A stretch of 64,000 nt of DNA, taken from the NCBI GenBank assembly GCA_050246755.1, contig JBFWVL010000001.1, forward strand, positions 64,001 through 128,000, read 5' to 3'. Positions within the stretch are counted from its first letter, which is position 1. Every line of letters begins with the position of its first letter. The notes beneath the pieces are model-generated. The model was given only the letters and a program-made list of their open reading frames with translations. It had not been told where the DNA came from and did no database searches. The DNA comes from Bacteriovoracia bacterium. GTDB lineage: Bacteria > Bdellovibrionota > UBA1018 > CAIPTA01. The position numbers were made by a program, and so were the translations under genes. This document shows positions 1 to 64,000 of this stretch, piece after piece.

Positions 1-493
1 GAAAAGACCGGACGGCTCCGAAGTGGACCAGATCAAGAATCTCGTGGAGGCCATCAAGAAGAATCCCGATTCCCGCCGCCTCGTGGTGAGCGCCTGGAAC
101 CCGGGCGAGATCGAAAAAATGGCGCTTCCCCCCTGCCACGCGTTTTTCCAATTCTACGTGGCCAACGGAAAACTTTCCTGCCAGCTCTACCAGCGCAGCG
201 CCGACGTTTTCCTCGGCGTGCCCTTCAATATCGTAAGTTACTCCCTGCTCACGATGATGATGGCGCAGGTAACGGGCCTGGGCGTGGGAGACTTCGTGCA
301 CACGCTCGGGGATGCGCATCTCTATTTGAATCACGTGGACCAAGCGCGCTTGCAGCTATCCCGCGAGCCCCGTGCTTTGCCAAAGATGAAGATCAATCCG
401 GACGTGAAGGATATTTTTTCGTTCAAGTTCGAAGATTTTCAGCTCGAGAACTATGATCCTCACCCGGCGATCAAGGCGCCGATCGCCGTTTAA
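1..493 (+). CDS. thyA: Thymidylate synthase (5' end lies outside the window)
   Basis: DSRR..SAWNP, LPPCH catalytic Cys, [20 protein letters not shown] and a C-terminal PIAV; the frame is open to the window edge. Confidence 0.98.
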
Positions 494-996
494 TGAAACT
501 CTCGATCGTGGTGGCCATGGCCGAGAATCACGTGATCGGCGTGGACAATCGCCTGCCCTGGAATATTCCCGAAGACCTGAAGCGCTTCAAAAAAATCACC
601 TCGGGCCACCCCATCATCATGGGCAGGAAAACCTATGAATCCATCGGCCGCGTTCTGCCGGGCCGCACGAACTTGATCGTAACCAGGAATCGCGACTATC
701 GCGTGGAGGGTGCCGTGACCTGCGGCTCTTTCGCGGAAGCTTTGGAGTGGGCCGAGCGTTCGCCGGGGTCCGACGAGGTATTCGTGATCGGCGGCGGCGA
801 GATCTTCAAGGAAGTATTGCCGCGCGTGGATAGGATTTACCTCACGGTGGTGCACTGGCCCTTCGAGGGGGATGTGTATTTTCAGTTTGCCGAAGATCAG
901 TTTGCGGAAGTCAGTTCGGAGAAGATTTCCGAGAAGCCCGCTAGCACTTTACGGGTGCTCGAGCGGAAGAAACCTACCCTCGGCTGGGCTACTTAG
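493..996 (+). CDS. folA: Dihydrofolate reductase
   Basis: VIG..N.LPWNIPEDL, IMGRKTYESI, LPGR.N, VIGGGEIF and GD.YF motifs; coupled to thyA by a TAATG overlap. Confidence 0.97.
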   Translation: MKLSIVVAMAENHVIGVDNRLPWNIPEDLKRFKKITSGHPIIMGRKTYESIGRVLPGRTNLIVTRNRDYRVEGAVTCGSFAEALEWAERSPGSDEVFVIGGGEIFKEVLPRVDRIYLTVVHWPFEGDVYFQFAEDQFAEVSSEKISEKPASTLRVLERKKPTLGWAT

Positions 997-1068
997 CGCG
1001 CCCTAAGTGGATTTTTACACGGTTCCGTCGAAACTCACATCTCGGTCAATTTCCGCTATAATAGAAAA

Positions 1069-1743
1069 ATGAAAGCCTATCGCCTCCTCGTAGTAGCGCA
1101 TCCCGACGACGAAACGATTTTTTTCGGCGGCCTACTCATGAATCTACGTTCGCTTCCTTGGCTCGTGATCTGCGTGACGGACGGAAACGCCGACGGGCGC
1201 GGCGCCGAGCGCCACCAGGAATTCCTCAACGCCACGAAACTGCTCGGGGTGAAAAAAACCGAGCACTGGGATTTCGTAGACAAGTACCCGGATCGTTTGC
1301 CCATAGACCAGCTCGTGGCGCGGCTGCAGAAATTACCCAAACCCAAAGAAATCTATACGCATGGGCCGGTGGGCGAATACGGACACCCCCACCACCAGGA
1401 CGTTTGCCTCGCCGTGCACCGAGCTTTTTCGGGCAAGGCGAAAATCCATTCTCCGGCCTGGAACAGCAATATCGAAAAAGTGGTGAAGCTCTCACCGGCC
1501 CAGTTTAAGAAAAAGACCCAGGCCTACTCGAAAATCTACGGGCAAGAAACCACTCGCTTCGTGAATATTTTGCCGAATATGGCGATCGAAACTTTCCGGC
1601 AATTCACCACCACCGAAGTGGAAGCCATCGTAGGCTTTTTCCGCCGCGAGAAGGCGCTGGACATCAAGGCGCTCAAAGAAGAAGCCTGGTTAGCGGACCT
1701 GCTACCAGGCTTACGGGATAGATTAGAAACTAGATTATTTTAG
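1069..1743 (+). CDS. PIG-L/LmbE family deacetylase
   Basis: VAHPDDE metal motif, R..E...A...LG, THGPVGEYGHPHH. Confidence 0.88.
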   Translation: MKAYRLLVVAHPDDETIFFGGLLMNLRSLPWLVICVTDGNADGRGAERHQEFLNATKLLGVKKTEHWDFVDKYPDRLPIDQLVARLQKLPKPKEIYTHGPVGEYGHPHHQDVCLAVHRAFSGKAKIHSPAWNSNIEKVVKLSPAQFKKKTQAYSKIYGQETTRFVNILPNMAIETFRQFTTTEVEAIVGFFRREKALDIKALKEEAWLADLLPGLRDRLETRLF

Positions 1744-1756
1744 CCGGCGCAGCGCC

Positions 1757-3145
1757 CTACTTCTCGCCCACCATATTCTCGGGGCGCACCCATTGGTCGA
1801 ACTGCTCGCTCGTCAGATGCCCGAGCGCAAGCGCCGCCTCTTTCAACGTCGTCCCCTCTTTATGGGCCTTCTTGGCGATCTGGGCGGATTTATCGTAACC
1901 GATATGCGGATTCAGCGCCGTCACCAGCATCAAGCTTTTCTTTAAGTTCTCGTCGATGCGCGCGTGATTGGGCTCGATTCCTACCACGCAGTGTTCACGG
2001 AAAGAATCGCACCCCTGAGAGATCAGGCGGCAGCTCTGGAGAAAATTATGGATGAGCAAGGGCTTATACACGTTGAGCTCGAAATTGCCGGAGGCGCCGC
2101 CGATGGAGATCGCCACGTCGTTGCCCATCACTTGGGCGGCGAGCATCGTCACCGCTTCGCACTGGGTGGGATTTACCTTGCCCGGCATGATAGAGGAACC
2201 CGGTTCGTTTTCGGGAATCACGAGCTCGGATAGGCCGGCGCGGGGGCCGGAAGCGAGCCAGCGGATATCGTTGGCGATCTTGAAGAGCGAAGCCGCGATA
2301 CCCTTGAGGGCGCCGTGGGCCTGCACGATGGCGTCGTTGGCGGCGAGGGCTTCGAATTTATTGGGGGCCGTTACGAAAGGGAGCGAAGTGAGCTTCGCGA
2401 TTTCTTTGGCGGAGGCTTCGGCGTAGCCCTTCGGCGCATTGAGGCCGGTGCCCACCGCGGTGCCGCCAAGAGCAAGCTCATAGAGGTGGGGAAGCGCGAG
2501 CTCAAGGTGCTTCCTGCCATGCGCGAGCTGGGCCACGTAGCCGGAAAATTCCTGGCCGAGGGTCATGGGAGTGGCGTCCTGGAGGTGGGTACGTCCGATC
2601 TTGATGATGTCCTTGAACGCGCTCACCTTCGCGGCGAAGGCTTTTTCCAATTTCTCGAGGGCGGGAATCACGTCGTTCTTCACGGCCATCGCCGCGGCCA
2701 CGCTCATGGCGGTGGGGAAAACGTCGTTGGAGCTCTGGGATTTATTCACGTCATCATTAGGATGAACCAGACGCTTCTCGCCCCTTTCGCCGCCCAGGAT
2801 CTCAGAAGCGCGGTTGGCGATCACTTCGTTGGCGTTCATATTGGACTGGGTACCGGAACCGGTTTGCCAAACGGAGAGCGGGAATTCTTTATTGTGTTTG
2901 CCGTCGATCACTTCGTCGGCGGCTTTAAGGATTGCTTCACCTTTTTCTTTTTTCAGGCTGCCATTGGCCATGTTTACCGAGGCGGCGGCGCGCTTCACCA
3001 CCGCGATGGCCACGATCACTTCTTCGGGAATTTTTTCCGAGGAAATGGCGAAAAATTTCAGCGAGCGCGCGGTTTGGGCTCCCCACAAACTGGCGGAGGG
3101 AACTTCGATGGGCCCAAAAGTATCTTTCTCAATTCGTACGCTCAT
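1757..3145 (-). CDS. fumC: Fumarate hydratase class II
   Basis: [22 protein letters not shown] and the [15 protein letters not shown] signature. Confidence 0.98.
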
Positions 3146-3296
3146 AAGATCTCCTTAAAATAGGTGCCTAGAAACGCTACCAATTTTGACCGGGAAATCC
3201 AGAGCAAAATGCTCTTTTGCCTATCGCGTTAGAAGATCCCTACCTGGACAATTTGTTTCTCGTGCACATCTTTTCTTTGCCATAGACTGGAGAGGT

Positions 3297-3617
3297 ATGG
3301 GGCGAAAGACCAACGAACAAGATCAAAATCAGCAGGGTTCCACGGCCGAAAAACAAAAGGTGAAGCGGCCTCCGCTCTACGCGGTATTGCTCGTGAACGA
3401 TGATTATACGCCCATGGATTTCGTGATTCACGTGATTCAGAAATTCTTCGATAAAACGGAGGAAGAAGCGTCACGGTTAATGCTTCAGGTACACGAAAAA
3501 GGCCACGCCGTCTGTGGCATATTCACGCGGGAAATCGCCGAAACGAAAGCGGCCCGCGTGGTACAATATGCACAGGAGCAACAACATCCGCTCCAGACAA
3601 GGATTGCCCCAGCATGA
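3297..3617 (+). CDS. clpS: ATP-dependent Clp protease adaptor ClpS
   Basis: [16 protein letters not shown] and [14 protein letters not shown]; ATG at 3297 follows GGAGAGG; ATGA overlap with clpA. Confidence 0.96.
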
Positions 3618-5941
3618 TTACTCCATCGCTAGAAGCCAGTCTGAATCAAGCGTTCCAAATCGCGCAGAAGCACAAACACGAGTTTGTGACCCTGGAGCAT
3701 TTGCTCTACTCCCTGCTCTCCGACCCCGATGCGCTGAATGCCATCAAGGGCTGCAGCGGCGACACGAAAGAAATTCAAAACGAGATTGAAGAGCTTTTCA
3801 ATCAGCTGCCCAAGATGAAGGACCCAGGACGCCCTGAGCCCACGCTCGCCTTCAATCGCACCCTGCAGCGCTCCATCCTGCACGCGCAAGGCTCCTCCCG
3901 CTCCCAGGTTACGGGCTGCGATATTCTGATTCACATGTATTCGGAGCCCGATTCCCAGGCGGTTTTCCTGCTCGAAAAACAGGGCATCGAAAAACTGGAC
4001 CTCCTCAATTACGTCTCGCACGGAATTGAAAAAGAAGACGACGGCGCGCCGATGGACGACGAAGAAGACGACGGCGAAGAGACCGGGCCTAACTCCGTGC
4101 AGAAGCGCAAAGGCGCCTTGGATGCATTCGCCGTGAACCTGGTGGAAAAAGCGAAGCTCGGCAAGATCGATCCCCTCATCGGGCGCGACAACGAGCTCGA
4201 GCGCACCATGCAGATCCTCTGCCGCCGCAAAAAGAATAATCCCATCTACGTGGGCGAAGCGGGCGTGGGGAAAACCGCGATCGCCGAAGGCCTCGCGTTG
4301 CGCATCGCGAACGGCGAAGTGCCGGAGCCGCTGAAAAACAGCGTCGTCTACTCGCTCGACCTCACCTCCCTGCTCGCAGGCACTAAGTACCGTGGGGATT
4401 TCGAGCAGCGCATGAAGGCCGTGCTCAAAGAATTGAAATCCGTTCCGCACGCGATTCTTTTCATCGACGAGATCCACACCATCATCGGGGCGGGCGCCAC
4501 CGAAGGCGCCATGGATGCCTCGAACATGCTCAAACCCATGCTCTCCTCGGGGGAAATGCGCTGCATCGGCGCCACCACCTACCAGGAATTCCGCCAGATT
4601 TTCGAGAAGAACCGGGCCCTCGCCCGCCGCTTCCAGAAGATCGACGTCACCGAGCCGAGCGTGAAGGATACGATCAAGATCCTGCAAGGCCTCAAGGAGA
4701 CCCTCGAGGTCCACCACGGCGTGAAGTATACCCAGAGCGCCATCGTGGCCTCCGCCGAGCTTTCCAAAAAATACCTCCACGAGAGATTCCTTCCGGACAA
4801 GGCGATCGACTTGCTCGACGAAGCCGGGGCCGCAAACAAATTATTGCCCAAGAGCAAACAGAAGAGCTCGATCACCGACCGCGATATCGAGAACCTGATC
4901 GCCAAACAGGTGCAGATCCCCTCGAAGACCGTTTCTTCGAACGATAAGTCGCGCCTCAAAAATCTTTCCCGCGATTTGAAAATGCTGATCTACGGCCAAG
5001 ACGAAGCCGTGGAACAAGTGTCTTCGGCGATCAAGCTCAACCAATCGGGCCTCACCACCGGCGAGAAACCCATCGGCTCCTTCCTCTTCTCCGGGCCCAC
5101 CGGCGTGGGGAAAACCGAGCTGGCTAAACAGCTCGCGCACGCGATGGGCGTAAAATTCCTGCGCTACGACATGAGCGAGTACATGGAGAAGCACGCGGTA
5201 TCGCGCCTGATCGGCGCGCCTCCGGGCTACGTGGGCTTCGACCAGGGCGGATTGCTCACTGAAGACATCAATAAGCACCCCTACTCGATCATTCTCTTCG
5301 ACGAAATCGAGAAGGCGCACCCCGACCTGATGAATATCTTGCTGCAGGTGCTCGACTACGGCTTCCTGACCGACAATAACGGCCGCCGTTCCGACTTCCG
5401 CAATACGATCATCATCCTCACCACCAACGCGGGCGCGCACGACGGCCTGGTCTCGGCTCCGCTCGGCTTCGGCCAAGTAGACTCGACGGCCGGCATCGGC
5501 GCGGGAAATAAAAAGGCGATTCAGAAAACCTTCAGCCCGGAATTCCTGAACCGCCTCGACGCCACCGTGCACTTCAAGGGACTCGACCGCCCGATCATCC
5601 TGCACGTGGTAGATAAATTCCTCGTGGAGCTCGAACGGCAGCTGGCCGAAAAAGGCATTTCCGTGTTCGTGGCCAACGAGGTTCGCACTTGGCTCGCCAA
5701 GAACGGCTACGACGCCAAATACGGCGCCCGCCCGATCGCGCGCCTCATCCAGGAAAAAATCAAGCGCCCCCTCGTGGACGAAGTTCTCTTCGGCAAGCTC
5801 GAGCGCGGCGGCCACGTGGACATCAAGCTCGACGCCAAGGACCAGCTCGAGTTCCAGTACGAAGAGAAGCGCCACGATAAACCGAAAGACGAAGAAGCCA
5901 AGGGCGAAAAAGCGGCGGCTAAGGAATCAAAGCGCTCTTAG
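3614..5941 (+). CDS. clpA: ATP-dependent Clp protease ATP-binding subunit ClpA
   Basis: Clp N-domain, two Walker A motifs ([16 protein letters not shown]), PPGYVGF and an LGF ClpP-docking loop; 775 aa; follows clpS. Confidence 0.96.
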
Positions 5942-6652
5942 TTTTTGCAGGAACCTTAGGCTCCTTACGCCAAACCAAGAATAGGCTTCCCCATCGACGA
6001 TGGCGGAAGGAAAAGCGAGAGCCTGGAGCTCTCGCTTTTTTTTGGCGAAGGGATACGGCTCGGAAGCGAAGAGCAGTAGTGTTTTTTGGGGGTCGTAGTT
6101 TTCCAAATCAATTTTTGGGTATTTTTCTTCCTGGACTTGGAGTTTCGCCCCATAGCCGAGATGGGTGAGCATCGAGCCCACGAACGCATGGGGAGCTACA
6201 GCCATCCAAGGACCACGCCAAATCATATAGAGAATTTGCTCGGGCTCCTGCTCCGGGCGTTTGATCCATGCCGTTATGCCGGGGATTTTTGCGGCGGGCT
6301 GCGGGAAGTAAGGATGCGCCAGCTCCTCTGTCCACTCTTGTGCAAGGCGGGCGAGTTTTGGATTTTGGAGAATTTCCGCGAGCCTCTCGAGTTCGGCAGG
6401 CACGTCGTCGGCTTTCTCCACGTGCGTGACGTGGTTTTTCCGGTTAGCCATCTCCGGGAGGTTTTCTTCCTTATCGAGGATAAGGAGATCGGGGTTGAGT
6501 TCTTCGAGGAGAATTTTGTCGAGGTCTTTCGTTCCGCCGACTATTTTTATGTAGTTGGGCGGATGCACGCAAAACCGCGTGCGGCCCACCACGTCCACTC
6601 CGCATTCGATCAGGGTTTCCGTCCACGAAGGGACGAGAGAAACTACGCGCAT
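5927..6652 (-). CDS. Helical-backbone metal receptor family protein (BtuF/Fe-siderophore binding-like)
   Basis: RVVSLVPSWTETL, VGRTRFCVHP, VGGTK, KEEN, SEPYPF and VDGE..SWFGVRS. Confidence 0.8.
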   Translation of the reverse strand: MRVVSLVPSWTETLIECGVDVVGRTRFCVHPPNYIKIVGGTKDLDKILLEELNPDLLILDKEENLPEMANRKNHVTHVEKADDVPAELERLAEILQNPKLARLAQEWTEELAHPYFPQPAAKIPGITAWIKRPEQEPEQILYMIWRGPWMAVAPHAFVGSMLTHLGYGAKLQVQEEKYPKIDLENYDPQKTLLLFASEPYPFAKKKRELQALAFPSAIVDGEAYSWFGVRSLRFLQKLRAL

Positions 6653-6737
6653 GATTTATTGTAATTTTATTTATTGACAGGCACCAGGTTTTTGGGCGAA
6701 AAGGTGCGACCTCCGAAATTTCTTTAAGGAGGGTTAC

Positions 6738-7682
6738 GTGAAAAAATCAGACAAAGAACTATTGAGCAATCTCAAGGCAATCGTTGCGCGTGAACGGCTG
6801 ATAGTGATTGAACTACTGAGACACCTGCGAGAGGTGGAAGCCCGCTCGTTACATTTATCTTACGGCTATTCTTCGCTCTTCGCTTTTTGCGTAGGCGAGC
6901 TGAACTTCTCCGAGCAGGAAACTCACCTTCGAATACAAGGAATGCGGCTGGTTCGTGACGTTCCGGAAGCGGAGGAAAAGATCAATTCAGGTGAGCTCAG
7001 CCTAACCGTGGCGGCAAGAGTGCAAGGGGTTTCTCGTAAAGAAAACTTATCTCCCGACGAGAAATGGTCGGTGCTGGAGGCTGTCGCAGGCTTAAGCGTG
7101 CGTGAGGCCGAGAGAAAGATATTGGAATTTTTCCCCTCTCCGGAGAAACCGGAAAAGAAAAAGATGATTTCTGGCGGAAAAACCAGAATTGAATTCAATG
7201 CGGATACCGAACTGATGACTAAGCTGGAGCGCCTAAAAGAACTGCTTGCCCATAAAAACTATGATGGACGATTTGATTTACTCTTTGAGGAACTCGCGGA
7301 CATTGCCTTAGAAAAACTGGAGAAAAATGACGCTCCATTACTTAGTGCGCACAAAGTAAAACATTCCCGTTATATCCCCGCCGCCGTAAAACGCGCTCTT
7401 CCCTGGAAAGAAGGCTGCAACTATACCGGCGCGGGCAGACGCTGCGGATCCCGGTATGGCCTACAAGTAGATCATATCCACGACTACGCCGGCGGCGGAA
7501 CCAACGCCCCCGAAAACCTGCAACTCCTCTGCGGGGCGCATAATCGGTTTAAGTCTCGAAAAAATCCATCGCGAACGAATACAGCACCTCTTCCTTCGAG
7601 GGCTGTACTTTCTTCTGCAACTTCTCCACGAAATCCACGCAGAGCACCCGGAGATCCTGCGCATCAGCCTCCGAAAGACTAA
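6738..7682 (+). CDS. HNH endonuclease with DUF222-like N-terminal region
   Basis: GTG start after AAGGAGG; N-terminal ER....L.HL.EVE...GYSSLF.FC; C-terminal C..C-LQVDH..GG.N..ENLQLLCGAHN. Confidence 0.8.
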   Translation: MKKSDKELLSNLKAIVARERLIVIELLRHLREVEARSLHLSYGYSSLFAFCVGELNFSEQETHLRIQGMRLVRDVPEAEEKINSGELSLTVAARVQGVSRKENLSPDEKWSVLEAVAGLSVREAERKILEFFPSPEKPEKKKMISGGKTRIEFNADTELMTKLERLKELLAHKNYDGRFDLLFEELADIALEKLEKNDAPLLSAHKVKHSRYIPAAVKRALPWKEGCNYTGAGRRCGSRYGLQVDHIHDYAGGGTNAPENLQLLCGAHNRFKSRKNPSRTNTAPLPSRAVLSSATSPRNPRRAPGDPAHQPPKD

Positions 7683-8340
7683 CCACCACCGAGTAATGCA
7701 GGTCCGCCGCCGCATCCCGCTCCAGCGATTTCATCGCCTGTAGCCGTGCGTTCGTGTGGTGCTTCGCGATCAGTGAGGAATCGTTGCCGAGGTGCAGGTG
7801 CAGCGCCGTGGGATGGTATTCGTCCCCGCGCAGCTCGAGCAGCCCCGCGCCCACGAGAAAATCCAAGATCTCTCCTATCTTCCGCGCGGAAAGCCCGAGC
7901 CGCTTCGCCAATGCTCCCCGCGTGCGCAGAGAAGGAATCGTAACCGCCACGCGAACCGCGCCGTAGTACCAGGCACTGTAGTAACGGGATTTGTCCTCCG
8001 GAGACAATTCACGCTCGGAGCGAATACGATTCTTCAAAACCAAACGCGCCGCCCTCAGCGCCTCGAGCTGCTGCAAAAAATAACGCCGCAGATTTTCCGT
8101 GCCCGCACGCTCGTACTGGATGAGCAGCAGGAAGTAATGCAGCTCCTCTTCTCCGAGCTCCAAAAATCTCCCCAGCCTCTCGCCGTGTTCCAAATTGAAG
8201 TGGGCCTCGCCCTGCAGAACCTGGGAGATAAAGGCCCTCTGGCAGCCAATAGCCTCGGCCATTTGCGAGCGAAAGCCCCGCCCGGAGCGTTTTTCGAGAA
8301 ATTCCTTGTAGGATAGGAAGTCGAATATCTTTTGTTCCAT
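7549..8340 (-). CDS. TIGR02147/DUF4423-type HTH regulator-like protein (paralog 1)
   Basis: IFDFLSYKEFL, HTH (MAEAIGCQRAFISQVLQG), YYSAWYYGAVR, HHTNAR and C-terminal LYSFAMDFF. Confidence 0.85.
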   Translation of the reverse strand: MEQKIFDFLSYKEFLEKRSGRGFRSQMAEAIGCQRAFISQVLQGEAHFNLEHGERLGRFLELGEEELHYFLLLIQYERAGTENLRRYFLQQLEALRAARLVLKNRIRSERELSPEDKSRYYSAWYYGAVRVAVTIPSLRTRGALAKRLGLSARKIGEILDFLVGAGLLELRGDEYHPTALHLHLGNDSSLIAKHHTNARLQAMKSLERDAAADLHYSVVVSLSEADAQDLRVLCVDFVEKLQKKVQPSKEEVLYSFAMDFFET

Positions 8341-8474
8341 GATTCTAGTATCTTATATGTTTCATAAAATAGTAATTAATTGCTTCATATTTAAGAACTT
8401 CACCCTATAACCGATAAGTTGAGTACGGTATTCTTGTTTTACCGGAGCTTATTCCGGCTAAAACTGGAGAGAAT

Positions 8475-9835
8475 ATGAAAGCCCTGAACCTGAAAACCCT
8501 AGTACTCGTGAGCTTGCTCACTCTACCGAGCCTCAACGCCCTCGCCTGCCAAGGCGGAAGCTGCGGCGGCGGCGGTAGCGTGATCAAGGGCATGACCCTC
8601 GATACTTATCTGCAAAAGAATACGGCTGCCGAGCCGAGCTTGAAGCCAGCGTGGGCAAGGAACTAAGCGCGGTAGAGCAAAAACTCCCCGAATTTGCCCG
8701 CGAATTGAAGCGCGGCTTCAAAGAGCTCGATTGGTATATGGTGGACGTTCCCCTAAAAGAACTCCCCTTCGAACGCACGAAAACGCCCTTTGCGATCAAA
8801 CAGGCTTCGATTCAAATCGAAGACAATGTGTTTACCGACAAAGCGGCCTACGCGGAACTTTCGAAAGAAGAGCAACGCAAACACATCGTGCATGAACTGG
8901 TGCGCCGGATTTTCCTGGCCGCCGAGGGCACGAATACTTCCGTGACCGAAGGAAGCGTGGCGAAGGCAACGAATCTTCTGATGGAATCGGGAAATATTTC
9001 CAAAGCGGAACTCCAAGCGCGCCTCGAAAGCCTGGGATACCAAACCAAGAATATCGTCCACGCCGATAAACCGGAAGCGAAGAGAAAGTTAGCAAGCATG
9101 GCCGACCCTGTGGCCACCTCGGTTAAAATCGTAGCGCCGATCACTCTGCTCGATGCGCGCGAAGTGACTGTAGCTTGCACTAACGGCGGCCCCATGAACG
9201 GTCCCAGTGAGATTGTAGGTCCTTCCAACAAGTACTCGTTGATGCTGGACATGTTGCAAGGAATGAAACGCGAAGACTATCCCGATACTTATAAGTCGAG
9301 TTACGAAGGTTACGGCGAAGCGTACGAGTCTGCAGAAATTGAGCCAGAGCTGTCTCCTAAACGCTTAAGCTTGTCCTATGGAAAAACCTGGATTTGGGCC
9401 AGAAATGAAGTGGGCGTTTACAGCCTCATGGAGGGGACTTCCCGGGAAGCCGTGTTAGTCCTAGAAGGCGGGCTGCCCAAAGTGGTCACGCAAGGCGCAG
9501 AGAATGAACCCGCCTTCACTCCTTACGGGCTAACGAACCAGGAAAGGCATATTACGGAGGTCTCCATCGTTGCCAATAGCAACTGGCTGGTAGATGGACG
9601 TAACGTTTCTATGCGAAACGCAAAGAATGGAGTGACCACTCCGATCAAGATCGACGGCAAGAAATACATCAATTGCCTCAAAGAGGGTTTCGAAAAGAAA
9701 TCCCGCGAAGCCGCCAAGCTCTCCGACCAAGCGGCTAACCCCGCGATGGTAAGCGAACGAGTGAGCCAGAAAAAAGCCGCCGGCGGAAACGCCGAAGAGA
9801 AATCGGAAGTAAAAAACTCCCGAGACGCCGAGTAA
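8475..9835 (+). pseudogene. Secreted GGG/HE-motif protein split by a -1 frameshift (ORFs 8475-8666 and 8651-9835)
   Basis: ORF1 carries the RBS, signal peptide and GGSCGGGG. ORF2 continues with KELSAVE..IVHELV. One extra A near 8657 gives ..PAWAKELSAVE and a 453-aa protein. A sequencing error is possible. Confidence 0.7.
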
Positions 9836-9840
9836 ACCCC

Positions 9841-9869
9841 AGCCCCGCCTAACCGCGGGGCTTTTTTTT
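9841..9869 (+). terminator. Intrinsic terminator
   Basis: AGCCCCGC-ctaacc-GCGGGGCT followed by a T run, just after the stop at 9835. Confidence 0.8.
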
Positions 9870-10733
9870 CGTCAAACTCCGCAAATACGGAAAATACAAA
9901 ACCACGATCCCCGCCGCCACGAAGAAAAACCCAATGATCGCGCCGCGCGAAAGCGGCTCACCAAAGAAAATATATGCCGACAGCGCCGTGAACATCGGCT
10001 CGGCCAAGGTAGAAATACTCATGAGATTCACATTGAAGAACTGCAGGCAATAGGAAAACAGCGAATGCCCCAGCAACGTGGAGCCAAACGCCAGCCCCGT
10101 GAACCCGATCCAGGTATGCAGGGAATAGCCGAAAAAAGGCACACCGAGGACTACCATCGCCAGAGAAAAATAAACCGTCACGAAAGAGTACGTAGAAAAA
10201 GCAAATGGCAGATTATGAATCTTCTGCCGTAACCCCTTTCCCACCAAAATATAGGCCGAGAAAAGAATCGCGCAGATAAAGCCCCAAACATCCCCGATAA
10301 AATGCTCATGGCTCAGCGAAAGCGAATCCCGCATCATGAAATAAACGCCTACGAAGCACAGAAGTAAGGCGAGGCCATGCCGCTTCTCCATCTTCTCCCC
10401 GAAAAATACCCAGGCCCCGATCGCGGTGAAGAGAGGGTTCACGGCAAAAAGAATCATCGAGTTCGCTACGCTCGTCATCTGCACGGAGAGGAACCAGGTA
10501 TAGAAATGGGTAAAAAGAAAGAACCCGCAAATGGCCACTCCGCCCCACTGCCGGAGAGAAAATCTGCGGAAATCCCCCAAGCGCTTATGCCAGTAAAGAA
10601 ATCCTACTAAAACCGGCAGCGCAATAATCATGCGCCAAAACCCGATGGCGGGAGCCGGCGCCGCGGCTAAGCGAATAAAGATCGCGGACTGCGAAAGTAC
10701 AAAGAGAGAGGTGAGAAGAAGAGTAATCGGCAT
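9849..10733 (-). CDS. DMT/EamA family transporter
   Basis: About 10 hydrophobic helices in two repeats; SAIFIRLA, TSVANS, P.FTA...FFGE and GH..F..L..EP. Confidence 0.9.
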   Translation of the reverse strand: MPITLLLTSLFVLSQSAIFIRLAAAPAPAIGFWRMIIALPVLVGFLYWHKRLGDFRRFSLRQWGGVAICGFFLFTHFYTWFLSVQMTSVANSMILFAVNPLFTAIGAWVFFGEKMEKRHGLALLLCFVGVYFMMRDSLSLSHEHFIGDVWGFICAILFSAYILVGKGLRQKIHNLPFAFSTYSFVTVYFSLAMVVLGVPFFGYSLHTWIGFTGLAFGSTLLGHSLFSYCLQFFNVNLMSISTLAEPMFTALSAYIFFGEPLSRGAIIGFFFVAAGIVVLYFPYLRSLTKKKPRG

Positions 10734-10757
10734 AAATCACTTAGTGCGCACTAAGTG

Positions 10758-12191
10758 CTACCCGACCGTGCCCTCTAATTTCATATCCAGCAACCGGTTC
10801 GCCTCAATCGCGAACTCCATCGGCAGCTGCTTGAACACTTCCTCGCAGTAGCCGTTGATGATGAGTTTTACCGCATTCTCCTGCGTGAAACCGCGCGCCT
10901 GGAGGTAAAATAGCTGGTCCTCGGAAACCCTCGAGGCCGTGGCCTCATGCTCCACCACCGCGGAGGGATTTTTCACCGTGATATAGGGAAAAGTATTCGC
11001 CTCGCACTGGTCGCCGATGAGCAGGGAATCGCACTGGGTATGATTCCTCGCGCCCTCCGCGCCCGGCAGGATCGTAACGGCGCCGCGGTAGGTATTCATA
11101 CCGTGCCCAGCAGAGATGCCTTTGGAAAGAATGCGGGAGCGCGTGTTCTTGCCGATATGGATCATCTTGGTACCGGTATCGGCCTGCATATAATTATTCG
11201 TGATGGCCACGGAGAAGAACTCACCGGTGGAGCCATCGCCCTGGAGAATGCAGGAGGGATATTTCCAGGTGATCGCCGAGCCGGTTTCTACTTGGGTCCA
11301 GGAGATATAGGAATTCTCGCCCTTGCAGAGGCCGCGTTTGGTTACAAAATTATAGATTCCGCCCTTGCCTTCCGCGTCGCCGGCGTACCAGTTCTGCACG
11401 GTGGTATATTTAATTTTGGCGTCTTTCAGCGCGATTAGTTCCACGATCGCGGCGTGGAGCTGGTTCTCGTCGCGCTGGGGAGCCGTGCAGCCTTCCATAT
11501 AGGAAACTTCGGCGCCTTCGTCGGCGATGATGAGCGTGCGCTCGAACTGGCCGGTGCCGGAGGCGTTGATGCGGAAGTAAGTGGAGAGATCCATCGGGCA
11601 CTTTACGCCCTTGGGGATATACACGAAGGAACCGTCGGTGAAGACCGCGGAGTTCAGGGCCGCGAAGAAGTTGTCGGACACTGGGACCACGGTGCCGAGG
11701 TATTGGCGCACCAGTTCCGGACACTCGTGCATGGCTTCCGAGATGGAGCAGAAAATAATCCCGAGTTTCTTCAAAGCTTCGCGATGGGTGGTCACTACCG
11801 ATACGGAATCGAATACGGCATCCACGGCCACGCCGGCCAGGCGCTTTTGCTCGTGGAGAGGGATGCCGAGTTTTTCGTAAGCTTCGAGGAGCTGAGGGTC
11901 CACCTCGTCGAGGGATTTGAGATTCGGTTTCTTCTTGGGCGCCGAATAGTAAATGATCGACTGGTAATCCACGGGCGTATACTTCAGGTAAGCCCACTGG
12001 GGCTCGCTCATCTTTTGCCACTTGGCAAAAGCGGCGAGGCGCCAGTCCGTCATCCAGGAAGGCTCGTTCTTCTTCGCGGAGATGAAACGGATGATATCTT
12101 CGTTCACGCCGGCGGGCGCCTGGTCGGACTCAATATCGGTGGTGAAACCGTATTTGTATTCCTCGTTCAGTCTTTTATCTAATTCGCTCAT
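10758..12191 (-). CDS. sufB: Fe-S cluster assembly protein SufB
   Basis: [20 protein letters not shown]...[20 protein letters not shown] and [13 protein letters not shown]. Confidence 0.98.
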
Positions 12192-12511
12192 CACCAGATT
12201 CCTAATTTATCTTTTACTTCGTCCGAAGCCATCACGCGGGGATCCCACTTGGGATCGAACACGATCTGCACGTCGGCTTCCGTCACGCCCGGATATTCCT
12301 TTAGGCGATTCTTGATTTGATCCACGAGGTAGCCCGCCGAAGGGCAACCAGGAGAGGTAAGGGTCATTTTCACGTGGGCAGTAGAGCCCTCGACAGAAAC
12401 AGTATAGATGAGGCCCAAATCCACGAGGCTCAGGAATAATTCAGGATCCTGCACGGGACGCAGCCATTCGAGTAAAATAGTGGAATCGGCCGAGGGAAGG
12501 GTCTCGCTCAC
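12191..12511 (-). CDS. sufT: DUF59 metal-sulfur cluster assembly factor (SufT-like)
   Basis: [22 protein letters not shown] and FDPKW; GTG start overlaps the sufU stop. Confidence 0.88.
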
Positions 12512-12963
12512 TGAGCACCTCCGATTTGATTGATGGCGTCGTTCAGGGTGGTCCAGGGCAAGAGCGCGCATTTGATACGCACGGGGAAATTGCGGACACC
12601 CACGAGGCTCTCGAGGTCGCCTTCTACGGCGAGAGGGCACTCCTCCCCTTTCATCAGGGCGCGGAATCCCGCGATGGTTTTGGAAACCTCGGCCACGGGC
12701 TTGCCGATGAGCTCTTCGGTCATCATCGAGGCCGAAGCCATGCAAATGGAGCAACCTTCGCCGCGAAAACGACAATCAGCCATTACTTTTCCGTCATTAA
12801 TCAAAACGTCGATTTCCACGCGGTCTCCGCAGAGGGGATTATACCCTTCCGAATGCGAGGTGGGACCTTCCAGTTTGCCCTGGTTGCGGGGATGTCGGTG
12901 GTGATCGAGGATCACTTCACGGTAGAGGGCGTCGATGCCGCCGGCGCTTCGGTCCATACTCAT
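12508..12963 (-). CDS. sufU: SUF system NifU-family protein SufU
   Basis: LYREVILDH..HPRN, NPLCGD, GCSICMASASMM and RIKCALLPW. Confidence 0.95.
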   Translation of the reverse strand: MSMDRSAGGIDALYREVILDHHRHPRNQGKLEGPTSHSEGYNPLCGDRVEIDVLINDGKVMADCRFRGEGCSICMASASMMTEELIGKPVAEVSKTIAGFRALMKGEECPLAVEGDLESLVGVRNFPVRIKCALLPWTTLNDAINQIGGAQ

Positions 12964-14201
12964 CCGAAGTACTCCATAGCGGATTGCACCACTTCTGCGA
13001 GGCGATTCACTTCTTCCTTCGTATTGTAAAAATAGAAACTGGCGCGGTTGGTAGCGATCACGCCGAGCTTGCGCATGAGGGGCTGGGCGCAGTGGTGTCC
13101 GGCGCGGATCGCGATCCCTTCCGCGTCGAGGAAGGTGGCGAGATCGTGGGGATGCACAGTGCCGGTGGTGAAGCTCACGGCGCCGCCGTGGAGGCGAGCG
13201 TCGGCGGGGGCGAGCACCGAAATACCTTTGATCGCGAGCAGCTTTTCTTTGCAGTGGGCCACGAGGGAAGCTTCGTACTCGTGGATCCGGTCCATGCCGA
13301 TCGCGGCCAAATAATCGAGTGCGGTGCCGAAGGCGATGCTGTCGCCGTAGTTGGGCGTGCCGGCTTCGAACTTCCAGGGAAGCTCGTTCCAGGTAGTGGC
13401 CTCATCTCCCACGCGCAGAATCATATCGCCGCCGAACTGGTAAGGGGGCATCGCCTCGAGAATTTTTCGTTTCCCCCAGAGCACGCCGATCCCCGTGGGG
13501 CCGCACATTTTATGGGACGAGAAGGCCACGAAATCCACGTTGGGCCAATTCTTCAAATTGATATCCGAATGAGCCATCGCCTGGGCGGCGTCTACGAGCA
13601 CGGTGACGTCGTATTTTTTGGCGAGCGCGGAAATCTCGGTCACGGGATTGATGGTGCCGAGCACGTTACTCATGCCGGTGAAAGCGAGGAGTTTTACTTT
13701 TCCTTGGCTAAGGATTTTTTCCAGCTCCTCGAGGTGGAGGACGAAATCGCCCGCCACTTCCCAGATCACGAACTCGGCGCCCTTCTCTTTGCACAGGGAT
13801 TGCCAGGGCACGAAGTTCGAATGGTGCTCCATGCGCGTGACCACCACGCGATCGCCGGCCTGGATATTAGCGCGCCCCCAGGTGGCGGCCACGAGGTTGA
13901 TCGCCTCGGTGGTGCCGCGGGTAAAAATAATCTCGCCCTCGTCTTTGGTGCCGAGGTGGCGCGCGATCTTGCGGCGGGATTTCTCGTAGGCGTCGGTGGA
14001 TTCCTGGCTGAGGAAATGCACTCCACGGTGCACGTTCGCATTCAATTCTTTATAAACACGCGATTGCTCTTCGATCACGGCGAGCGGCTTCTGGGTGGTG
14101 GCCGCCGAATCCAGGTAAATGAGCGGCTTGCCCCGCACCTGGCGGGAGAGAATGGGGAAATCGGCGCGAAGTTTCAGCACTTCGGCGGGAGTCAGAGTCA
14201 T
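12960..14201 (-). CDS. sufS: Cysteine desulfurase SufS
   Basis: YLDSAATTQKP, SSHKMCGPTG (PLP Lys), FEAGTP and RAGHHCAQP. Confidence 0.97.
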   Translation of the reverse strand: MTLTPAEVLKLRADFPILSRQVRGKPLIYLDSAATTQKPLAVIEEQSRVYKELNANVHRGVHFLSQESTDAYEKSRRKIARHLGTKDEGEIIFTRGTTEAINLVAATWGRANIQAGDRVVVTRMEHHSNFVPWQSLCKEKGAEFVIWEVAGDFVLHLEELEKILSQGKVKLLAFTGMSNVLGTINPVTEISALAKKYDVTVLVDAAQAMAHSDINLKNWPNVDFVAFSSHKMCGPTGIGVLWGKRKILEAMPPYQFGGDMILRVGDEATTWNELPWKFEAGTPNYGDSIAFGTALDYLAAIGMDRIHEYEASLVAHCKEKLLAIKGISVLAPADARLHGGAVSFTTGTVHPHDLATFLDAEGIAIRAGHHCAQPLMRKLGVIATNRASFYFYNTKEEVNRLAEVVQSAMEYFG

Positions 14202-15409
14202 TGCAGTAGTCCCCTCTCTTTGGCGTCGAGCTCGGCGGAGGCGCGGGAATGGAAGCTCTCTCCCGGAATGCGGTCCAGCACGTGTTCGGCAAAACCACGG
14301 ATGATCATGCGCTCGGCTTCCCGCTTCGAAATGCCGCGGCTCTGGAGGTAGTGCACCTGCTCAGGGTTCACGCTCGAGATGCTCGCGCCGTGGCTGCATT
14401 TTACGGCGTCGTTTTGGATGATCAGTTTCGGAATACTATTCACGGTGGCTTTATTGCCGATCAAGAGGCTCTTCGACTTCTGGTTAGCCACGCAGTCGGT
14501 GGATTTGGGCGCGATCTGGATCAGGCCATTGAAGACGGCACGGGCCCGCTCGTTCATCACGAACCAGTAATTCATTTCGCTCAGCGTCTTGGGCGCTTTA
14601 TGGTTCATATCGAGCCAAAAATCGAAATGCTGATCACGCATTCCGTAGGAAGCGGCTTCGATATGGCATAGCGATCCCTCGCCGAGCAGATCCACTTGCT
14701 GGCGCAGCTGAGCTTTACGCCCGCCGAAATGCAGGGAAGTGATTTTCAGCTCGGCCCCCTCGCCGAGCTCGGCACGCTGGCGCAGCATCGCCTGGGTAGC
14801 CGAGCCGAAGCGCTGCAGGGTAACCAAGTGCAGCTTGGCATCCTTCGCCAAGCGCAGCTCGAGCATCTCGCCCACGAATATATCTTTTTCCCCGCTCCAG
14901 CTCTCGAGAAAGAGCACCGCTTCGGCGCCCTCTTCGAGCAGCACGAGGTGGCGGGAATGAAACTCGTTTTCGCTGGGAGAAGAAGCGATCCGCACCGGCT
15001 GCGTGAGCTTTACCCCCGCCGAAACGTGGAGGAAAGCGCCATTTTTCCAGCGCGCCGCCGTGAGCTGGGCGAACTTATCGTCGCGAAAAGAAGTGGAATC
15101 GCGAAAGGCCTGGCGCACGGCTTGGTTTCCGCCCACTGCGAGGTGTTCGAGATCGTCGAATACCACGCCCGTAACTTTCCCTGAAAGCGTGGCTTCCTCG
15201 CCGATGAAACTCAGGAGCGCGGATTCATCGGCCTGCAGCTGGCTTAGCTCCACCGGCACGGCAATATCGCTGAGGGCTTCGGCCTTTCCGCCAAAATTCA
15301 TCTCGCTCAGCGAAGTATTCCGAAAATTTTCATCCTTCAAGCTAGGCGTGGGTAGCGAGCGAAAACGCTCTTCGGCCTGATTGCGGGATATTTCTAGCCA
15401 GTCGCTCAC
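14198..15409 (-). CDS. sufD: Fe-S cluster assembly protein SufD
   Basis: AVFNG.I, P.L.I.ND.VKCSHGA and YLQSRGI; GTG start overlaps the sufC stop. Confidence 0.92.
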
Positions 15410-16173
15410 AATTCTCCCTGGGCCACGGCGGCCTTGTCGCCCTCGAGCCATTCGTAGCCTTTTTCCTCGAGCTCCAGCGCCAACGAAGCTCCGCCGCTTT
15501 TTACGATCCGCCCCTGCAGGAACACATGCACCTGATCGGGTTTTACGTAGGTGAGCATGCGCTGGTAGTGCGTGATCAGCAGAATGCCCTTTTCTCCTCC
15601 GCGGAGCGAATCGATGCTTTCGGAAACGCGGCGGAGCGAATCGATGTCCAGGCCCGAATCGGTTTCGTCGAGCACCATTAATTTCGGATCAAGCAGGCGA
15701 AGCTGAAGGGTTTCGAGACGTTTCTTCTCGCCGCCCGAAAAACCTTCGTTGAGGAATCTCACCATGAAGGAATCGGGAATATCGAGCTTCGCCATTTCTT
15801 CCTTGATCAGCTTGCGCACATTGCGCGGCTCGATCTCGCCTTCGCGCACCGAAAGAATCGCCGAGCGCAGGAACTGCGCCACCGTAACGCCGGGCACGGC
15901 CACGGGATACTGGAACGCGAGGAAGATGCGCTTACGGGCGCGCTCGTCGGGCGAAAGGCCGAGAATACTCTCGCCGTGAAGCAAGATATCGCCCTTGGTT
16001 ACTTTATATTTCGGGTGGCCCATCAAGGTATTCGAGAGAGTGGTTTTTCCTGAGCCGTTCTTGCCCATGATGGCGTGCACTTCGCCGTCGTTGATCTTGA
16101 GGGAAACGCCTTTGAGCACTTCCTTGCCTTCCACTTCCACGTGGAGATCGCGAATTTCTAAAAGTGTTTTCAT
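15406..16173 (-). CDS. sufC: Fe-S cluster assembly ATPase SufC
   Basis: [37 protein letters not shown] and ITHYQR. Confidence 0.97.
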
Positions 16174-16688
16174 TCCATTCTCCCGATCAAATCGCCAACT
16201 TTGGGCTGCCTTACTAATCTATTGCTGATGCGCTCGGCTTCGGAGCGCGCAAATTCGTCCACGCGGCGGCGCGATTCTTCCTCGGTTCGAGTAAGATCGG
16301 CGAGCGTGAGTTTTTCCAAAACGGTATCGAAATAAGAAAAGAGCACGTCCCACACCGGGCGCACGCTACAAGCCTTCAAGTGCACGCATTCCAGCTGCAG
16401 ACCCTTATGCTGATTGCAAAAATCGCTGCGCTCTTCGCGGAGCGCGCTGAACACCAGCTTCACGCTGATCTCCCCGGCGGGTTTTACCAGGCGAAATCCC
16501 CCCTGCATTCCGCGGGAAGCCTGTACCAGGCCGGCGCGGCGGAACAAATGCATGATCTTGCTCGCGTACTGAACGGAGATCCCTTCCCGCTCGGCAATAT
16601 GGGACGCTGCTAAGAGAGCGCCCTCCGGTAAGGAGGCCAATTGAAGGGCGCAGCGAAGCCCGTATTCTTCCACGGCGGAGATGTGCAT
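16170..16688 (-). CDS. Rrf2 family regulator of the suf operon (three C-terminal Cys, probable Fe-S ligands)
   Basis: [18 protein letters not shown] and C-x9-C-x5-C..W; first gene of the operon. Confidence 0.92.
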
Positions 16689-16721
16689 GAAATTCTTGTA
16701 CTCTTCGCTAAGGCCAAAATC

Positions 16722-16737
16722 AATACAAAGATGTATT
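16722..16737. promoter_or_regulatory. Palindromic operator candidate upstream of the Rrf2-suf operon
   Basis: AATACA-aaga-TGTATT inverted repeat in the divergent rrf2/pdxH gap. Confidence 0.45.
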
Positions 16738-16787
16738 AATTGCGCTTGCGGCCAAAGGTGTATAGTGGATATAAATGATCGTAATCT

Positions 16788-17399
16788 TTGAAGAATAGGA
16801 AAAACATGGAAGTCTCCGATCTAGGAAACGATCCCTTTATCGCTTTCGCGCAATGGATGAAGGACGCCCGCACCAAAGGCCAACTGGAAAATCCCAACGC
16901 CATGGCTTTATCCACGGTGAATGCCGAGGGCAAGCCCTCGGTGCGCATGGTATTGCTAAAAGATTTTTCGGCCCAAGGATTCGTATTCTTCACCAACTTC
17001 GATAGCCGTAAAGGACAGGAGCTAGCCCAAAATGCGAACGTGGCTCTTTGCTTCTACTGGGACAAACTCCGCCGCCAAGTGCGTATCGAAGGCCGCGCCG
17101 AGAAGCTCCCCCGCAATCAATCGGAAGTGTATTTCCACTCCCGCCCCCGCGAGAGCCAGTGCGGGGCCTGGGCTTCGCCCCAAAGCGAAGTGATTCAGTC
17201 CCGTGCGCAGCTCGAAGAAGCGGCCCGGCTTATTTCCGAAAAATACGACGAGGAAATCCCCATGCCTCCGAATTGGGGCGGTTTTTGCGTAAAAGCCGAA
17301 GTAATGGAATTCTGGCAGCAAAATTCGGGAAGGCTTCACGATCGAATTCGCTTTAAGCGAGCGCAAACCGCCTGGCAAATAGACCGCCTCGCGCCCTAA
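16788..17399 (+). CDS. pdxH: Pyridoxine/pyridoxamine 5'-phosphate oxidase (start may be ATG 16806)
   Basis: PNAMALST, RMVLLK, FFTN..SRKG, RQVRIEG, YFHSRP, EFWQ...RLHDR and RLAP. Confidence 0.96.
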   Translation: MKNRKNMEVSDLGNDPFIAFAQWMKDARTKGQLENPNAMALSTVNAEGKPSVRMVLLKDFSAQGFVFFTNFDSRKGQELAQNANVALCFYWDKLRRQVRIEGRAEKLPRNQSEVYFHSRPRESQCGAWASPQSEVIQSRAQLEEAARLISEKYDEEIPMPPNWGGFCVKAEVMEFWQQNSGRLHDRIRFKRAQTAWQIDRLAP

Positions 17400-17439
17400 T
17401 TGCTAGAATTTCCCCGGAAAATTTGCGACTATTCGGCGC

Positions 17440-18726
17440 ATGGTGGCAAAACTATTAGTACTAGCGGCTTGCCTCGCGTTTTCTCCCGCGCAAGCTCAGG
17501 CGAAAAAATTAGCTCCGGCCACTTGGCTCGAAAGCGAAGTGCCGTTTGCGATCAGCAAAATTTTTTTCCATAGCGCGCAGCCCGGAATGCCGGTGGGGTC
17601 CGTGATCGCCTCCCCTTCTCGCTCCGATCCCGACTATTATTTCCACTGGGTACGCGATGCCGCGCTCACGATGGAAACCTTCGTTACGCTCTATATCCAG
17701 GAAAAAAGCCCATCGCAAAGAGCCGCTTACCTTAACCGTCTCCTCGCCTACGCCGATTTTTCCGTGGCTAACCAAAAAGCCCATACGCTCACTGGCCTCG
17801 GGGAACCAAAATTCCACGTAGAAGGAACGCCCTTCACCGGCCCCTGGGGGCGCCCGCAAAACGACGGCCCCGCCCTGCGCGCGATCGTGTTCGTTCGCCT
17901 CGCGGAACAGTTGCTGGCCGAGGGCCGTGGCGAGCTCGTGAAGCGTGCCTTCTATGACGGAACACCCAGCTCTCTCGTGAAAACCGACCTCGAATACGTT
18001 TCGCACCATTGGCGCGATGCCAGCTTCGATCTCTGGGAAGAAGTGCTTGGCGACCATTTCTACACGCGCATGGTGCAGCGGCGCGCCCTCCTGCTCGGCG
18101 CTCGCCTCGCCCATACGTTGAACGACGAAGGCGCCGCCAGCTGGTATTTGCTGCAAGCGAGAGCGATCGAAAAGGAAATGGAAAAATTTTGGGACCCCTC
18201 GCGCGGCTACGTAAAGGCCACGCTTACCCAGCGCGCCGGGCTCTCCTACAAAAACTCCAATCTCGACGCGGCGGTGGTCCTCGCCGCACTTCACGGCGGA
18301 ATGAACGACGGCTTTTTCGATCTGCAAGACGAGCGAATCCAGAAAACGATCTCGCACCTCGTGGAAGCCTTTCGCGGCATCTACCCCATCAATAACCGCG
18401 GCCTTCCCGGAGTGGCCATCGGGCGCTACCCGGAAGACCTTTACGGCGGATCTCATTTTAACGGCGGAAATCCCTGGGTGCTTACCACCCTCGCCGTGGC
18501 GGAAGCCATCTACCGCACGGCAAAGTCGCCGGCCGAGATGGAGGTGGGCGATTCTTTCGTGGCGCGGGTGGCGTACCACGCCAACGGCGATGGCACTCTC
18601 TCCGAGCAAATGCACAAAGATTCAGGGTATATGTGCTCGGCGGAAAATCTTACGTGGAACTATAGCGCCGTGCTGAGCGTCTGGCAGGCCCGCAGAGCCG
18701 CCATCCAGAAAAAATCAACGCGCTAA
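17440..18726 (+). CDS. Secreted glucoamylase (GH15)
   Basis: Signal peptide; ASPS..PDYY.HWVRDAAL, GLGEPKF..WGRPQNDGPALRA, FDLWEE, GRYPED, GNPW and LSEQ..LTW. Confidence 0.93.
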   Translation: MVAKLLVLAACLAFSPAQAQAKKLAPATWLESEVPFAISKIFFHSAQPGMPVGSVIASPSRSDPDYYFHWVRDAALTMETFVTLYIQEKSPSQRAAYLNRLLAYADFSVANQKAHTLTGLGEPKFHVEGTPFTGPWGRPQNDGPALRAIVFVRLAEQLLAEGRGELVKRAFYDGTPSSLVKTDLEYVSHHWRDASFDLWEEVLGDHFYTRMVQRRALLLGARLAHTLNDEGAASWYLLQARAIEKEMEKFWDPSRGYVKATLTQRAGLSYKNSNLDAAVVLAALHGGMNDGFFDLQDERIQKTISHLVEAFRGIYPINNRGLPGVAIGRYPEDLYGGSHFNGGNPWVLTTLAVAEAIYRTAKSPAEMEVGDSFVARVAYHANGDGTLSEQMHKDSGYMCSAENLTWNYSAVLSVWQARRAAIQKKSTR

Positions 18727-19866
18727 GCGCAGCACGTTTTTCCCGAGCTCGAGCAAAAGAATAGAACAGTCCTGGGGCGGCATTGGTAGATCGCCATCGT
18801 CGTCGGCTTCCCCCTGCTCTTTGGCCACGTTTCGGCGCAGCCGAAAAGACAACTCGTTGATAAGGTCATGGGCCTCACGATCCTCGCCCAGAATTCCCTC
18901 GAGCAAATTCGGCTGCTGCTCTCCCACGGCTTCACTCCAGCCGTCCGATGCGATTAAGAGACGGTCTCCCGGCTCGAGCATCAGCTCGCGCGTTGCCGGA
19001 ACCTCGCCCTTATCCTTGGTGAGCGGAGCCCGATCGCCCTTGGTTCCCCAGGCGAGAGCGCCGGTTGCTTTTTTCTGGAGCGCGAATACGCTGCCGCAGT
19101 CGACATAGCGCAGGCGATAGGTTTTGCGGTCGAGGATTCCGTAGAAAATCGAGAGGCGGTCTTTTTCCTTCATTCCATCGCGCAGCTTGGTGAGCAGGCT
19201 GCGCACGATCAGTGAGGGATCCTCGAGCTCGGCGGCGGCGAAGTTCACCGAGAACTGCATGAGAGCGCCGAGCAGGCTCGAGGATAGGGAATAGCTCGAG
19301 CAATCCGTGAGCAGAATTCCCACGTGCAGGCCGTCGGGAAACTCGAAAACGTCGAAATAATCGCCCCCTGATTTCAGCCCGCAGAGGTACTTGCTTTTGA
19401 TGGAGAGGCCGCCGATGGGCGGAAACTTATCGCGGATCAGGCGCCGCTGGATTTTTTCGGCGAGGGTGATGTCTTCCTGGAGCTGCTTCACTAATTTCGG
19501 AATAGCTTGGCTGGACTCTTCCGCGTCGCGCAGGGCTTGCAGCAGCTCGTGCATGCGCACGATGCGCCCGAGGTCGAGAGGACGAAGCGGCAGTAGAAGC
19601 AGATCGTCGGCAATTCCCTCTTCGTAGCTCATCGGGAGGGCGTCTTTTTCCGCGCAGAAAGTCACGAAGGTGGCGTGCGCGGATGAATCGCGCTTGTCGC
19701 CGAGAGCGCGCATGGATGCATCGTCGAGAATGAAAATATCGGCTTCACCGAGGTGACGGGGCAAATCGGCGGATTTTACGTGAACGCATTTCACGTCGGG
19801 CAGGCTGGCCTTCAGCTCTTGGAGCAGGCTTTCGTTGGTGGTGCAGATACGCATTGGCTTCTCCAT
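18715..19866 (-). CDS. SpoIIE/PP2C family phosphatase with degenerate receiver-like N-terminus
   Basis: Coiled coil ending LAEKIQRRL; SGGDYFD, L.PGDRLLIASDG and QDCS. Confidence 0.85.
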   Translation of the reverse strand: MEKPMRICTTNESLLQELKASLPDVKCVHVKSADLPRHLGEADIFILDDASMRALGDKRDSSAHATFVTFCAEKDALPMSYEEGIADDLLLLPLRPLDLGRIVRMHELLQALRDAEESSQAIPKLVKQLQEDITLAEKIQRRLIRDKFPPIGGLSIKSKYLCGLKSGGDYFDVFEFPDGLHVGILLTDCSSYSLSSSLLGALMQFSVNFAAAELEDPSLIVRSLLTKLRDGMKEKDRLSIFYGILDRKTYRLRYVDCGSVFALQKKATGALAWGTKGDRAPLTKDKGEVPATRELMLEPGDRLLIASDGWSEAVGEQQPNLLEGILGEDREAHDLINELSFRLRRNVAKEQGEADDDGDLPMPPQDCSILLLELGKNVLRLAR

Positions 19867-20957
19867 TAAAACTTCACGGCGAACCGCATGGAAATCCGCC
19901 GGTCTTGGATTTCCTGAAAGTTGCGTGCATCTAATTCTTCCCCATAAGTACCAAGATCGAAAGTGCCGAATTTCGACGCTAAGCCCAATCCCGCCGTGAG
20001 GTAGCCCTGGCTGAAACCGAAGCGGAAGAAAAAAGATTTCCCGTACCCGATTTCGGTACCTAGATTCAGGTGCCGCAGGGAATTCACCTTAGAAACATTG
20101 AGCAGATCGCGGTAGTCGGCGGCGATCGTGAGCGAATTGCGCTGCCCCAATTTCGGGAAGAACGCGATCCCACCGTCGTATTTCATTTTTATTTTTTCGT
20201 GCGCCGTAGCGGTTCCTTCGCCGCGCGGGTAAGGCGCCGAGCCGGTGAAAGAAGTATCTCCCAAGTTACGCGCCACGAATCCTAAGGTGGGCAAGCCGGC
20301 CCACGGCAGGCTCAGCATGGCGCCCGCGTCGAGCCCGAGGCCGAACCCCTCCTGCGGATCTTTTTTGTAACCGAGATCAGGAGCATCGGCATCGGTCACT
20401 TTATCATTGGAGGTGATCTGAATCGCCCGCGCGGCGGCGCCGATGCGCAAGCGGTTTCCGAGAAGGTTCATCGAAATTCCCATGGAAGGAATCATCAAGT
20501 AGCGGGAATGATACTCGAGCTTATCCTGGGAATTGATATACGAAACCGCCTGCTCCTTCCACGCGATACCGAAGCCGAAATTCTGCGCCGAAAGATTGGG
20601 ATAGAGGGAGTAGCCGGCATAGGAAGCCTTATGCGGATGCTCGCGCAGCACCGGCTGAATCGAGGAGAGCGCCAAATTCTTCGAATATCCGCCGGCATTT
20701 CCTCCCAGCGAGAAAAAACCGGTGCCGAACTCGATCTGGGGGTTGAAAATCTCGAGGGATGCTTTTTTATTCCGGGAGAGCGCCGCCGGATTATAGAACA
20801 TGGTGGTGATGCTGTCTTCGGCGCTGGCGATGCCTACGTTTCCCATCGATAGGGCACGGGTGCTGGATAACCATTCATTATTTACTTGGTCCGCCAGCGC
20901 GAAGGGCGCCTGCAAAAGCAGCAGCCCCCAGATCAGGCGAAAAAGACATCCATCCAT
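19866..20957 (-). CDS. Outer-membrane beta-barrel protein (TraF/PorV-like)
   Basis: Signal peptide after AAGGAG; RALSMGN..A...FYNPAAL; amphipathic strands; terminal Phe. Confidence 0.7.
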   Translation of the reverse strand: MDGCLFRLIWGLLLLQAPFALADQVNNEWLSSTRALSMGNVGIASAEDSITTMFYNPAALSRNKKASLEIFNPQIEFGTGFFSLGGNAGGYSKNLALSSIQPVLREHPHKASYAGYSLYPNLSAQNFGFGIAWKEQAVSYINSQDKLEYHSRYLMIPSMGISMNLLGNRLRIGAAARAIQITSNDKVTDADAPDLGYKKDPQEGFGLGLDAGAMLSLPWAGLPTLGFVARNLGDTSFTGSAPYPRGEGTATAHEKIKMKYDGGIAFFPKLGQRNSLTIAADYRDLLNVSKVNSLRHLNLGTEIGYGKSFFFRFGFSQGYLTAGLGLASKFGTFDLGTYGEELDARNFQEIQDRRISMRFAVKF

Positions 20958-21149
20958 GGCTATCTCTCCTCTTATTAATTGTCGCGCATTTCTCCGCGTT
21001 TGAATAGCGCCGGACTCTCTCCTCCGAGCGAATCGCTTTATTTTTATTCCAGTAATTTCAAGCACTTATATCGATGCGCCGAATCCATTTAAATCTATAG
21101 GCCCCTCCTCCTTACGCCGATAAAGATCCAGGAGACACGATTGAAAAAA

Positions 21150-21839
21150 ATGGCCAAAAAGCGCAAACAAAAACAAGCAGATAACCTGCTCGTGCTGCCC
21201 ACTTCCCGCTTCGCGGAAGAAGTGTATCCCGACGTTTTGATCGAAGCACTTCGCTCGATCGTCTCCTCCCTCGAAGAAAAGGACTCCTACACGCACGGCC
21301 ATTCGTTCCGCGTGGCCGAATACGCCGTGCTCCTCGGTGAAGAAATCGGCCTCACTGAAGTTCAGCTCCGGGAAGCCGAGCTCTCGGCCCTGCTCCACGA
21401 CGTGGGAAAGATCGGGATTCCCGACAGTATTCTCCTGAAGCCAGGGCGCCTCACCCCCGCTGAATTCGAAATCATGAAGAGCCACCCCGTGCGCAGCGGG
21501 AAGATCCTCGAGAAAATTAGCGCCCTGAGCAACCTGATTCCGGGTATCGTGCACCACCATGAGCGCTTCGACGGCCTTGGGTACCCTAGCGGACTCAAGG
21601 GAGACGATATCCCGCTCTACGGGCGAATCATCCTCATCGCCGATACCTACGATGCCATGACGTCTACGCGCCCTTACCGTTTGGCGTTAAATAAGGAAAT
21701 TGCGTTCGAGGAATTGGTACGTTGCTCCGGCAGCCAGTTCGATCCTTACCTCGTGGAATGTTTTATTCGCGTGATCCGCCGCCTCGACCAAGGCGACGCG
21801 CGCCGGGAACGCGACAGTATCGTGAAAAAAATCGCCTGA
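21150..21839 (+). CDS. Stand-alone HD-GYP cyclic-dinucleotide phosphodiesterase
   Basis: KDSYTHGHS.RV, LLHDVGKIG, HHERFDGLGYPSGLKG and ADTYDAMTS.RPY. Confidence 0.93.
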   Translation: MAKKRKQKQADNLLVLPTSRFAEEVYPDVLIEALRSIVSSLEEKDSYTHGHSFRVAEYAVLLGEEIGLTEVQLREAELSALLHDVGKIGIPDSILLKPGRLTPAEFEIMKSHPVRSGKILEKISALSNLIPGIVHHHERFDGLGYPSGLKGDDIPLYGRIILIADTYDAMTSTRPYRLALNKEIAFEELVRCSGSQFDPYLVECFIRVIRRLDQGDARRERDSIVKKIA

Positions 21840-21896
21840 ATTCAAGCGCATGCTTGAAGCCAGCCCCGCTTCGCTTCTATAATCTAAATAAGAAAA

Positions 21897-22586
21897 ATGG
21901 CGTCCGTAAAAGCAAAAATCCTCGTCATTGAGGACAACGAAGACACGCGGAGATTCCTGCAGCAAGTGCTGAGCAAGGAATACGACGTTATCCTCGCGGA
22001 CAACGCGGTGCTGGGAATAGATTTCGCCCGCAACCAAAATCCGAATCTGATCCTGCTCGACATCATGCTCCCTCATCTTTCCGGCCTCGACGCCTGCCAG
22101 ATCTTAAAAAAAGACGAACGCACCGCTCGCATCCCGATTATTTTTCTCTCCGCCAAATCTAAAGTGAGCGATATCACCAGCGGCCTTCATCTCGGGGCCG
22201 ACGACTATATTCCCAAGCCCTTCGACTATAAAGAGCTGCTGGCGCGTGTGGAAGCCAGGCTTCGCGCTTCCGCCGCCCGCGCTTCGGGTGGAGATCCGAT
22301 CGTGGTAGGAGACCTTACCATCGATCCCGCTAACCGCACCGTGCGCTACCGCACGAAGGCGGTGGAGCTCACCCTCACGGAGTTCGACATTCTCCGCCGC
22401 CTCGCTACGGTGCCGGGAGAAACCGTTTCGCGCAAAGAGATCATCGACGCCGTTCGCCACCACACGAAAAAAGCCATCAACGACCGCACCATCGACGTGC
22501 ATATCCGCGCCATCCGGAAAAAAATTCCGGAAATGCAAAAGCACCTCAGCTCAATCTACGGGATTGGGTATCGGTACGATAAATAA
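21897..22586 (+). CDS. OmpR/PhoB family response regulator
   Basis: IEDN, LLDIMLP, GADDYIPKPF and winged helix (LTLTEF..L, RTIDVHI..IRKK, YGIGY). Confidence 0.95.
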   Translation: MASVKAKILVIEDNEDTRRFLQQVLSKEYDVILADNAVLGIDFARNQNPNLILLDIMLPHLSGLDACQILKKDERTARIPIIFLSAKSKVSDITSGLHLGADDYIPKPFDYKELLARVEARLRASAARASGGDPIVVGDLTIDPANRTVRYRTKAVELTLTEFDILRRLATVPGETVSRKEIIDAVRHHTKKAINDRTIDVHIRAIRKKIPEMQKHLSSIYGIGYRYDK

Positions 22587-22621
22587 ATCAGTTGGCGGCG
22601 GTTTGCCGTGGGCAGTGAATG

Positions 22622-24673
22622 CTACTTCAGCACGCGCTCTAGCTGCGTGATCTTATTCGTTTCCACCACTACGTCGAGCTCGCCCTTGTAGTTCAGGATA
22701 TTATTTTCCAGCACCACGCGGTAGCGCCCGGCCGGCAAGCGCTCGCGCATGGGGGTACGCCCCTTATAGATCACTTCTTCGCCGCTAAAGATCGTAACCT
22801 GCGCGTCGGGCGAAGTGGTGAGATTCAAATTTCCGCTCGGCAACTCGAGCATTTCCACGCGGTACGAAACCGGCGCGCGGTCTTTCACTAGAGCCTGGAA
22901 CTGAACTGTTTGGTATCCGCGGCGCATTACGTCGATGAGGAGCGGTTGGTTAAGGGGAACTGAAAACTGATTATTGTTCACGGCCACCGCCTGGCCGTTT
23001 AGCAACACGCGCAGATCCGTAAACTTCGACTGCAGCACGATCACGCCGGCATTCGTGTCCACCACGGGCAATGAACTGGGCTTGGGCTGTTCGGCCGGGC
23101 GGCGATCTACCGGTGCGTGCTCTGTCACGTGCACGGGGGCTGGCTCGGTGTTCACGGCCACGCGCTTTTCCGGTGCTAAAAATCCAAGCGGCGTTCCGTC
23201 GAGCATTCCGTACTGGCGCGCGCCCACTAGGAGGCCTACCAACAGAAGCGAAAGCAGCACCATCACGTTTCTTGTACCGGAACTTTGCTCGTCGAGCTCT
23301 TTCCGCAACGAAACGGAGTGCGTGCCCTTCTTTACCTGATTCGTGCCGGCCGTCGTTTTGCTCCAGGGCGGGATTACCATATTTTCCGTGCGCTGCACTC
23401 CGCCCGGCAGAGGCAAGGGACGCCCGGAAATCCCAGTAGCCTGGGCCGGCGGTTTCGCTTTGCTGATATCTACTTCGTGCGGATCGGCCGCGGGGGCGCC
23501 GGAAGCTCTCAGCTCCTCGGGAGAAGGACGGCGGATCTTGCCCGTGTTCTGGGAGGTCACGAGGTCCATCATCTCGCGGTTAAAGTCGGTAGTGGAAATC
23601 AGGCCGTCGGCCAGCTTATTGGAAAGAGGCGGGGGCGCTTTCTTGCCCGGGTCGTTCTTCTCGGGAGTGCCAAATCCTTCGCCAGTACCCACGGGCTCGA
23701 TCGCGAGGTATTTCGCGAGGCGCTCGCGGTCGTCGCGGATCTCGCTCTTGAATAATTCCTGCGCGTAGTAGGAAAGGTCCGAAGGATTGAAGCTCGGGTT
23801 GAACGAGTAGAGAAACTTGTGTAGGTCGCGCTGGAACTCTTCGGCATTCTGGTAGCGCTTGTGCTTATCGCGCTGGAGGGACTTTAAAATGATGGCGTCC
23901 AGCGACTGCGGCACGGCGGGATTGAAGGTGGAAGGCGGTTCGATCTTCGCGCTTTGGATCAAGCGCAGCACGCCCATATCGGTATCGGCCACGAACAAGC
24001 GCTTGGCGGTGAGCAATTCCCAGAGGCAAATGCCGAGCGCGAAAATATCCGATCTTCCGTCTAGCTCCTCGCCGTTGATTTGTTCGGGTGAAAGATAGGA
24101 CGGCTTGCCCTTGATCACTCCGGCCCGGGTGGCTTCGTTGGCACTCTTGGCCTTGGCAATACCGAAATCGAAAAGCTTCACGGCGCCGTCGTAGGAAATC
24201 ATTACGTTCTGAGGTGAGATATCCCGGTGCACGATCCCGAGCGTTTTGCCGGTGAGGCGGTCTTTATAGGAATGCGCATAGCCGAGGGCGTGGCAAACCT
24301 GGCTGATGATGTAGCAGCTCATGTCGATCGAGAACATGGATTTCATGTCTGCCAGGCGCTTCACGAATTGGCGGAGGTTTTTTCCCTCCACGTACTCCAT
24401 GGCCATGAAATATTGCTCGTCTACTTTTCCGTAGTCGTAGATCTGGATGATATTCGGGTGCGTGAGACCCACGGTGATCTTGATCTCTTCCTCGAACATC
24501 TGGAGGAATTCAGGGTTTGCCTGCAGATTCGCGATCACTTTTTTGATCACGATCACGCGGTCGGGGCCTTCTTTCGCGGCGGCTAACCGCGCGCGATAAA
24601 TCTCGGCCATTCCGCCTACGGCGATTGGATCGACGATGATATACCGCCCGAATTTGTGAGGACGAAAAGCCAT
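22622..24673 (-). CDS. Membrane Hanks-type Ser/Thr protein kinase
   Basis: GGMAEIY, VIKK, HRDISPQN, DFGIAK and YLSPEQ; TM helix; periplasmic PEGA-like beta region. Confidence 0.95.
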   Translation of the reverse strand: MAFRPHKFGRYIIVDPIAVGGMAEIYRARLAAAKEGPDRVIVIKKVIANLQANPEFLQMFEEEIKITVGLTHPNIIQIYDYGKVDEQYFMAMEYVEGKNLRQFVKRLADMKSMFSIDMSCYIISQVCHALGYAHSYKDRLTGKTLGIVHRDISPQNVMISYDGAVKLFDFGIAKAKSANEATRAGVIKGKPSYLSPEQINGEELDGRSDIFALGICLWELLTAKRLFVADTDMGVLRLIQSAKIEPPSTFNPAVPQSLDAIILKSLQRDKHKRYQNAEEFQRDLHKFLYSFNPSFNPSDLSYYAQELFKSEIRDDRERLAKYLAIEPVGTGEGFGTPEKNDPGKKAPPPLSNKLADGLISTTDFNREMMDLVTSQNTGKIRRPSPEELRASGAPAADPHEVDISKAKPPAQATGISGRPLPLPGGVQRTENMVIPPWSKTTAGTNQVKKGTHSVSLRKELDEQSSGTRNVMVLLSLLLVGLLVGARQYGMLDGTPLGFLAPEKRVAVNTEPAPVHVTEHAPVDRRPAEQPKPSSLPVVDTNAGVIVLQSKFTDLRVLLNGQAVAVNNNQFSVPLNQPLLIDVMRRGYQTVQFQALVKDRAPVSYRVEMLELPSGNLNLTTSPDAQVTIFSGEEVIYKGRTPMRERLPAGRYRVVLENNILNYKGELDVVVETNKITQLERVLK

Positions 24674-24783
24674 TAAATGAATTCCTTCACCCGTACTAAT
24701 CGGTAGAAGTACGCAATTTCATTAGCTTGTTTGCGAAATTTGCCGGCCCTAGAAAAGATAGTAAAAATAGGGAGATAAGCCCC

Positions 24784-25209
24784 CTACCGGATCACTTTGA
24801 GCCCGGGAGCCGCCGGAGCGCCAGACTGGGCACCCGGTATCACGTATTCCAGGCAAAGCTCTTTTTTGATTCTTTTAGGATTGGCGGAAATTTTCCGGGT
24901 AATGCCTTCCCGCATATCATTCATCGCGCAATCGGTAAGCTGCTTACTAACCTTAGCCGCCATCTCTTTTCCGGAAATATAGGCGGGTAACGCATCGTAC
25001 ATCCGCTCACCGCAAGCCTGAATGGCCGGGGTAAAGAACACGGCGCACTCTTCCCGTTTCAGATTCGTACAGCGCAATATATTCCCTTCGCACATCGCTT
25101 CCGCCACCGCCGGCGCATGTTTTTTGAGCCAGTAATCCTTCGCGATCATGGGCGCCGCGAAAACCGGGGTGGAGCATGCGAAAACGATCAGGGAGAAAAT
25201 TTTGTTCAT
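24784..25209 (-). CDS. Hypothetical secreted Cys-rich protein
   Basis: Signal peptide (..PVFA) and six Cys in the mature part; no family recognised. Confidence 0.7.
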   Translation of the reverse strand: MNKIFSLIVFACSTPVFAAPMIAKDYWLKKHAPAVAEAMCEGNILRCTNLKREECAVFFTPAIQACGERMYDALPAYISGKEMAAKVSKQLTDCAMNDMREGITRKISANPKRIKKELCLEYVIPGAQSGAPAAPGLKVIR

Positions 25210-25225
25210 GCGAAATTATGGCACT

Positions 25226-25265
25226 AAAAAAAAGAAAAGCCCAGCCGCCCTCGGGCAACTGGGCT
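25226..25265 (-). terminator. Intrinsic terminator of the 30965-25285 operon
   Basis: Minus strand AGCCCAGTTGCCC-ga-GGGCGGCTGGGCT followed by TTTCTTTTTTTT. Confidence 0.8.
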
Positions 25266-25284
25266 CTCAATCCGCATCAAACAG

Positions 25285-26124
25285 CTATTTCGGAGGATGC
25301 TCCGTAATTTTACCGGTGGCCTTCAGCTCAGCCACCTGATCATAGAATTCCTTTTGGCCGGTACGGATGCGATCCGGATTGAAGCCGTAGTTGCGGCGGC
25401 CGAAGTCGATTCCGAAAAAAGCGTAACTTTGGCCCATATGGTAGCCGGCCACGCGATAGTCGGTACGGCCATCAGCCGTGGGACGCAGGGTGATAATCGT
25501 CATGAACGAGATCGTCTGCGAAGCGGCTTTGCCGTCGCGGCCCGCAAAACTACCCACCAGCACGTACCCTTCGCGGGCATCGCCTCGGACCATAAGGGAG
25601 TAAACGTCGTTCATATCCTTGGCCACGCCCCCGCCCGTTTTGCGGGTGATGGTGCGATAAGTGCCGGGTCCCCATTGCTGGTTGAGGCGCTCTTCGCGGT
25701 AGCTATAAACAGTATCTGTTGGGTAAGTCACGCCCTCGGCGGCGCCCACCGGTTTTCCCCAGCGAAAAAGAATAGTCTCGAGCGCGGTAGCGATATCGGC
25801 ATCTAGGGAACCATAGGTTTCCAGGCCATAGGTAACGGCCTTGGGAATATCTCCGGAATCTTCCAGCTCGATGGTATTGGCCAATGGCGCGGCCACGGAA
25901 ACGAAGAGACGCTCAGGATCCTGCGCCACTTCCACGGGAAGCGGGAGGTTCCGCTGCGCTTCGTACCAAGTAAAAAGCTTTTGCTCGAATGGGCTCGGCT
26001 CGGAGCCGATCGTTTTCAGCCAGCGCAAGTACGTGGTACGCTCCACGGATGCGGGCGGCGTGGTATCCCCGGCGAATACGGGAAGCGCGGCGAAGAGACA
26101 GAAAATTCCGAATAGTTTTTTCAT
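25285..26124 (-). CDS. Hypothetical secreted protein, paralog of 26207-27109
   Basis: Signal peptide; shares LPVEV..DP..FV, LET.L.RWGKP.G..EG.TYP and GFN with its neighbour. Confidence 0.8.
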   Translation of the reverse strand: MKKLFGIFCLFAALPVFAGDTTPPASVERTTYLRWLKTIGSEPSPFEQKLFTWYEAQRNLPLPVEVAQDPERLFVSVAAPLANTIELEDSGDIPKAVTYGLETYGSLDADIATALETILFRWGKPVGAAEGVTYPTDTVYSYREERLNQQWGPGTYRTITRKTGGGVAKDMNDVYSLMVRGDAREGYVLVGSFAGRDGKAASQTISFMTIITLRPTADGRTDYRVAGYHMGQSYAFFGIDFGRRNYGFNPDRIRTGQKEFYDQVAELKATGKITEHPPK

Positions 26125-26206
26125 TAGAAGACCCCCATTTTTCTCAGGGATAGTCTTCCCGTAGGAAACCTAAAAAGACAATAGGCAGATTTTTCCTTTT
26201 TGAATC

Positions 26207-27109
26207 CTAAAAATCCTTGCCGTACTCAATGTCGGTCTTGTGATCGGCAATTTTTCCGGTGTCGCGGAGCTCCTTGAGCATATTCATGGTCTCTTCCTGA
26301 ATGGCCCGCACTTTAGCCACGTTAAAACCGATTTGGGCTCGGCCAATTCTTACATTGCCTAACACTTTATAACTTTGTCCCTGAAATCGGGTGCTGAGTT
26401 TGTAAGAAGTTTTTCCATTCGAGAGCGGGCGAATGATCGCGATGGCGAAACATTGTTTGGTCAAAGTAGTGCCGCCCGGTCTCACAAACTGCATAAACAC
26501 ATCATAGCCCTGCGCATCATTTCCCCGGATCAAAACGAAGTAACGATCGGCGATATCTTTTACAATTCCTCCGTCCCGGCGCAGCGTGAGGCTCGCGTAG
26601 GCTTGCTCGCCCCAATTCGCGTTGGGCGCCCAGTAGTCCACCCGTTTCGCGAACTGCCCGCCGAGCGGATAGGTTTTTCCTTCGCGTTCGCCCGTGGGTT
26701 TTCCCCAGCGGTAGAGCATGGTTTCCAAAACTTCGTGCACGCTGCCGCTCATCTCGGCATACACTTCGGCGCCCACCGTATTTCCCTCGGTAATTTCCCC
26801 CGCTTCTTCGAGATCGATCGTTTCCCGCAACGGGCGATCCACGTTCACGAAAATCTTGCCCGGATCGCGGCTTACTTCCACCGGCAGATCGCGGTTTTTT
26901 TCATTCTCGTACCAGGAAAAAACGTTGGCGGTGAAAGCGCTCGCGTAGGTAGGTTGCAGTAAAGGAGCCGCCCACTTTACGTAGGACTCCAGGGAAAGCG
27001 AAGTGGGAGCCGGGCTGCCCGCCGGAAGATCGAGCAGGGCCGGGTTAGGCGTACCGGCCGAAGCGGAGTTCACGAACGCGCAAGCGAGCAATGCATAAAT
27101 GAATTTCAT
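26207..27109 (-). CDS. Hypothetical secreted protein, paralog of 25285-26124
   Basis: Signal peptide (..ASA) after GGGAG; same conserved blocks as its neighbour. Confidence 0.8.
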   Translation of the reverse strand: MKFIYALLACAFVNSASAGTPNPALLDLPAGSPAPTSLSLESYVKWAAPLLQPTYASAFTANVFSWYENEKNRDLPVEVSRDPGKIFVNVDRPLRETIDLEEAGEITEGNTVGAEVYAEMSGSVHEVLETMLYRWGKPTGEREGKTYPLGGQFAKRVDYWAPNANWGEQAYASLTLRRDGGIVKDIADRYFVLIRGNDAQGYDVFMQFVRPGGTTLTKQCFAIAIIRPLSNGKTSYKLSTRFQGQSYKVLGNVRIGRAQIGFNVAKVRAIQEETMNMLKELRDTGKIADHKTDIEYGKDF

Positions 27110-27126
27110 TTTATCTCCCATTCTGG

Positions 27127-28428
27127 CTAAAATTTAAAACTGGCGCCCAAGCCGTAGACGAAAATCTTTCCGCCGGTCACGTAGCCGGGGGCGCCCACGT
27201 TGGTCGAAGATTCTTTCCGTACTTGGCGCCGAACGAGCCAGTTGTACTGGAAGAAAAGATCGAGGTCGATGAAATCGTGCTCCCGTAAGAAATTTTCAAA
27301 TGCTGTGCCGAGCCCCGCGGTGAAAGAATGACGATTATTGTCTACGAAATTTGAGTCCTGCGTCTGGTCCGGCACCGGGGAGGGATGATAGGAATATCCC
27401 GCCCGGTAGGAAAGCTTGCGCAACCAGCCGTTCTGCGGAGTGGAATAGTCCACCCCGAAACGCCCGACCGGAATATCCTTAAAATTCGCCTCGCGCCGCA
27501 AATCGCCCACGAGGTAGGTATTTATATTTCCGCTGCCATAGGGAGACACGTATTTACTCCATTTGGCCCAAGCAAAATCCGCGGCGAGGGTAAAATGCTC
27601 CCCCACTCTTCCCGAATAAAGAAGGGCCCACTCGGCCGGAGTATAGACCGGCATACTCGTGATGGAACCTTCGATCGGCACGAAGGTGGTCACGTCGGCG
27701 ATGAGCTTGGTTTCGAGGCCAGCCTGCGCGCGGTACATGAGCCCGAGCGTATAGGGTGTGCCTTCCCCCTTCGTGGCGCGCTCGTGATCGTAGAGCAGAG
27801 AAAAAGATGGGCGGCTCTCGCTCTTTCCTTCCACCACGCTCGCCGAATAATTCACGGAGTTGCTCGTGCGCAGCGTGTAGTTGGCCACTGATTTGGTGGT
27901 GGAGCGAAGGTTAACGCCGAATGCCCAGCCGTCTACGAACTCGTAGCCCGCACCCACGGAGAAAAAGAAATTCCGCGCCACGTCGGTATAGAGGGGATAA
28001 AAAGGATGGTCCACCGGCTGGCCGGAAATCCGGATCAAGGTGGAGAAAGGCATATAAATGACCGCCCCCACCGTGAGCGGGCGCTCGCGGCCGAAAGGAA
28101 TCGCCACCCCGATGAGGCTTCCGCCTCCCGATAAAACTCCAGAGGTATCGAAGGTGCCCAAGGTGCCACTGGAATTCAGCGTCACGGTGCCGAAGGGCAG
28201 GAGCTTGGGATCAAAGTACTGCGCGCTCAGATCTACCTGCACCTGGTGAATCAATCCGAGCGAGGCTGGCGCGTTCAGCGTCTGGTACGGGCTCTGGCGC
28301 CCTTGAAAGAGCGAAGTTCCGCCGAGACCGCCCGAGAGCGGGCCCATGCCGAATAGCGAACCTAGCTCCGCACGGGCGTTCACGGAGAAAAAGCAAACCG
28401 CGGCCAATAAAAAAATCTTCGCGCGCAT
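27127..28428 (-). CDS. FadL/OmpP1-like outer-membrane transport protein
   Basis: Signal peptide; N-terminal FG.GP...GLGG..NAPASL hatch-like segment; W.KWS; RAGYSYHPSPVPDQT..N.VD; terminal Phe. Confidence 0.72.
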   Translation of the reverse strand: MRAKIFLLAAVCFFSVNARAELGSLFGMGPLSGGLGGTSLFQGRQSPYQTLNAPASLGLIHQVQVDLSAQYFDPKLLPFGTVTLNSSGTLGTFDTSGVLSGGGSLIGVAIPFGRERPLTVGAVIYMPFSTLIRISGQPVDHPFYPLYTDVARNFFFSVGAGYEFVDGWAFGVNLRSTTKSVANYTLRTSNSVNYSASVVEGKSESRPSFSLLYDHERATKGEGTPYTLGLMYRAQAGLETKLIADVTTFVPIEGSITSMPVYTPAEWALLYSGRVGEHFTLAADFAWAKWSKYVSPYGSGNINTYLVGDLRREANFKDIPVGRFGVDYSTPQNGWLRKLSYRAGYSYHPSPVPDQTQDSNFVDNNRHSFTAGLGTAFENFLREHDFIDLDLFFQYNWLVRRQVRKESSTNVGAPGYVTGGKIFVYGLGASFKF

Positions 28429-28430
28429 GC

Positions 28431-30965
28431 TTAACCCCGGAACCCGAGCACGCGGCGCAAGAAGAGGAGCACGCTCTTGAGCGTACCATCGTCGATCTTC
28501 TCCGCCAGGTAATTCAGGGCGGGCCGGATCGCGTTATCCTGGAAGAAAGAATTCATCTGCCGCACCATGGTGGGCAACTTGTCTTTTCTCATCACGTCGC
28601 TCACCGAGCGCAAGGTTTCGCGGCGCGAACCTAGATTGGCGTTCGTGGGCTTGGCGTTCTTGCCGAAGTCGCGAAAAAAATCGTTTATCTTTTCTTCCGG
28701 AGTGGCGAGTACTTCGCTGGCGGAGGTGAGCAGGAAACGCTCCGTTTCGACGCGCTTCGCCTCCGAGACCAGGCTCGAAAGCGGAACGAGGAGCCGGCCG
28801 AGCGTGGACGTCTCATAGTTTTTCGTGGATTCCGGGCGGAACAACGAGCGCAGCACGCGCTTCAGGGCATCGGCCCCGAGCGATACCTTGCGGCGGTCTT
28901 CGAGCTCATCCGACACGTTCGCATTGTCGAACGCGCCCGAGAACGAATTCTGGTACGCGGAGAGAAGGTCCACCGCCTTTTCGGCGAAGCCGGTCTGGTA
29001 GGCACTTACGAGGATCGCCACGTAGTTCTTGATCAGGTAGCCTTTGTCTTTCGAAGCCATCGCGCGGGTGAGATCGTTCCCCGAGCGCGACATTCCGCTT
29101 CTCCAGTAAAGCCAGATATTAGGAACTTGGGCAACGAGGGCGCGGTAGGCGCGCTTATTGTTCGCGTCTTCTTGCGCGCTGATGAATCCGCCCTTGAAAA
29201 TTTCTTCGGCGAGATCGTTGATCAGATAATCGCGGTGCTTATGATATTTCTCCATCATGCCCAGATCGCGGAACGCGTAGGAAGAAATCATTTCCACCGT
29301 GCTGGGATCTACGTAGGGAGAGGAGAAGTACCATTCCGAAATCGTTTTCCCGTTGTTCTTGAAATCGGTGGTGATTTTCGTCACGAGCGATTGCACGAGG
29401 GGGAACGCGAAATCCACGATCACGCTTTCTCCCAGCGCCTCACTGGCGGCCTCCCACCAAGCGTCGAGCAAATGATCCTGCACCCGAACCGTTTTTCCGT
29501 TGAGGGCTACCGAATACTCCAATTGCGAGTTCGAGAAGCGTCGGATGGCCACGTTCAGGGATTTAGGCGCGCCGTTCGCGTAAACCGCGCGGCCCGCTTC
29601 GCTCACGGCCGAGGCTCCGTAAATTCCCTTTACCTTCGTGAGCAAACTGGAACCCGCGAGAATTTTTGCGTTCTTCTTGCCGATCTGCGCCTCGTTGATC
29701 TCCACTAGGATAGGATCCATCCAGTCGGAGAACTTCGCGTCGCCGAGGGCGGTTTTGAGAAAAGTTACGAACTCTTCTTCCGTCATTGGCTCGTCGGTAT
29801 CAATCTCTTTTTCGTCGGCATAGTCGCCGAGGTACGAGGAGAGATTAAAATGCTCGGGCAGGCCCGAGGCGATTTGCCCGCGCACTACGTACTGGGTGAG
29901 GCTATCGGTGAGCTTGGAGCGGGTTCCATTCGCCGCGAACCAACGGCCGAGGGCGGGGATGAAATCAGGGTGGGCTTTCTGGAACTCGTCTACCAGGCCG
30001 ATTAATTCCATGATCGGCGGAACTTCCCCATTGGGGCCACGGGCAAATAGCTTCTTATAGTTGCGGACGCGGCGCTGCTCGGGAGTGAGCACGAGGCCGT
30101 CCTCATCGTCGCCCGGCTCTTTTTCGGCGTTAAGCTTCGGATCGATCTGCTCGCCGCGCACGGCGCCGCTTTCGAGGAAGAGGGAAACAAACACGCCCTT
30201 CTCGTTCATCTGATCGAGGTATTCCTGGATCGAGGTATTCTTCATCTTCAGTTTACGAAGATCGTCGGCGAGCTCGAGGGTGCGAAGCGCCACGGACTCC
30301 CCGTTTATTTTCTTCTGCAGGAAGCGCGCGGCTTCCTTTACCGTCTTGGAGTAATTTTTCTCGGCCGAAACGCCGTCGTCGGTGCTATCGAAAAGCGTGA
30401 AGATATCGTCGAAATTATCGGGAAATCGCTCCTGGTAGAGCACATCGGCGAGGCTGGGCAAAAGAGATTCCCAGATGCCCTGGCCGGCGCTGAGGATCGA
30501 GCTGAGGAGCGGGAGCGCGTCCTGGAAAGATGGGTTTTTGATCACGCTAGCCAGCACCGGCAAGAGACGTTCGCCGCGGCTCGAGCCCGCCTCGTCGATT
30601 TCCAGCCAGTCGCGGAGGGTTTCTTTGATGTCTCTATTCGTATTATTGGAATCAATGATCACGTTGATGTTTTTCAGGAAGGCCGGAAATTGCTCGTTTG
30701 TGAACAAAGGCTCGAGCGGCGAAAGGGTACGGTCGTAGTTGGCGCAGGCGAATACCGCGCGGAAATTTTCGCTGGTGAGGAGCTCGTCGGTTTCACCGCT
30801 GAGATTTACGTTTCTTCCGTGGCAATTTTCTAGGCGCTGCTTTTCCAGGTCGACGCCGTCGGCGCTAACTTGTCTGGGTAAAAATACGACGGGATCAGCC
30901 GACTGCCCTTTCGAGCATCCGGTGAGTACAATTCCCGCTAAGATCAAGGCTCGCCACTTGGCCAT
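28431..30965 (-). CDS. Large hypothetical helical lipoprotein (844 aa)
   Basis: MAKWRALILAGIVLTGC lipobox after GGAGAG; long open frame with typical codon usage. Confidence 0.8.
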   Translation of the reverse strand: MAKWRALILAGIVLTGCSKGQSADPVVFLPRQVSADGVDLEKQRLENCHGRNVNLSGETDELLTSENFRAVFACANYDRTLSPLEPLFTNEQFPAFLKNINVIIDSNNTNRDIKETLRDWLEIDEAGSSRGERLLPVLASVIKNPSFQDALPLLSSILSAGQGIWESLLPSLADVLYQERFPDNFDDIFTLFDSTDDGVSAEKNYSKTVKEAARFLQKKINGESVALRTLELADDLRKLKMKNTSIQEYLDQMNEKGVFVSLFLESGAVRGEQIDPKLNAEKEPGDDEDGLVLTPEQRRVRNYKKLFARGPNGEVPPIMELIGLVDEFQKAHPDFIPALGRWFAANGTRSKLTDSLTQYVVRGQIASGLPEHFNLSSYLGDYADEKEIDTDEPMTEEEFVTFLKTALGDAKFSDWMDPILVEINEAQIGKKNAKILAGSSLLTKVKGIYGASAVSEAGRAVYANGAPKSLNVAIRRFSNSQLEYSVALNGKTVRVQDHLLDAWWEAASEALGESVIVDFAFPLVQSLVTKITTDFKNNGKTISEWYFSSPYVDPSTVEMISSYAFRDLGMMEKYHKHRDYLINDLAEEIFKGGFISAQEDANNKRAYRALVAQVPNIWLYWRSGMSRSGNDLTRAMASKDKGYLIKNYVAILVSAYQTGFAEKAVDLLSAYQNSFSGAFDNANVSDELEDRRKVSLGADALKRVLRSLFRPESTKNYETSTLGRLLVPLSSLVSEAKRVETERFLLTSASEVLATPEEKINDFFRDFGKNAKPTNANLGSRRETLRSVSDVMRKDKLPTMVRQMNSFFQDNAIRPALNYLAEKIDDGTLKSVLLFLRRVLGFRG

Positions 30966-31316
30966 TTTTCTCTCTCCATACATCAAAGATCCGTGCGCTA
31001 ACTCGCGGAACCTAACAAATGACGCATCGTTCCACAAGACATAAAACACAATTAGTCAACTTTTCTAAGGCTTTGCCTTCGGTCTGCATTCTTGGAGAGT
31101 TAGGCACATAAGTCAAGTTGGGTAAGGGATTATTAGTTCAATAAAATTAAATACTTATAAAGATGGGCCTTTATGGAAGCATTATGCCGGTGCCCAGCCA
31201 TAAGGGCTTCGATCACCCTTGCCCGGCAGAACTAAACGCCCGACACCTGCTAATAACTTCGACAATCAGGACGGGCAATTCGCGGAAAAATCTCCGTGAA
31301 TATAAGGATTTACCCC

Positions 31317-31332
31317 TGGCACGCGGGATGCA
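31317..31332 (+). promoter_or_regulatory. Sigma-54 (-24/-12) promoter candidate
   Basis: TGGCACGCGGGATGCA, with GG-N10-GC spacing. Confidence 0.65.
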
Positions 31333-31343
31333 TCTACGAAGAC

Positions 31344-31417
31344 AGCAGAGAGGTTAGCCAAACTTCCCTCCCCATCCCCCCCTCCCGAGATTTGGCTAGC
31401 TTCTCTGTTTTCTTTTA
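31344..31417 (+). ncRNA. Candidate small RNA: long hairpin, C-rich loop, U tail
   Basis: 17-bp stem 31346-31362/31391-31407 with two G-U pairs; 28-nt loop CTTCCCTCCCCATCCCCCCCTCCCGAGA; then TTTTCTTTT; starts at the predicted sigma-54 +1. Confidence 0.6.
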
Positions 31418-31607
31418 TTCTGAATATAAATAAATAACTATATATCTTGGTCGCGCGGAAAGCACTGCCACTGCGGGGACCGATCCACGCGGATCGAAAG
31501 TAGGTTTTCCGATCCGTCCAGCGACGAAAGCATAAAAATAGCAATGGGAACTTAGAAGCCTAATAGCCACCTCCGGGTGGCGAAAAACATTAATGAGCCC
31601 CGCCTCC

Positions 31608-31633
31608 TCACTGTTCTCTATGGAGAACAGTGA
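31608..31633. promoter_or_regulatory. Perfect 11-bp inverted repeat upstream of TIGR02147-type gene (operator candidate)
   Basis: TCACTGTTCTC-tatg-GAGAACAGTGA, about 50 bp before ATG 31683. Confidence 0.5.
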
Positions 31634-31682
31634 TGTTCACCATTTTCTGTACAACCCGCCCTCCGCGCTATATTAAGAGCGC

Positions 31683-32504
31683 ATGATTTTCGAGCAAACA
31701 AACTATCGTGTCTTGCTGAAGGCGGCCTGGTCCGAAAAAGCAGCTAAGGGGAAAGGCTATTCCCTGCGTAGCCTAGCCAGGAAGGTGGGCGTGTCCCCTT
31801 CTTTTTTATCCGAAATGCTGAACGGCAAAAAATCTTTGTCGATGGATCTTGCCTTCAAGATCGCCGTGAAGCTGGGCCTCACCGAAACTGAAACCCAGAA
31901 TCTCTGCTTATTGGCCCAGCTCGAAAACGAGCAGGATCCTGATTTCCGCTCCGAGATCCTAAAGCGCATCAACCATCTGCACCCTCGGAAGAAGACTCAC
32001 GACCTTTCAACCGACCTCTTCAAGGTAATCGCCGATTGGTATCATTTTGCCATCCTGGAGATGACGCATTTGCCGGGTTTCCGCTTGCGTGCCGAAAGCA
32101 TCAGCAAGAGCCTAAACATCTCCAAGATAGAAGCCGAAGTGGCCATCGAACGGCTGCTGCGGTTGGAGCTCCTAGAAAAAACGGCCAAAGGATCCTACCG
32201 AAAAACTCACGACTATGTTCTGGCGCAATCCCAAATTTCCGCCGGAGCCCTCAGGCAATTCCACCGTCAGTACCTCGAAAAAGCGCAGCTGGCCCTCGAG
32301 GCGCAGTCTCCCCGGGAACGCGTGAGTGCCACCGACGTTCTGCCGCTAAATTCCAAGTATCTGCCCGAGGTGGATCGGCTATCGCGGGAATTTTCTTCCG
32401 CCGTGCTTCGGCTTTCAGAAAAAACCGGCACCAAAGATGCCGTCTACGCCCTCGGAGTGCATTGTTTTCGCTTAACCACCGCCTATTCTGGAGAAAAATC
32501 ATGA
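31683..32504 (+). CDS. TIGR02147/DUF4423-type HTH regulator-like protein (paralog 2)
   Basis: YSLRSLARKVGVSPSFLSEMLNGKK HTH, F..IADWYHFAILE, IERLLRLELL, ALRQFH and VYALGVHCFRLT. Confidence 0.9.
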   Translation: MIFEQTNYRVLLKAAWSEKAAKGKGYSLRSLARKVGVSPSFLSEMLNGKKSLSMDLAFKIAVKLGLTETETQNLCLLAQLENEQDPDFRSEILKRINHLHPRKKTHDLSTDLFKVIADWYHFAILEMTHLPGFRLRAESISKSLNISKIEAEVAIERLLRLELLEKTAKGSYRKTHDYVLAQSQISAGALRQFHRQYLEKAQLALEAQSPRERVSATDVLPLNSKYLPEVDRLSREFSSAVLRLSEKTGTKDAVYALGVHCFRLTTAYSGEKS

Positions 32505-33550
32505 AAGCATTAATCCTTGCCGTTACCCTCGTCTTCACTTTCACCGGCCCCTGCTTCGCCTCCGGCTCCAGCGTGCGCGGCGGCGGCGACGAAGTGGCTC
32601 TGGAATTCCATAAAAGCTTGTCCCGTGCCATTTCGGAACTCAAGGAACGAGACCAGGAAATATACCGTCGCATCTCGGCGGATCGCTTGCTTGATCTTTC
32701 CCGGGAGGCCAAAATCGTGGTGGTCGATAATGCTCTGGAAGTGAAGATTAAAGACCTGATCCAGAATTCCGTGGCGGTGAATGTGCCGGCGAAAAATTTG
32801 ATTTTGATCAATCGATCTCGCTGGCAAGCTATCGCAGACGATCGGGTAAAAGAAGCTATTTCCCTGCACGAAATCCTCAGCCTGCAAAAGTTGGAGCAAA
32901 CCGGACTCTACGAGATTTCCGCGAAATACCTCGCCCTACAAGGATTGCCGCAAGAACTCTTGTCCTCCAGCCTAGCCGTCAATCGCCTCCAGCAAATCCT
33001 GGCGCTAGAGCCTGCAGACTCTCCGTATGCGGTGCTCGAGAAGCTTTTCCAGGAGGCTCGCGAGCCCTTGACGCTCCGTGATCTGGCAGTCTTGCACTCC
33101 GACCCGGCCTTTCGCTGCCAATCCACCTACTCTTTTAAAATGCGGAGCGACTCGGATCAATGGTCCGATCCCAGCGAACTCCGCGCCGTTTTGGCTGGGC
33201 AATTAGTGGTAGAAACCAAAGCCCCCGTCCCGGGACGCGTAAGCCGTGGGCCGCTCTTTCCCGGCAGCGATCCCTCTCCCGCCGCCGAGGATACCCGGAT
33301 TTTCGTCGGAACGACGGGCAATTTTGGAATGAATTCTAATCCCACTTGGAAAAACTGGCAGGACTCTTCGCTAAAGAGCGACGGCAGGAAGATCCGGCAG
33401 TCCCTGGTGGATCCCGACCAAAGAAAAAAACGCACGGACGAGGTGCGGAAAAATAATGGCCTGCTCGTGATCAAGACGATCGAAGACACGAATAACCGCA
33501 ACTGGTTCAGTATGCCCTTTATCGCCTATACCTATTGCTATAGAGAATAG
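32501..33550 (+). CDS. Secreted GGG/HE-motif hypothetical protein
   Basis: ATG after GGAG overlaps the upstream stop (ATGA); signal peptide ..CFA, SGSSVRGGGD, INRSRW..ISLHEIL. Confidence 0.8.
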   Translation: MKALILAVTLVFTFTGPCFASGSSVRGGGDEVALEFHKSLSRAISELKERDQEIYRRISADRLLDLSREAKIVVVDNALEVKIKDLIQNSVAVNVPAKNLILINRSRWQAIADDRVKEAISLHEILSLQKLEQTGLYEISAKYLALQGLPQELLSSSLAVNRLQQILALEPADSPYAVLEKLFQEAREPLTLRDLAVLHSDPAFRCQSTYSFKMRSDSDQWSDPSELRAVLAGQLVVETKAPVPGRVSRGPLFPGSDPSPAAEDTRIFVGTTGNFGMNSNPTWKNWQDSSLKSDGRKIRQSLVDPDQRKKRTDEVRKNNGLLVIKTIEDTNNRNWFSMPFIAYTYCYRE

Positions 33551-33554
33551 GAAA

Positions 33555-35072
33555 CTAGTCGTCCGTCGTCATCCCATCAAACTTCGCCGGACGATTGGTG
33601 AGCTCTAGGTCCTCTTTACTGAGGGGGGCCACGCTAGAACCGGTCATCATTTTCATGCCATCCGAGGAAACCGAAGCGGGCTTGCGCCAATCGCGGGGAT
33701 GCCACATCGTGCCGGTATTGAGGTACTTGCGGCTCGTGGAATAAATCAGCCCGCAGTCCCGGTGGTAAGAGATCGTGGGACAACCGCTCTTGGCGAAGAA
33801 GGCGTAGCGGTAGTCGAATCCTCCCTGCCCGCGCGCTTCTTTCCCCTGCGCCGAGAAGTACTTGAAGCCCGCCACTTTGGCGGCGTCGTACTTGGGCAGC
33901 TCGTTGGCTTTGATGTCGATATAGGAGATGAAAACTACCGCGTGGCCGGTGCCGTTTTCGCGGTTGATATTCACGAAGGATCCGGGCTGAAGCTCCGAGA
34001 AAGGCACGAGCTCTCCCATCCCGAACTGGTTCAGCGCGTCAGCGGTTCCGTAAGCATCGAGCTTAGGGTCTACCCATATCCGGGATTTAATCCCCGTGGT
34101 CGCGAGCGAGCTCCAGCTCTTGAAGGGCAAGTACTCGTATACCGAGCGGTCGCCGGTCTCTTCCGCGTAGATATCGTAGGCGGTGAGAATTACCTCGAGG
34201 GCCGCGGCCACGCACATGGTGAGGTTGCCGTAGGTGGCCTTCAGCGTGCCGAGACCACCGTAGTCGAGGTCGTGGGTATAAACAGCTTTAATATTATAAC
34301 CCAGCAGCCCATGCTCGGCGCGGATCTTGTCCACGGCTTTCAGGATATACCCGTTGAAATTCTTGGCCGCCGGCGGAGGAGCGGCTTTCGGCCACACGTT
34401 CACATTGTAGGTTTTGGTCACCACTTCGCTGCCCGCCGTCTTGCCCGTGAACCTCAGCTCGAAGGCGCCGTGGCCGGTAAGAATGGTATTGAAGCGGAAT
34501 TTTTTCTGGTCGCTCACGTATTCGGCGGCGCCCAGGAGCGTGCCGTTCTTGGAAACTTCTACCGCGTCGATGCCCGCACTCGCCACGATGTAGAAAAGCG
34601 CGTTATCACCGTCGGTGAAATTCTGCTGGTCCTTCAGGTTTTCCACGGTGAGCATAGGGGCCACGGCTTTTACCTCCACCTTATAGTCCACGCGCGCGAG
34701 CACCTTGGCCTTCGCGTCGTAGCCCACCACGGAGAGCGTATGCTTGCCGATCTGGGCGGCGGTGAATACCGTAGCCAGACTGAAGCTGGATGAAGCGCTC
34801 GAGGCGAGCACGGCGTTATCGAGAACTAAACTAATTTTACTGATAGCGGTGGCCTTGCCGGTAACCGTCACGTTTTTGCCCACCGTATACACGGCCGCGG
34901 GCGTATCCACCTTCAGGCTGGGCTTGGGCGCGGTGGGCGGAGGCGATGGTGGGGTTTCCGGCTTCTTCCCGAAGGCGAAGACCGGCTCGGCGGTAACGAG
35001 CAGAAGGGTGAGGGTGAGAAATAAAGTGGCGACGCCTTGGCTGAAACGTGTAGTACCTGTTTTCATATCCAA
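33555..35072 (-). CDS. Secreted protein with Ig-like repeats and a C-terminal papain/NlpC-like Cys-His domain
   Basis: Signal peptide, Pro linker and two beta-rich modules; TMCV...ELQPGSFVNINRENGTGHAVVF..FKYFSAQ. Confidence 0.6.
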   Translation of the reverse strand: MDMKTGTTRFSQGVATLFLTLTLLLVTAEPVFAFGKKPETPPSPPPTAPKPSLKVDTPAAVYTVGKNVTVTGKATAISKISLVLDNAVLASSASSSFSLATVFTAAQIGKHTLSVVGYDAKAKVLARVDYKVEVKAVAPMLTVENLKDQQNFTDGDNALFYIVASAGIDAVEVSKNGTLLGAAEYVSDQKKFRFNTILTGHGAFELRFTGKTAGSEVVTKTYNVNVWPKAAPPPAAKNFNGYILKAVDKIRAEHGLLGYNIKAVYTHDLDYGGLGTLKATYGNLTMCVAAALEVILTAYDIYAEETGDRSVYEYLPFKSWSSLATTGIKSRIWVDPKLDAYGTADALNQFGMGELVPFSELQPGSFVNINRENGTGHAVVFISYIDIKANELPKYDAAKVAGFKYFSAQGKEARGQGGFDYRYAFFAKSGCPTISYHRDCGLIYSTSRKYLNTGTMWHPRDWRKPASVSSDGMKMMTGSSVAPLSKEDLELTNRPAKFDGMTTDD

Positions 35073-35152
35073 GCCATCGGGAAAATGACCGGGAATACTT
35101 AGCGAGATTAGCTAATGTTAGCCGATGACAGGTTATGCCTACACGGCGGCGT

Positions 35153-35344
35153 TTACTTTACGTTGAAATAATAGAATTTGCCGCCGCTAGGATCATCGGA
35201 GAAAAAGCCTTCTTTCAGGCTGTCCCCTATCTTCTTTTGGAGACTCCCGAACACCGGACGCGCGAGCACGAAAATCATTCCCACCACCACGGCGAGCACG
35301 AGGATATACTCGAGAATGGATTGCCCACGCTCGTTGCGGAGCAT
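35153..35344 (-). CDS. Flp/Tad-type pilin-like protein (class III signal peptide)
   Basis: MLRNERG/QSILEYILVLAVVVGMI: G cleavage site, E+5 and Y+6, hydrophobic helix. Confidence 0.75.
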   Translation of the reverse strand: MLRNERGQSILEYILVLAVVVGMIFVLARPVFGSLQKKIGDSLKEGFFSDDPSGGKFYYFNVK

Positions 35345-35348
35345 TCCC

Positions 35349-36653
35349 CTAGAGAGGATAGCGCCGAAAAACTTCCTTATACGTATGCTCCACATATTCG
35401 AGCCCTCTTCCTTCCTGGAATACGGATTCGATCTCCCGCTTCTTCACATATTGTAGAACATCGGGATCGGCGAGCAAACGTTCTTTGAGCGCATCTCCGC
35501 CCTTCCAGGCCTCGAGCGCATGCTTCTGCACCAAACGATAAGCGGCATCGCGGGCAAGGCCGGCCTCCACGAGGGCCAGCAACACGGCACCGGAATAAAC
35601 GAGGCCGCGGGTATGCTGAAGATTCTCTTTCACCCGCTTCTCCTTCACGCGCAATCCTTCGATCAATTTACGCGAGCGCACGAGCATATAGTGCATGAGG
35701 ATGGTGGCGTCGGGACCGATCACGCGTTCCACGGAAGAATGCGAGATGTCGCGCTCGTGCCAGAGCGGAATATTCTCGAGGGCCGACTGCGCGTAGCCGC
35801 GGAGGAGGCGCGCGCAGCCCGTGAGATTTTCGGCGGAGATCGGATTTTTTTTATGGGGCATCGCGGAGCTGCCTTTTTGCCCGGCGCTGAACCCCTCCTC
35901 CACCTCGCCCACTTCGGTGCGCTGCAGGTGGCGCAGCTCCACCGCCATGCGCTCGATGCCGCTGGCGAGCAGAGCCAGGGCGGCGAAAAATTCGGCGTGG
36001 CGATCACGGGGAATTACCTGCGTGGAAACGGGCTCGGGCGTGAGTCCTAAGTAAGCGCAGGCCTTTTTTTCCACCGTGGGCGGCAAGGTTCCGTAGGAGC
36101 CCACGGCTCCCGAGAACATTCCCACCGAGATCGCTTCCACCGCGCGCGCAAAACGCTCCCGGTTACGCTGAAGTTCCGCGTAGTGCGAGAGAAAACGCAG
36201 GCCGAAAGAAAGCGGCTCGGCGTGAATGCCGTGGGAGCGGCCAATCGCGGGCAGGCGCTTGGTATCGAGCGCAAGCTTCTTCAGGGCTTTCGCCAGGAGC
36301 TTCGCCTCCGCTTCGATCAGCGCGGCCGATTCCTTCAGCTGCAGAGCGAAGGCGGTATCGACCACATCGCTCGAAGTGAGGCCATAGTGAAAATACTGGG
36401 CATCCTCGCCCACCAGCTTCTCGATCTGCATCGTGAACGCGATGATATCGTGCTTCACTATTTCTTCGTTGGCCTGGATTTGTTTTACGTTAACGCGGGC
36501 CTTGCTCGCGAGGCGCTTATAGGCCGCCGCCGGCATGATTTTCAGGTCGGCCATCGCCCGGCAGGCGGCGAGTTCCACGCGCAGCCAAGTTTTGTATTTC
36601 GCTTCTTCCGTCCAAAGGGCGGCGGCGGCCGGCAGGGTATAGCGCTCGATCAT
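35349..36653 (-). CDS. purB: Adenylosuccinate lyase
   Basis: MIERY, HYGLTSSDVVDT, GRSHGIHAEP, GSSAMPHKKNP and WHERDISHSSVER. Confidence 0.97.
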   Translation of the reverse strand: MIERYTLPAAAALWTEEAKYKTWLRVELAACRAMADLKIMPAAAYKRLASKARVNVKQIQANEEIVKHDIIAFTMQIEKLVGEDAQYFHYGLTSSDVVDTAFALQLKESAALIEAEAKLLAKALKKLALDTKRLPAIGRSHGIHAEPLSFGLRFLSHYAELQRNRERFARAVEAISVGMFSGAVGSYGTLPPTVEKKACAYLGLTPEPVSTQVIPRDRHAEFFAALALLASGIERMAVELRHLQRTEVGEVEEGFSAGQKGSSAMPHKKNPISAENLTGCARLLRGYAQSALENIPLWHERDISHSSVERVIGPDATILMHYMLVRSRKLIEGLRVKEKRVKENLQHTRGLVYSGAVLLALVEAGLARDAAYRLVQKHALEAWKGGDALKERLLADPDVLQYVKKREIESVFQEGRGLEYVEHTYKEVFRRYPL

Positions 36654-37621
36654 GATTTCTCCTCGTGGCCTCGGTAATAAATTTTTTCCTGCGGGTCGGC
36701 ATCGGCGGGCGCCTGGGGAAAACCTTCCCGCAGCTTGCCGTCGCGGATCACCTTCGCGTAGTAACTCTCGTATTTTTCGGCCATATGCCGGTGCGTGAAC
36801 GCGGCCTCCACGCGGGCGCGGCAGGCCTCACCCGGAATTTTAATATTCTTGGCGGCGGCCACGAGCTCGGGGAAAGAATCAGCCAGGATCCCGCAGCTAG
36901 GATCCACGATTTCGGGCAAGGCTCCGCGAGGGGTGGCCACCACGGGCGTGCCGCAGGCGAGCGCCTCCACCACCGCGATGCCGAATGGCTCTTCCCAAAT
37001 CACGGGGAAAAGCAGCGCTGAGGCGCTCTGGAGCAACGCTAATTTCTGGGGGCCGTCCACCGTCCCGAAAGACTTCACGCCCAAATGCCAGCAGCCCGCC
37101 CGCCCGCCCGCCACGTGCAGGGGCTTGCCGGCCGCCTTGGCGATCTGGATCGCGCCCTTGAGATTCTTCACGCGCCAGGAAGCCTTGGCGAGAAAGAGCA
37201 GGTAATTTTCTTTGCGGCGCTCGAGGGGATACTCCGAAAGGTCGAGGCCGTTATGCACGAACTCCGTCCAGCCATGGCGGCTCGCGTGGTTTTTGCTCAC
37301 GAAAACGGTATTGGGGTGGAAACGCTCGCCCGCCTGGCCATTACCGCCGATATTTACCAGCAGCGGCGCCTCGACGGCAAAATTGGGAGTGCTGTAAAGC
37401 TGTACCACCTCGGTGCCGGCGGGAAGAAGCGGATCCAGGCGCTCGATCTTTTCGGGCAGAGGAAGCGTGCGGGCGAAGGGCAGCTTGCTCCCCGGCCGGC
37501 AAAGAATCGTGACTTCATGGCCGCGCTCCGCCTGCGCTTTCGCGAGCCAGTAACAGACGCGCTCGGTGCCGCCGTAGCCCGCCACCGGAAACGAAGTGGA
37601 AATCACGTGGGTGATTTTCAA
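36650..37621 (-). CDS. Glycosyltransferase family 4
   Basis: YGGTER...LA..GHEVT, VHNGLD and WEEPFGIAVVEALACGTPV. Confidence 0.9.
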   Translation of the reverse strand: MKITHVISTSFPVAGYGGTERVCYWLAKAQAERGHEVTILCRPGSKLPFARTLPLPEKIERLDPLLPAGTEVVQLYSTPNFAVEAPLLVNIGGNGQAGERFHPNTVFVSKNHASRHGWTEFVHNGLDLSEYPLERRKENYLLFLAKASWRVKNLKGAIQIAKAAGKPLHVAGGRAGCWHLGVKSFGTVDGPQKLALLQSASALLFPVIWEEPFGIAVVEALACGTPVVATPRGALPEIVDPSCGILADSFPELVAAAKNIKIPGEACRARVEAAFTHRHMAEKYESYYAKVIRDGKLREGFPQAPADADPQEKIYYRGHEEKS

Positions 37622-39042
37622 TCGCGCCTCCTATCCTCTCCCTTTATCCGCTCGAGCAGATCCATGGCGGTGGCAATCTCGCCCACGAGCCCATGAAAAG
37701 GCCGGATATCGCGCGAGCAAAGCGCCAGGCCATCCAGACCGAACTCTTTCCAGTCGATGCTGCCGGGCAAATCGGGCGAAGCGGATAAACCATTTTCATA
37801 TACCCGGAGCATATCCGGAATATCCGCCAGCGATTCGAAGCGATAGTAGCGCTGGAACACGGGATCCTGCTCGAGCTTATCGGCGTCGGGCGAAAGCGCG
37901 AACGGGCGTTCCCGGAGGAAGGGCATCAGCTCGCCGAGCCGTTCCAGTGAGCGCTTAAGCACGCGGGTGATATAGCGCGCGTGGATCGTTTCCTCGGCGA
38001 AGGGCATGAGCATGCGGGCGATCACGGCCACGTGCCCGGCGGGAATCCCCCCGTAGACATCTTTGCGGAAAATTTGCAGCTGCAGGAAATTCTCCTGCTC
38101 GAGGCCTTCAGCCGGACTCACCAGGGCCACGTGGGAGCCGAGTCCTTCCGGAACCAACGCCTCCGGCATGAGCAGGGTGAAGCTCAGGCGCCAGTAGCGC
38201 GGGCGCATCGCCCTCACTCTTTCCAGCAATCGTTTCGGGCGGCGCGCGAGCGGAATCAAGTGGAGAAACTTCTCGGCATCGAGCGAACCCACCACGCGGG
38301 GGCTGCGCACGAAGCCTTCGTAGGAAGAAAGGAGAACCCCGGTGAGCCGGCCCCGCTCGAACACGATCTCTTCCACTTCGGTGGCGCGCTTCACGGTGCC
38401 GCCCGATACCATGATACGGGAAAGCAAGCGCTCTTTGAGGCCGCTGCGCCCGCCGATCGGAAAACGTACCCCGCGGGCACCGAGTTCCATGAGATCGCGG
38501 TACGCCGGAGCGCTGATCCGTGGGGGAGCCATCGAGCCGTAGAGCATCGCCTGCATCGGCCCATAAGCTTCGTAGCTCACCGGCAGCTGGAGCCTGGCAA
38601 TGAGGTCGGAAAAAGATCCCCGGCTCACTTCTTGGCCAGACAAAGCGCGCGCCAAGCCTTCCAGCTGCCCCTTAGGCAGAGGCAGCTCGCGACGCAGCTG
38701 CTGGAGCAGGGAGTCGGCGCGGTAAGAAAAATCCAGACGCAAACGCGGTGCTACGACCTGCAGGCCCGGCTCGTGAAAAGGAAATACCTCGTCGATATTC
38801 TGGTAAAGTCCGAGGCTTTGGAGAAAACGATCCAGCGGCGTATCGGCCGCGAGGCCGATCACGGGTTCGGCCGCAAAATCCCCGAGTAGTTTACCCGAAG
38901 GCACTTCGTAGAGCACGGTGGGAACCGAAGACTCCTCGAGCACCAGCACGCGAAGCCCCGTTTGGGCGGCACCCGCGGCGAGGAATAGCCCGCCGAGCTG
39001 GTTGCCGATCACGATTAGGTCGTAGCTATCGCGTAGCTGCAT
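37618..39042 (-). CDS. FAD-dependent oxidoreductase, phytoene-desaturase-like (degenerate dinucleotide motif)
   Basis: YDLIVIGNQLGGL...GLRVLVLE, FPIGG..L and GG.V....VEEI. Confidence 0.65.
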   Translation of the reverse strand: MQLRDSYDLIVIGNQLGGLFLAAGAAQTGLRVLVLEESSVPTVLYEVPSGKLLGDFAAEPVIGLAADTPLDRFLQSLGLYQNIDEVFPFHEPGLQVVAPRLRLDFSYRADSLLQQLRRELPLPKGQLEGLARALSGQEVSRGSFSDLIARLQLPVSYEAYGPMQAMLYGSMAPPRISAPAYRDLMELGARGVRFPIGGRSGLKERLLSRIMVSGGTVKRATEVEEIVFERGRLTGVLLSSYEGFVRSPRVVGSLDAEKFLHLIPLARRPKRLLERVRAMRPRYWRLSFTLLMPEALVPEGLGSHVALVSPAEGLEQENFLQLQIFRKDVYGGIPAGHVAVIARMLMPFAEETIHARYITRVLKRSLERLGELMPFLRERPFALSPDADKLEQDPVFQRYYRFESLADIPDMLRVYENGLSASPDLPGSIDWKEFGLDGLALCSRDIRPFHGLVGEIATAMDLLERIKGEDRRRD

Positions 39043-39043
39043 C

Positions 39044-39433
39044 TCACTTCTTTCTTTGGTTCTCTACCGGAGTTACGCAGGTGCCCTTAGCCTTACAAAC
39101 AATGATGGGTTGATCGAGAATATCGGCGGCGGTGGCGGAAATTTCCGGCCTCGCCTGAATTACTTTGCGTGCCTCGAACTCCATCGTGCGCGAGCTCTTG
39201 CCCTCTTTCACGATACGTCCCACGGCCTCGATATAATCGCCGGCGTATACGGGCGCGAGGAACTCCACCGATTCGTAGGCGCGGAACAGGCCTTCATCGC
39301 CGTCGCGGTGGATGAGCAATTCGGTGGCTACGTCGCCAAAAAGGTGGAGCATCTTCGCGCCGTCGACCAATCCCCCGCCGTAATGGGCGTCTTCGGCTCC
39401 CATGCGTAAACGGATCACTACTTCTTTTGCCAT
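39044..39433 (-). CDS. kal: Hotdog-fold protein, 3-aminobutyryl-CoA ammonia-lyase-like
   Basis: RLRM...[48 protein letters not shown]. Confidence 0.8.
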
Positions 39434-39512
39434 TTGCTCTCCCTTATTTGGTGCAGCTTACCCTAAAAATCCGTTTGGCACGGAGGCCCGAAGCCAGGAA
39501 ATACCCGCGATT

Positions 39513-40775
39513 TTAGCCCTTCGGCAGGCAATCTTCCACGAAACGGGCCACCCGCTCCCCCGCCCCCCGGTGCACTTGCAGAAAAACATGGAGCGAATCT
39601 ACGGCCCGCTGCCGCGCCCGCCCCTCGGCGTGCACCTCCAGCATCCAATCGGCCAAAATCCGCGCGCCCCCGCCTTCGGGCAAAGCCAGCGCCGCCCCCA
39701 CCGTGCTGAGAGTAACGGCTTCGGGGCTCCGGCCGTAATGCGGGCCGAAAGCCACCGGCAACCCGTGCGCGGCAGGCTCCACGATGCTGTGAATTTGGCG
39801 GCCGAATCCCCCGCCCACGTAAGCCAGGCGGCCGAGCCCGTAAATCTCGGCGAGAAAACCCCTCTGATCCACGAGCATCACCTCCGCCTTGGATCCCTGC
39901 GTGATTTGCGAAAAGCGCTGGTGCGTGAGCCCTTGGGCGTCCAAGGCTTTCTCGAGGTGGCTCAAGTGTTCCGGCGTGGGCTCGTGGGGCACGATCACGA
40001 GGGAACGAGGAAATTTCAGGCGCCGCCAGGCTTCGAGCAAAATCGTTTCATCTTTGGGCCAAGTGGATCCCGCCACGAGACAGAACTTCTGCCGCGACCA
40101 TAGCTTCAATCTTTCGCCCGCACGGCTTTCGGTGAGCGCTTTATCCACCCGCGCCAGCGCGCGATCCACCCGGGGGTCTCCGGCCACGAGGCCCCGTGCT
40201 CGGGCGTGCACGAAAGGCTCCCAGGCATTAGCGGCGATCGCGTCCACGAAAGTCCAGGCGGTAACCGAGGAAAAAAGCACGTGGCGCGCGTGCAAGCTGA
40301 GCCAGCCGAACCAGCCGAGCGGCGGCGTGGAGGCATTGATGAGCAGCACGGGCACCCCAGCTTTCTTGGCGGCGAGAACGTGGTTGGGCCAGATATCGTA
40401 GCGATTGAGCACCAGGAGCCGCGGCCGCACCAGCGCCATCAGCTCTTCCATGTCGTCGGGCCGATCTAGCGGAAGAAAATCCGCGTAGCGCACGAAGCTC
40501 CAGTCCTTCACGAGCCGAGGAACCGAAGGCGAAAAATAACTCAGCACCACCGAATAATTTCCTCTGAGGCCTTCGATCACGGGGCGCGCTTGCTCGAGCT
40601 CGCCCACGCTCGAAACGTGGAACCAAATCCGGTTTTCACCGAGATCAGCGCGGCGCCAGCGCTCAAGGAGCCCTTCCCGAGCCTGGAGAAACTCCCTCAA
40701 GCCGGGAGAAAAACGGGAGAGAAAATCCAGGAGCGAGATTAGGCGCGGCAGCAAAAATTGGTAGAGCTTTAGCAA
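39513..40775 (-). CDS. waaA: Kdo transferase
   Basis: IWFHVSSVGE, FLPLD, WPN, AGSTW..DE, IVPHE and VGGGF...HSIVEPA. Confidence 0.92.
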   Translation of the reverse strand: MLKLYQFLLPRLISLLDFLSRFSPGLREFLQAREGLLERWRRADLGENRIWFHVSSVGELEQARPVIEGLRGNYSVVLSYFSPSVPRLVKDWSFVRYADFLPLDRPDDMEELMALVRPRLLVLNRYDIWPNHVLAAKKAGVPVLLINASTPPLGWFGWLSLHARHVLFSSVTAWTFVDAIAANAWEPFVHARARGLVAGDPRVDRALARVDKALTESRAGERLKLWSRQKFCLVAGSTWPKDETILLEAWRRLKFPRSLVIVPHEPTPEHLSHLEKALDAQGLTHQRFSQITQGSKAEVMLVDQRGFLAEIYGLGRLAYVGGGFGRQIHSIVEPAAHGLPVAFGPHYGRSPEAVTLSTVGAALALPEGGGARILADWMLEVHAEGRARQRAVDSLHVFLQVHRGAGERVARFVEDCLPKG

Positions 40776-41851
40776 GGATAACCCCGGGCACGCAGCTTCC
40801 CGATCACCAGCTCCGGGCTGAGATCATATAGGCACTTTCTCGTGCCGAATCTCCAGCAAATTTTCCCGGTCTTCGAGCAAGGCCGGCAGATTAAATTGAG
40901 CCCCAGCAACAAAGATCCTTCCCGGTAAGGCGAAAATCCCATGCTCTCGTGAGTGGGGCCTTCGATCATGGCCACGTCTTTTCCCAACGCTTCGGCGATA
41001 TGTACCATGCCCGTGTCGTTACCGATCACCCAGCGAGCCTGAGCCAGCACCGCCATGCTTTCCCGCAGGTTCGTTACCCCACGCAGCGATCGGCTTTCCG
41101 GATTCACTTCTTTGGCGCCCGCGGCCACGAGATCGCACGCCACGTCTTTTTCTCCGCCCAGCACCACCACCGGAACTTTCTGTGCCAGCGCCTGCGCCAG
41201 TTCGGCGAAATAGGGCCATTCCTTGCCTTTCCAAGCACTCACCGGCAATAACGCCACGAAATCTCCGGCCGGCAAGATATCTTTCACCCTGGCTTTTTCT
41301 TCCGCGGAAACCACCAGCTTCGTGGCGAACCCAGGTGAGGGGGCCACGTGGTTTTCCCTCGCGAGCGAAGCCAATGCCACGCGCCAAAACTTTCGCGCCC
41401 TGCCTCCGCGTCCGAACCCAACCCAGGCCCCCAGGCGGCCCAACAGGATAAGCCACTCTCTCAGCCTCTCTTTTTTGGCTACGTATACCGGAGCGCTTTT
41501 TCGCAGGCGGCGGCGCCAGTTCCAGGTGCGCCAGGAATCTTGCAGGTCGAGCACGAAATCAAATTGCTGGCTCTCAAACCAGGCGAAGAATTTTTCACGC
41601 GCTGCGCCCTCACCCTCGGCACGAGGATCGAAAACATGAACGGCGGCGATATCGGGCTGCCCCGTGATAATCGGAGCGAAGCTATTTTTCGTCACAAAAG
41701 AAAGCTCGCAGCCCGCCTGGCGAAGAGGCGCAAGCACCGAGGTAGCGAGCACTAAGTCTCCGAGGGAACTTAAACGAATCACTAAGATTTTTTTGCGCTC
41801 GCTCTGCAACCATTCACTCCTGAGCCAGACGCCAAACGGCTCCGATCCCAA
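40769..41851 (-). CDS. Glycosyltransferase family 9 (LPS heptosyltransferase-like); start uncertain
   Basis: KILVIRLSSLGDLVL, FD.VLDLQ, KEWP, GNDTG.VHIAEALG and CRPC..C..C. Confidence 0.9.
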   Translation of the reverse strand: MGSEPFGVWLRSEWLQSERKKILVIRLSSLGDLVLATSVLAPLRQAGCELSFVTKNSFAPIITGQPDIAAVHVFDPRAEGEGAAREKFFAWFESQQFDFVLDLQDSWRTWNWRRRLRKSAPVYVAKKERLREWLILLGRLGAWVGFGRGGRARKFWRVALASLARENHVAPSPGFATKLVVSAEEKARVKDILPAGDFVALLPVSAWKGKEWPYFAELAQALAQKVPVVVLGGEKDVACDLVAAGAKEVNPESRSLRGVTNLRESMAVLAQARWVIGNDTGMVHIAEALGKDVAMIEGPTHESMGFSPYREGSLLLGLNLICRPCSKTGKICWRFGTRKCLYDLSPELVIGKLRARGYPC

Positions 41852-41983
41852 TTTTCGGCCCCGAAAAACCTATACATTTTACACGTGACGCTACTGCTTT
41901 GATTTCCTTTTCGTAACCAAGTGTTTCCCACTAATCGTTTGCTTTCAAGGGCTTTCCTGCTAAAAACTTTGTGGTCAAGTGCG

Positions 41984-41999
41984 TGGCACGCTGATTGCT
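41984..41999 (+). promoter_or_regulatory. Sigma-54 (-24/-12) promoter
   Basis: TGGCACGCTGATTGCT matches the TGGCAC-N5-TTGCW consensus; 90 bp before ATG 42089. Confidence 0.8.
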
Positions 42000-42088
42000 C
42001 AGGGAGCGACTGGAGAGCTGGGGAAAACGGGTTTCAGTAAATCCGAAACTACGGCCGCAAACTTAGTGACCTAAAATTTTGGGGGAAT

Positions 42089-43030
42089 ATGAAACAAGTG
42101 AAACTATTGATGGGAATTTCTTTCGCGGCGATTTTCGCGGCTCAACCAGTTCTCGCGGATTCTTCCGCGGCCGTTTCCACGAGTTCCAGCCCTTCGAATG
42201 CGTTCCTCGCCAACGTGGCTAAGAATTTAAAAGCCAGCTATCTCTTCGAATTGATCGGTCCCACCACTCAATCCCTCTCCGGAAATACCGACGGCAACGG
42301 AACTAAATTAAATATCAACCACTATGCCGGCCTCGGGTATCGCCTCGGCGGCAAGTGGAGCATCGGTTTCACCCAGCCCTTCTCGCAGAATATCGACGAG
42401 TACGAGCAAAATGGCCTCACCGCCGATGGCAGGCCGGCTCCCGACGCCTTCGAAGCCGGCGATCCCTACGTTTCGATCAATAATTCCCGCATCATGGGTA
42501 GCAACTTTCTCAACGCCACTGTATCCGGCCAGCTTCGCTACTACGCTCCTCTTTCCAAGGCGACGATCAACGCCGCGAACGACGCGAAGTCGACCGAATC
42601 GGGTAACGGAAGATTCCGCGCGCTCCTGAATCCCGCCATTTCCGTAATGGATGGAGCCATCGAAATCTCGGCTCCCACTTTCTTCTACTACCAGCTTGCC
42701 CGCCGCAGCGATGCGGAGCGAGCCGCCGCCAATAAAGGCAATCCTTCCCGCCGCGACTATCGCATCCTTCCCTCGCTTATCGTAGGCTACCAAGCCACCA
42801 AAGACGTGCAGCCCTATATCGAACAAGGCGTGCTCTTGAACCACTTCACCCACAATAATAACCGATTCTCCAAGTTCGATGATGCGAGCGACGGTTACTA
42901 CGTGTCTCCCGGAGCCAATATTAACGTGGGTAAAAAACTCAGCTTAAACGTGGCGGCCTACCTTGGCCCCTACGCTTTCAACGTGAAGAAGTCTTCGCTC
43001 TACTTCGCCGCCACCTACGTTTTCCTCTAA
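42089..43030 (+). CDS. Probable outer-membrane beta-barrel protein
   Basis: Signal peptide (..VLA), alternating aromatic/polar strands, C-terminal ATYVFL, own terminator. Confidence 0.7.
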   Translation: MKQVKLLMGISFAAIFAAQPVLADSSAAVSTSSSPSNAFLANVAKNLKASYLFELIGPTTQSLSGNTDGNGTKLNINHYAGLGYRLGGKWSIGFTQPFSQNIDEYEQNGLTADGRPAPDAFEAGDPYVSINNSRIMGSNFLNATVSGQLRYYAPLSKATINAANDAKSTESGNGRFRALLNPAISVMDGAIEISAPTFFYYQLARRSDAERAAANKGNPSRRDYRILPSLIVGYQATKDVQPYIEQGVLLNHFTHNNNRFSKFDDASDGYYVSPGANINVGKKLSLNVAAYLGPYAFNVKKSSLYFAATYVFL

Positions 43031-43060
43031 GCCGTTAAAAGCTAGTCCTACCAACGAATT

Positions 43061-43090
43061 AGGCTCCGCCCCCCGCGGAGCCTTTTTTTT
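43061..43090 (+). terminator. Intrinsic terminator
   Basis: AGGCTCCGC-cccc-GCGGAGCCT followed by a T run. Confidence 0.9.
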
Positions 43091-43116
43091 CGCCTCAGGA
43101 TGGGTATCATAGGGAA

Positions 43117-43911
43117 ATGAACGCCAAAGAGCCTACCTGGTTCGTGAGAATTCAGGGCCATACCCTTGGCCCTCTCACTACCGACGAGCTAAAAGCCAGC
43201 GTAAGGGAAGGCGAGATCGGCCCAAGCGACAAGCTCACTATTTCGGGCGCAAACGAATGGCAAACGCTCGAAGACCACGACGACCTTTTGGCTTACTGGA
43301 AAAGCTTTCATAAACCCGCGCTTTCTTTCAGTCTGCCTTCGCCAAAAATTCTTTGGAAAAAAAAGGCCGCGCCGCCGGAACCGCCTCCCGTGATGGAGCC
43401 CGCGCCGAAGATAGAAGCAAAAAAAGCAGAGCAGGAAGCACCCCCACCGGCCAAAGCAGTCTCGGCCCCTAAGCCAAAAGCCGCGAAGCCGAAAAAATCC
43501 AAGCCGACTAAGAAAACGAAGGCCCCGCTAAAGGCCAAAAAAAAACCGGTTCCTCAGCCGGCCAAGGAAGAGATCCGGGAAGCCGAGCCCGTGGAAGTTC
43601 CGGAGAAAATAGTAGACGCCGTTTTTCCCGATCGCCCGCCCGTTCCCGATCTGGTGGTCCATATCCCGGAGGTACCGAGATTCTCCGCCCAGCCGGAATC
43701 GCGAAAGAAAAAATTTCGCATCGCAGCTATCGCGGCGGCCGTTTTCGTTGTGATTTTAGGTGTGGCGGGAATAAGCTATTGGGCCGGAAAAAAAACGAGG
43801 GACCTGAAAGAGTTTCCCCTTCCAGATCCCTCTAGCCCCACTTCACAACCCTCAACGGCGGGTGACCCTGTCCTGCCGTTAAGAGCGCCTACTCGTCCCC
43901 AGAGAGATTAA
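43117..43911 (+). CDS. GYF_2/DUF4339-domain membrane protein with Pro/Lys-rich linker
   Basis: WFVR..G..LGP....EL....EG.I...D.....W..L; low-complexity linker; one TM helix. Confidence 0.75.
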   Translation: MNAKEPTWFVRIQGHTLGPLTTDELKASVREGEIGPSDKLTISGANEWQTLEDHDDLLAYWKSFHKPALSFSLPSPKILWKKKAAPPEPPPVMEPAPKIEAKKAEQEAPPPAKAVSAPKPKAAKPKKSKPTKKTKAPLKAKKKPVPQPAKEEIREAEPVEVPEKIVDAVFPDRPPVPDLVVHIPEVPRFSAQPESRKKKFRIAAIAAAVFVVILGVAGISYWAGKKTRDLKEFPLPDPSSPTSQPSTAGDPVLPLRAPTRPQRD

Positions 43912-44058
43912 CCATCCTGGTTTCCCCACGCCGGCTTCCTTGCTGACGCCCAAATTCTTCTCCCCCGATCGGAATTTGGTTCTAAGTATTCATAGGCTTT
44001 TTCGGAGAAATCCTTTTCCCAACTCCGCCCCATCCTAGAGCGGTTTATCCTGCCCGGC

Positions 44059-44166
44059 TCACGCCACGAGCAGTAAAGAACCTAAAGTGACCCCAAAGAA
44101 AACAAAGATCCAAGCCGCCGCGAGCACGAGTGCCGGACTCCAGTTCGTATTTTTCGTACTCTTCAT
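44059..44166 (-). CDS. 35-aa single-TM small protein (below the ORF-track cut-off)
   Basis: MKSTKNTNWSPALVLAAAWIFVFFGVTLGSLLLVA; AGGGAG 5 nt before the ATG; sigma-54 motif upstream. Confidence 0.6.
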   Translation of the reverse strand: MKSTKNTNWSPALVLAAAWIFVFFGVTLGSLLLVA

Positions 44167-44210
44167 CTAAGCTCCCTGCCCTCATCTTGAAGGCTTCTTA
44201 CCCTAACCAT

Positions 44211-44226
44211 AGCAGCGGTTGTGCCA
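44211..44226 (-). promoter_or_regulatory. Sigma-54 (-24/-12) promoter candidate
   Basis: Minus strand TGGCACAACCGCTGCT, with GG-N10-GC spacing. Confidence 0.65.
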
Positions 44227-44404
44227 GGCCAAGGCCTTACGTAAGTACGCAGATTTCCGTGGCGCTCCGGCTCTAATCTGCTAAAAACGGGGCAAGGTTT
44301 TTACTAGGTGGGGCCACGAGGCCAAATTGACACCGCCGGCGTGCGCAAAGTGCTCCCGGCTATGCCAAAATCTCGGGGCTAAAAAATATAGGTTGTGGAG
44401 ATCT

Positions 44405-45463
44405 ATGGGGCTGCAAGGCGCGCTTCGCTTAAATGGGGTATCTAAGCTTTTCGGCGGCGATGCAAATGGCGCCGGCGTTCGCGATCTGAATATCGAAATT
44501 CAGCCGGGCGAGGGCTTTTCCTTGCTCGGCCCCTCGGGCTGCGGAAAATCCACCACGCTGCGCCTGATCGGCGGATTCGAAAGCCCCGATCAAGGCCGCA
44601 TCCTCCACGGCAATACCGACATCACCGATCTTCCGCCGCAGAAGCGCGAGATCCGCACCGTGTTCCAGCGCTACGCGCTTTTTCCCCACCTCGATGTGCG
44701 CGCGAATATTTCCTTCGGCCTGCGCATGCAGAAAAAAACCGATACGGAAATTTCCAAAAAAGTAGACTGGGCCATCCAGCTCCTGCAAATTTCCCACCTC
44801 GAGCAGCGCGCCGTTTCGCAGCTCTCGGGCGGCGAACAGCAGCGCGTGGCGCTCGCGCGCGCGCTCGTGACGGAGCCTTCGGTTCTGTTACTGGATGAGC
44901 CGCTTTCGGCGCTCGATCTGAAACTGCGCGAGCGCATGCAGCTCGAGCTCCTCGCCCTTCGCCATAAACTAGGTTCGAGCTTCTTATTCGTGACCCACGA
45001 TCAGGGCGAAGCCATGACCCTCTCCGATCGCATCGCCGTGATGAAGAGTGGGCGCATCGTGCAGGTGGGTACGCCCTACGATATCTACCACCGCCCGAGC
45101 TCGCGCTTCGTGGCGGAGTTCATCGGCCAGGCGAATTTTCTTCCGCAGAGCAAAACCGCGTTGCTCACCGGCGACCTCGCCCGCCTGCCGAAAATCGCTG
45201 GCGGCCAGGATTGGATGGTGCGTCCTGAGCATTTCACCCCCCGCGCGCTCGGCTGGCAGCCGCCCGGAGGATTCGTGGCGGTGCAGGCGCGCGTGAACGA
45301 AACGGCCTTCCTCGGCCCCGAGTGGATCATTAAGTGCACCGATAAAGATGGTTTCACCTACTTGCTCAAAACTCCGGGCTTCGAGCCTCTGCCCGCCAAA
45401 GTAGGAGAGGAGTTCGTTCTTTCCTGGGAAACGGAGGACACGTGGACCGTAGGCTCCTCCTGA
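44405..45463 (+). CDS. potA: Spermidine/putrescine ABC transporter ATPase
   Basis: LLGPSGCGKST, VFQRYALFPHL, LSGGEQQRVALARAL, LLDEPLSALD and FVTHDQ.EA. Confidence 0.88.
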   Translation: MGLQGALRLNGVSKLFGGDANGAGVRDLNIEIQPGEGFSLLGPSGCGKSTTLRLIGGFESPDQGRILHGNTDITDLPPQKREIRTVFQRYALFPHLDVRANISFGLRMQKKTDTEISKKVDWAIQLLQISHLEQRAVSQLSGGEQQRVALARALVTEPSVLLLDEPLSALDLKLRERMQLELLALRHKLGSSFLFVTHDQGEAMTLSDRIAVMKSGRIVQVGTPYDIYHRPSSRFVAEFIGQANFLPQSKTALLTGDLARLPKIAGGQDWMVRPEHFTPRALGWQPPGGFVAVQARVNETAFLGPEWIIKCTDKDGFTYLLKTPGFEPLPAKVGEEFVLSWETEDTWTVGSS

Positions 45464-46236
45464 TCTCTCCCTACATCGTTTGGCTCGTGGGTCTCGTGCT
45501 CGGTCCCTTCTTGCTCATCCTCGCCACGAGCTTCGCCCTCCGCGACGAATCCGGCGCCCTGCAATTCGGCTTTCACCTCGACGCCTACCAGCAGCTGGCC
45601 GATCCGCTCTACCTCGAAGTATTGGGACGTACCGCATTGCTCGCGCTCGCCCACTCCTTACTCACGATTGCGGCCGCCTACCCGATGGCTTTCTTCCTCT
45701 CGCGCCTCGATCGCAGCCGCGCCGGCACCTACCTCACTTTGCTCCTGGTTCCTTTCTGGACCAACTACCTCATCCGCCTCCTCGGCTTCATGGAAGTGCT
45801 GCGCTGGCGCGCCTTCGGCCTCGAGTGGACCTTCACCTCCAAGGGAATGCTCGCGGCGCTTCTCTACAACTACCTGCCCTTCGCCGTGCTGCCGCTCTAT
45901 TCGGCGCTCGAAAAAATCCCCACCTCGCTCATCGAGGCCGCGCAGGATCTCGGGGCTTCCAAGCGTCGCGTGCTCACGCAAGTGCTTTGGCCCCTCACCC
46001 GCCGCCCGCTCATCATCGTTTTTCTTCTGGTATTCATTCCCGCGCTCGGCGAATTCCTGATCCCCGCCATCGTGGGCGGCGGACGCTCCTTCTACCTCGG
46101 CACCTTCCTCGAGCAGCAATTCCTCGTTTCCCGCAACTGGCCGCTCGGCGCCGCGGCCATCGCCGTGCTGCTAGTTCTCTCGGCCACGATCCTCGTGTTC
46201 GCGGGTAAATCTTTGGCCGAGGAGGAAGCCGCATGA
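45442..46236 (+). CDS. potB: Polyamine ABC permease
   Basis: AYPMA, VPFWTNYLIR, YNYLPF..LPLY, EAA.DLGA and RNWPLGAA. Confidence 0.88.
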   Translation: MDRRLLLISPYIVWLVGLVLGPFLLILATSFALRDESGALQFGFHLDAYQQLADPLYLEVLGRTALLALAHSLLTIAAAYPMAFFLSRLDRSRAGTYLTLLLVPFWTNYLIRLLGFMEVLRWRAFGLEWTFTSKGMLAALLYNYLPFAVLPLYSALEKIPTSLIEAAQDLGASKRRVLTQVLWPLTRRPLIIVFLLVFIPALGEFLIPAIVGGGRSFYLGTFLEQQFLVSRNWPLGAAAIAVLLVLSATILVFAGKSLAEEEAA

Positions 46237-46970
46237 AAATCCTCCGCGCCTATACCATTGCGATCCTGATTTTCCTCTGGATGCCGCTCTCGGTCCTGCT
46301 CTTCAAGGGTATGTCATTGGTGGCCTTCGAGAAGCTCCTCAATAGCTCCGACGTGCTTTCCTCGTTCCGCAATTCGCTTTTGCTGGCCGCCGCCACCGCG
46401 ATCCTCACCACCGGCCTCGGCCTCACCACCGCCTTCGCCTTGCCCCTCCTCTCCACACGCCTGCGCGGTTGGGTGATTGGCTCCCTCTTGCTTCCGCTCG
46501 TACTGCCCGAGATTGCCTTCGGGATAGCCTACCTCGTATGGTTCCGCCTCCTCGGCATTCCGCTCGGCTGGACCACCCTCCTCTCCGCCCATTTCGCTTT
46601 CTGCTTCTGCTACGTGGTGCTCGTGCTGAAATCCAGCGTGGCCCAGCTCGACCCATCCCTCAGCGATGCGGCGCGCGATCTCGGAGCCAATAGCCTGATG
46701 GTTTTTCGTCACGCGATTCTTCCCCAGCTCTGGCCGGGACTCATCGCCGGCGCGATGATGGCTTTCAGCCTCTCGCTCGATGATTTCCTCATCACCTTCT
46801 TCGTAAAGGGCATCGATCAGCTCACGCTGCCGATTAAGCTCTACTCCATGATGCGGCTTCGCCTAGGAGTGGAAGTGTATGCGCTCTCGGTCATACTCTT
46901 TGGAATTTCGGTGATTTCTGTAGTAATCACTCAGCTATGGTTCATCCAATCGCAAAAGCAAAAACGTTAG
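46233..46970 (+). CDS. potC: Polyamine ABC permease
   Basis: LPEI..G, DAARDLGA, AFSLSLDDF.ITFF and TLPIKLYSM.R. Confidence 0.88.
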   Translation: MKILRAYTIAILIFLWMPLSVLLFKGMSLVAFEKLLNSSDVLSSFRNSLLLAAATAILTTGLGLTTAFALPLLSTRLRGWVIGSLLLPLVLPEIAFGIAYLVWFRLLGIPLGWTTLLSAHFAFCFCYVVLVLKSSVAQLDPSLSDAARDLGANSLMVFRHAILPQLWPGLIAGAMMAFSLSLDDFLITFFVKGIDQLTLPIKLYSMMRLRLGVEVYALSVILFGISVISVVITQLWFIQSQKQKR

Positions 46971-48013
46971 CCCTTTGCCTCCTGCTCGCCGCAATGCCGG
47001 CTTGCACGAAAAAAGATTCCGCTCCCCAGAATGAGCTCCGCCTCTTCACCTGGAGTGAATATTTCCCCGATGAAGTGATCCGTGAATTCGAGAAAGAAAA
47101 TAACGCCAAAGTTCGCGTGGATTATTTCTCCTCGAACGAGCAATTACTCACCAAGCTCCAACTCTCTTCCGGCAACGCCGAGGAAGCCTACGATTTGATT
47201 TTGCCCTCGGATTTCATCGTGAAAACGATGGCCGAAATGAAACTCCTGAAAGAGCTAGATCACGCTTCGATGCCCTTCCTCGCCGACTTCGACCCCAAGG
47301 CCAAGCCCGACTACGACCCCGCCATGAAATACTCGGTGCCCATGGCCATCGGCACCACCGGCGTGGCGATCAATACGAAGCTGCTTCCCCGCTTCCTAAA
47401 AGACGCAAAGAACGGCATCACCTGGAAAGAGATCCTCGAGAGCCCCGAATTTAAGGGCAAAGTAACCCTGCTCGACGACACAAAAGAAGTGCTCCAGCTT
47501 GGCCTCCTGATGAACGGCAAGAACATCATCAACGCCACCGAGGCCGACGTGAAAACCGCCTTCGCCTACCTGAAAGCCCACAAGGCCCAGCTCAAGGGCT
47601 TCACCACCGAAACCCGGCCCGTGATCGAAGCCGATGAATGCGCCATCTGTATGGTGTATTCCGGCGATGCTCTCTCGGTGGGTAAGACCAAACCCGAGAT
47701 TATTTTTCTTATGCCTAAAGACGGCGCCACCATCTGGGCCGATAACTTCGCCATCCCCGCCAACGCCCGCAATCCGGCCCTGGCCTATAAGTTCATGGCC
47801 AAGGTGCTCTCGCCCGAAGGCGGCCAGCGCTTCACCGAACGCACCGGCTACCGCACCCCCAATACCAAAGCCCGCGCCTTGCTGTCCAAAGAAGTGGCCG
47901 CGAACGCTTCGATCTTTCCGGCTTTGAATCCTAAGCAGTTCCACTATCTGGTGGAGCGCAAGGATTTGGCCCTGCTTTCCGATAAGGAATGGGCATTGCT
48001 GAAATCGTTATAA
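46937..48013 (+). CDS. potD: Polyamine ABC substrate-binding lipoprotein
   Basis: LFTWSEY, SSNEQL..KL, YDLILPSD, GTTG, YSGDA and WADNFAIP. Confidence 0.88.
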   Translation: MVHPIAKAKTLALCLLLAAMPACTKKDSAPQNELRLFTWSEYFPDEVIREFEKENNAKVRVDYFSSNEQLLTKLQLSSGNAEEAYDLILPSDFIVKTMAEMKLLKELDHASMPFLADFDPKAKPDYDPAMKYSVPMAIGTTGVAINTKLLPRFLKDAKNGITWKEILESPEFKGKVTLLDDTKEVLQLGLLMNGKNIINATEADVKTAFAYLKAHKAQLKGFTTETRPVIEADECAICMVYSGDALSVGKTKPEIIFLMPKDGATIWADNFAIPANARNPALAYKFMAKVLSPEGGQRFTERTGYRTPNTKARALLSKEVAANASIFPALNPKQFHYLVERKDLALLSDKEWALLKSL

Positions 48014-48074
48014 TTTTAGTAAGTTAGGCTATTAAGCTAAATCAGAACGCGAAAAGTACGCCGCGGATTTTCCC

Positions 48075-49418
48075 TTAGCGCCAGTCGCCCTTAGCCGCCA
48101 TGTCCGCGAACATCCCCTCGAGGATCTCGCAGCCGGCGTCCACCGTATCGGCGTCGATATTCAACGAAGGCTGCAAACGGATCGTAGGCTTATAGCTCAT
48201 CGCCAAGATCCCGCGCGAAACACCCTCTTTGTAGAATTCCTTCATGCGGGCCTCAGAAACGGGCTCCTTCGTCTGGCGATCCTTCACGAGCTCTAGCCCC
48301 AGAAACAAACCTTTGCCGCGCACTTCGCCCACAAATTCAAACTTCTCTTTGAAACGCTGCAGGTGGCCCAAGAGCCTCTCCCCCATCCGCGCCGAGTTCT
48401 CACAAAGCTTTTCTTCCTCAATTACTTTGATGGTGGTGAGCGCGGCGGTGGCCGCTAAAGGATTGCCGCCGTAAGAAGAAGAAGAGCCGGATGGATTCGA
48501 CCAAGGCTTCGCCTGCGCGATCTCCGAGGTGGTGAGCACTCCGCTCACGGGGAATCCGCCGCCGAAGCTCTTGCCCACGGTGATGATATCGGGCTCCACG
48601 CCGAAATCGTCGGACACAAAGAAGGAACCCGTGCGGCCAAAGCCCGTGATCATCTCATCGCAGATGAGGAGCGCGCCGAGTCGTTTGGTGGCTTCCTGCA
48701 TGGCTTTCAGCCAGCCTTTCGGCGGCACGATATTGCCAGCCGTGCCTTGGCAGGGCTCCACGATCACGGCGGCGATCGCGCCGGTGGTCTGGGTGCGCGC
48801 GGATTTTTCGAACATGTCCACGCAGGCCATGGCGCAGGAATCGGGCTGCTTGCCCAAAGGGCAGCGGTAGCAATCCGGAAAAGCGGGCAAGGTATGGCAG
48901 CCAGGCGCGAAGGGGCCGTATTTGGCCTTTTGTCCGTCGCCAAGCAGGCCCATCACGCCGAGGGTTTTGCCGTGAAAACCTCCCCAGAGAGAAAGGAATT
49001 CCCATTTACCGGTATAGCATTTCGCCAGGCGCATCGCGGATTCCACGGCTTCGGCGCCGCCGGAATAGAGCTGGAGCTGGTCGATCTTGCCGGGCGCATG
49101 CTCGGCCACTTTGGCCACAAGCTCGGCGCGGGAGCGCGAAGTGAAGGTGCCCACGGAGATCTTTGCCAATTGTTCTTGCAGGGCTTTTACGTATTTCGGG
49201 TGGGAATGGCCGAGTCCGTTCACGCCGATGCCGCCGATGAAATCGATGTACTCGTTGCCATCCACATCGGTGAGCCAGGAGCCCTCACCCTTCTCCATCG
49301 CCACGCCGGCCATGAGGGCGAAGCCCTGCAAACCAGGCGCGAGATTTTTTTGCTCGGCAGAAAAAATGGCGGAGGACTTGGGGCCGGGGACAACGGTGGT
49401 TCGTTTCGGTTTGCGCAT
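48075..49418 (-). CDS. Class III PLP-dependent aminotransferase
   Basis: DVDGNEYIDF, SGGAEAVE, GFHGKT, EPCQG, DEMITGFGRTG, PDIITVGK and SYGGNP. Confidence 0.93.
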   Translation of the reverse strand: MRKPKRTTVVPGPKSSAIFSAEQKNLAPGLQGFALMAGVAMEKGEGSWLTDVDGNEYIDFIGGIGVNGLGHSHPKYVKALQEQLAKISVGTFTSRSRAELVAKVAEHAPGKIDQLQLYSGGAEAVESAMRLAKCYTGKWEFLSLWGGFHGKTLGVMGLLGDGQKAKYGPFAPGCHTLPAFPDCYRCPLGKQPDSCAMACVDMFEKSARTQTTGAIAAVIVEPCQGTAGNIVPPKGWLKAMQEATKRLGALLICDEMITGFGRTGSFFVSDDFGVEPDIITVGKSFGGGFPVSGVLTTSEIAQAKPWSNPSGSSSSYGGNPLAATAALTTIKVIEEEKLCENSARMGERLLGHLQRFKEKFEFVGEVRGKGLFLGLELVKDRQTKEPVSEARMKEFYKEGVSRGILAMSYKPTIRLQPSLNIDADTVDAGCEILEGMFADMAAKGDWR

Positions 49419-49426
49419 AAAATCTC

Positions 49427-49453
49427 AAAAAAAACGCCCGTTTTCACGGGCGC
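49427..49453 (-). terminator. Intrinsic terminator between ino1 and the aminotransferase
   Basis: Minus strand GCGCCCGT-gaaa-ACGGGCGT followed by a T run. Confidence 0.75.
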
Positions 49454-49460
49454 CCTTTTC

Positions 49461-50804
49461 TTAATTGCCGATCTGGGCCGCGTCGGCTTCGTCCACGCCG
49501 TAGTACGTGAGGCCGAGGTGATTGATGAGCTCTTCTTTGCCGATAAAGCGCAGAGTATTCTCGAGCTTCAGCTTCTGCACTTGCAGGTCGTGTTCAGGCT
49601 TCAATCCCGGCTTCACGAGAGGATTCTTCAGGTAGAACGAAAGCCATTCCTGAATTCCTTTGAAACCGGAACGAGCCGAGAGGTCCAGGAACTGCGCGAG
49701 GTCGAGCACCAGCGGAGCAGCCAGGATGGAATCGCGGCAGAGGAAGTTGATCTTGATCTGCATGGGGTAACCCATCCAGCCGAAGATATCGATATTGTCC
49801 CAACCTTCTTTATTGTCGCCGCGGGGCTTGTAGTAATTGATCTTCACCAGGTGGTGGAGATCGCCGTAGAGGTGCGGGTAGCGCTCGGGCTCGAGCACGG
49901 AATCGAGCACGCTGAGCTTCGATACTTCTTTCGATTTGAAGGAATCGGGATCCTGCAAAACTTCGCCGTCGCGGTTGCCGAGGATATTCGTGGAATACCA
50001 GCCGGCGATGCCGAGCAAGCGGGCCTTAAGGCCGGGAGCCACGATGGTTTTCATCAGGGTTTGTCCGGTCTTGAAATCGGAACCCGCGATCGGCACGCCG
50101 CGGTCTTCAGCGAGCTTGATCAAGCAAGGAAGTTCTACGGAAAGGTTCGGGGCGCCCATCGCCATGGGAGCGCCTTCCATGATGGCCGCGTAGGTATACA
50201 TCATCGAGGGCGAGATATTGGGCGAGTTCTCTTTCATCGCCGTCTCGAAAGACTGGATGGTTTGGTGCTCGGGGCCCACGGTGAGGTAAGCCTCGGTGGA
50301 TCCGCACCATACGAGCACCACGCGCTCGCAGTTATTGTTCTTCTTGAAATTGCGGATGTCTTCGCGGAGCTGTTCGGCTAAATCAAATTTATTTTTGCCT
50401 TTTTTTACATTGGGGCCCGAGATCAGCTTCACGAACGCGGGATCGAAAACCGCGCTCATCGGCTTGATTTGCGAAAGCTCTTCCTTCACTTGCTCGAGGT
50501 GCTCTTTCTCGAGAACTTTGGCGTTCTTCGCGGCTTCGTAGGCGGTATCGTTATAGATATCCCAGCCGCCAAGCACGATGTCGTCTAGGCGTGCGAGCGG
50601 AAGGAATTCGCGGATGAGAGATTGGCGCTTTTCGGTGCGCTTCCCGAGACGGATATAGCCGCCTTCCGATAGAGAACCGATCGGCTTGGTGAAGCCTTTG
50701 CGTGCGGAGATCACACCGGCCATGAAGGTGGTGGATACGGCGCCCATTCCGGGGGTGAGAATACCTAAACGGCCAGTGGCCGGTTTAACGTTGGGGCTTT
50801 GCAT
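49461..50804 (-). CDS. ino1: myo-Inositol-1-phosphate synthase
   Basis: GMGAVSTT, GGWD, GSDFKTGQT, NILGNRDG, SK.SV, GDNKE.WD and CRDSILAAPL.LDL. Confidence 0.95.
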   Translation of the reverse strand: MQSPNVKPATGRLGILTPGMGAVSTTFMAGVISARKGFTKPIGSLSEGGYIRLGKRTEKRQSLIREFLPLARLDDIVLGGWDIYNDTAYEAAKNAKVLEKEHLEQVKEELSQIKPMSAVFDPAFVKLISGPNVKKGKNKFDLAEQLREDIRNFKKNNNCERVVLVWCGSTEAYLTVGPEHQTIQSFETAMKENSPNISPSMMYTYAAIMEGAPMAMGAPNLSVELPCLIKLAEDRGVPIAGSDFKTGQTLMKTIVAPGLKARLLGIAGWYSTNILGNRDGEVLQDPDSFKSKEVSKLSVLDSVLEPERYPHLYGDLHHLVKINYYKPRGDNKEGWDNIDIFGWMGYPMQIKINFLCRDSILAAPLVLDLAQFLDLSARSGFKGIQEWLSFYLKNPLVKPGLKPEHDLQVQKLKLENTLRFIGKEELINHLGLTYYGVDEADAAQIGN

Positions 50805-50865
50805 AGCGTAAATCCTCTTTCTGTGGAGGAATCCTAGTATCGCAAAGCACTAATTTCGTAAAGCG

Positions 50866-52182
50866 CTAGAGGGAAGCAATCGCCGGGTCCACTTCCGCCC
50901 CGACTACTTTGGACAAATTGGCCCAAGCCAGATGGTGATGATAAACTGCGTCAAAATAGTTTTTTGCCGTTTCCGCTCTAGCACCGTAAGCCTCAACTAA
51001 TCCTTTGGCATCCCCAAGACCCGACCCATAGCCGATCGCTTCGCCGGTGAGCCACTGCTTACCCACTTTATAGCCCTCCGTAGCGGCCTGGAGGCGCTTC
51101 TCAGCTTCTTCGAGCTCGAGGTAGGCCTTGCGTACCTCCGTGGCGATTCCCTGCCGTGCGTAGATCTCCTTGGCCTCCAGCTCATCGGCCTCGGCCTGAA
51201 ATTTACTGGCCTTGGCTTCCTGGAGCCCCCACTGGAAATCGAGCTTAAATCCCACCCCGATGGTGAAGGTGGATTTATTGTAGGGATCGTAGGCGAATGC
51301 CCCCGTCTGCACGGTGCGCACGTTGGTATCGGCCAAATCGTAGGAAGTGAGCCCGGCCAAAATCGGCCACCGCCCTTTTTTCTCGGCAATCGCCAAATTG
51401 CGTTTCGCGCTCTTTCCTTGGTCCAGCTGTTGGAACTCGGGCCGCTCTTTGGCCGCCATCTCGATATAATATTCCACGCTCTTTTTCTCGCGCTTCACCG
51501 GAATCAGCCATTTTTCTTTGGGAATCGCGGCGCCGCGCTCGGCCCCTACCCGCAAAGCGAACCCTTCCTGGGCCAGCTGGAAGTACTTCGAAATTTCGGC
51601 TTCGCGCCCTTCCACGTCGTGCAAAAAAATCTGCAGGCGGTACTTCTCTTTCGCGGCCGCCTGCTTTTTCTGTTTCCGCTCGGCCAGCGCCTTGGTGAGC
51701 TCGCCCTTGCCACCGCCGATAAAATCGAGCAGCGAATTGGCGAACTGGTAGCCGAAATAGGCTTCCTTCACTTCGTAGCGAAGCTGGAGCTCCTTTTGGC
51801 GCGATTCCGCTTCCTTTACTTTCACGCCGGCCTCGGCGGCCTTTTCGTAATTGCCTTTGCGCCCCCAGGTATAGATGGGCTGAGTAAGAGTGATTTTCCC
51901 GATGAAGATGCGGCCGATCACGTGCTTGTCTTCTTTGGACAAGCTCGCGTTTCCGGTGGCTTTGGTGATGGGCGCTCCGCCCAAGAGCATCTCGATATGC
52001 GGGCCGAACTCGCCGTCGACCCGCTTGATATCCGCGGCCGACTGCAGTTCCTGAAACCGCTGCGCGCGCAGATCGGAATTATCGCGCGCGGCGCGATCCA
52101 GGGCTTCCGCCAAACCGAGATCCTGGGCAAAAGCCGAAACACTAAGCCAGAGAGCGCAGAAAAAAAGAAGAATCGCTTTCAA
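50866..52182 (-). CDS. TolC family outer-membrane protein
   Basis: Signal peptide; two OEP-like repeats (LTQPIYTWG, V..AYF; EVRKAYLEL). Confidence 0.88.
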   Translation of the reverse strand: MKAILLFFCALWLSVSAFAQDLGLAEALDRAARDNSDLRAQRFQELQSAADIKRVDGEFGPHIEMLLGGAPITKATGNASLSKEDKHVIGRIFIGKITLTQPIYTWGRKGNYEKAAEAGVKVKEAESRQKELQLRYEVKEAYFGYQFANSLLDFIGGGKGELTKALAERKQKKQAAAKEKYRLQIFLHDVEGREAEISKYFQLAQEGFALRVGAERGAAIPKEKWLIPVKREKKSVEYYIEMAAKERPEFQQLDQGKSAKRNLAIAEKKGRWPILAGLTSYDLADTNVRTVQTGAFAYDPYNKSTFTIGVGFKLDFQWGLQEAKASKFQAEADELEAKEIYARQGIATEVRKAYLELEEAEKRLQAATEGYKVGKQWLTGEAIGYGSGLGDAKGLVEAYGARAETAKNYFDAVYHHHLAWANLSKVVGAEVDPAIASL

Positions 52183-52185
52183 TCG

Positions 52186-52752
52186 TTATGCCTTTCCCGC
52201 CTTGAGGTCGGCGAGCCGGCGCGACATCGCGTCCTTGAGGCCCTGCCATTTTTTCTTTTTCAGCACGTCGCTCACTTGATCGCGAATCGAATCCACCCAG
52301 GAGATCCCGGAGATCGATACGTCCACCACGCGCCAAGATCCGTCGCTGCCTTTTTGCAAGCGGTATTCTACGTCGGTAAGGTCGGCCTTATTCTGCACCG
52401 TGCTCTTCACGGTAGCGCCGTTCCCATTTTCTTTCACGGCCTCGTAATTGATCTTCACGCCGTTAAGAAATTCGGGCGCCTTAGGATAAACCGTGCGGGC
52501 GATGATCTCTTGCAGCGTGGCGCGGAACCATTCGAAATCTTTCGCCGGCGTGGTTTTGAAATTCTTGCCGAGCGCGCCCTTGGCGAGAGCCGAAAAATCA
52601 ACGGCCCCGTTCACTTCGGATTGCTTGGCCGCGCTGTTGGCGATTTCGGGCGCGCTGGCTTTCGCGAAGATATCCTGCACCACTTCCTGGGGTTTCTGGA
52701 TCGCGGCCAAGGCGGAGAAAGGCAGTAAGAGGCAGAGGATGGCGATTTTCAT
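52186..52752 (-). CDS. MlaC/Ttg2D family lipid-binding protein
   Basis: Signal peptide; VDF..LA..ALG, VEYRL..W.VVDV.I.GIS.V..R.Q; ATGA overlap with mtaB. Confidence 0.85.
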   Translation of the reverse strand: MKIAILCLLLPFSALAAIQKPQEVVQDIFAKASAPEIANSAAKQSEVNGAVDFSALAKGALGKNFKTTPAKDFEWFRATLQEIIARTVYPKAPEFLNGVKINYEAVKENGNGATVKSTVQNKADLTDVEYRLQKGSDGSWRVVDVSISGISWVDSIRDQVSDVLKKKKWQGLKDAMSRRLADLKAGKA

Positions 52753-54107
52753 AACAGTTCTCCTTTTAGATAATCTTTTTCGCCCACGCCCACGATGCGC
52801 GCACGCACCAGTTCGTTCGGCTTGCAATCGGCGGGAATCAGCACGCGATGATAATTCCGGGCGTGGCCCTGAGAGCAAAGCCGCGTGCCCACGCGCACTT
52901 TCTTTTCTTCGATCAAAACTTCCATCACCGACCCCACTTTGGATTGCAGGGCGCCGGCGAGCTTTTTCTCCCCAAGCGCACGGAGACGGGCGGCGCGCTC
53001 CTGAATGATGGCACGGGGCACCTCCTGCCCTCCGGCCACGATCCTGGCGGCGGTAGTATTCCGCCGCACGGAAAAAGGAAACACGTGTGCGCGCGTCCAG
53101 GGGAGACGCTCGAGCCGCGCGAAAGAATCCTCGAATTCTTCGTCGGTCTCGGTGGGAAAACCCGCGATCACGTCCATGCCCACGTAGGCGTGGGGAAGCT
53201 TTTGGGCGATCGCGCTCAGGCGCTCTTCCACTTCGCCGGCGCCGTAGCCGCGCTTCATCGCCTTAAGCACCGAAGAGTTCGCCGACTGCAGCGACACATG
53301 AAAGTGCGGGCAGAGCCGCGGCTCAAACGCCATCAGGTTCAGCAAGCGATCGGGAATTTCCGCGGGATCGAGCGAAGTGAGGCGCACACGGCGAATCGTG
53401 GTTTCGGCCAGAACTTTTTCCACGAGGGCGGTGAAATCCATCCCGCCGGATTCATAATCCGCGGCGTGGATTGCGGTGAGCACCACTTCTTTCACGCCGG
53501 CCTGCACGAGCGCATTCACTTCGGCCACGATCTCGGCGGCCGGGATGCTGCGGCTGCGGCCGCGCGCCATGGGAATCACGCAGTAAGAACAGAAAGCGTT
53601 GCAGCCGTCCTGCACTTTAAGGAAGGCCCGGGTGCGTGGCGCGCCCGAAGAATAGTCCGGGCCGATCTGCGGCGGGCGATTCTCCAGAATCCGGCTATGC
53701 CACGCGGCCCGATCGCCCGATACCACTGCGCCCGCGGATTTTTCCCCGGCGAGCCAGGAACTCACCACGTTAGCTAATTCAAACTTTCCACTATTGCGAA
53801 CCACACGCACATCTTTTCCGGCGGGAGCGGCGCCCGTGAGAACGTCGGGATCCACCTCGGCCAGGCAACCCGTGGCGATCGTGAGTCCCGCTTGCGTGGC
53901 GCGGAGGAAGTGTTTCGCTTCCTTATCCGCTTGGTCCGTAACCGTGCAGGTATTGAGCAAGTATAAATCGGGAGTTTGATCATCGGGGGCCGAACGCCCC
54001 CCCAGATTTTGCAGCGTTGCTTCAAGCGCGTGCGAGTCGGTCAGGTTCGCCTTGCAGCCCATCGTAGAAATACTATAGGTGAAAGCGCTTTTCCCCGGCT
54101 CAGTCAA
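52749..54107 (-). CDS. mtaB: tRNA methylthiotransferase, MtaB type (start approximate, TTG)
   Basis: TMGCKAN, NTCTVT..AD, TGC, RAFLKVQDGCNAFCSYC radical SAM motif, HVFPFS.R and TRAM domain. Confidence 0.88.
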   Translation of the reverse strand: MTEPGKSAFTYSISTMGCKANLTDSHALEATLQNLGGRSAPDDQTPDLYLLNTCTVTDQADKEAKHFLRATQAGLTIATGCLAEVDPDVLTGAAPAGKDVRVVRNSGKFELANVVSSWLAGEKSAGAVVSGDRAAWHSRILENRPPQIGPDYSSGAPRTRAFLKVQDGCNAFCSYCVIPMARGRSRSIPAAEIVAEVNALVQAGVKEVVLTAIHAADYESGGMDFTALVEKVLAETTIRRVRLTSLDPAEIPDRLLNLMAFEPRLCPHFHVSLQSANSSVLKAMKRGYGAGEVEERLSAIAQKLPHAYVGMDVIAGFPTETDEEFEDSFARLERLPWTRAHVFPFSVRRNTTAARIVAGGQEVPRAIIQERAARLRALGEKKLAGALQSKVGSVMEVLIEEKKVRVGTRLCSQGHARNYHRVLIPADCKPNELVRARIVGVGEKDYLKGELL

Positions 54108-55257
54108 GCGTGGCTCCCGCGGGGGAAACCGACTCGATCCAGCCTCCGCCAAGCACGGTTTCGCCCTCGTAGAGCACCACGGCTTGCCCCGGCGTGATCG
54201 CGCGCTGCGGTTCCACGAATTCGATCTCGGCGCGGTTGCCGGCAAATAAGCGCACTTTGGCGGGCGAGCCTTCATGGCGCGAGCGAATCCGCGCGGTCAC
54301 CAAGCGATCCTGGGTGAAATCGCCGCCGGCCATCCAATTGAAATCCTGCGCAATGAAAGTGCTACGGAATAAATTCTTTTCCGGTTCGAGGCGCACGTTC
54401 CCGCTATCGGGATCGATGGCGGAGATAAATAGGTCGCTGCCGTAGTTGAGTTTCTGCGCCATTTGGAGCACTTCCGGCGGGATGCCTTTTCGCTGGCCCA
54501 CCGTAAAGTGATGCACGCCGAGGTGAGCCCCCGCGATTTCGCCGGAGGGAAGCACGAAATTTCCGGGCACGAATACTCCGGGGCCCACTTTTCCCTCGAT
54601 GAATTTCGCGTAGCCTTCCGAGCCCACGAAGCAAATTTCCTGGGAGTCCGGCTTTTTTGAAACGCGCAGCAGGCCGAGCTCTTCGGCGAGCTTTCTCACC
54701 TGAATTTTGCGCAAGTCGCCCAGCGGCATGAGCGTGCGCTTGAGCTGCTCCTGCGAAAGCCCGAACAAGTAATAGCTCTGGTCTTTCAGCTCATCCACCG
54801 CGCGCAGGATCGAATAGCGGCCGCTTTGATCATCGTGGTGCACTTTCGCATAGTGGCCCGTGGCCACGAAATCGGCGCCCATTTCGAGGGCGCGCTCCAT
54901 CAAATAATCAAATTTTATGTAGTTATTGCAGAGCACGCAGGGGTTGGGGGTGCGGGCCTGCAGGTACTCGGCCACGAAGTAATCGATCACGCGGGACTCG
55001 AAGGCATCCACGGCGTTCACCACGAAAAAAGGAACGCCTAGGGTATCGCAAACACGGCGGGCGTCATTCATGTCCGAGATCGAGCAGCAGGAATCGAATC
55101 GATCCTTCTCGTCTTTCTTGGCATCGAAGGTCTGGATCGACATTCCGATCACGTCGTAGCCCTGCAATTGCAGGAGCGCGGCCGTAACGGAAGAGTCTAC
55201 TCCTCCGCTCATGGCTACCACCACTTTGCCTTTGGATTTCGATACTTGTGTGGGCAT
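54100..55257 (-). CDS. mnmA: tRNA 2-thiouridylase
   Basis: AMSGGVDSS, TPNPC..CN..IKF, ATGHY, KDQSY, DSQEICF, TVGQRKG and PGQAVV. Confidence 0.97.
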   Translation of the reverse strand: MPTQVSKSKGKVVVAMSGGVDSSVTAALLQLQGYDVIGMSIQTFDAKKDEKDRFDSCCSISDMNDARRVCDTLGVPFFVVNAVDAFESRVIDYFVAEYLQARTPNPCVLCNNYIKFDYLMERALEMGADFVATGHYAKVHHDDQSGRYSILRAVDELKDQSYYLFGLSQEQLKRTLMPLGDLRKIQVRKLAEELGLLRVSKKPDSQEICFVGSEGYAKFIEGKVGPGVFVPGNFVLPSGEIAGAHLGVHHFTVGQRKGIPPEVLQMAQKLNYGSDLFISAIDPDSGNVRLEPEKNLFRSTFIAQDFNWMAGGDFTQDRLVTARIRSRHEGSPAKVRLFAGNRAEIEFVEPQRAITPGQAVVLYEGETVLGGGWIESVSPAGATLD

Positions 55258-55312
55258 TTGGGGCCGAGATTACAGGCTTCGACGCCGAACGTCAACCGCG
55301 AGCGAGCATCGT

Positions 55313-56548
55313 TTAATGGGCCGGAATTCCCGTGCGGAGCGATGCGCGCTGGGGCTGGGCGCGGATTCTTTCGACCACTCGCATCAAAACCAGCACAAAT
55401 CCCCTAATTTCTTCCTCGGTATTTCCGCTACCTAGGGAAACCCGCAATGCCGATTGCGCCGCCAACTTATCGAATCCCATTGCCAAAAGAACGTGAGACG
55501 GCAAAATCGTGCCCGAGTTACAGGCGGATCCCGAGGAGAGCGCGTAGCCCTCGAGATCGAGGCCCATCAGGAGCGATTCCCCCCTCACATCGGCGAAGAG
55601 AAAGTTGCTGGTGTTCACCAAGCGCTTTGCCTTGGAACCCTGAATCTGGGCTCCGGGCACCCCGGCCACTACTAACTCTTCCAATAATTTCCGGAGGCGA
55701 TCCGTCTCATTTAAATCTTTTTTGGCCAAGGCCGCGGCGGCGGCGCCAAAAGCCGCGATTCCGGCCACGTTCATCGTGCCTGCCCGGCGGCTGCGCTCAT
55801 GGGCTCCGCCGTGGAGGAGAGGAATCAGCTTCACGCCCCGGCGAATCAGCAGCGCCCCCACCCCTTTGGCTCCCCCAATTTTGTGCGCGGAGAAGCTCGC
55901 CAGGTCTACCGGCGCTCCCGCCAGCGTAAAACCAGGAAGCTTTCCCGGCGCCTGCACGGCATCAAGGTGAAATAAGGCGCCGTATTTTTTGGCGATCGCG
56001 GCCGCTTCGGCCCAAGGAAAGATCACGCCGGTTTCGTTGTTGGCGGCCATCATCGAAACCAGCGTGGGTTCGCCCTTCACTTCCTTGAGCAGGCCTTCCA
56101 AAATTCCGAGGTCTAATTCCCCCTGGGAATTCACCGGCATGATGGCCACGGCGGCCCCAAGCTCGGCGAGGAAGCGTAAGGTATCGAGGGTGGCTTCGTG
56201 CTCCACTTCGGTGGTGATGAAATGGGCGCGCAGCCCCAACTTCTGCTGCTGAAAGAAAAAACCCTTGAGCGCGGTATTGATGGATTCGGTGGCCGAAGCC
56301 GTGAAACAGATATCTTCCGGTTCCTCGATCCCGAAGGCGGCGGCGATCAGCTCACGTGCGTCTTCAATCGCGGCCTTGCCCTTACGGCCGGCGGCGTGGA
56401 TGCTAGAGGCATTACCAAAATTAGAATGGGAATCAGAAAGGGTGGAAGAATAAAGGAGCAGAGCACCTTGGGCGCCCTGCTCCATTATGGTCGTGGCATT
56501 ATGATCAAGATAGATCGGTTTCAATGCGCTTGTTATTGGTCTGTTCAT
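55313..56548 (-). CDS. iscS: Cysteine desulfurase, IscS/NifS type
   Basis: YLDHNATT, NASSIH, ANNETG, SAHKIGG.KG, RAGT and SSGSAC. Confidence 0.9.
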   Translation of the reverse strand: MNRPITSALKPIYLDHNATTIMEQGAQGALLLYSSTLSDSHSNFGNASSIHAAGRKGKAAIEDARELIAAAFGIEEPEDICFTASATESINTALKGFFFQQQKLGLRAHFITTEVEHEATLDTLRFLAELGAAVAIMPVNSQGELDLGILEGLLKEVKGEPTLVSMMAANNETGVIFPWAEAAAIAKKYGALFHLDAVQAPGKLPGFTLAGAPVDLASFSAHKIGGAKGVGALLIRRGVKLIPLLHGGAHERSRRAGTMNVAGIAAFGAAAAALAKKDLNETDRLRKLLEELVVAGVPGAQIQGSKAKRLVNTSNFLFADVRGESLLMGLDLEGYALSSGSACNSGTILPSHVLLAMGFDKLAAQSALRVSLGSGNTEEEIRGFVLVLMRVVERIRAQPQRASLRTGIPAH

Positions 56549-57023
56549 TCTGGATTCCAACGTTCGTGTTCGTTGCGTTGGTGCCAGCCTGAGCAGCGGT
56601 TTTGGTATCGCCACGGGCCTTGCGAATCAAATCGCCGAGGGTGGTGGTTTCCAAATACTCTTGCATCAGCACTGCGAGGTTTTCGAAGTAGCTCTTGGTA
56701 AGAACGAATTCTACCGTGGAGTCCTTCACGTCAACCGGACCAACGATATCGCGGGCGGGGTTGATGTTCTCGCCTACCGAGAGGAGTACATCTTTCACTG
56801 CGATGTCGTCCATGGAGCGGGCTAGCAAGTAGCCGCCACCAGGGCCGCGTACGCTTTTTACTACGTTGCCTTTACGAAGGCGACGGAACAATTGCTCCAA
56901 GTAGTGTAGCGAAATCTTTTGGCGCTCGCTGATTTCCTGCAACCGAACCGGCTTTCCGCTCGAATTGAACGTAAGATCCAGAATCGCCCGCACTGCGTAT
57001 CTACCTTTAGAAGTAAGTCTCAT
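56505..57023 (-). CDS. Rrf2 family regulator (IscR-like N-terminus, no cysteines)
   Basis: MRLTSKGRYAV..I.ERQ.IS..YLEQLF..SVRGPGGGY. Confidence 0.92.
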   Translation of the reverse strand: MRLTSKGRYAVRAILDLTFNSSGKPVRLQEISERQKISLHYLEQLFRRLRKGNVVKSVRGPGGGYLLARSMDDIAVKDVLLSVGENINPARDIVGPVDVKDSTVEFVLTKSYFENLAVLMQEYLETTTLGDLIRKARGDTKTAAQAGTNATNTNVGIQNEQTNNKRIETDLS

Positions 57024-57087
57024 ATTCGTAACCCCCTAGGCTCTCGCCCATTCCATACTATCCATCTGATTTTTTACCATCGCGCTG

Positions 57088-57116
57088 ATCGGGCATCAAC
57101 TAATCGGGTCAACTAG
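57088..57116 (-). promoter_or_regulatory. Possible Rrf2/IscR-type operator
   Basis: Minus strand CTAGTTGACCCGATTAGTTGATGCCCGAT: imperfect direct repeat resembling the TAGTTGACC IscR half-site. Confidence 0.35.
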
Positions 57117-57189
57117 TCACGCATCGATGCAACGCATCATATGAATGTTTTCTCCTATTGGAATAATAAAGTCAACAACCAAAAATGTT

Positions 57190-57633
57190 TTAGTCGACAA
57201 TTTTTAGTGAGGCAGAAAAAGTTATCGATCGACCAGTCGCGTCAGTCTCGAGATGCACGTCAATCGAGCGTCTCGAGATAGGCAAGTTCGGCAGTCGGAT
57301 TTGATCCGGCCACTCAATAAAATAGATTTTCTCCTCTTCGAAGAACTCGGCGCCGCCAAACTCTTCCAATCCCGAGTTACTCGATAACCTATAGAAATCA
57401 CAGTGGATTATGGGGGCAACCAAGCTTTCATACTCGTGAACAAGGGAAAAGGTAGGACTATGAACTTCTGCGGCATCTCCCCCCAGCCCACCCACAAGTC
57501 CGCGAACCAAAGTAGTTTTTCCCGCCCCCAGCGACCCTGTAATTTTTACAATATCACCTGGCTTCAAGATCCTGGAAAACTTCTCCCCAAAACGTTCGGT
57601 GGCTTCCGAATCGGGTAAAAAAACTTTCTTCAC
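57190..57633 (-). CDS. tsaE: t6A biosynthesis ATPase TsaE
   Basis: GSLGAGKTT..RG, V.SPTFSLV.EY, H.D.YRL and IEWP. Confidence 0.96.
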   Translation of the reverse strand: MKKVFLPDSEATERFGEKFSRILKPGDIVKITGSLGAGKTTLVRGLVGGLGGDAAEVHSPTFSLVHEYESLVAPIIHCDFYRLSSNSGLEEFGGAEFFEEEKIYFIEWPDQIRLPNLPISRRSIDVHLETDATGRSITFSASLKIVD

Positions 57634-59189
57634 GATAAAAGTTCGCGCTGCTTTCGGAGGTCGAGGAAAGAATCTCCGAGGTGAGAAATGATATCGGAGG
57701 CCGTCATGGAGCGGTGACCAAGACGCTGAGAAGCAAAATCCCCCGCCATGCTGTGGAGAAACACGCCAAGGCAGACCGCATCTTTAGGATCCATCTTCTG
57801 CTGGCCCACAATCCCGCCAATCATTCCGGCCAGCACGTCGCCCGAGCCCGCGGTGGCCATCCCATCGTTAGGATAATGGTTCAGGTAGATATGCCCGTCG
57901 CCCGCGCAGATAAAGGTGGTGGCGCCCTTCAGCAGCACGATCGAATTAGTTTCCTCGGCGGCGCGTTCCACCATTTCCTTGGGATGATCCACTACCTCGG
58001 CCTTGGGCACGCTCAGCAGGCGCGAGAGCTCGCCGGGGTGCGGGGTGAGGATCGTAGGGCCTTTGCGGCGGTGTAATTTTTCCCGCAGCTCGGGTTTGGC
58101 GAGGAGGGTAATGCCGTCGGCGTCGATCACGAGCGGACCGCGGAAATAGTCGATAAAATCGCCCAAAACTTTTTGGGCGCGCTCATCGGTGCCCATGCCG
58201 GGCCCTACCACCACCGAGGAATAATGATTCACGGCCTCGCGGCTTTTTAGGTAGCTCTCCTCTTCCATCCAGAGGGGATGCACCATCAATTCATCTTCCA
58301 CGCGCGTGAGCAATTGCTCGTAGGAATCGTCCCAGGTGAGCACGCTCACCAGGCCGGATCCCACCCGCAAGCAGGCCCGGGCCGCCATCGAGATCGCGCC
58401 GAGCGTTCCCTTGGATCCGCCGAACAATAAAGTGTGGCCGAAAGAATTTTTATGACCATAGCGATCGCGGCGGCGCAAGAGCGGAGCCACATTGGATTTC
58501 GCGAGCGCGTGGATGCCGCCTTCGTTGCGGAAGGAAACCGGCAAGGCGATGTCCACGATGCGCAGCTCCCCGCGGTGCACGGCGCCCGGCGCGATATAGT
58601 GGCCGATTTTGGCGAAGCCGAACGCGATGGTGAGGTCAGCGTAGATGGCCTGGCCGATCACGGCGCCGGTGGTGGCGTCCACGCCGGTAGGAATATCGAG
58701 GGAGATCACGAAATCGGTTTTGGCGTTGATGATATCCACCACGTCGGCAAAAAGGCCGGCGAGCGGCCCCTTGAATCCGATGCCGAGCAAACCGTCCACG
58801 CAGAGGAAAGGCCCCGTGGCGCTCTCGAAAAATTCCTCGAGGGGGCCCACGTTATCGAGCACGACCGGGCGGATTTTTTGCTCGAGCAGAATTTCCAGAT
58901 TCTGCTTCGACTCGTCTTTGTAGGCATCGAAGCTATGAAGGAGAAATAGCTTTACGCGTTTGCCCATGGCCACGAGCTGACGCGCCACCACGAGGGCATC
59001 TCCGCCGTTCTTCCCTTTGCCGGCGAAGACCAAGATATCGGAGCCGTAATTGAGCTCTGCTTGTTTGGCGGCCACGATCTCGGCGGCGCGGAGACCTGCG
59101 TTTTCCATCAGCACGATGGAAGGAATTTTAAATTTACGAATGGCGAGCTCGTCGATGTCTCGCATTTCCCGGGATGTCACTACGCGCAT
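57630..59189 (-). CDS. nnr: Bifunctional NAD(P)H-hydrate epimerase/dehydratase
   Basis: LMENAG, GKNGGD, DIPTG, HKNSFG, GPGMG, DADG, TPHPGE and ATAGSGDVLAG. Confidence 0.95.
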   Translation of the reverse strand: MRVVTSREMRDIDELAIRKFKIPSIVLMENAGLRAAEIVAAKQAELNYGSDILVFAGKGKNGGDALVVARQLVAMGKRVKLFLLHSFDAYKDESKQNLEILLEQKIRPVVLDNVGPLEEFFESATGPFLCVDGLLGIGFKGPLAGLFADVVDIINAKTDFVISLDIPTGVDATTGAVIGQAIYADLTIAFGFAKIGHYIAPGAVHRGELRIVDIALPVSFRNEGGIHALAKSNVAPLLRRRDRYGHKNSFGHTLLFGGSKGTLGAISMAARACLRVGSGLVSVLTWDDSYEQLLTRVEDELMVHPLWMEEESYLKSREAVNHYSSVVVGPGMGTDERAQKVLGDFIDYFRGPLVIDADGITLLAKPELREKLHRRKGPTILTPHPGELSRLLSVPKAEVVDHPKEMVERAAEETNSIVLLKGATTFICAGDGHIYLNHYPNDGMATAGSGDVLAGMIGGIVGQQKMDPKDAVCLGVFLHSMAGDFASQRLGHRSMTASDIISHLGDSFLDLRKQRELLS

Positions 59190-59300
59190 GGAAGCCTCCG
59201 GAAAGGAGCTTAGCATAAGGAAGCGGAGGCGAATAATGGGTTTCCGATGCTGCAGAGTGCCGCCCTAGGCGCACAGGGATTTCCTTGCTAGATTCTCCCC

Positions 59301-59801
59301 ATGAAATACTTATTTGCCCTTTTCCTTCTCTCGGCTTGCGCCACTGCCGCTCCCAAATCTTCGGTTCACTCCGCCACGGAAAAAAAAGAAGAGGATGCGC
59401 CCGCTCTCTCTCACCGCGGCGGCTCTCCGCTCAAGGAGTTCACCTTCAGTAAGGAAAACGCGGAGAAGCTCTATGGTGCGCTGAAAGAAATTGGCGTGCG
59501 CCCCATTCGCGATGGCTCCGTTACCTACCTCACCGCCCACGATCTTTCCTGCACGCTCGTGCCCACCCAAAACGACGCCGCCACGGAATGCGAATATTGG
59601 GACGGTGCCCCTGGCGCGAAAAGCCGCAAGCAGCATTTGGTAAAAAACAAAAAAGGCCTCGAAAACCTGCGCCTCTTCCTCAGCGAGTACCCCGTGGAGC
59701 AAGGCGATACCGGCGCCGTGGTGCGCTTCGCCCAATGCCGGGTATACCGAGAGAGCCTGGACTGCTTTCTAGCGATTCATATGAACTATGAGGGGCCGTA
59801 A
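59301..59801 (+). CDS. Hypothetical lipoprotein
   Basis: MKYLFALFLLSAC lipobox; four further Cys. Confidence 0.75.
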   Translation: MKYLFALFLLSACATAAPKSSVHSATEKKEEDAPALSHRGGSPLKEFTFSKENAEKLYGALKEIGVRPIRDGSVTYLTAHDLSCTLVPTQNDAATECEYWDGAPGAKSRKQHLVKNKKGLENLRLFLSEYPVEQGDTGAVVRFAQCRVYRESLDCFLAIHMNYEGP

Positions 59802-59875
59802 GAATTCCCCTCAAATCCCATCACGGCCTCCAGGGCGTTCGGCATATCATTCCTCAGTAAACGGCAGAAAAAACA

Positions 59876-59904
59876 AAAGCCAGAACCTCTCGGTTCCGGC
59901 TTTC
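59876..59904. terminator. Probable bidirectional terminator
   Basis: AAAGCCAGAACC-tctc-GGTTCCGGCTTT between convergent genes. Confidence 0.6.
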
Positions 59905-59941
59905 CTATTTGGCCGGTGTTTTAACGAAATAGCCGAAGAGC

Positions 59942-60250
59942 CTATTTTTTCTTTACGCTTTTTACCACGCAGGTATCTTCCGTGCCTTTTGCGGTAACGG
60001 TAAAAAACTCCGCCGGATACTCTTGGGAACTGGCTCCGTCACTATATTGGGCAAATACTTCTACTTCGTAGCGAAGAGTATTTCCGCGAGCGCTAACCAA
60101 AACGGCATTGACCATTTCCAAGCTGCTGGTATCGACCGTTACGAACTCAAACGCCGCTTTGCTCACCGTTTCTTCACAAGTAGCCGCAGCTGCAGTTTGC
60201 GCTGCAAAGCCAGAAGCAATAAATAAGGTTAGTACGATTAAATTTTTCAT
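59942..60250 (-). CDS. Small hypothetical secreted protein
   Basis: GGAGA RBS; signal peptide; N- and C-terminal Cys pair. Confidence 0.72.
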   Translation of the reverse strand: MKNLIVLTLFIASGFAAQTAAAATCEETVSKAAFEFVTVDTSSLEMVNAVLVSARGNTLRYEVEVFAQYSDGASSQEYPAEFFTVTAKGTEDTCVVKSVKKK

Positions 60251-60366
60251 ATTTGTCTCCAAAAAAATTATAGAAATCGCTTATATTGCATTGCGCCAAA
60301 ATAACAAAGAATATTTTTATTAGGATTCGATGAAGGTTTAGCGCCTAGCTCACAATCGTCAGGGCC

Positions 60367-61611
60367 TTAGCGCAAGATTCCGGCGAGGGTTTTCTTAAAA
60401 CTCGCCGTCCAGTAATTCCCGCAGTGGCCACCGGCCTCGAACACGTGCAGGCGGGAGCCGAGCGTCTCTTCCAGGCTCGCCAGATCGCGGGGGCGCAAAA
60501 GAAAATCATCCACGCTGGTGATCACGTGGATCTTGGAATTGCGCGTATTCTTCAAGGCGCGATTCAGGCCGGCCCCCTGAATAAGCGCGGAGAAATTCGT
60601 GGAGGTTCTGCCGCGCCCGTCTAACGCAGCTCCCGCGTAGACTATATATTTTTCAAACGTGACGGAACGGAGAGAAGCTTCCACTCTCCCCCGCCGCTCT
60701 CCGCTGAAAAAATCCGGATAAGCCGCAAATAGCCCTCTGGTAATTGCCTTCAGCGACTGCTGAAAACTTTCGCCAATTACCTTTTGCCCCTTTTCCTCTT
60801 CAGCGGGCAAAAACATGCGGATCGCCTCCACGCCTTCGCGCGAAATCCCTTCCTGCGCCTGCAGGTAAGCCCAGATCAATTCGAAGTGAAGGTCCGGTAC
60901 CGAATCGGCGTTCCGCAGAGAAAGCCGGATCATGTCGTCGAGCCGGTCCATCGCGTAGTTCAAGCTCACGGGAGGATTCAAGGCGATCAACTTATCGAAG
61001 GGCAATGCGGGAGATTGGCCATTTTCGAGAATCGCATACAGCCCGCCGAGCGAAGAGCCCATCAAGAAGAGTTTTCGTGGCTGACCGCGGTTGTGCCGAT
61101 ACAATTCCACGGCGGCTTCGAACATGCGATGGGCATCCACCGCATCTTTTTGCGGCAAGCCGACCAAACCGTCGGCGGAAAAGGATTTTTGGAATTCGGG
61201 GCTGAAAGGATTGGCCAGAACCAGAGAATCGTAACCGAGGCTGGCCACCAATTCGGCGAGCACGTTCGAAATTCCCGACGAAGCCCCGCCGCCCGTGCCC
61301 GGCAAAATCAGGAATAGGCCCTTCGTGTTTGGCTGCGCAGATTTCCAAAAACGGATCGGCAGCTCTTTCCGGGAATTTGGCACAGGCAGCAAGAGATCGA
61401 CGCCGAGGTCCTTACTGGGCTGGCCGATTCCCGCGAGCACGGTGGACTGGAACCAGCTCCAGCCCTTCATCTCGGAGGGCAGAAGGGTATAGGCACGCGC
61501 CGAGGGAGAGAGGACGCAAAGCAGGAGGACGATCCGTCCCCAGCCCTTCAGCCACTTACCCTTCCTATTTCGCATGGGGCTCGAAGTATCGAATGGGGAG
61601 GAGAAGGTCAA
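60367..61611 (-). CDS. Secreted alpha/beta hydrolase (start probably nearer 61575)
   Basis: LPGTGG oxyanion loop, GSSLGG nucleophile elbow, DDFL Asp and GGHCG His. Confidence 0.85.
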   Translation of the reverse strand: MTFSSPFDTSSPMRNRKGKWLKGWGRIVLLLCVLSPSARAYTLLPSEMKGWSWFQSTVLAGIGQPSKDLGVDLLLPVPNSRKELPIRFWKSAQPNTKGLFLILPGTGGGASSGISNVLAELVASLGYDSLVLANPFSPEFQKSFSADGLVGLPQKDAVDAHRMFEAAVELYRHNRGQPRKLFLMGSSLGGLYAILENGQSPALPFDKLIALNPPVSLNYAMDRLDDMIRLSLRNADSVPDLHFELIWAYLQAQEGISREGVEAIRMFLPAEEEKGQKVIGESFQQSLKAITRGLFAAYPDFFSGERRGRVEASLRSVTFEKYIVYAGAALDGRGRTSTNFSALIQGAGLNRALKNTRNSKIHVITSVDDFLLRPRDLASLEETLGSRLHVFEAGGHCGNYWTASFKKTLAGILR

Positions 61612-61651
61612 GGGAAAATTGACTCAACGCATTATCCTGAAGGAAGCCTAA

Positions 61652-61685
61652 TAAAAAAGGGCCAGCGCGGAAGCGCCAGCCCTTT
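61652..61685 (-). terminator. Intrinsic terminator
   Basis: Minus strand AGGGCTGGCGC-ttcc-GCGCTGGCCCT followed by a T run, after the stop at 61702. Confidence 0.65.
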
Positions 61686-61701
61686 GCAGTCTCCGCAAAA
61701 A

Positions 61702-62871
61702 CTATTCTGCGGTGGTAGAAGAACCCTCTTCCTTTGCGGAAGAATCGGATTCGATTTGCTTGTGCCTGGCACGCGCCTTCACGAAGTCCATGGATTCATC
61801 GTCTTTGCCGATTTTAATGCAGCGGCCATAGACCACTTCCTTATTCAGCTTTTTCTCTTCGCCGGCCGGAGTTACTTCCACCTGCATCCACTTTTCGTCG
61901 TCGGAGATAGTGTCCTTGTTGAAAGGACCATACTCGGCAGGAGCCGTTTTGAACTTCCAGCTGCGGCCATCGAACTTCTGGGTGATCTCTCCGCGAACCG
62001 GAATCGTTCCGTCTTTGTATTCGTTCAGGGTCAGGCCCGGCACGAACATCGTGGTCCGGCTAGCCAGCTCTTCGCCGCCGATGCGGTTGAAGTTAAACAG
62101 CAAACCTTTTACGCCGTTTTGCGAGGATTCCGAAACATACCAGCCCGTGCTCTTACGCTGCTGGGTGCTGTATCCGGCGGCAGGAACCGCCACCTGGTAC
62201 TTCGACCAGCACTGCTGGTAAACCGGCGCTTCCCAAATATCTTTCAGGAGAGGCTCGCTGCCCTCGAAGAACAGGCTCACCACGTTTTTGCGGGTATCGT
62301 CGGAGGTAATCGCGTCTCCGCCGGAGCGGCGAAGGGCGTAAACCAATTCGTGGACGATCAGGGCGGCCCGATCCCTGGGGCTGAGCATTTTAAAATATTT
62401 TTTATTTATCTTAATCTTGAGTTTCTTGAAGTACATGGAGCTGAATACGCTCTGGTCTCCGGTCTGCTGGGCGATCTGCACCGCTTTGCAACCCGGCTTC
62501 AAGTCCGGCAAGGTAGCGTCGGAGCTGTACGCCAGATTTTCGTCCACGTACTGCACCTTCTCTTTCAGGAGCGTGCGCAAGGAGTCCATCATGGGCTTGC
62601 CGCCGGCGGGCGTCGGGGCGGCGGCTCTAGATTTCTGCGCGAAAATATCGAGGTAGAATTTTAGGTTTCTCTGAAGCGTGCCTTGGTCCGGCAAGGGCTT
62701 CAAGTTATGCACGTGCTCGCCTTCGTAGAGGTCGAGGGTTTGCAGTTTCCCGTTACAGAGGATGCCTATGCCTCCGCCGGTGCCTACTCCACCTTCAGCG
62801 AAGCAGGAAGTGCTTGCTCCCAATAGGGAGGCAGCCAAGAGCGCTAATTTCATTTTAGGTACGTGCTTCAT
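61702..62871 (-). CDS. Secreted GGG/HE-motif hypothetical protein
   Basis: GGAGA RBS; signal peptide ..SCFA, EGGVGTGGG, INKKYF..LS...RAALIVHELVY. Confidence 0.82.
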   Translation of the reverse strand: MKHVPKMKLALLAASLLGASTSCFAEGGVGTGGGIGILCNGKLQTLDLYEGEHVHNLKPLPDQGTLQRNLKFYLDIFAQKSRAAAPTPAGGKPMMDSLRTLLKEKVQYVDENLAYSSDATLPDLKPGCKAVQIAQQTGDQSVFSSMYFKKLKIKINKKYFKMLSPRDRAALIVHELVYALRRSGGDAITSDDTRKNVVSLFFEGSEPLLKDIWEAPVYQQCWSKYQVAVPAAGYSTQQRKSTGWYVSESSQNGVKGLLFNFNRIGGEELASRTTMFVPGLTLNEYKDGTIPVRGEITQKFDGRSWKFKTAPAEYGPFNKDTISDDEKWMQVEVTPAGEEKKLNKEVVYGRCIKIGKDDESMDFVKARARHKQIESDSSAKEEGSSTTAE

Positions 62872-62991
62872 TTGCAGGTCTCCATTAAATTGTACTTCTA
62901 GATCTAATTTAACGCATGGCAGCAACATCCTCCTTAGCAATTTAGTCTAAAGATCGCGAAAAAAGTGACCGATAGTCATATAATGGAGCAT

Positions 62992-63804
62992 ATGGTGAAT
63001 ATCTATGCCTTTTCTGACTACCGCGCTTTCCTGAAAGCCTGGCTCCAGGAGGCTAAAACCACGAAGACTTCGAACCTCTCGCGGCTCGCGGAGGTGGCTA
63101 AGGTGCACGCCACCTTTCTCTCCCACGTGCTCACCGGCGACAAACACCTCAGCCTCGAACAGGCCGCCTTCCTCAGCGAGTACTTTGGACATACCAGGCT
63201 CGAGCGCGACTACTTCTTCGTGCTCATCCACCTCGACCGCGCGGGCACCCCTATCCTCCGCGAATACTGGGAGGAGAAAAAGCTGCAGCTCGAGAAAGAA
63301 AAAAACAAGCTCAGCGCCCGCTTCGATCCTCACCACGAGCTCACGCCGGAACAAAGGGCCACCTTCTATTCTTCCTGGCTCTACGTGGCCATCTGGGTGA
63401 GCACCGATATCGCCGGCGGCCAAACCCTCCCCCAGATCGCCGCGCGCTTTCGCCTGAAACCCACGAAGGCCGAGGAGATCATGACCTTCCTCGTGCAAAC
63501 GGGGATTTGCGTGGAAGAAAAAGGGAAGTTCCACATGGGAAAAACGCACGTGCATGTGCCCAACGAATCCCCGCTCGTGGTGAAGCACCATTCGAACTGG
63601 CGGATGAAGGCGATGCAGAGAATGGACTTTCGCGAGGAGGCCGAATTATTTTTCACCGCGCCGATGTCGATCTCGAAAAAAGATTTCGCCGCGATCCGGG
63701 AAAAGCTCAACGTGGTGATCAAAGAAGCCGTGGAAGTGGCGAAGGCCTCACGCTCCGAAGATCTCTTCTGCCTGAATATCGATTTCTTCCAATCGGAAGC
63801 GTAG
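62992..63804 (+). CDS. TIGR02147/DUF4423-type HTH regulator-like protein (paralog 3)
   Basis: IYAFSDYRAFL, LAEVAKVHATFLSHVLTG HTH, FYSSWLYVAI, HHSNWR and LFCLNIDFF. Confidence 0.88.
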   Translation: MVNIYAFSDYRAFLKAWLQEAKTTKTSNLSRLAEVAKVHATFLSHVLTGDKHLSLEQAAFLSEYFGHTRLERDYFFVLIHLDRAGTPILREYWEEKKLQLEKEKNKLSARFDPHHELTPEQRATFYSSWLYVAIWVSTDIAGGQTLPQIAARFRLKPTKAEEIMTFLVQTGICVEEKGKFHMGKTHVHVPNESPLVVKHHSNWRMKAMQRMDFREEAELFFTAPMSISKKDFAAIREKLNVVIKEAVEVAKASRSEDLFCLNIDFFQSEA

Positions 63805-63824
63805 CGTTGGACAGGCTGAGGCTC

Positions 63825-64000
63825 CTAAACCCGGAAAAAATCCAAGTTGAACGAATAAAGCTCCTCCTCGCGCGACTCCTTAACGATCGGTTTCACGGTT
63901 TCAATCGACTGGATGAGGATTTCGCGGATGCGGACAACGTCGGAGGCGGCGATCGTTACCACGGAGGAATAATGAAGATCCGTTTCTTCCTCCTTCTCGA
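63825..64000 (-). CDS. 3' end of a fourth TIGR02147/DUF4423-type protein (truncated by the window edge; absent from the ORF track)
   Basis: Manual translation EETDLHYSSVVTIAASDVVRIREILIQSIETVKPIVKESREEELYSFNLDFFRV* matches the C-terminus of paralog 1 (DLHYSVVVSLS..LYSFAMDFF). Confidence 0.85.
   Translation of the reverse strand, partial: EKEEETDLHYSSVVTIAASDVVRIREILIQSIETVKPIVKESREEELYSFNLDFFRV

Follow-up and report, generated by a model that had tools for sequence, protein, structure and literature searches.

To our knowledge, no function has been assigned to the large family of TIGR02147 ('Fsuc_second')/DUF4423 (PF14394) regulators. The window analyzed here, a stretch of 64,000 nucleotides from a Bacteriovoracia bacterium, holds three complete genes of this type and the end of a fourth, and each of the three adjoins a gene for a protein with a signal peptide, a glycine motif and a His-Glu (HE) block. 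This raises the question of whether these neighbors form functional pairs and, if so, what such a pair would do. We argue that each regulator is private to its own locus and controls a single neighbor, an exported protein resembling zincins, a reading to which we give a probability of about 0.55. The features of the window are the following.

7549..8340, minus strand: regulator 1, TIGR02147/DUF4423 protein of 263 aa (PF14394 E 5.4e-19, TIGR02147 E 3.4e-17)
8341..8474: AT-rich control region of 134 bp between the divergent genes of module 1; contains GTAATTAA (8372-8379)
8391..8416, plus strand: sigma-28/FliA-like candidate promoter TTAAG-N15-CCGATA before partner 1, from a pattern search
8475..8666, plus strand: 5' piece of partner 1, with signal peptide and GGSCGGGG; frame stop at 8664-8666
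8579..9835, plus strand: remaining frame of partner 1, with the IVHELV HE block and a unique C-terminal half (leave-one-out E 1.3e-5)
31608..31633: candidate operator 50-75 nt before regulator 2, a perfect inverted repeat with the sequence TCACTGTTCTC-TATG-GAGAACAGTGA
31683..32504, plus strand: regulator 2, TIGR02147/DUF4423 protein of 273 aa (PF14394 E 2.3e-32, TIGR02147 E 1.2e-39)
32501..33550, plus strand: partner 2, 349 aa, with signal peptide, GSSVRGGGD and HEILS (leave-one-out E 0.0029)
61656..61685, minus strand: terminator-like hairpin (13-bp stem and T-run) just 3' of partner 3
61702..62871, minus strand: partner 3, 389 aa, with signal peptide, EGGVGTGGG and HE block; its N-module was modelled
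62872..62964: control region of 93 bp between the divergent genes of module 3
62965..63804, plus strand: regulator 3, TIGR02147/DUF4423 protein of 279 aa with a GTG start (PF14394 E 7.4e-20, TIGR02147 E 2.8e-19)
63825..64000, minus strand: 3' part of a fourth regulator gene, convergent with regulator 3 and cut by the window end

The fourth regulator is whole in the contig (127825-128634, minus strand), and its partner lies just outside the window (128783-129850, plus strand).

The three window regulators score above the curated cut-offs of both models, with 69, 112.5 and 71.8 bits for PF14394 (cut-off 30) and 62.8, 136.4 and 69.6 bits for TIGR02147 (cut-off 50), which bears out their assignment in the preliminary description as TIGR02147-type proteins, each adjoining a partner. 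Their N-terminal helix-turn-helix (HTH) is matched by HTH_3/HTH_31 in a Pfam search. In the predicted structure of regulator 2 (pLDDT 88.7), residues 5-100 match HigA, DdrO, ImmR, SinR and C proteins (Z 7.5-8.4), and residues 107-205 match winged helices of the ArsR/SmtB/MarR type (Z 8.0-8.6). As modelled, a DUF4423 regulator is an XRE-type HTH followed by the DUF4423 part, which holds an ArsR/MarR-like winged helix; we found no paper describing this architecture.

All intact partners begin with a signal peptide, typically of the Sec type, with lipoprotein signals in some relatives, and are therefore predicted to be exported; the motif (E)GGxxxGGG follows directly. The sequences quoted earlier for the three partners are present in their translations (INRSRWQAIADDRVKEAISLHEIL in partner 2, INKKYFKMLSPRDRAALIVHELV in partner 3, and TDKAAYAELSKEEQRKHIVHELV in the frame of 8579-9835 for partner 1), so that all three do carry the signal peptide, the Gly motif and the HE block. 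Partner 1 had been described as one divergent gene at 8475-9835. The divergent position and the motifs hold, but the gene is frameshifted and no single open reading frame spans it: it consists of two frames separated by a -1 shift, placed at about 8615-8640 by paralog comparison, because of which the 5' frame runs into its stop. The longest ORF with a start codon in the remaining frame is 8651-9835. A second, independent contig from the probable source run reads identically here, with 0 indels at a depth of 18.7. As for the arrangement, modules 1 and 3 are divergent, with gaps of 134 and 93 bp, whereas in module 2 the regulator stop and the partner start overlap in ATGA (32501-32504).

The same pairing is found throughout the genome. 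Its 3.5 Mb contain 22 DUF4423 matches, 21 of them above the curated cut-offs, and a partner gene adjoins 20 of the 22, the other two having no neighbor of this family. Fourteen pairs are divergent with gaps of 93-155 bp, five lie on the same strand with an overlap of 4-8 nt, and the remaining one has both genes on one strand, 111 bp apart. A partner HMM run against 12,678 genome ORFs recovers the 20 partners plus a 147-aa fragment adjoining one of them, and nothing more; when each partner was left out in turn, 19/20 were still recovered. An unbiased iterative search seeded with partner P0005 alone gathered nine members, none of them more than 512 bp from a DUF4423 match. Of the 20 partner ORFs, 19 lie less than 600 bp from a DUF4423 domain match, the 20th being the truncated ORF of partner 1 (629 bp), while in 10,000 trials of random placement 0.34 partner ORFs on average, and never more than 4, fell near DUF4423. 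This enrichment is far above chance, and the comparison by which the preliminary description proposed to judge the pairing therefore came out in its favor.

Beyond this genome, partner matches in relatives are adjacent to DUF4423 in 19/22 cases, with no regulator nearby in 1/22. In a phylum sample, 65/75 partner genes adjoin a DUF4423 gene, five more lie within 2 kb of one, and 3/75 have no regulator nearby. Single genomes of this sample contain up to 38 DUF4423 matches, and the pairing is kept across the phylum at less than 30% identity. Where the partner HMM fails, the ORF adjoining or overlapping the regulator still has a signal peptide and a Gly motif; in genome G011, with 14 regulators, such a neighbor is clear for 11, borderline for two, and absent for one. 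The idea of scattered two-gene units, with one DUF4423 protein to each, thus holds genome-wide and in the phylum sample. As the preliminary description had supposed, we found no paper describing this pairing.

What the partners have in common is an N-module of about 190 residues. The family match is confined to about the first 190 profile positions, in proteins of 198-838 aa, and the family comprises 7092 cluster representatives at E<=1e-3, concentrated in Bdellovibrionota. The N-module is not covered by any Pfam family in 84 representatives nor by any NCBIfam family in 31, although P0005 has a weak match to the metallopeptidase family PF18894 at the HE block. Partner 2 aligns with the core family there as well (hhalign, 58% probability, E 9.9e-5). 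In the model of partner 3, the N-module reaches a pLDDT of about 85-97, against less than 50 in the C-terminal half, and the first strand of this confidently predicted domain starts with G33 and G34 of the Gly motif.

This modelled N-module bears a weak resemblance to zincins. Among the best 20 VIA matches, 18 belong to zincins or zincin-like proteins, with alignments spanning residues 64-207; the best is weak (Z 4.6, rmsd 3.4, 90 residues aligned) on a scale where Z below 8 can reflect a common arrangement. Foldseek gave no match for the model at E<=1e-3, and a sequence comparison with PDB chains gave none either (best E 0.058). The best structural matches, with Z 4.0-4.6 and including the HE helix, are the minigluzincins selecase (4qhf) and abylysin (4jiu) and the M35 aspzincins (1g12, 1eb6, 2x3a). 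The invariant His-Glu would lie on the helix that bears HExxH in zinc proteases, usually in the form HExxY. The conserved residues of partner 3 are C39, D47, D118, C128, H174-E175-x-x-Y178, S190 and R194. Unlike the small zincins, and besides the low Z, the N-module has this HExxY, has S190/R194 conserved where the third zinc ligand is expected, and carries an additional N-terminal Gly-rich strand and a probable C39-C128 disulfide. The window partners have HELVR, HEILS and HELVY (partners 1, 2 and 3), so none has HExxH. In 120 core family members, Tyr replaces the second zinc-binding His in 114 and His is found in one, which makes protease activity doubtful. A minority keep HExxH, namely the C2 copy of this genome (HEFSH) and 3/41 ORFs of the phylum sample.

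The C-terminal halves were earlier read as exchangeable cargo, possibly of prey- or competitor-directed effectors. According to this alternative, a constant N-module for delivery or processing would carry variable C-terminal parts against prey or competitors, with the timing in the predatory cycle set by the dedicated regulator. Like polymorphic toxins, the partners do combine a constant N-module with unrelated C-terminal halves, over a wide range of lengths and in a family concentrated in this phylum. The observation that the sequences cannot be aligned after the HE block was correct: among the 20 partners, no C-terminal part matches another at E<0.01, and none matches other ORFs of the genome at E<0.001. 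For the same reason exchange itself is not seen and the cargo claim is not supported, since parts that recur in no other protein fit fast divergence just as well. Pfam finds one LRR_8 and one weak metallopeptidase (in the N-module) in the 20 partners, and one Ig-like and one MORN match in the 84 representatives; none of these C-terminal halves contains a recognized toxin domain, and no immunity-like small gene was found beside the three window cassettes or among the flanking genes. The partners also differ from polymorphic toxins in their Sec signal, and their invariant residues all fall in the N-module, apparently the functional part.

Two observations on timing speak both for such effectors and for the private regulators proposed above. 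The FliA (sigma-28) attack-phase promoter consensus of Bdellovibrio bacteriovorus is TTAAG-N16-CCGATA (PMC3627812), and TTAAG-N15/16-CCGA(T/C)A precedes 4/14 divergent partners (partner 1 and those of three other cassettes), while only 20 such sites exist genome-wide on both strands; the pattern is missing before partners 2 and 3 and in 10/14 divergent cassettes. In B. bacteriovorus, six DUF4423 proteins were detected (PMC12546842, supplementary file 3); their time courses over predation differ, as do the times at which they peak. Taken together, we consider prey- or competitor-directed polymorphic effectors unlikely, and the claim of such a target found no support in toxin domains or immunity-like genes.

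It is improbable, too, that the adjacency carries no regulation, the two genes merely traveling or duplicating as a unit while the DUF4423 protein acts elsewhere or non-transcriptionally. Such a view would agree with the comparison of regulator and partner similarity that had been proposed at the outset, where no tracking could be measured (Mantel rho 0.045, a value reached by 1679/5000 permutations) and nearest neighbors agree in only 4/19 cases. It would also agree with the control DNA, half of the control regions lacking a common significant operator: 10/20 have no inverted repeat beyond shuffles. In 4/20, on the other hand, the inverted repeat is reached by at most 7/300 shuffles, and among these is the one at 31608-31633, whose 11-nt arms were reached by 0/300. 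In addition, TTAATTAA (at most one mismatch) occurs in 10/14 divergent regions vs 142/831 low-GC windows, counts that are inflated by AT-rich DNA. What argues against mere adjacency is that the pairing is phylum-wide despite the low identity and comes in two arrangements, both of which couple expression. Moreover, the genes that surround the cassettes are unrelated housekeeping genes (SufB/D, adenylosuccinate lyase, EamA transporter) and not those of mobile islands, and the regulator model contains two DNA-binding folds.

The export of FlgM frees sigma-28, and a feedback of this kind can be imagined here, with the Gly-rich mature N-terminus serving as a tag and the regulator sensing the unexported precursor or its processing. 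The motif does keep its place after the signal peptide even in partners that are otherwise unrecognizable. Nevertheless, its glycines open the first modelled strand and may be no more than an element of the domain structure, and there is no sign of contact between regulator and partner, so that we regard this feedback as quite improbable. A switch like ImmR/ImmA or DdrO/IrrE, in which the zincin-like partner would cleave the neighboring XRE-type repressor, is highly improbable: even though DdrO (Z 8.2) and ImmR (Z 7.8) are among the structural matches of the HTH of regulator 2, the weak zincin matches of the partner include PprI/IrrE and BlaR1, and the pairs take the same form as these systems and BlaI/BlaR1 (an XRE-like HTH adjoining a zincin-like protein), the Sec and lipoprotein signals would keep the partner apart from a cytoplasmic repressor, most partners are without HExxH, and the three window partners have no Peptidase_M78/COG2856 match at E<=0.1, nor is there an M78/M56 match.

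We thus return to private local regulators. Each cassette would be a private transcription unit, made of a cytoplasmic two-domain DNA-binding protein and a single target gene whose product is Sec-exported. From their adjacency we infer that the regulator controls the partner, presumably by binding to the adjacent control region. In the divergent form, both genes would use the common AT-rich control region of 93-155 bp; in the operon form, with the regulator first and its stop overlapping the partner start, the unit would probably be autoregulated. The exported protein would consist of the signal peptide, (E)GGxxxGGG, the zincin-like N-domain and a lineage-specific C-terminal half, and may act outside the cytoplasm, where it would either bind a ligand or hydrolyze a substrate by means of an unusual site. 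Known regulators whose genes neighbor their targets (divergent MarR-, LysR- or XRE-type regulators and autoregulated operons) likewise have a short common control region or overlapping genes, as well as DNA-binding folds and palindromic sites, here candidates. Unlike such usual pairs, about 20 private pairs coexist in one genome, and a single family supplies all their targets.

A bolder extension, which we offer only tentatively and consider unlikely as a whole, would be a phylum-wide bank of some 5-40 private DUF4423 switches per genome, each determining when in predation one rapidly evolving exported protein of zincin descent is released; HExxY, with Ser/Arg in place of zinc ligands, would then form a novel site for catalysis or recognition that may work without metal.

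The near-obligatory pairing yields a concrete hypothesis for both families, namely that each regulator controls the adjoining exported protein, and it gives a first testable role to the DUF4423 regulators and to a partner family without a Pfam or NCBIfam model. An active HExxY site would add a new variant to the known active sites of zincins. Should the partners act on prey or on the envelope of the predator itself, predatory bacteria would have in them a large and so far unexplored repertoire of exported proteins.

The regulators of the window belong, as had been proposed, to the TIGR02147 type, all three complete proteins scoring above the curated cut-offs of Pfam PF14394 (DUF4423) and NCBIfam TIGR02147, with an HTH_3/HTH_31-type match at the N-terminus. 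Each adjoins a gene for a partner protein characterized by a signal peptide, a Gly motif, and an HE block, the pair forming what we call here a cassette. The features of the window are the following:

6738-7682, ORF with an HNH endonuclease domain, convergent with regulator 1 and overlapping its 3' end by 134 bp
7549-8340, minus strand, regulator 1 (263 residues)
8391-8416, TTAAG-N15-CCGATA before partner 1, a candidate promoter pattern matching the sigma-28 attack-phase consensus of Bdellovibrio bacteriovorus
8475-9835, plus strand, partner 1
31683-32504, plus strand, regulator 2 (273 residues)
32501-33550, plus strand, partner 2
61702-62871, minus strand, partner 3 (P0005), followed by a strong terminator-like hairpin
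62965-63804, plus strand, regulator 3 (279 residues)
from 63825, minus strand, regulator 4, running past the window end, its partner just outside

The Gly and HE motifs quoted in the preliminary description are found exactly in the translations of the intact partners 2 and 3. Partner 1 does possess the signal peptide, the GGSCGGGG motif, and the HE block, but these are not encoded in one open frame: the frame starting at 8475 provides the signal peptide and GGSCGGGG and stops at 8664-8666, and the HE block and the remainder lie in another frame, open over 8579-9835, leaving the Gly motif out of frame with the HE domain. Comparison with the paralogs places a -1 shift at approximately 8615-8640. 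An independently assembled contig of the probable source run, the only one of four runs covering the site, gives the same reading without any indel at a depth of 18.7, and the frameshift is thus a real feature of that data set. Partner 1 is probably a pseudogene.

The gene arrangements stand as first described. Regulator 2 and its partner are translationally coupled, with stop and start overlapping as ATGA and a GGAG located 8 nt upstream, and the genes of modules 1 and 3 diverge across gaps of 134 and 93 bp, respectively. At 62965-64000 two cassettes lie back to back, where regulators 3 and 4 converge tail to tail, separated by 20 bp, and the partners are directed outward. The surroundings of the cassettes consist of unrelated genes, encoding an HNH endonuclease, an EamA transporter, SufB/D, a FadL-like porin, adenylosuccinate lyase, and an NAD(P)HX repair enzyme, and no Rfam family reached its gathering score in the window.

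Across the window's own genome (G000; 3.55 Mb in 10 contigs), in which the window occupies C1:64001-128000, PF14394 matches in 22 places, 21 of them above the cut-off, and 20 of the 22 adjoin an ORF that shows the three partner features (signal peptide, Gly motif, HE block). These pairs are normally divergent, with gaps of 93-155 bp (14 of 20), or co-directional, the regulator preceding its partner and overlapping it by 4-8 nt (5 of 20); the remaining pair shares a strand with a 111-bp gap. The two exceptions are the regulator at C1:219340-220395, where a small, overlapping lipoprotein gene takes the place of an HE-block partner downstream, and the one at C6:206010-206963, beside a serine-recombinase-like ORF. 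The lipoprotein in question (C1:219068-219391) is an exported protein of another kind, of approximately 90 aa and rich in Cys and Gly.

The same association emerges when the search starts from the partners. With partner 3 as the only query, phmmer retrieved seven other ORFs at E<0.01, each adjoining a DUF4423 match, and an iterated search converged at nine members, all at most 512 bp from a DUF4423 domain match. A word-based homologue search with the same protein returned only two proteins, since such a search is too insensitive here. An HMM built from the 20 N-modules, that is, the conserved first part of the partners, of about 190 residues, recovered among the 12,678 ORFs of the genome those 20, one 147-aa fragment, and no others. 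This fragment (C6:140764-141207) follows closely on a partner gene and matches the start of the N-module with an E of 2.7e-5; it could be either a remnant or an additional short partner copy. In a leave-one-out test, 19 of the 20 partners came back at E<=0.0062, ahead of every unrelated ORF, the one missed being C3:284631-285737; partner 2 was the weakest of the three in the window (E 0.0029), and partner 1 scored 1.3e-5. When a core-family profile containing none of the window's partners was used with hhalign, partner 2 aligned at the HE block (probability 58%, E 9.9e-5), and partner 1 alone fell in the right register but weakly (probability 2%, E 0.025). Comparison with shuffled positions bore out the pairing beyond chance: 19 of 20 partners lie at most 600 bp from a DUF4423 match, against a mean of 0.34 and never more than 4 when 20 genes were placed at random 10,000 times. 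The remaining one, at 629 bp, is the ORF of partner 1, which is truncated.

The pairing extends to other genomes. In 20 relatives, the partner-family profiles A1 and A2 identified 22 distinct partner places, 19 of which directly adjoin a DUF4423 match, with two more within 2 kb of one (one being a tandem second copy) and a single place, also devoid of the GGG motif, without a regulator nearby. These profiles miss many partners, so the neighbourhoods of regulators were inspected directly, comprising 21 DUF4423 genes with a profile-missed partner in three genomes, plus one partner locus without a listed regulator. At its start, the ORF adjoining such regulators encodes a signal peptide and an (E)GG...GGG stretch; it is usually located downstream, overlapping the regulator end. 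In genome G011, the signal peptide and Gly stretch were clear beside 11 of 14 regulators, borderline in two cases, and absent in one; in G018, they were present beside all five regulators examined.

Among 81 genomes, 80 of them sampled evenly from the phylum and one the window's own, PF14394 has matches in 66 and A2 (E<=1e-5) in 36. The 70 sample genomes outside those already examined contain 75 distinct partner places, of which 32 are beside a DUF4423 match among the matches listed (150 of 477) and two are second copies behind another partner. The remaining 41, distributed in 39 loci, were scored with a purpose-built regulator HMM: 33 are adjacent to a regulator (overlapping it or at most 173 bp away), three lie 1.0-1.7 kb away (one a tandem second copy), two are at contig ends, and three are without a regulator (L059, L068, and L045, whose contig extends only some 520 bp upstream). 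Altogether, 65 of the 75 places are adjacent to DUF4423 and 70 are within 2 kb. Two adjacent pairs are convergent, tail to tail (L057 in G063:C4 and L074 in G077:C8). The recurring module of regulator and partner is real and statistically overwhelming, and it occurs in genomes sampled phylum-wide.

Out of 1.84 billion searched, 7092 cluster representatives matched a profile built on the 20 paralogs with E<=1e-3, of which 3956 reached E<=1e-10. The matching proteins are 198-838 residues long, and the alignments cover only some 190 positions at the beginning of the profile. Most of the closest Atlas clusters, none of which carries a name, come from Bdellovibrionota. No Pfam family was found on the N-module in 84 representatives, and no credible NCBIfam match in 31. 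Partner 3 itself has a sub-threshold match to PF18894 (phage metallopeptidase) at the HE block. In P0005 numbering, 120 core members share as invariant G33, C39, D47, D118, C128, H174, and E175, and as nearly invariant G27, G34, E50, S190, and R194, with position 178 occupied by Tyr in 114, Leu in four, His in one, and Phe in one. In the 20 more divergent paralogs of the window's genome only H174 and E175 are invariant, the start Met aside. The full HExxH is kept in few members, such as HEFSH in this genome's own C2:62663 copy, and HEMLH and HETMH in G017; it occurs in 3 of 41 ORFs of the phylum sample. Divergent members with the canonical motif are L030 and L032 (G017), L053, L069, and L071 (G063), L030 being a 151-aa fragment beside a transposase-like ORF.

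The AlphaFold model of P0005 is confident for the N-module (blocks of pLDDT 85-97, from about residue 30 to 215) and poor for the C-terminal half. Foldseek against the PDB and a viral library gave nothing at E<=1e-3, and in an exhaustive VIA search the best Z was only 4.6 (selecase 4qhf, rmsd 3.4, 90 residues). Still, 18 of the 20 top rows of that search are zincins or zincin-like, aligned over residues 64-207 including the HE helix, among them selecase, M35 aspzincins, M1 aminopeptidases, ACE2, the VgrG2b effector domain, abylysin, lethal factor, BlaR1, Pra1, and SPRTN. The best match of the core-family profile among PDB sequences (E 0.058) was judged spurious. We read the partner family as derived from a small zincin that would mostly have lost its second zinc ligand, the fold signal being consistent but weak.

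No C-terminal part of the 20 partners (91-281 aa) has a match in another of them at E<0.01, or elsewhere among the genome's ORFs at E<0.001. Further C-terminal Pfam domains among the 84 representatives comprise one Ig-like domain and one protein with MORN repeats, and one of the 20 partners has an LRR_8 match. The preliminary description took the modules for dispersed cassettes with an exchangeable C-terminal cargo, possibly effectors directed at prey or competitors; the results speak neither for nor against the cargo and effector parts of this reading.

Regulator 2 was modelled with confidence (pLDDT 88.7), and its model presents two DNA-binding-type domains. Residues 5-100 resemble XRE-family proteins, namely HigA (Z 8.4), DdrO (8.2), and ImmR (7.8), together with SinR and the controller proteins of restriction-modification systems (7.5), and residues 107-205, the DUF4423 core, resemble the winged helices of the ArsR/SmtB/MarR/HxlR type (Phr, Z 8.6; PA1607, 8.4; CadC, 8.2). 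Agreement between regulator and partner trees, a comparison suggested at the outset, did not appear: over 19 pairs, leaving out the frameshifted partner, the Mantel rho between identities was 0.045, reached by 1679 of 5000 permutations, in a test with little power because the sequences are near saturation (12-36% identity). Nearest neighbours agree in 4 of the 19 pairs.

The candidate control DNA offers leads. Of the 14 divergent regions, whose G+C averages 35%, 10 contain TTAATTAA when one mismatch is allowed, as do 142 of 831 low-GC windows taken from the genome. The exact octamer is found 19 times genome-wide, four of them within the 1815 bp of divergent regions. Four of 20 control regions contain a perfect inverted repeat that no more than 7 of 300 shuffles attain, and 10 of the 20 contain none beyond shuffles. 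The best one, TCACTGTTCTC-TATG-GAGAACAGTGA (31608-31633), has 11-nt arms, lies 50-75 nt upstream of regulator 2, and was reached by none of 300 shuffles. A second short palindrome, GCGCT-N8-AGCGC (31665-31682), directly precedes the start codon of regulator 2. The attack-phase promoter consensus described for B. bacteriovorus, TTAAG-N16-CCGATA, is reported in 92 of 140 attack-phase promoters (PMC3627812), and the pattern TTAA[GT]-N15-16-CCGA[TC]A occurs 20 times in the genome, both strands counted, four of them in front of partner genes, with the site at 8391-8416 among these four. The TTAATTAA-like sites, the inverted repeats, and the sigma-28 pattern would be leads for candidate operators and promoters.

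A full-text literature search by the name TIGR02147 found no paper, and one on paralogous helix-turn-helix and secreted proteins of Bdellovibrio found nothing relevant. A proteome of B. bacteriovorus includes six DUF4423 proteins with differing time courses, among them Bd3758, peaking at 1-2 h (PMC12546842); in its supplement, Bd3700, also a DUF4423 protein, stands at +2.67 log2 at 4 h, and its neighbour Bd3701 is nearly flat (+0.49 log2 at 3 h).

Taken as a whole, we give somewhat better than even odds, a probability of roughly 0.55, to a reading where each cassette would consist of a private local regulator and its single exported, zincin-derived target, in which we infer the regulatory link, the export, and the activity.

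Follow-up and report, generated by a model that had tools for sequence, protein, structure and literature searches.

The stretch of DNA analyzed here (64,000 nt, hereafter the window) carries at positions 31317–31419 of its plus strand a long hairpin with a C-rich loop, preceded by a sigma-54-type box and followed by a U-rich run. The locus had been read, from its letters alone, as a self-contained gene for a small RNA (sRNA) that acts in trans. This raises two questions: (i) is there a genuine sRNA gene at this position, and (ii) if so, how would its product act? As judged by the comparison of related genomes, positions 31317–31419 (+) very probably represent a genuine sigma-54-type sRNA gene. 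For the second question, an sRNA gene acting in trans by pairing of its C runs with G-rich mRNAs, mechanism included, is the answer that we favor with moderate confidence.

Architecture of the element

The element is composed of the following parts:

31317–31332, plus strand: −24/−12 box, TGGCACGCGGGATGCA, with the −24 GG at 31318–31319 and the −12 GC at 31330–31331
31342–31344, plus strand: predicted transcription start, 11–13 nt 3′ of the −12 GC, placed by sigma-54 spacing
31344–31362, plus strand: 5′ arm of the 19-bp stem, as given by fold, alignments and RNAalifold
31363–31390, plus strand: unpaired 28-nt loop, CUUCCCUCCCCAUCCCCCCCUCCCGAGA, with four C tracts (C3, C4, C7 and C3)
31391–31409, plus strand: 3′ arm of the 19-bp stem, pairing with 31344–31362
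31410–31419, plus strand: U-rich tail, UUCUUUUAUU, which together with the stem forms an intrinsic-terminator-like 3′ end

The distance from the −12 GC to the start is well established for sigma-54 promoters, and counted from the predicted start to the U-rich tail the RNA would be about 73–78 nt long. The 28-nt loop is presumed to be its functional surface. Folded as RNA, the plus strand reaches −31.2 kcal/mol (z −7.32), and none of 200 shuffled sequences is as good; the minus strand reaches −22.5 kcal/mol (z −1.0), and 29 of 200 shuffled sequences are as good. Sequence and fold confirm the stem, the 28-nt loop and the U-rich tail that had been proposed for the plus strand. The accompanying claim of two G-U positions in the stem holds for the inner 17 bp and fails for the full 19 bp, where there are three wobble pairs (G31345–U31408, G31352–U31401 and U31354–G31399). 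A simple terminator scan of the window did not pick up the hairpin because the loop exceeds the 8-nt limit of the scan.

Open reading frames of 45, 64 and 92 aa overlap the element in the ORF list of the window. That none of these is credible, as first suggested, is borne out by the relatives, which conserve nothing beyond promoter and hairpin and have insertions and deletions in the loop. Within the window's own family (f1) the loop measures 25–28 nt and members differ by 1–2 nt, so that any reading frame would shift; a coding reading was rejected on account of these indels and of the absence of conservation outside the hairpin. Two further readings were rejected. A plain intrinsic terminator of a protein gene does not fit, as the upstream gene lies on the opposite strand and the hairpin has its own conserved promoter, and neither does a leader or riboswitch of the downstream gene, as in 24 of 32 loci that gene points toward the element.

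Distribution of the element

The element is single-copy in the 3.55-Mb genome to which the window belongs (G000). When window positions 31150–31700 were used as a blastn query against 41 relatives, five genomes matched besides its own, four of the five from the same genus and one of another genus of the family, and every match was limited to query positions 168–285 (window 31317–31434), i.e., to promoter and hairpin alone. A first covariance model (R1), built from six sequences, found the element in 8 of the 11 genomes of the order and in 7 of the 8 of family f1, where the genome that was missed is a 430-contig assembly, 94% complete. With R1, more remote copies were detected in other families of the class as well.

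A second model (R2), built from a 12-sequence MAFFT alignment, gave hits in 41 of the 127 genomes searched from the class (by family: f1, 7/8; f4, 24/75; f8, 4/10; f5, 0/19), all of the carriers being Bdellovibrionota-type MAGs. Promoter, hairpin and C-rich loop thus recur together in the relatives, where the sequence-only reading had suggested looking for them. Matches of R1 or R2 at L160, L161, L165, L171 and L172 were discarded as ordinary terminators or doubtful, and the doubtful hits G112b and G064 were excluded before the 41-sequence counts were made.

Across a phylum sample of 151 genomes, R2 matched nine, five within the class and four outside it at 31–35 bits; the latter were left out of the membership. 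Two loci in another class, L263 (G168) and L265 (G161), have hairpins with loops such as CCCCCAACCCCCCGAU and score 32–34 bits with R2. No −24/−12 box is visible upstream of these two hairpins, which may be distant relatives or convergent.

Covariation of the stem

In the six-sequence alignment, 98.2% of stem cells pair and five pairs have changes on both sides. In the 12-sequence MAFFT alignment the share of pairing cells is 93.9%, with both-side changes in 15 of the 19 pairs; slid controls give 32–60% pairing, and the covariation score observed is not attained by any shuffle. RNAalifold, run independently on this alignment, returns the same 19 pairs with the loop left open. Covariation was judged from such pair counts and shuffles. 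Since the more distant members were gathered with structure-aware models, the collection is biased toward folding sequences; structure played no part in making the alignments, for which sequence alone was used.

The 41-sequence MAFFT alignment extends these observations and discriminates between the strands. Read as the plus strand, 749 of 779 stem cells pair (96.1%), 63 of them as G-U; read as the minus strand, 699 of 779 pair (89.7%), 13 as G-U. Slid controls give 25–45%. The better pairing and the excess of G-U pairs on the plus strand argue that the structure is selected in an RNA made from that strand. The covariation sought in relatives is therefore present, with 15 of 19 pairs compensatory, and the G-U bias favors the strand originally proposed.

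Promoter and putative enhancer

A pattern scan of the window against TGGCAC-N5-TTGCW finds TGGCACGCGGGATGCA with one mismatch. Three instances of the box pattern alone are present in the window, where 1.6 would be expected, and three are reached in 26 of 100 shuffled sequences; the TGGCACGCGGGATGCA match by itself is not above chance there. The evidence for a promoter comes from the relatives. The family pattern, GG[CT]A[CT]-N4-6-NTGC[ATC] at 20–25 nt before the model start, is found at its fixed distance in 36 of the 41 members, and in 22 of these it lies at −21, which places the start 2–3 nt before the stem. Its GG and GC are invariant in the six-sequence alignment. The five members that lack it are G004 (TGGCAC-N5-TGGCA), G011 (more sigma-70-like), G125, G028 and G120. 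This conservation of box and distance, together with an rpoN gene in the genome, upholds the proposal of a sigma-54-type promoter. Genome G000 has one rpoN (a single Sigma54_DBD gene) and 27 Sigma54_activat matches, 23 of them at 150 bits or more.

Upstream of the promoter, the palindrome TGTC-N9-GACA (typically TGTCTAA-N3-TTAGACA) is present, allowing one mismatch, in 21 of the 39 loci whose upstream sequence is long enough, as compared with 1 of 31 downstream control windows. Twelve sites are perfect, and the sites cluster near −90 and −186, which is the layout expected of a putative activator-binding enhancer. The window itself holds a remnant of this motif:

31248–31264, plus strand: degenerate palindrome, TGCTAATAACTTCGACA, at about −90 from the model start

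The remnant keeps the right half-site, has two mismatches in the left half, and agrees in position and right half-site with the sites of G001, G007 and G008 at −89 to −91. Because the window's own palindrome is degenerate, activation in this genome is less certain.

Elsewhere in G000, −24/−12 boxes with TGTCTAA-N3-TTAGACA-like palindromes 47–94 nt upstream precede genes for signal-peptide proteins, at C1:601739(+), C1:756013(+), C1:726044(−), C1:162966(+), C7:44712(+), C3:192429(+) and C6:208773(+). Among the proteins encoded behind these sites are a PilZ protein and two peptidases, a subtilase (Peptidase_S8) and a trypsin-like one. We regard these genes as a candidate regulon of one enhancer-binding activator, which would also include the sRNA of the relatives. 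The RNA would be tied to a sigma-54/activator circuit under whose control, in the window's genome, there also appear to be secreted proteases and further proteins destined for export. A possible activator is PilR, which we take to bind TGTC sites; a literature search gave no support for PilR as a TGTC-binding activator.

Loop and 3′ tail across members

The loops of the 41 members are 25–42 nt long; C makes up 53% of their bases and G 7%. Counting C tracts of 3 nt or longer, 4 loops have two, 24 have three and 13 have four, so that 37 of 41 loops have three or more. In family f1 the loop is almost invariant over its full length and the stems have diverged. The loop sequence is lineage-specific (CCCCUCCCC in f1 versus CCCCCUAACCCCC in f4), the f4 loop being roughly CCCCC-UAA-CCCCC-UAAnGU-CCCC. 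The loop had been described as anti-Shine-Dalgarno-like. This is apt for the window's own family and does not extend to the class, where the anti-SD core CCUCC occurs in 9 of 41 loops as against C tracts in 41 of 41; the conserved feature is the tracts themselves and not a likeness to the 3′ end of the 16S rRNA.

The 3′ tail is more variable. At least six T in the 10 nt after the stem are found in 14 of 41 members, the window included. In many f4 members these 10 nt are C-rich and a U run lies inside the 3′ arm, which makes their 3′ ends uncertain.

Relation to known RNAs

Rfam 15 gave no match at the gathering score over the whole window. For positions 31250–31480 with E values up to 10, only miRNA-type hairpin models were returned, the best at 25.1 bits against a cut-off of 100; the Rfam check proposed at the outset thus matched no known family. 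Literature searches returned no description of this RNA.

Several sigma-54-dependent sRNAs are known, among them Qrr, GlmY, CrcZ and NrsZ. They resemble the window RNA in having their own −24/−12 promoter. Each also has an upstream activator site, which is only putative for the window RNA, and serves as the riboregulatory branch of the regulon of an enhancer-binding protein. They are not known to share sequence, structure or a C-tract loop with it.

In design, the closest analogue is RepG of Helicobacter pylori (Regulator of polymeric G-repeats), which is reported to have its seed in the loop of a terminator hairpin: the C/U-rich loop pairs with the leader of an mRNA at a G repeat (PMC8295292). 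RepG has two stem-loops as opposed to the single hairpin found here, there is no sequence or covariance-model relation between the two, and the genome of the window offers no convincing site of the RepG type, i.e., a G repeat in an mRNA leader. To our knowledge, no sigma-54 promoter has been reported for RepG.

The sRNA sX13 of Xanthomonas is described as repressing mRNAs that have GGGG near the start codon by means of 4C/5C loops and independently of Hfq (PMC3771888); like the window RNA, it carries several redundant C motifs per molecule. These motifs reside in three separate stem-loops, whereas here a single hairpin exposes one large multi-tract loop. sX13 also belongs to another lineage and is not known to have a promoter of the sigma-54 type assigned to the window RNA, which no Rfam model matches.

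For 6C RNA (RF01066; Mycobacterium and Streptomyces B11), pairing of the C-rich loops with G-rich ribosome-binding sites is reported to need no chaperone, and the organisms concerned lack Hfq (PMC6486639). 6C RNA is actinobacterial and presents its two C-rich loops on separate hairpins, in contrast to the single hairpin of the window RNA, and the RF01066 model had no match in the window at the gathering score or at E values up to 10. For Bdellovibrio itself, a transcriptome study describes attack-phase sRNAs of FliA type, with no homologues elsewhere (PMC3627812).

Our verdict is that the element represents an uncatalogued RNA family, and that the kind to which it belongs, the C-rich-loop riboregulators, is already known from RepG, sX13 and 6C. 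For this family a promoter, an enhancer-like motif, a structure and a phylogenetic range can be given, within a Bdellovibrionota class represented by metagenomes only, for which no riboregulator has been described so far.

Target searches

A duplex scan for targets of the loop returned best sites that lie mostly inside coding regions. Genome-wide, 10-mers complementary to the loop number 115 compared with 89 for the reversed control and are not more frequent. Of 22 G runs of at least 8 nt in the genome, none is convincing as a target. The leaders of nine sigma-54 genes that have the palindrome and look co-regulated contain no G-rich site, and the leader of the neighboring small ORF contains no conserved site. 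In five genomes of f3, f4 and f11, a 13-nt complement to two C tracts has no perfect occurrence outside the sRNA genes, and sites with one mismatch are at control level. A search of public runs for the locus gave eight metagenome runs of DNA type and no RNA run.

Two G-rich ribosome-binding sites in the window had been put forward as possible targets behind sigma-54-type promoters. The boxes concerned precede genes for signal-peptide proteins:

41984–41999, plus strand: further −24/−12 box
44211–44226, minus strand: further −24/−12 box

The ribosome-binding sites exist (GGGGGA for the gene whose ATG is at 42089, GAGGGCAGGGAG for the minus-strand gene with its ATG at 44166); as evidence for targets they fall short, the complementarity being only 6–8 nt. 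A single lead came from another genome: an ECF sigma gene of G035 (L279, ~1501–1519) carries at its ribosome-binding site, 3 nt before the ATG, GGGGGUAAGGGGG / GGGGGTAAGGGGG, complementary at 12 of 13 positions to the loop of the same genome; five other genomes gave no orthologue of this gene at E ≤ 1e-10. The same genome, at L271 near position 1500, has an intergenic run of GGGGG-ATTA repeats after a terminator-like hairpin.

Proposed mode of action

We propose that the sigma-54 form of RNA polymerase, aided by an activator of the enhancer-binding type, would start at about 31342–31344 and produce an RNA of some 75 nt consisting almost entirely of a single long terminator hairpin (a 19-bp stem with its U tail). 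Its 28-nt loop would display three to four C runs, and these would pair in trans, without Hfq, with G-rich stretches of mRNAs, either ribosome-binding sites or leaders, and so change translation or stability of the mRNAs. No match to Hfq was found in genome G000 (95.7% completeness), as would be expected with GC-driven pairing. Pairing in trans is rated the most likely mode because the element is a free-standing terminator hairpin with C runs, no Hfq was found and the design is a known one. A role as a sponge, also raised in the sequence-only reading, may apply as well. Such an RNA would offer a way into post-transcriptional regulation among relatives of predatory bacteria in which Hfq is apparently missing.

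A second way in which the C tracts could act is by titration of a protein. Rho prefers C-rich, G-poor RNA, and the GGA repeats of CsrB and RsmZ titrate CsrA; by analogy, the loop could be a decoy that sequesters a protein binding C-rich single-stranded RNA, such as Rho or a KH-domain protein. Across the family, how many C tracts there are and how long they are stays constant, whereas no unique seed is kept, and the searches for mRNA targets found none, both of which would suit a decoy; short repeated motifs separated by variable spacers would fit a titrating RNA as well as a pairing one. We nevertheless consider it doubtful, because the near-invariance of the f1 loop throughout is more typical of a base-pairing seed and because the known sRNAs with C-rich loops are reported to act by pairing (PMC8295292, PMC3771888, PMC6486639). 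The most provocative form of the idea, a sigma-54-controlled decoy that soaks up the C-binding termination factor Rho, is quite unlikely; if true, the activating signal would relax Rho-dependent termination genome-wide in Hfq-less, predator-related bacteria.

Genomic context

The neighborhood of the element bears on whether it depends on the genes around it. Downstream, purB (adenylosuccinate lyase; Lyase_1 and ADSL_C domains) converges on the RNA in 24 of 32 loci. Upstream, a gene for an outer-membrane beta-barrel protein (PF13505) is divergent in 20 of 32 loci, for example at L170:1–1089 (−), and in 11 of the 17 such loci inspected its upstream region has a −24/−12 box of its own. The intergenic regions between the PF13505 gene and the sRNA share palindromes. 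The relatives from family f1 have, in the space separating purB from the RNA, a small Flp-like ORF (...RGQGFLEY...NFYYFPLK) whose stop codon is 11–35 nt from the 3′ end of the RNA. The window departs from this arrangement, in that an insertion of 3.7 kb parts the RNA from its usual neighbors:

31683–32504, plus strand: HTH_3/DUF4423 gene, between the RNA and the small ORF
33555–35072, minus strand: gene for a Big_7 protein, between the RNA and the small ORF
35153–35395, minus strand: Flp-like small ORF of 80 aa (MWSIRIRK...RGQSILEY...KFYYFNVK), matched by Flp1_like only at E 0.0035
35352–36653, minus strand: purB, with the small ORF directly after it

The convergent arrangement suggests another reading, namely that the RNA regulates the operon of purB and the small ORF in cis, as an antisense or convergent transcript, by duplex formation or by polymerase collision. 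With purB convergent downstream and the small ORF in between in the relatives of the family, read-through of the operon would supply a perfectly complementary partner, since the stop of the small ORF is only 11–35 nt away, and the sequence leaves no visible room for a separate terminator. In f4, moreover, the stems are flanked on both sides by A and U tracts, so that termination in both directions is possible. Although this reading is plausible in the relatives, it cannot apply in the window's genome, where the small ORF and purB are 3.7 kb away with other genes between and promoter, stem and loop are intact. The hairpin is also weak on the minus strand, with 13 wobble pairs in the alignment as against 63 on the plus strand, and cis regulation would not need a strongly conserved loop sequence. 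Taken together, we regard regulation in cis as unlikely.

That the RNA gene is intact despite the 3.7-kb rearrangement argues instead that it does not depend on overlap with its neighbors. With its own conserved promoter and, in most relatives, a convergent downstream gene, the element is self-contained, as had been proposed, and the trans-acting sRNA remains the reading that we prefer.

A DNA-level element, with GGGAGGGGGGGATGGGGAGGG on the minus strand forming a G-quadruplex or the plus strand an i-motif and the promoter merely opening the duplex, is highly improbable: the window and its family do have four C/G tracts of at least 3 nt with spacers of 1–2 nt, but four tracts are present in just 13 of 41 members (three in 24, two in 4), and such an element would not need RNA-type covariation with a G-U bias in the flanking stem. 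A functionless chance hairpin or orphan terminator beside a chance −24/−12 match, to which the box frequency in the window alone would lend itself, is barely credible given that several families of the class have kept the box, its distance, the compensated stem and the loop alike.

Occurrence in public records

Searches of public contigs with sequence patterns were dominated by unrelated loci. Among the matches listed for a loose loop pattern, most belong to a REP-like repeat, unrelated to the element, that is found in Geobacter and in betaproteobacterial MAGs. This repeat, CCCCATCCCCCTCCCRACCTCCCCCTTGAAGGGGGAGG, is often accompanied by its inverse, GGGGTGGGGATGGGG, ~40–60 nt upstream and occurs several times per genome (e.g., L015, L019, L028 and L055); we rejected the Geobacter-type repeat, including its copies in betaproteobacterial MAGs, as a relative of the sRNA. 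A tighter loop pattern gave 23 loci, five of them true and corresponding to genomes G001–G004 and G007. The stem pattern, which is palindromic, gave 66 loci, of which R2 confirms 11: ten in Bdellovibrionota-type MAGs and one in Saprospiraceae, the latter rejected as being at chance level.

No cultured carrier was present among the genomes and records searched. The named records with copies confirmed by R2 are MAGs labelled Bdellovibrionales, Bacteriovoracaceae, Oligoflexia or Bdellovibrionota. One genome, G066, has two copies of the sRNA gene (L192 and L281; public loci L196/L207), whose promoters are identical and whose loops differ in C-tract length.
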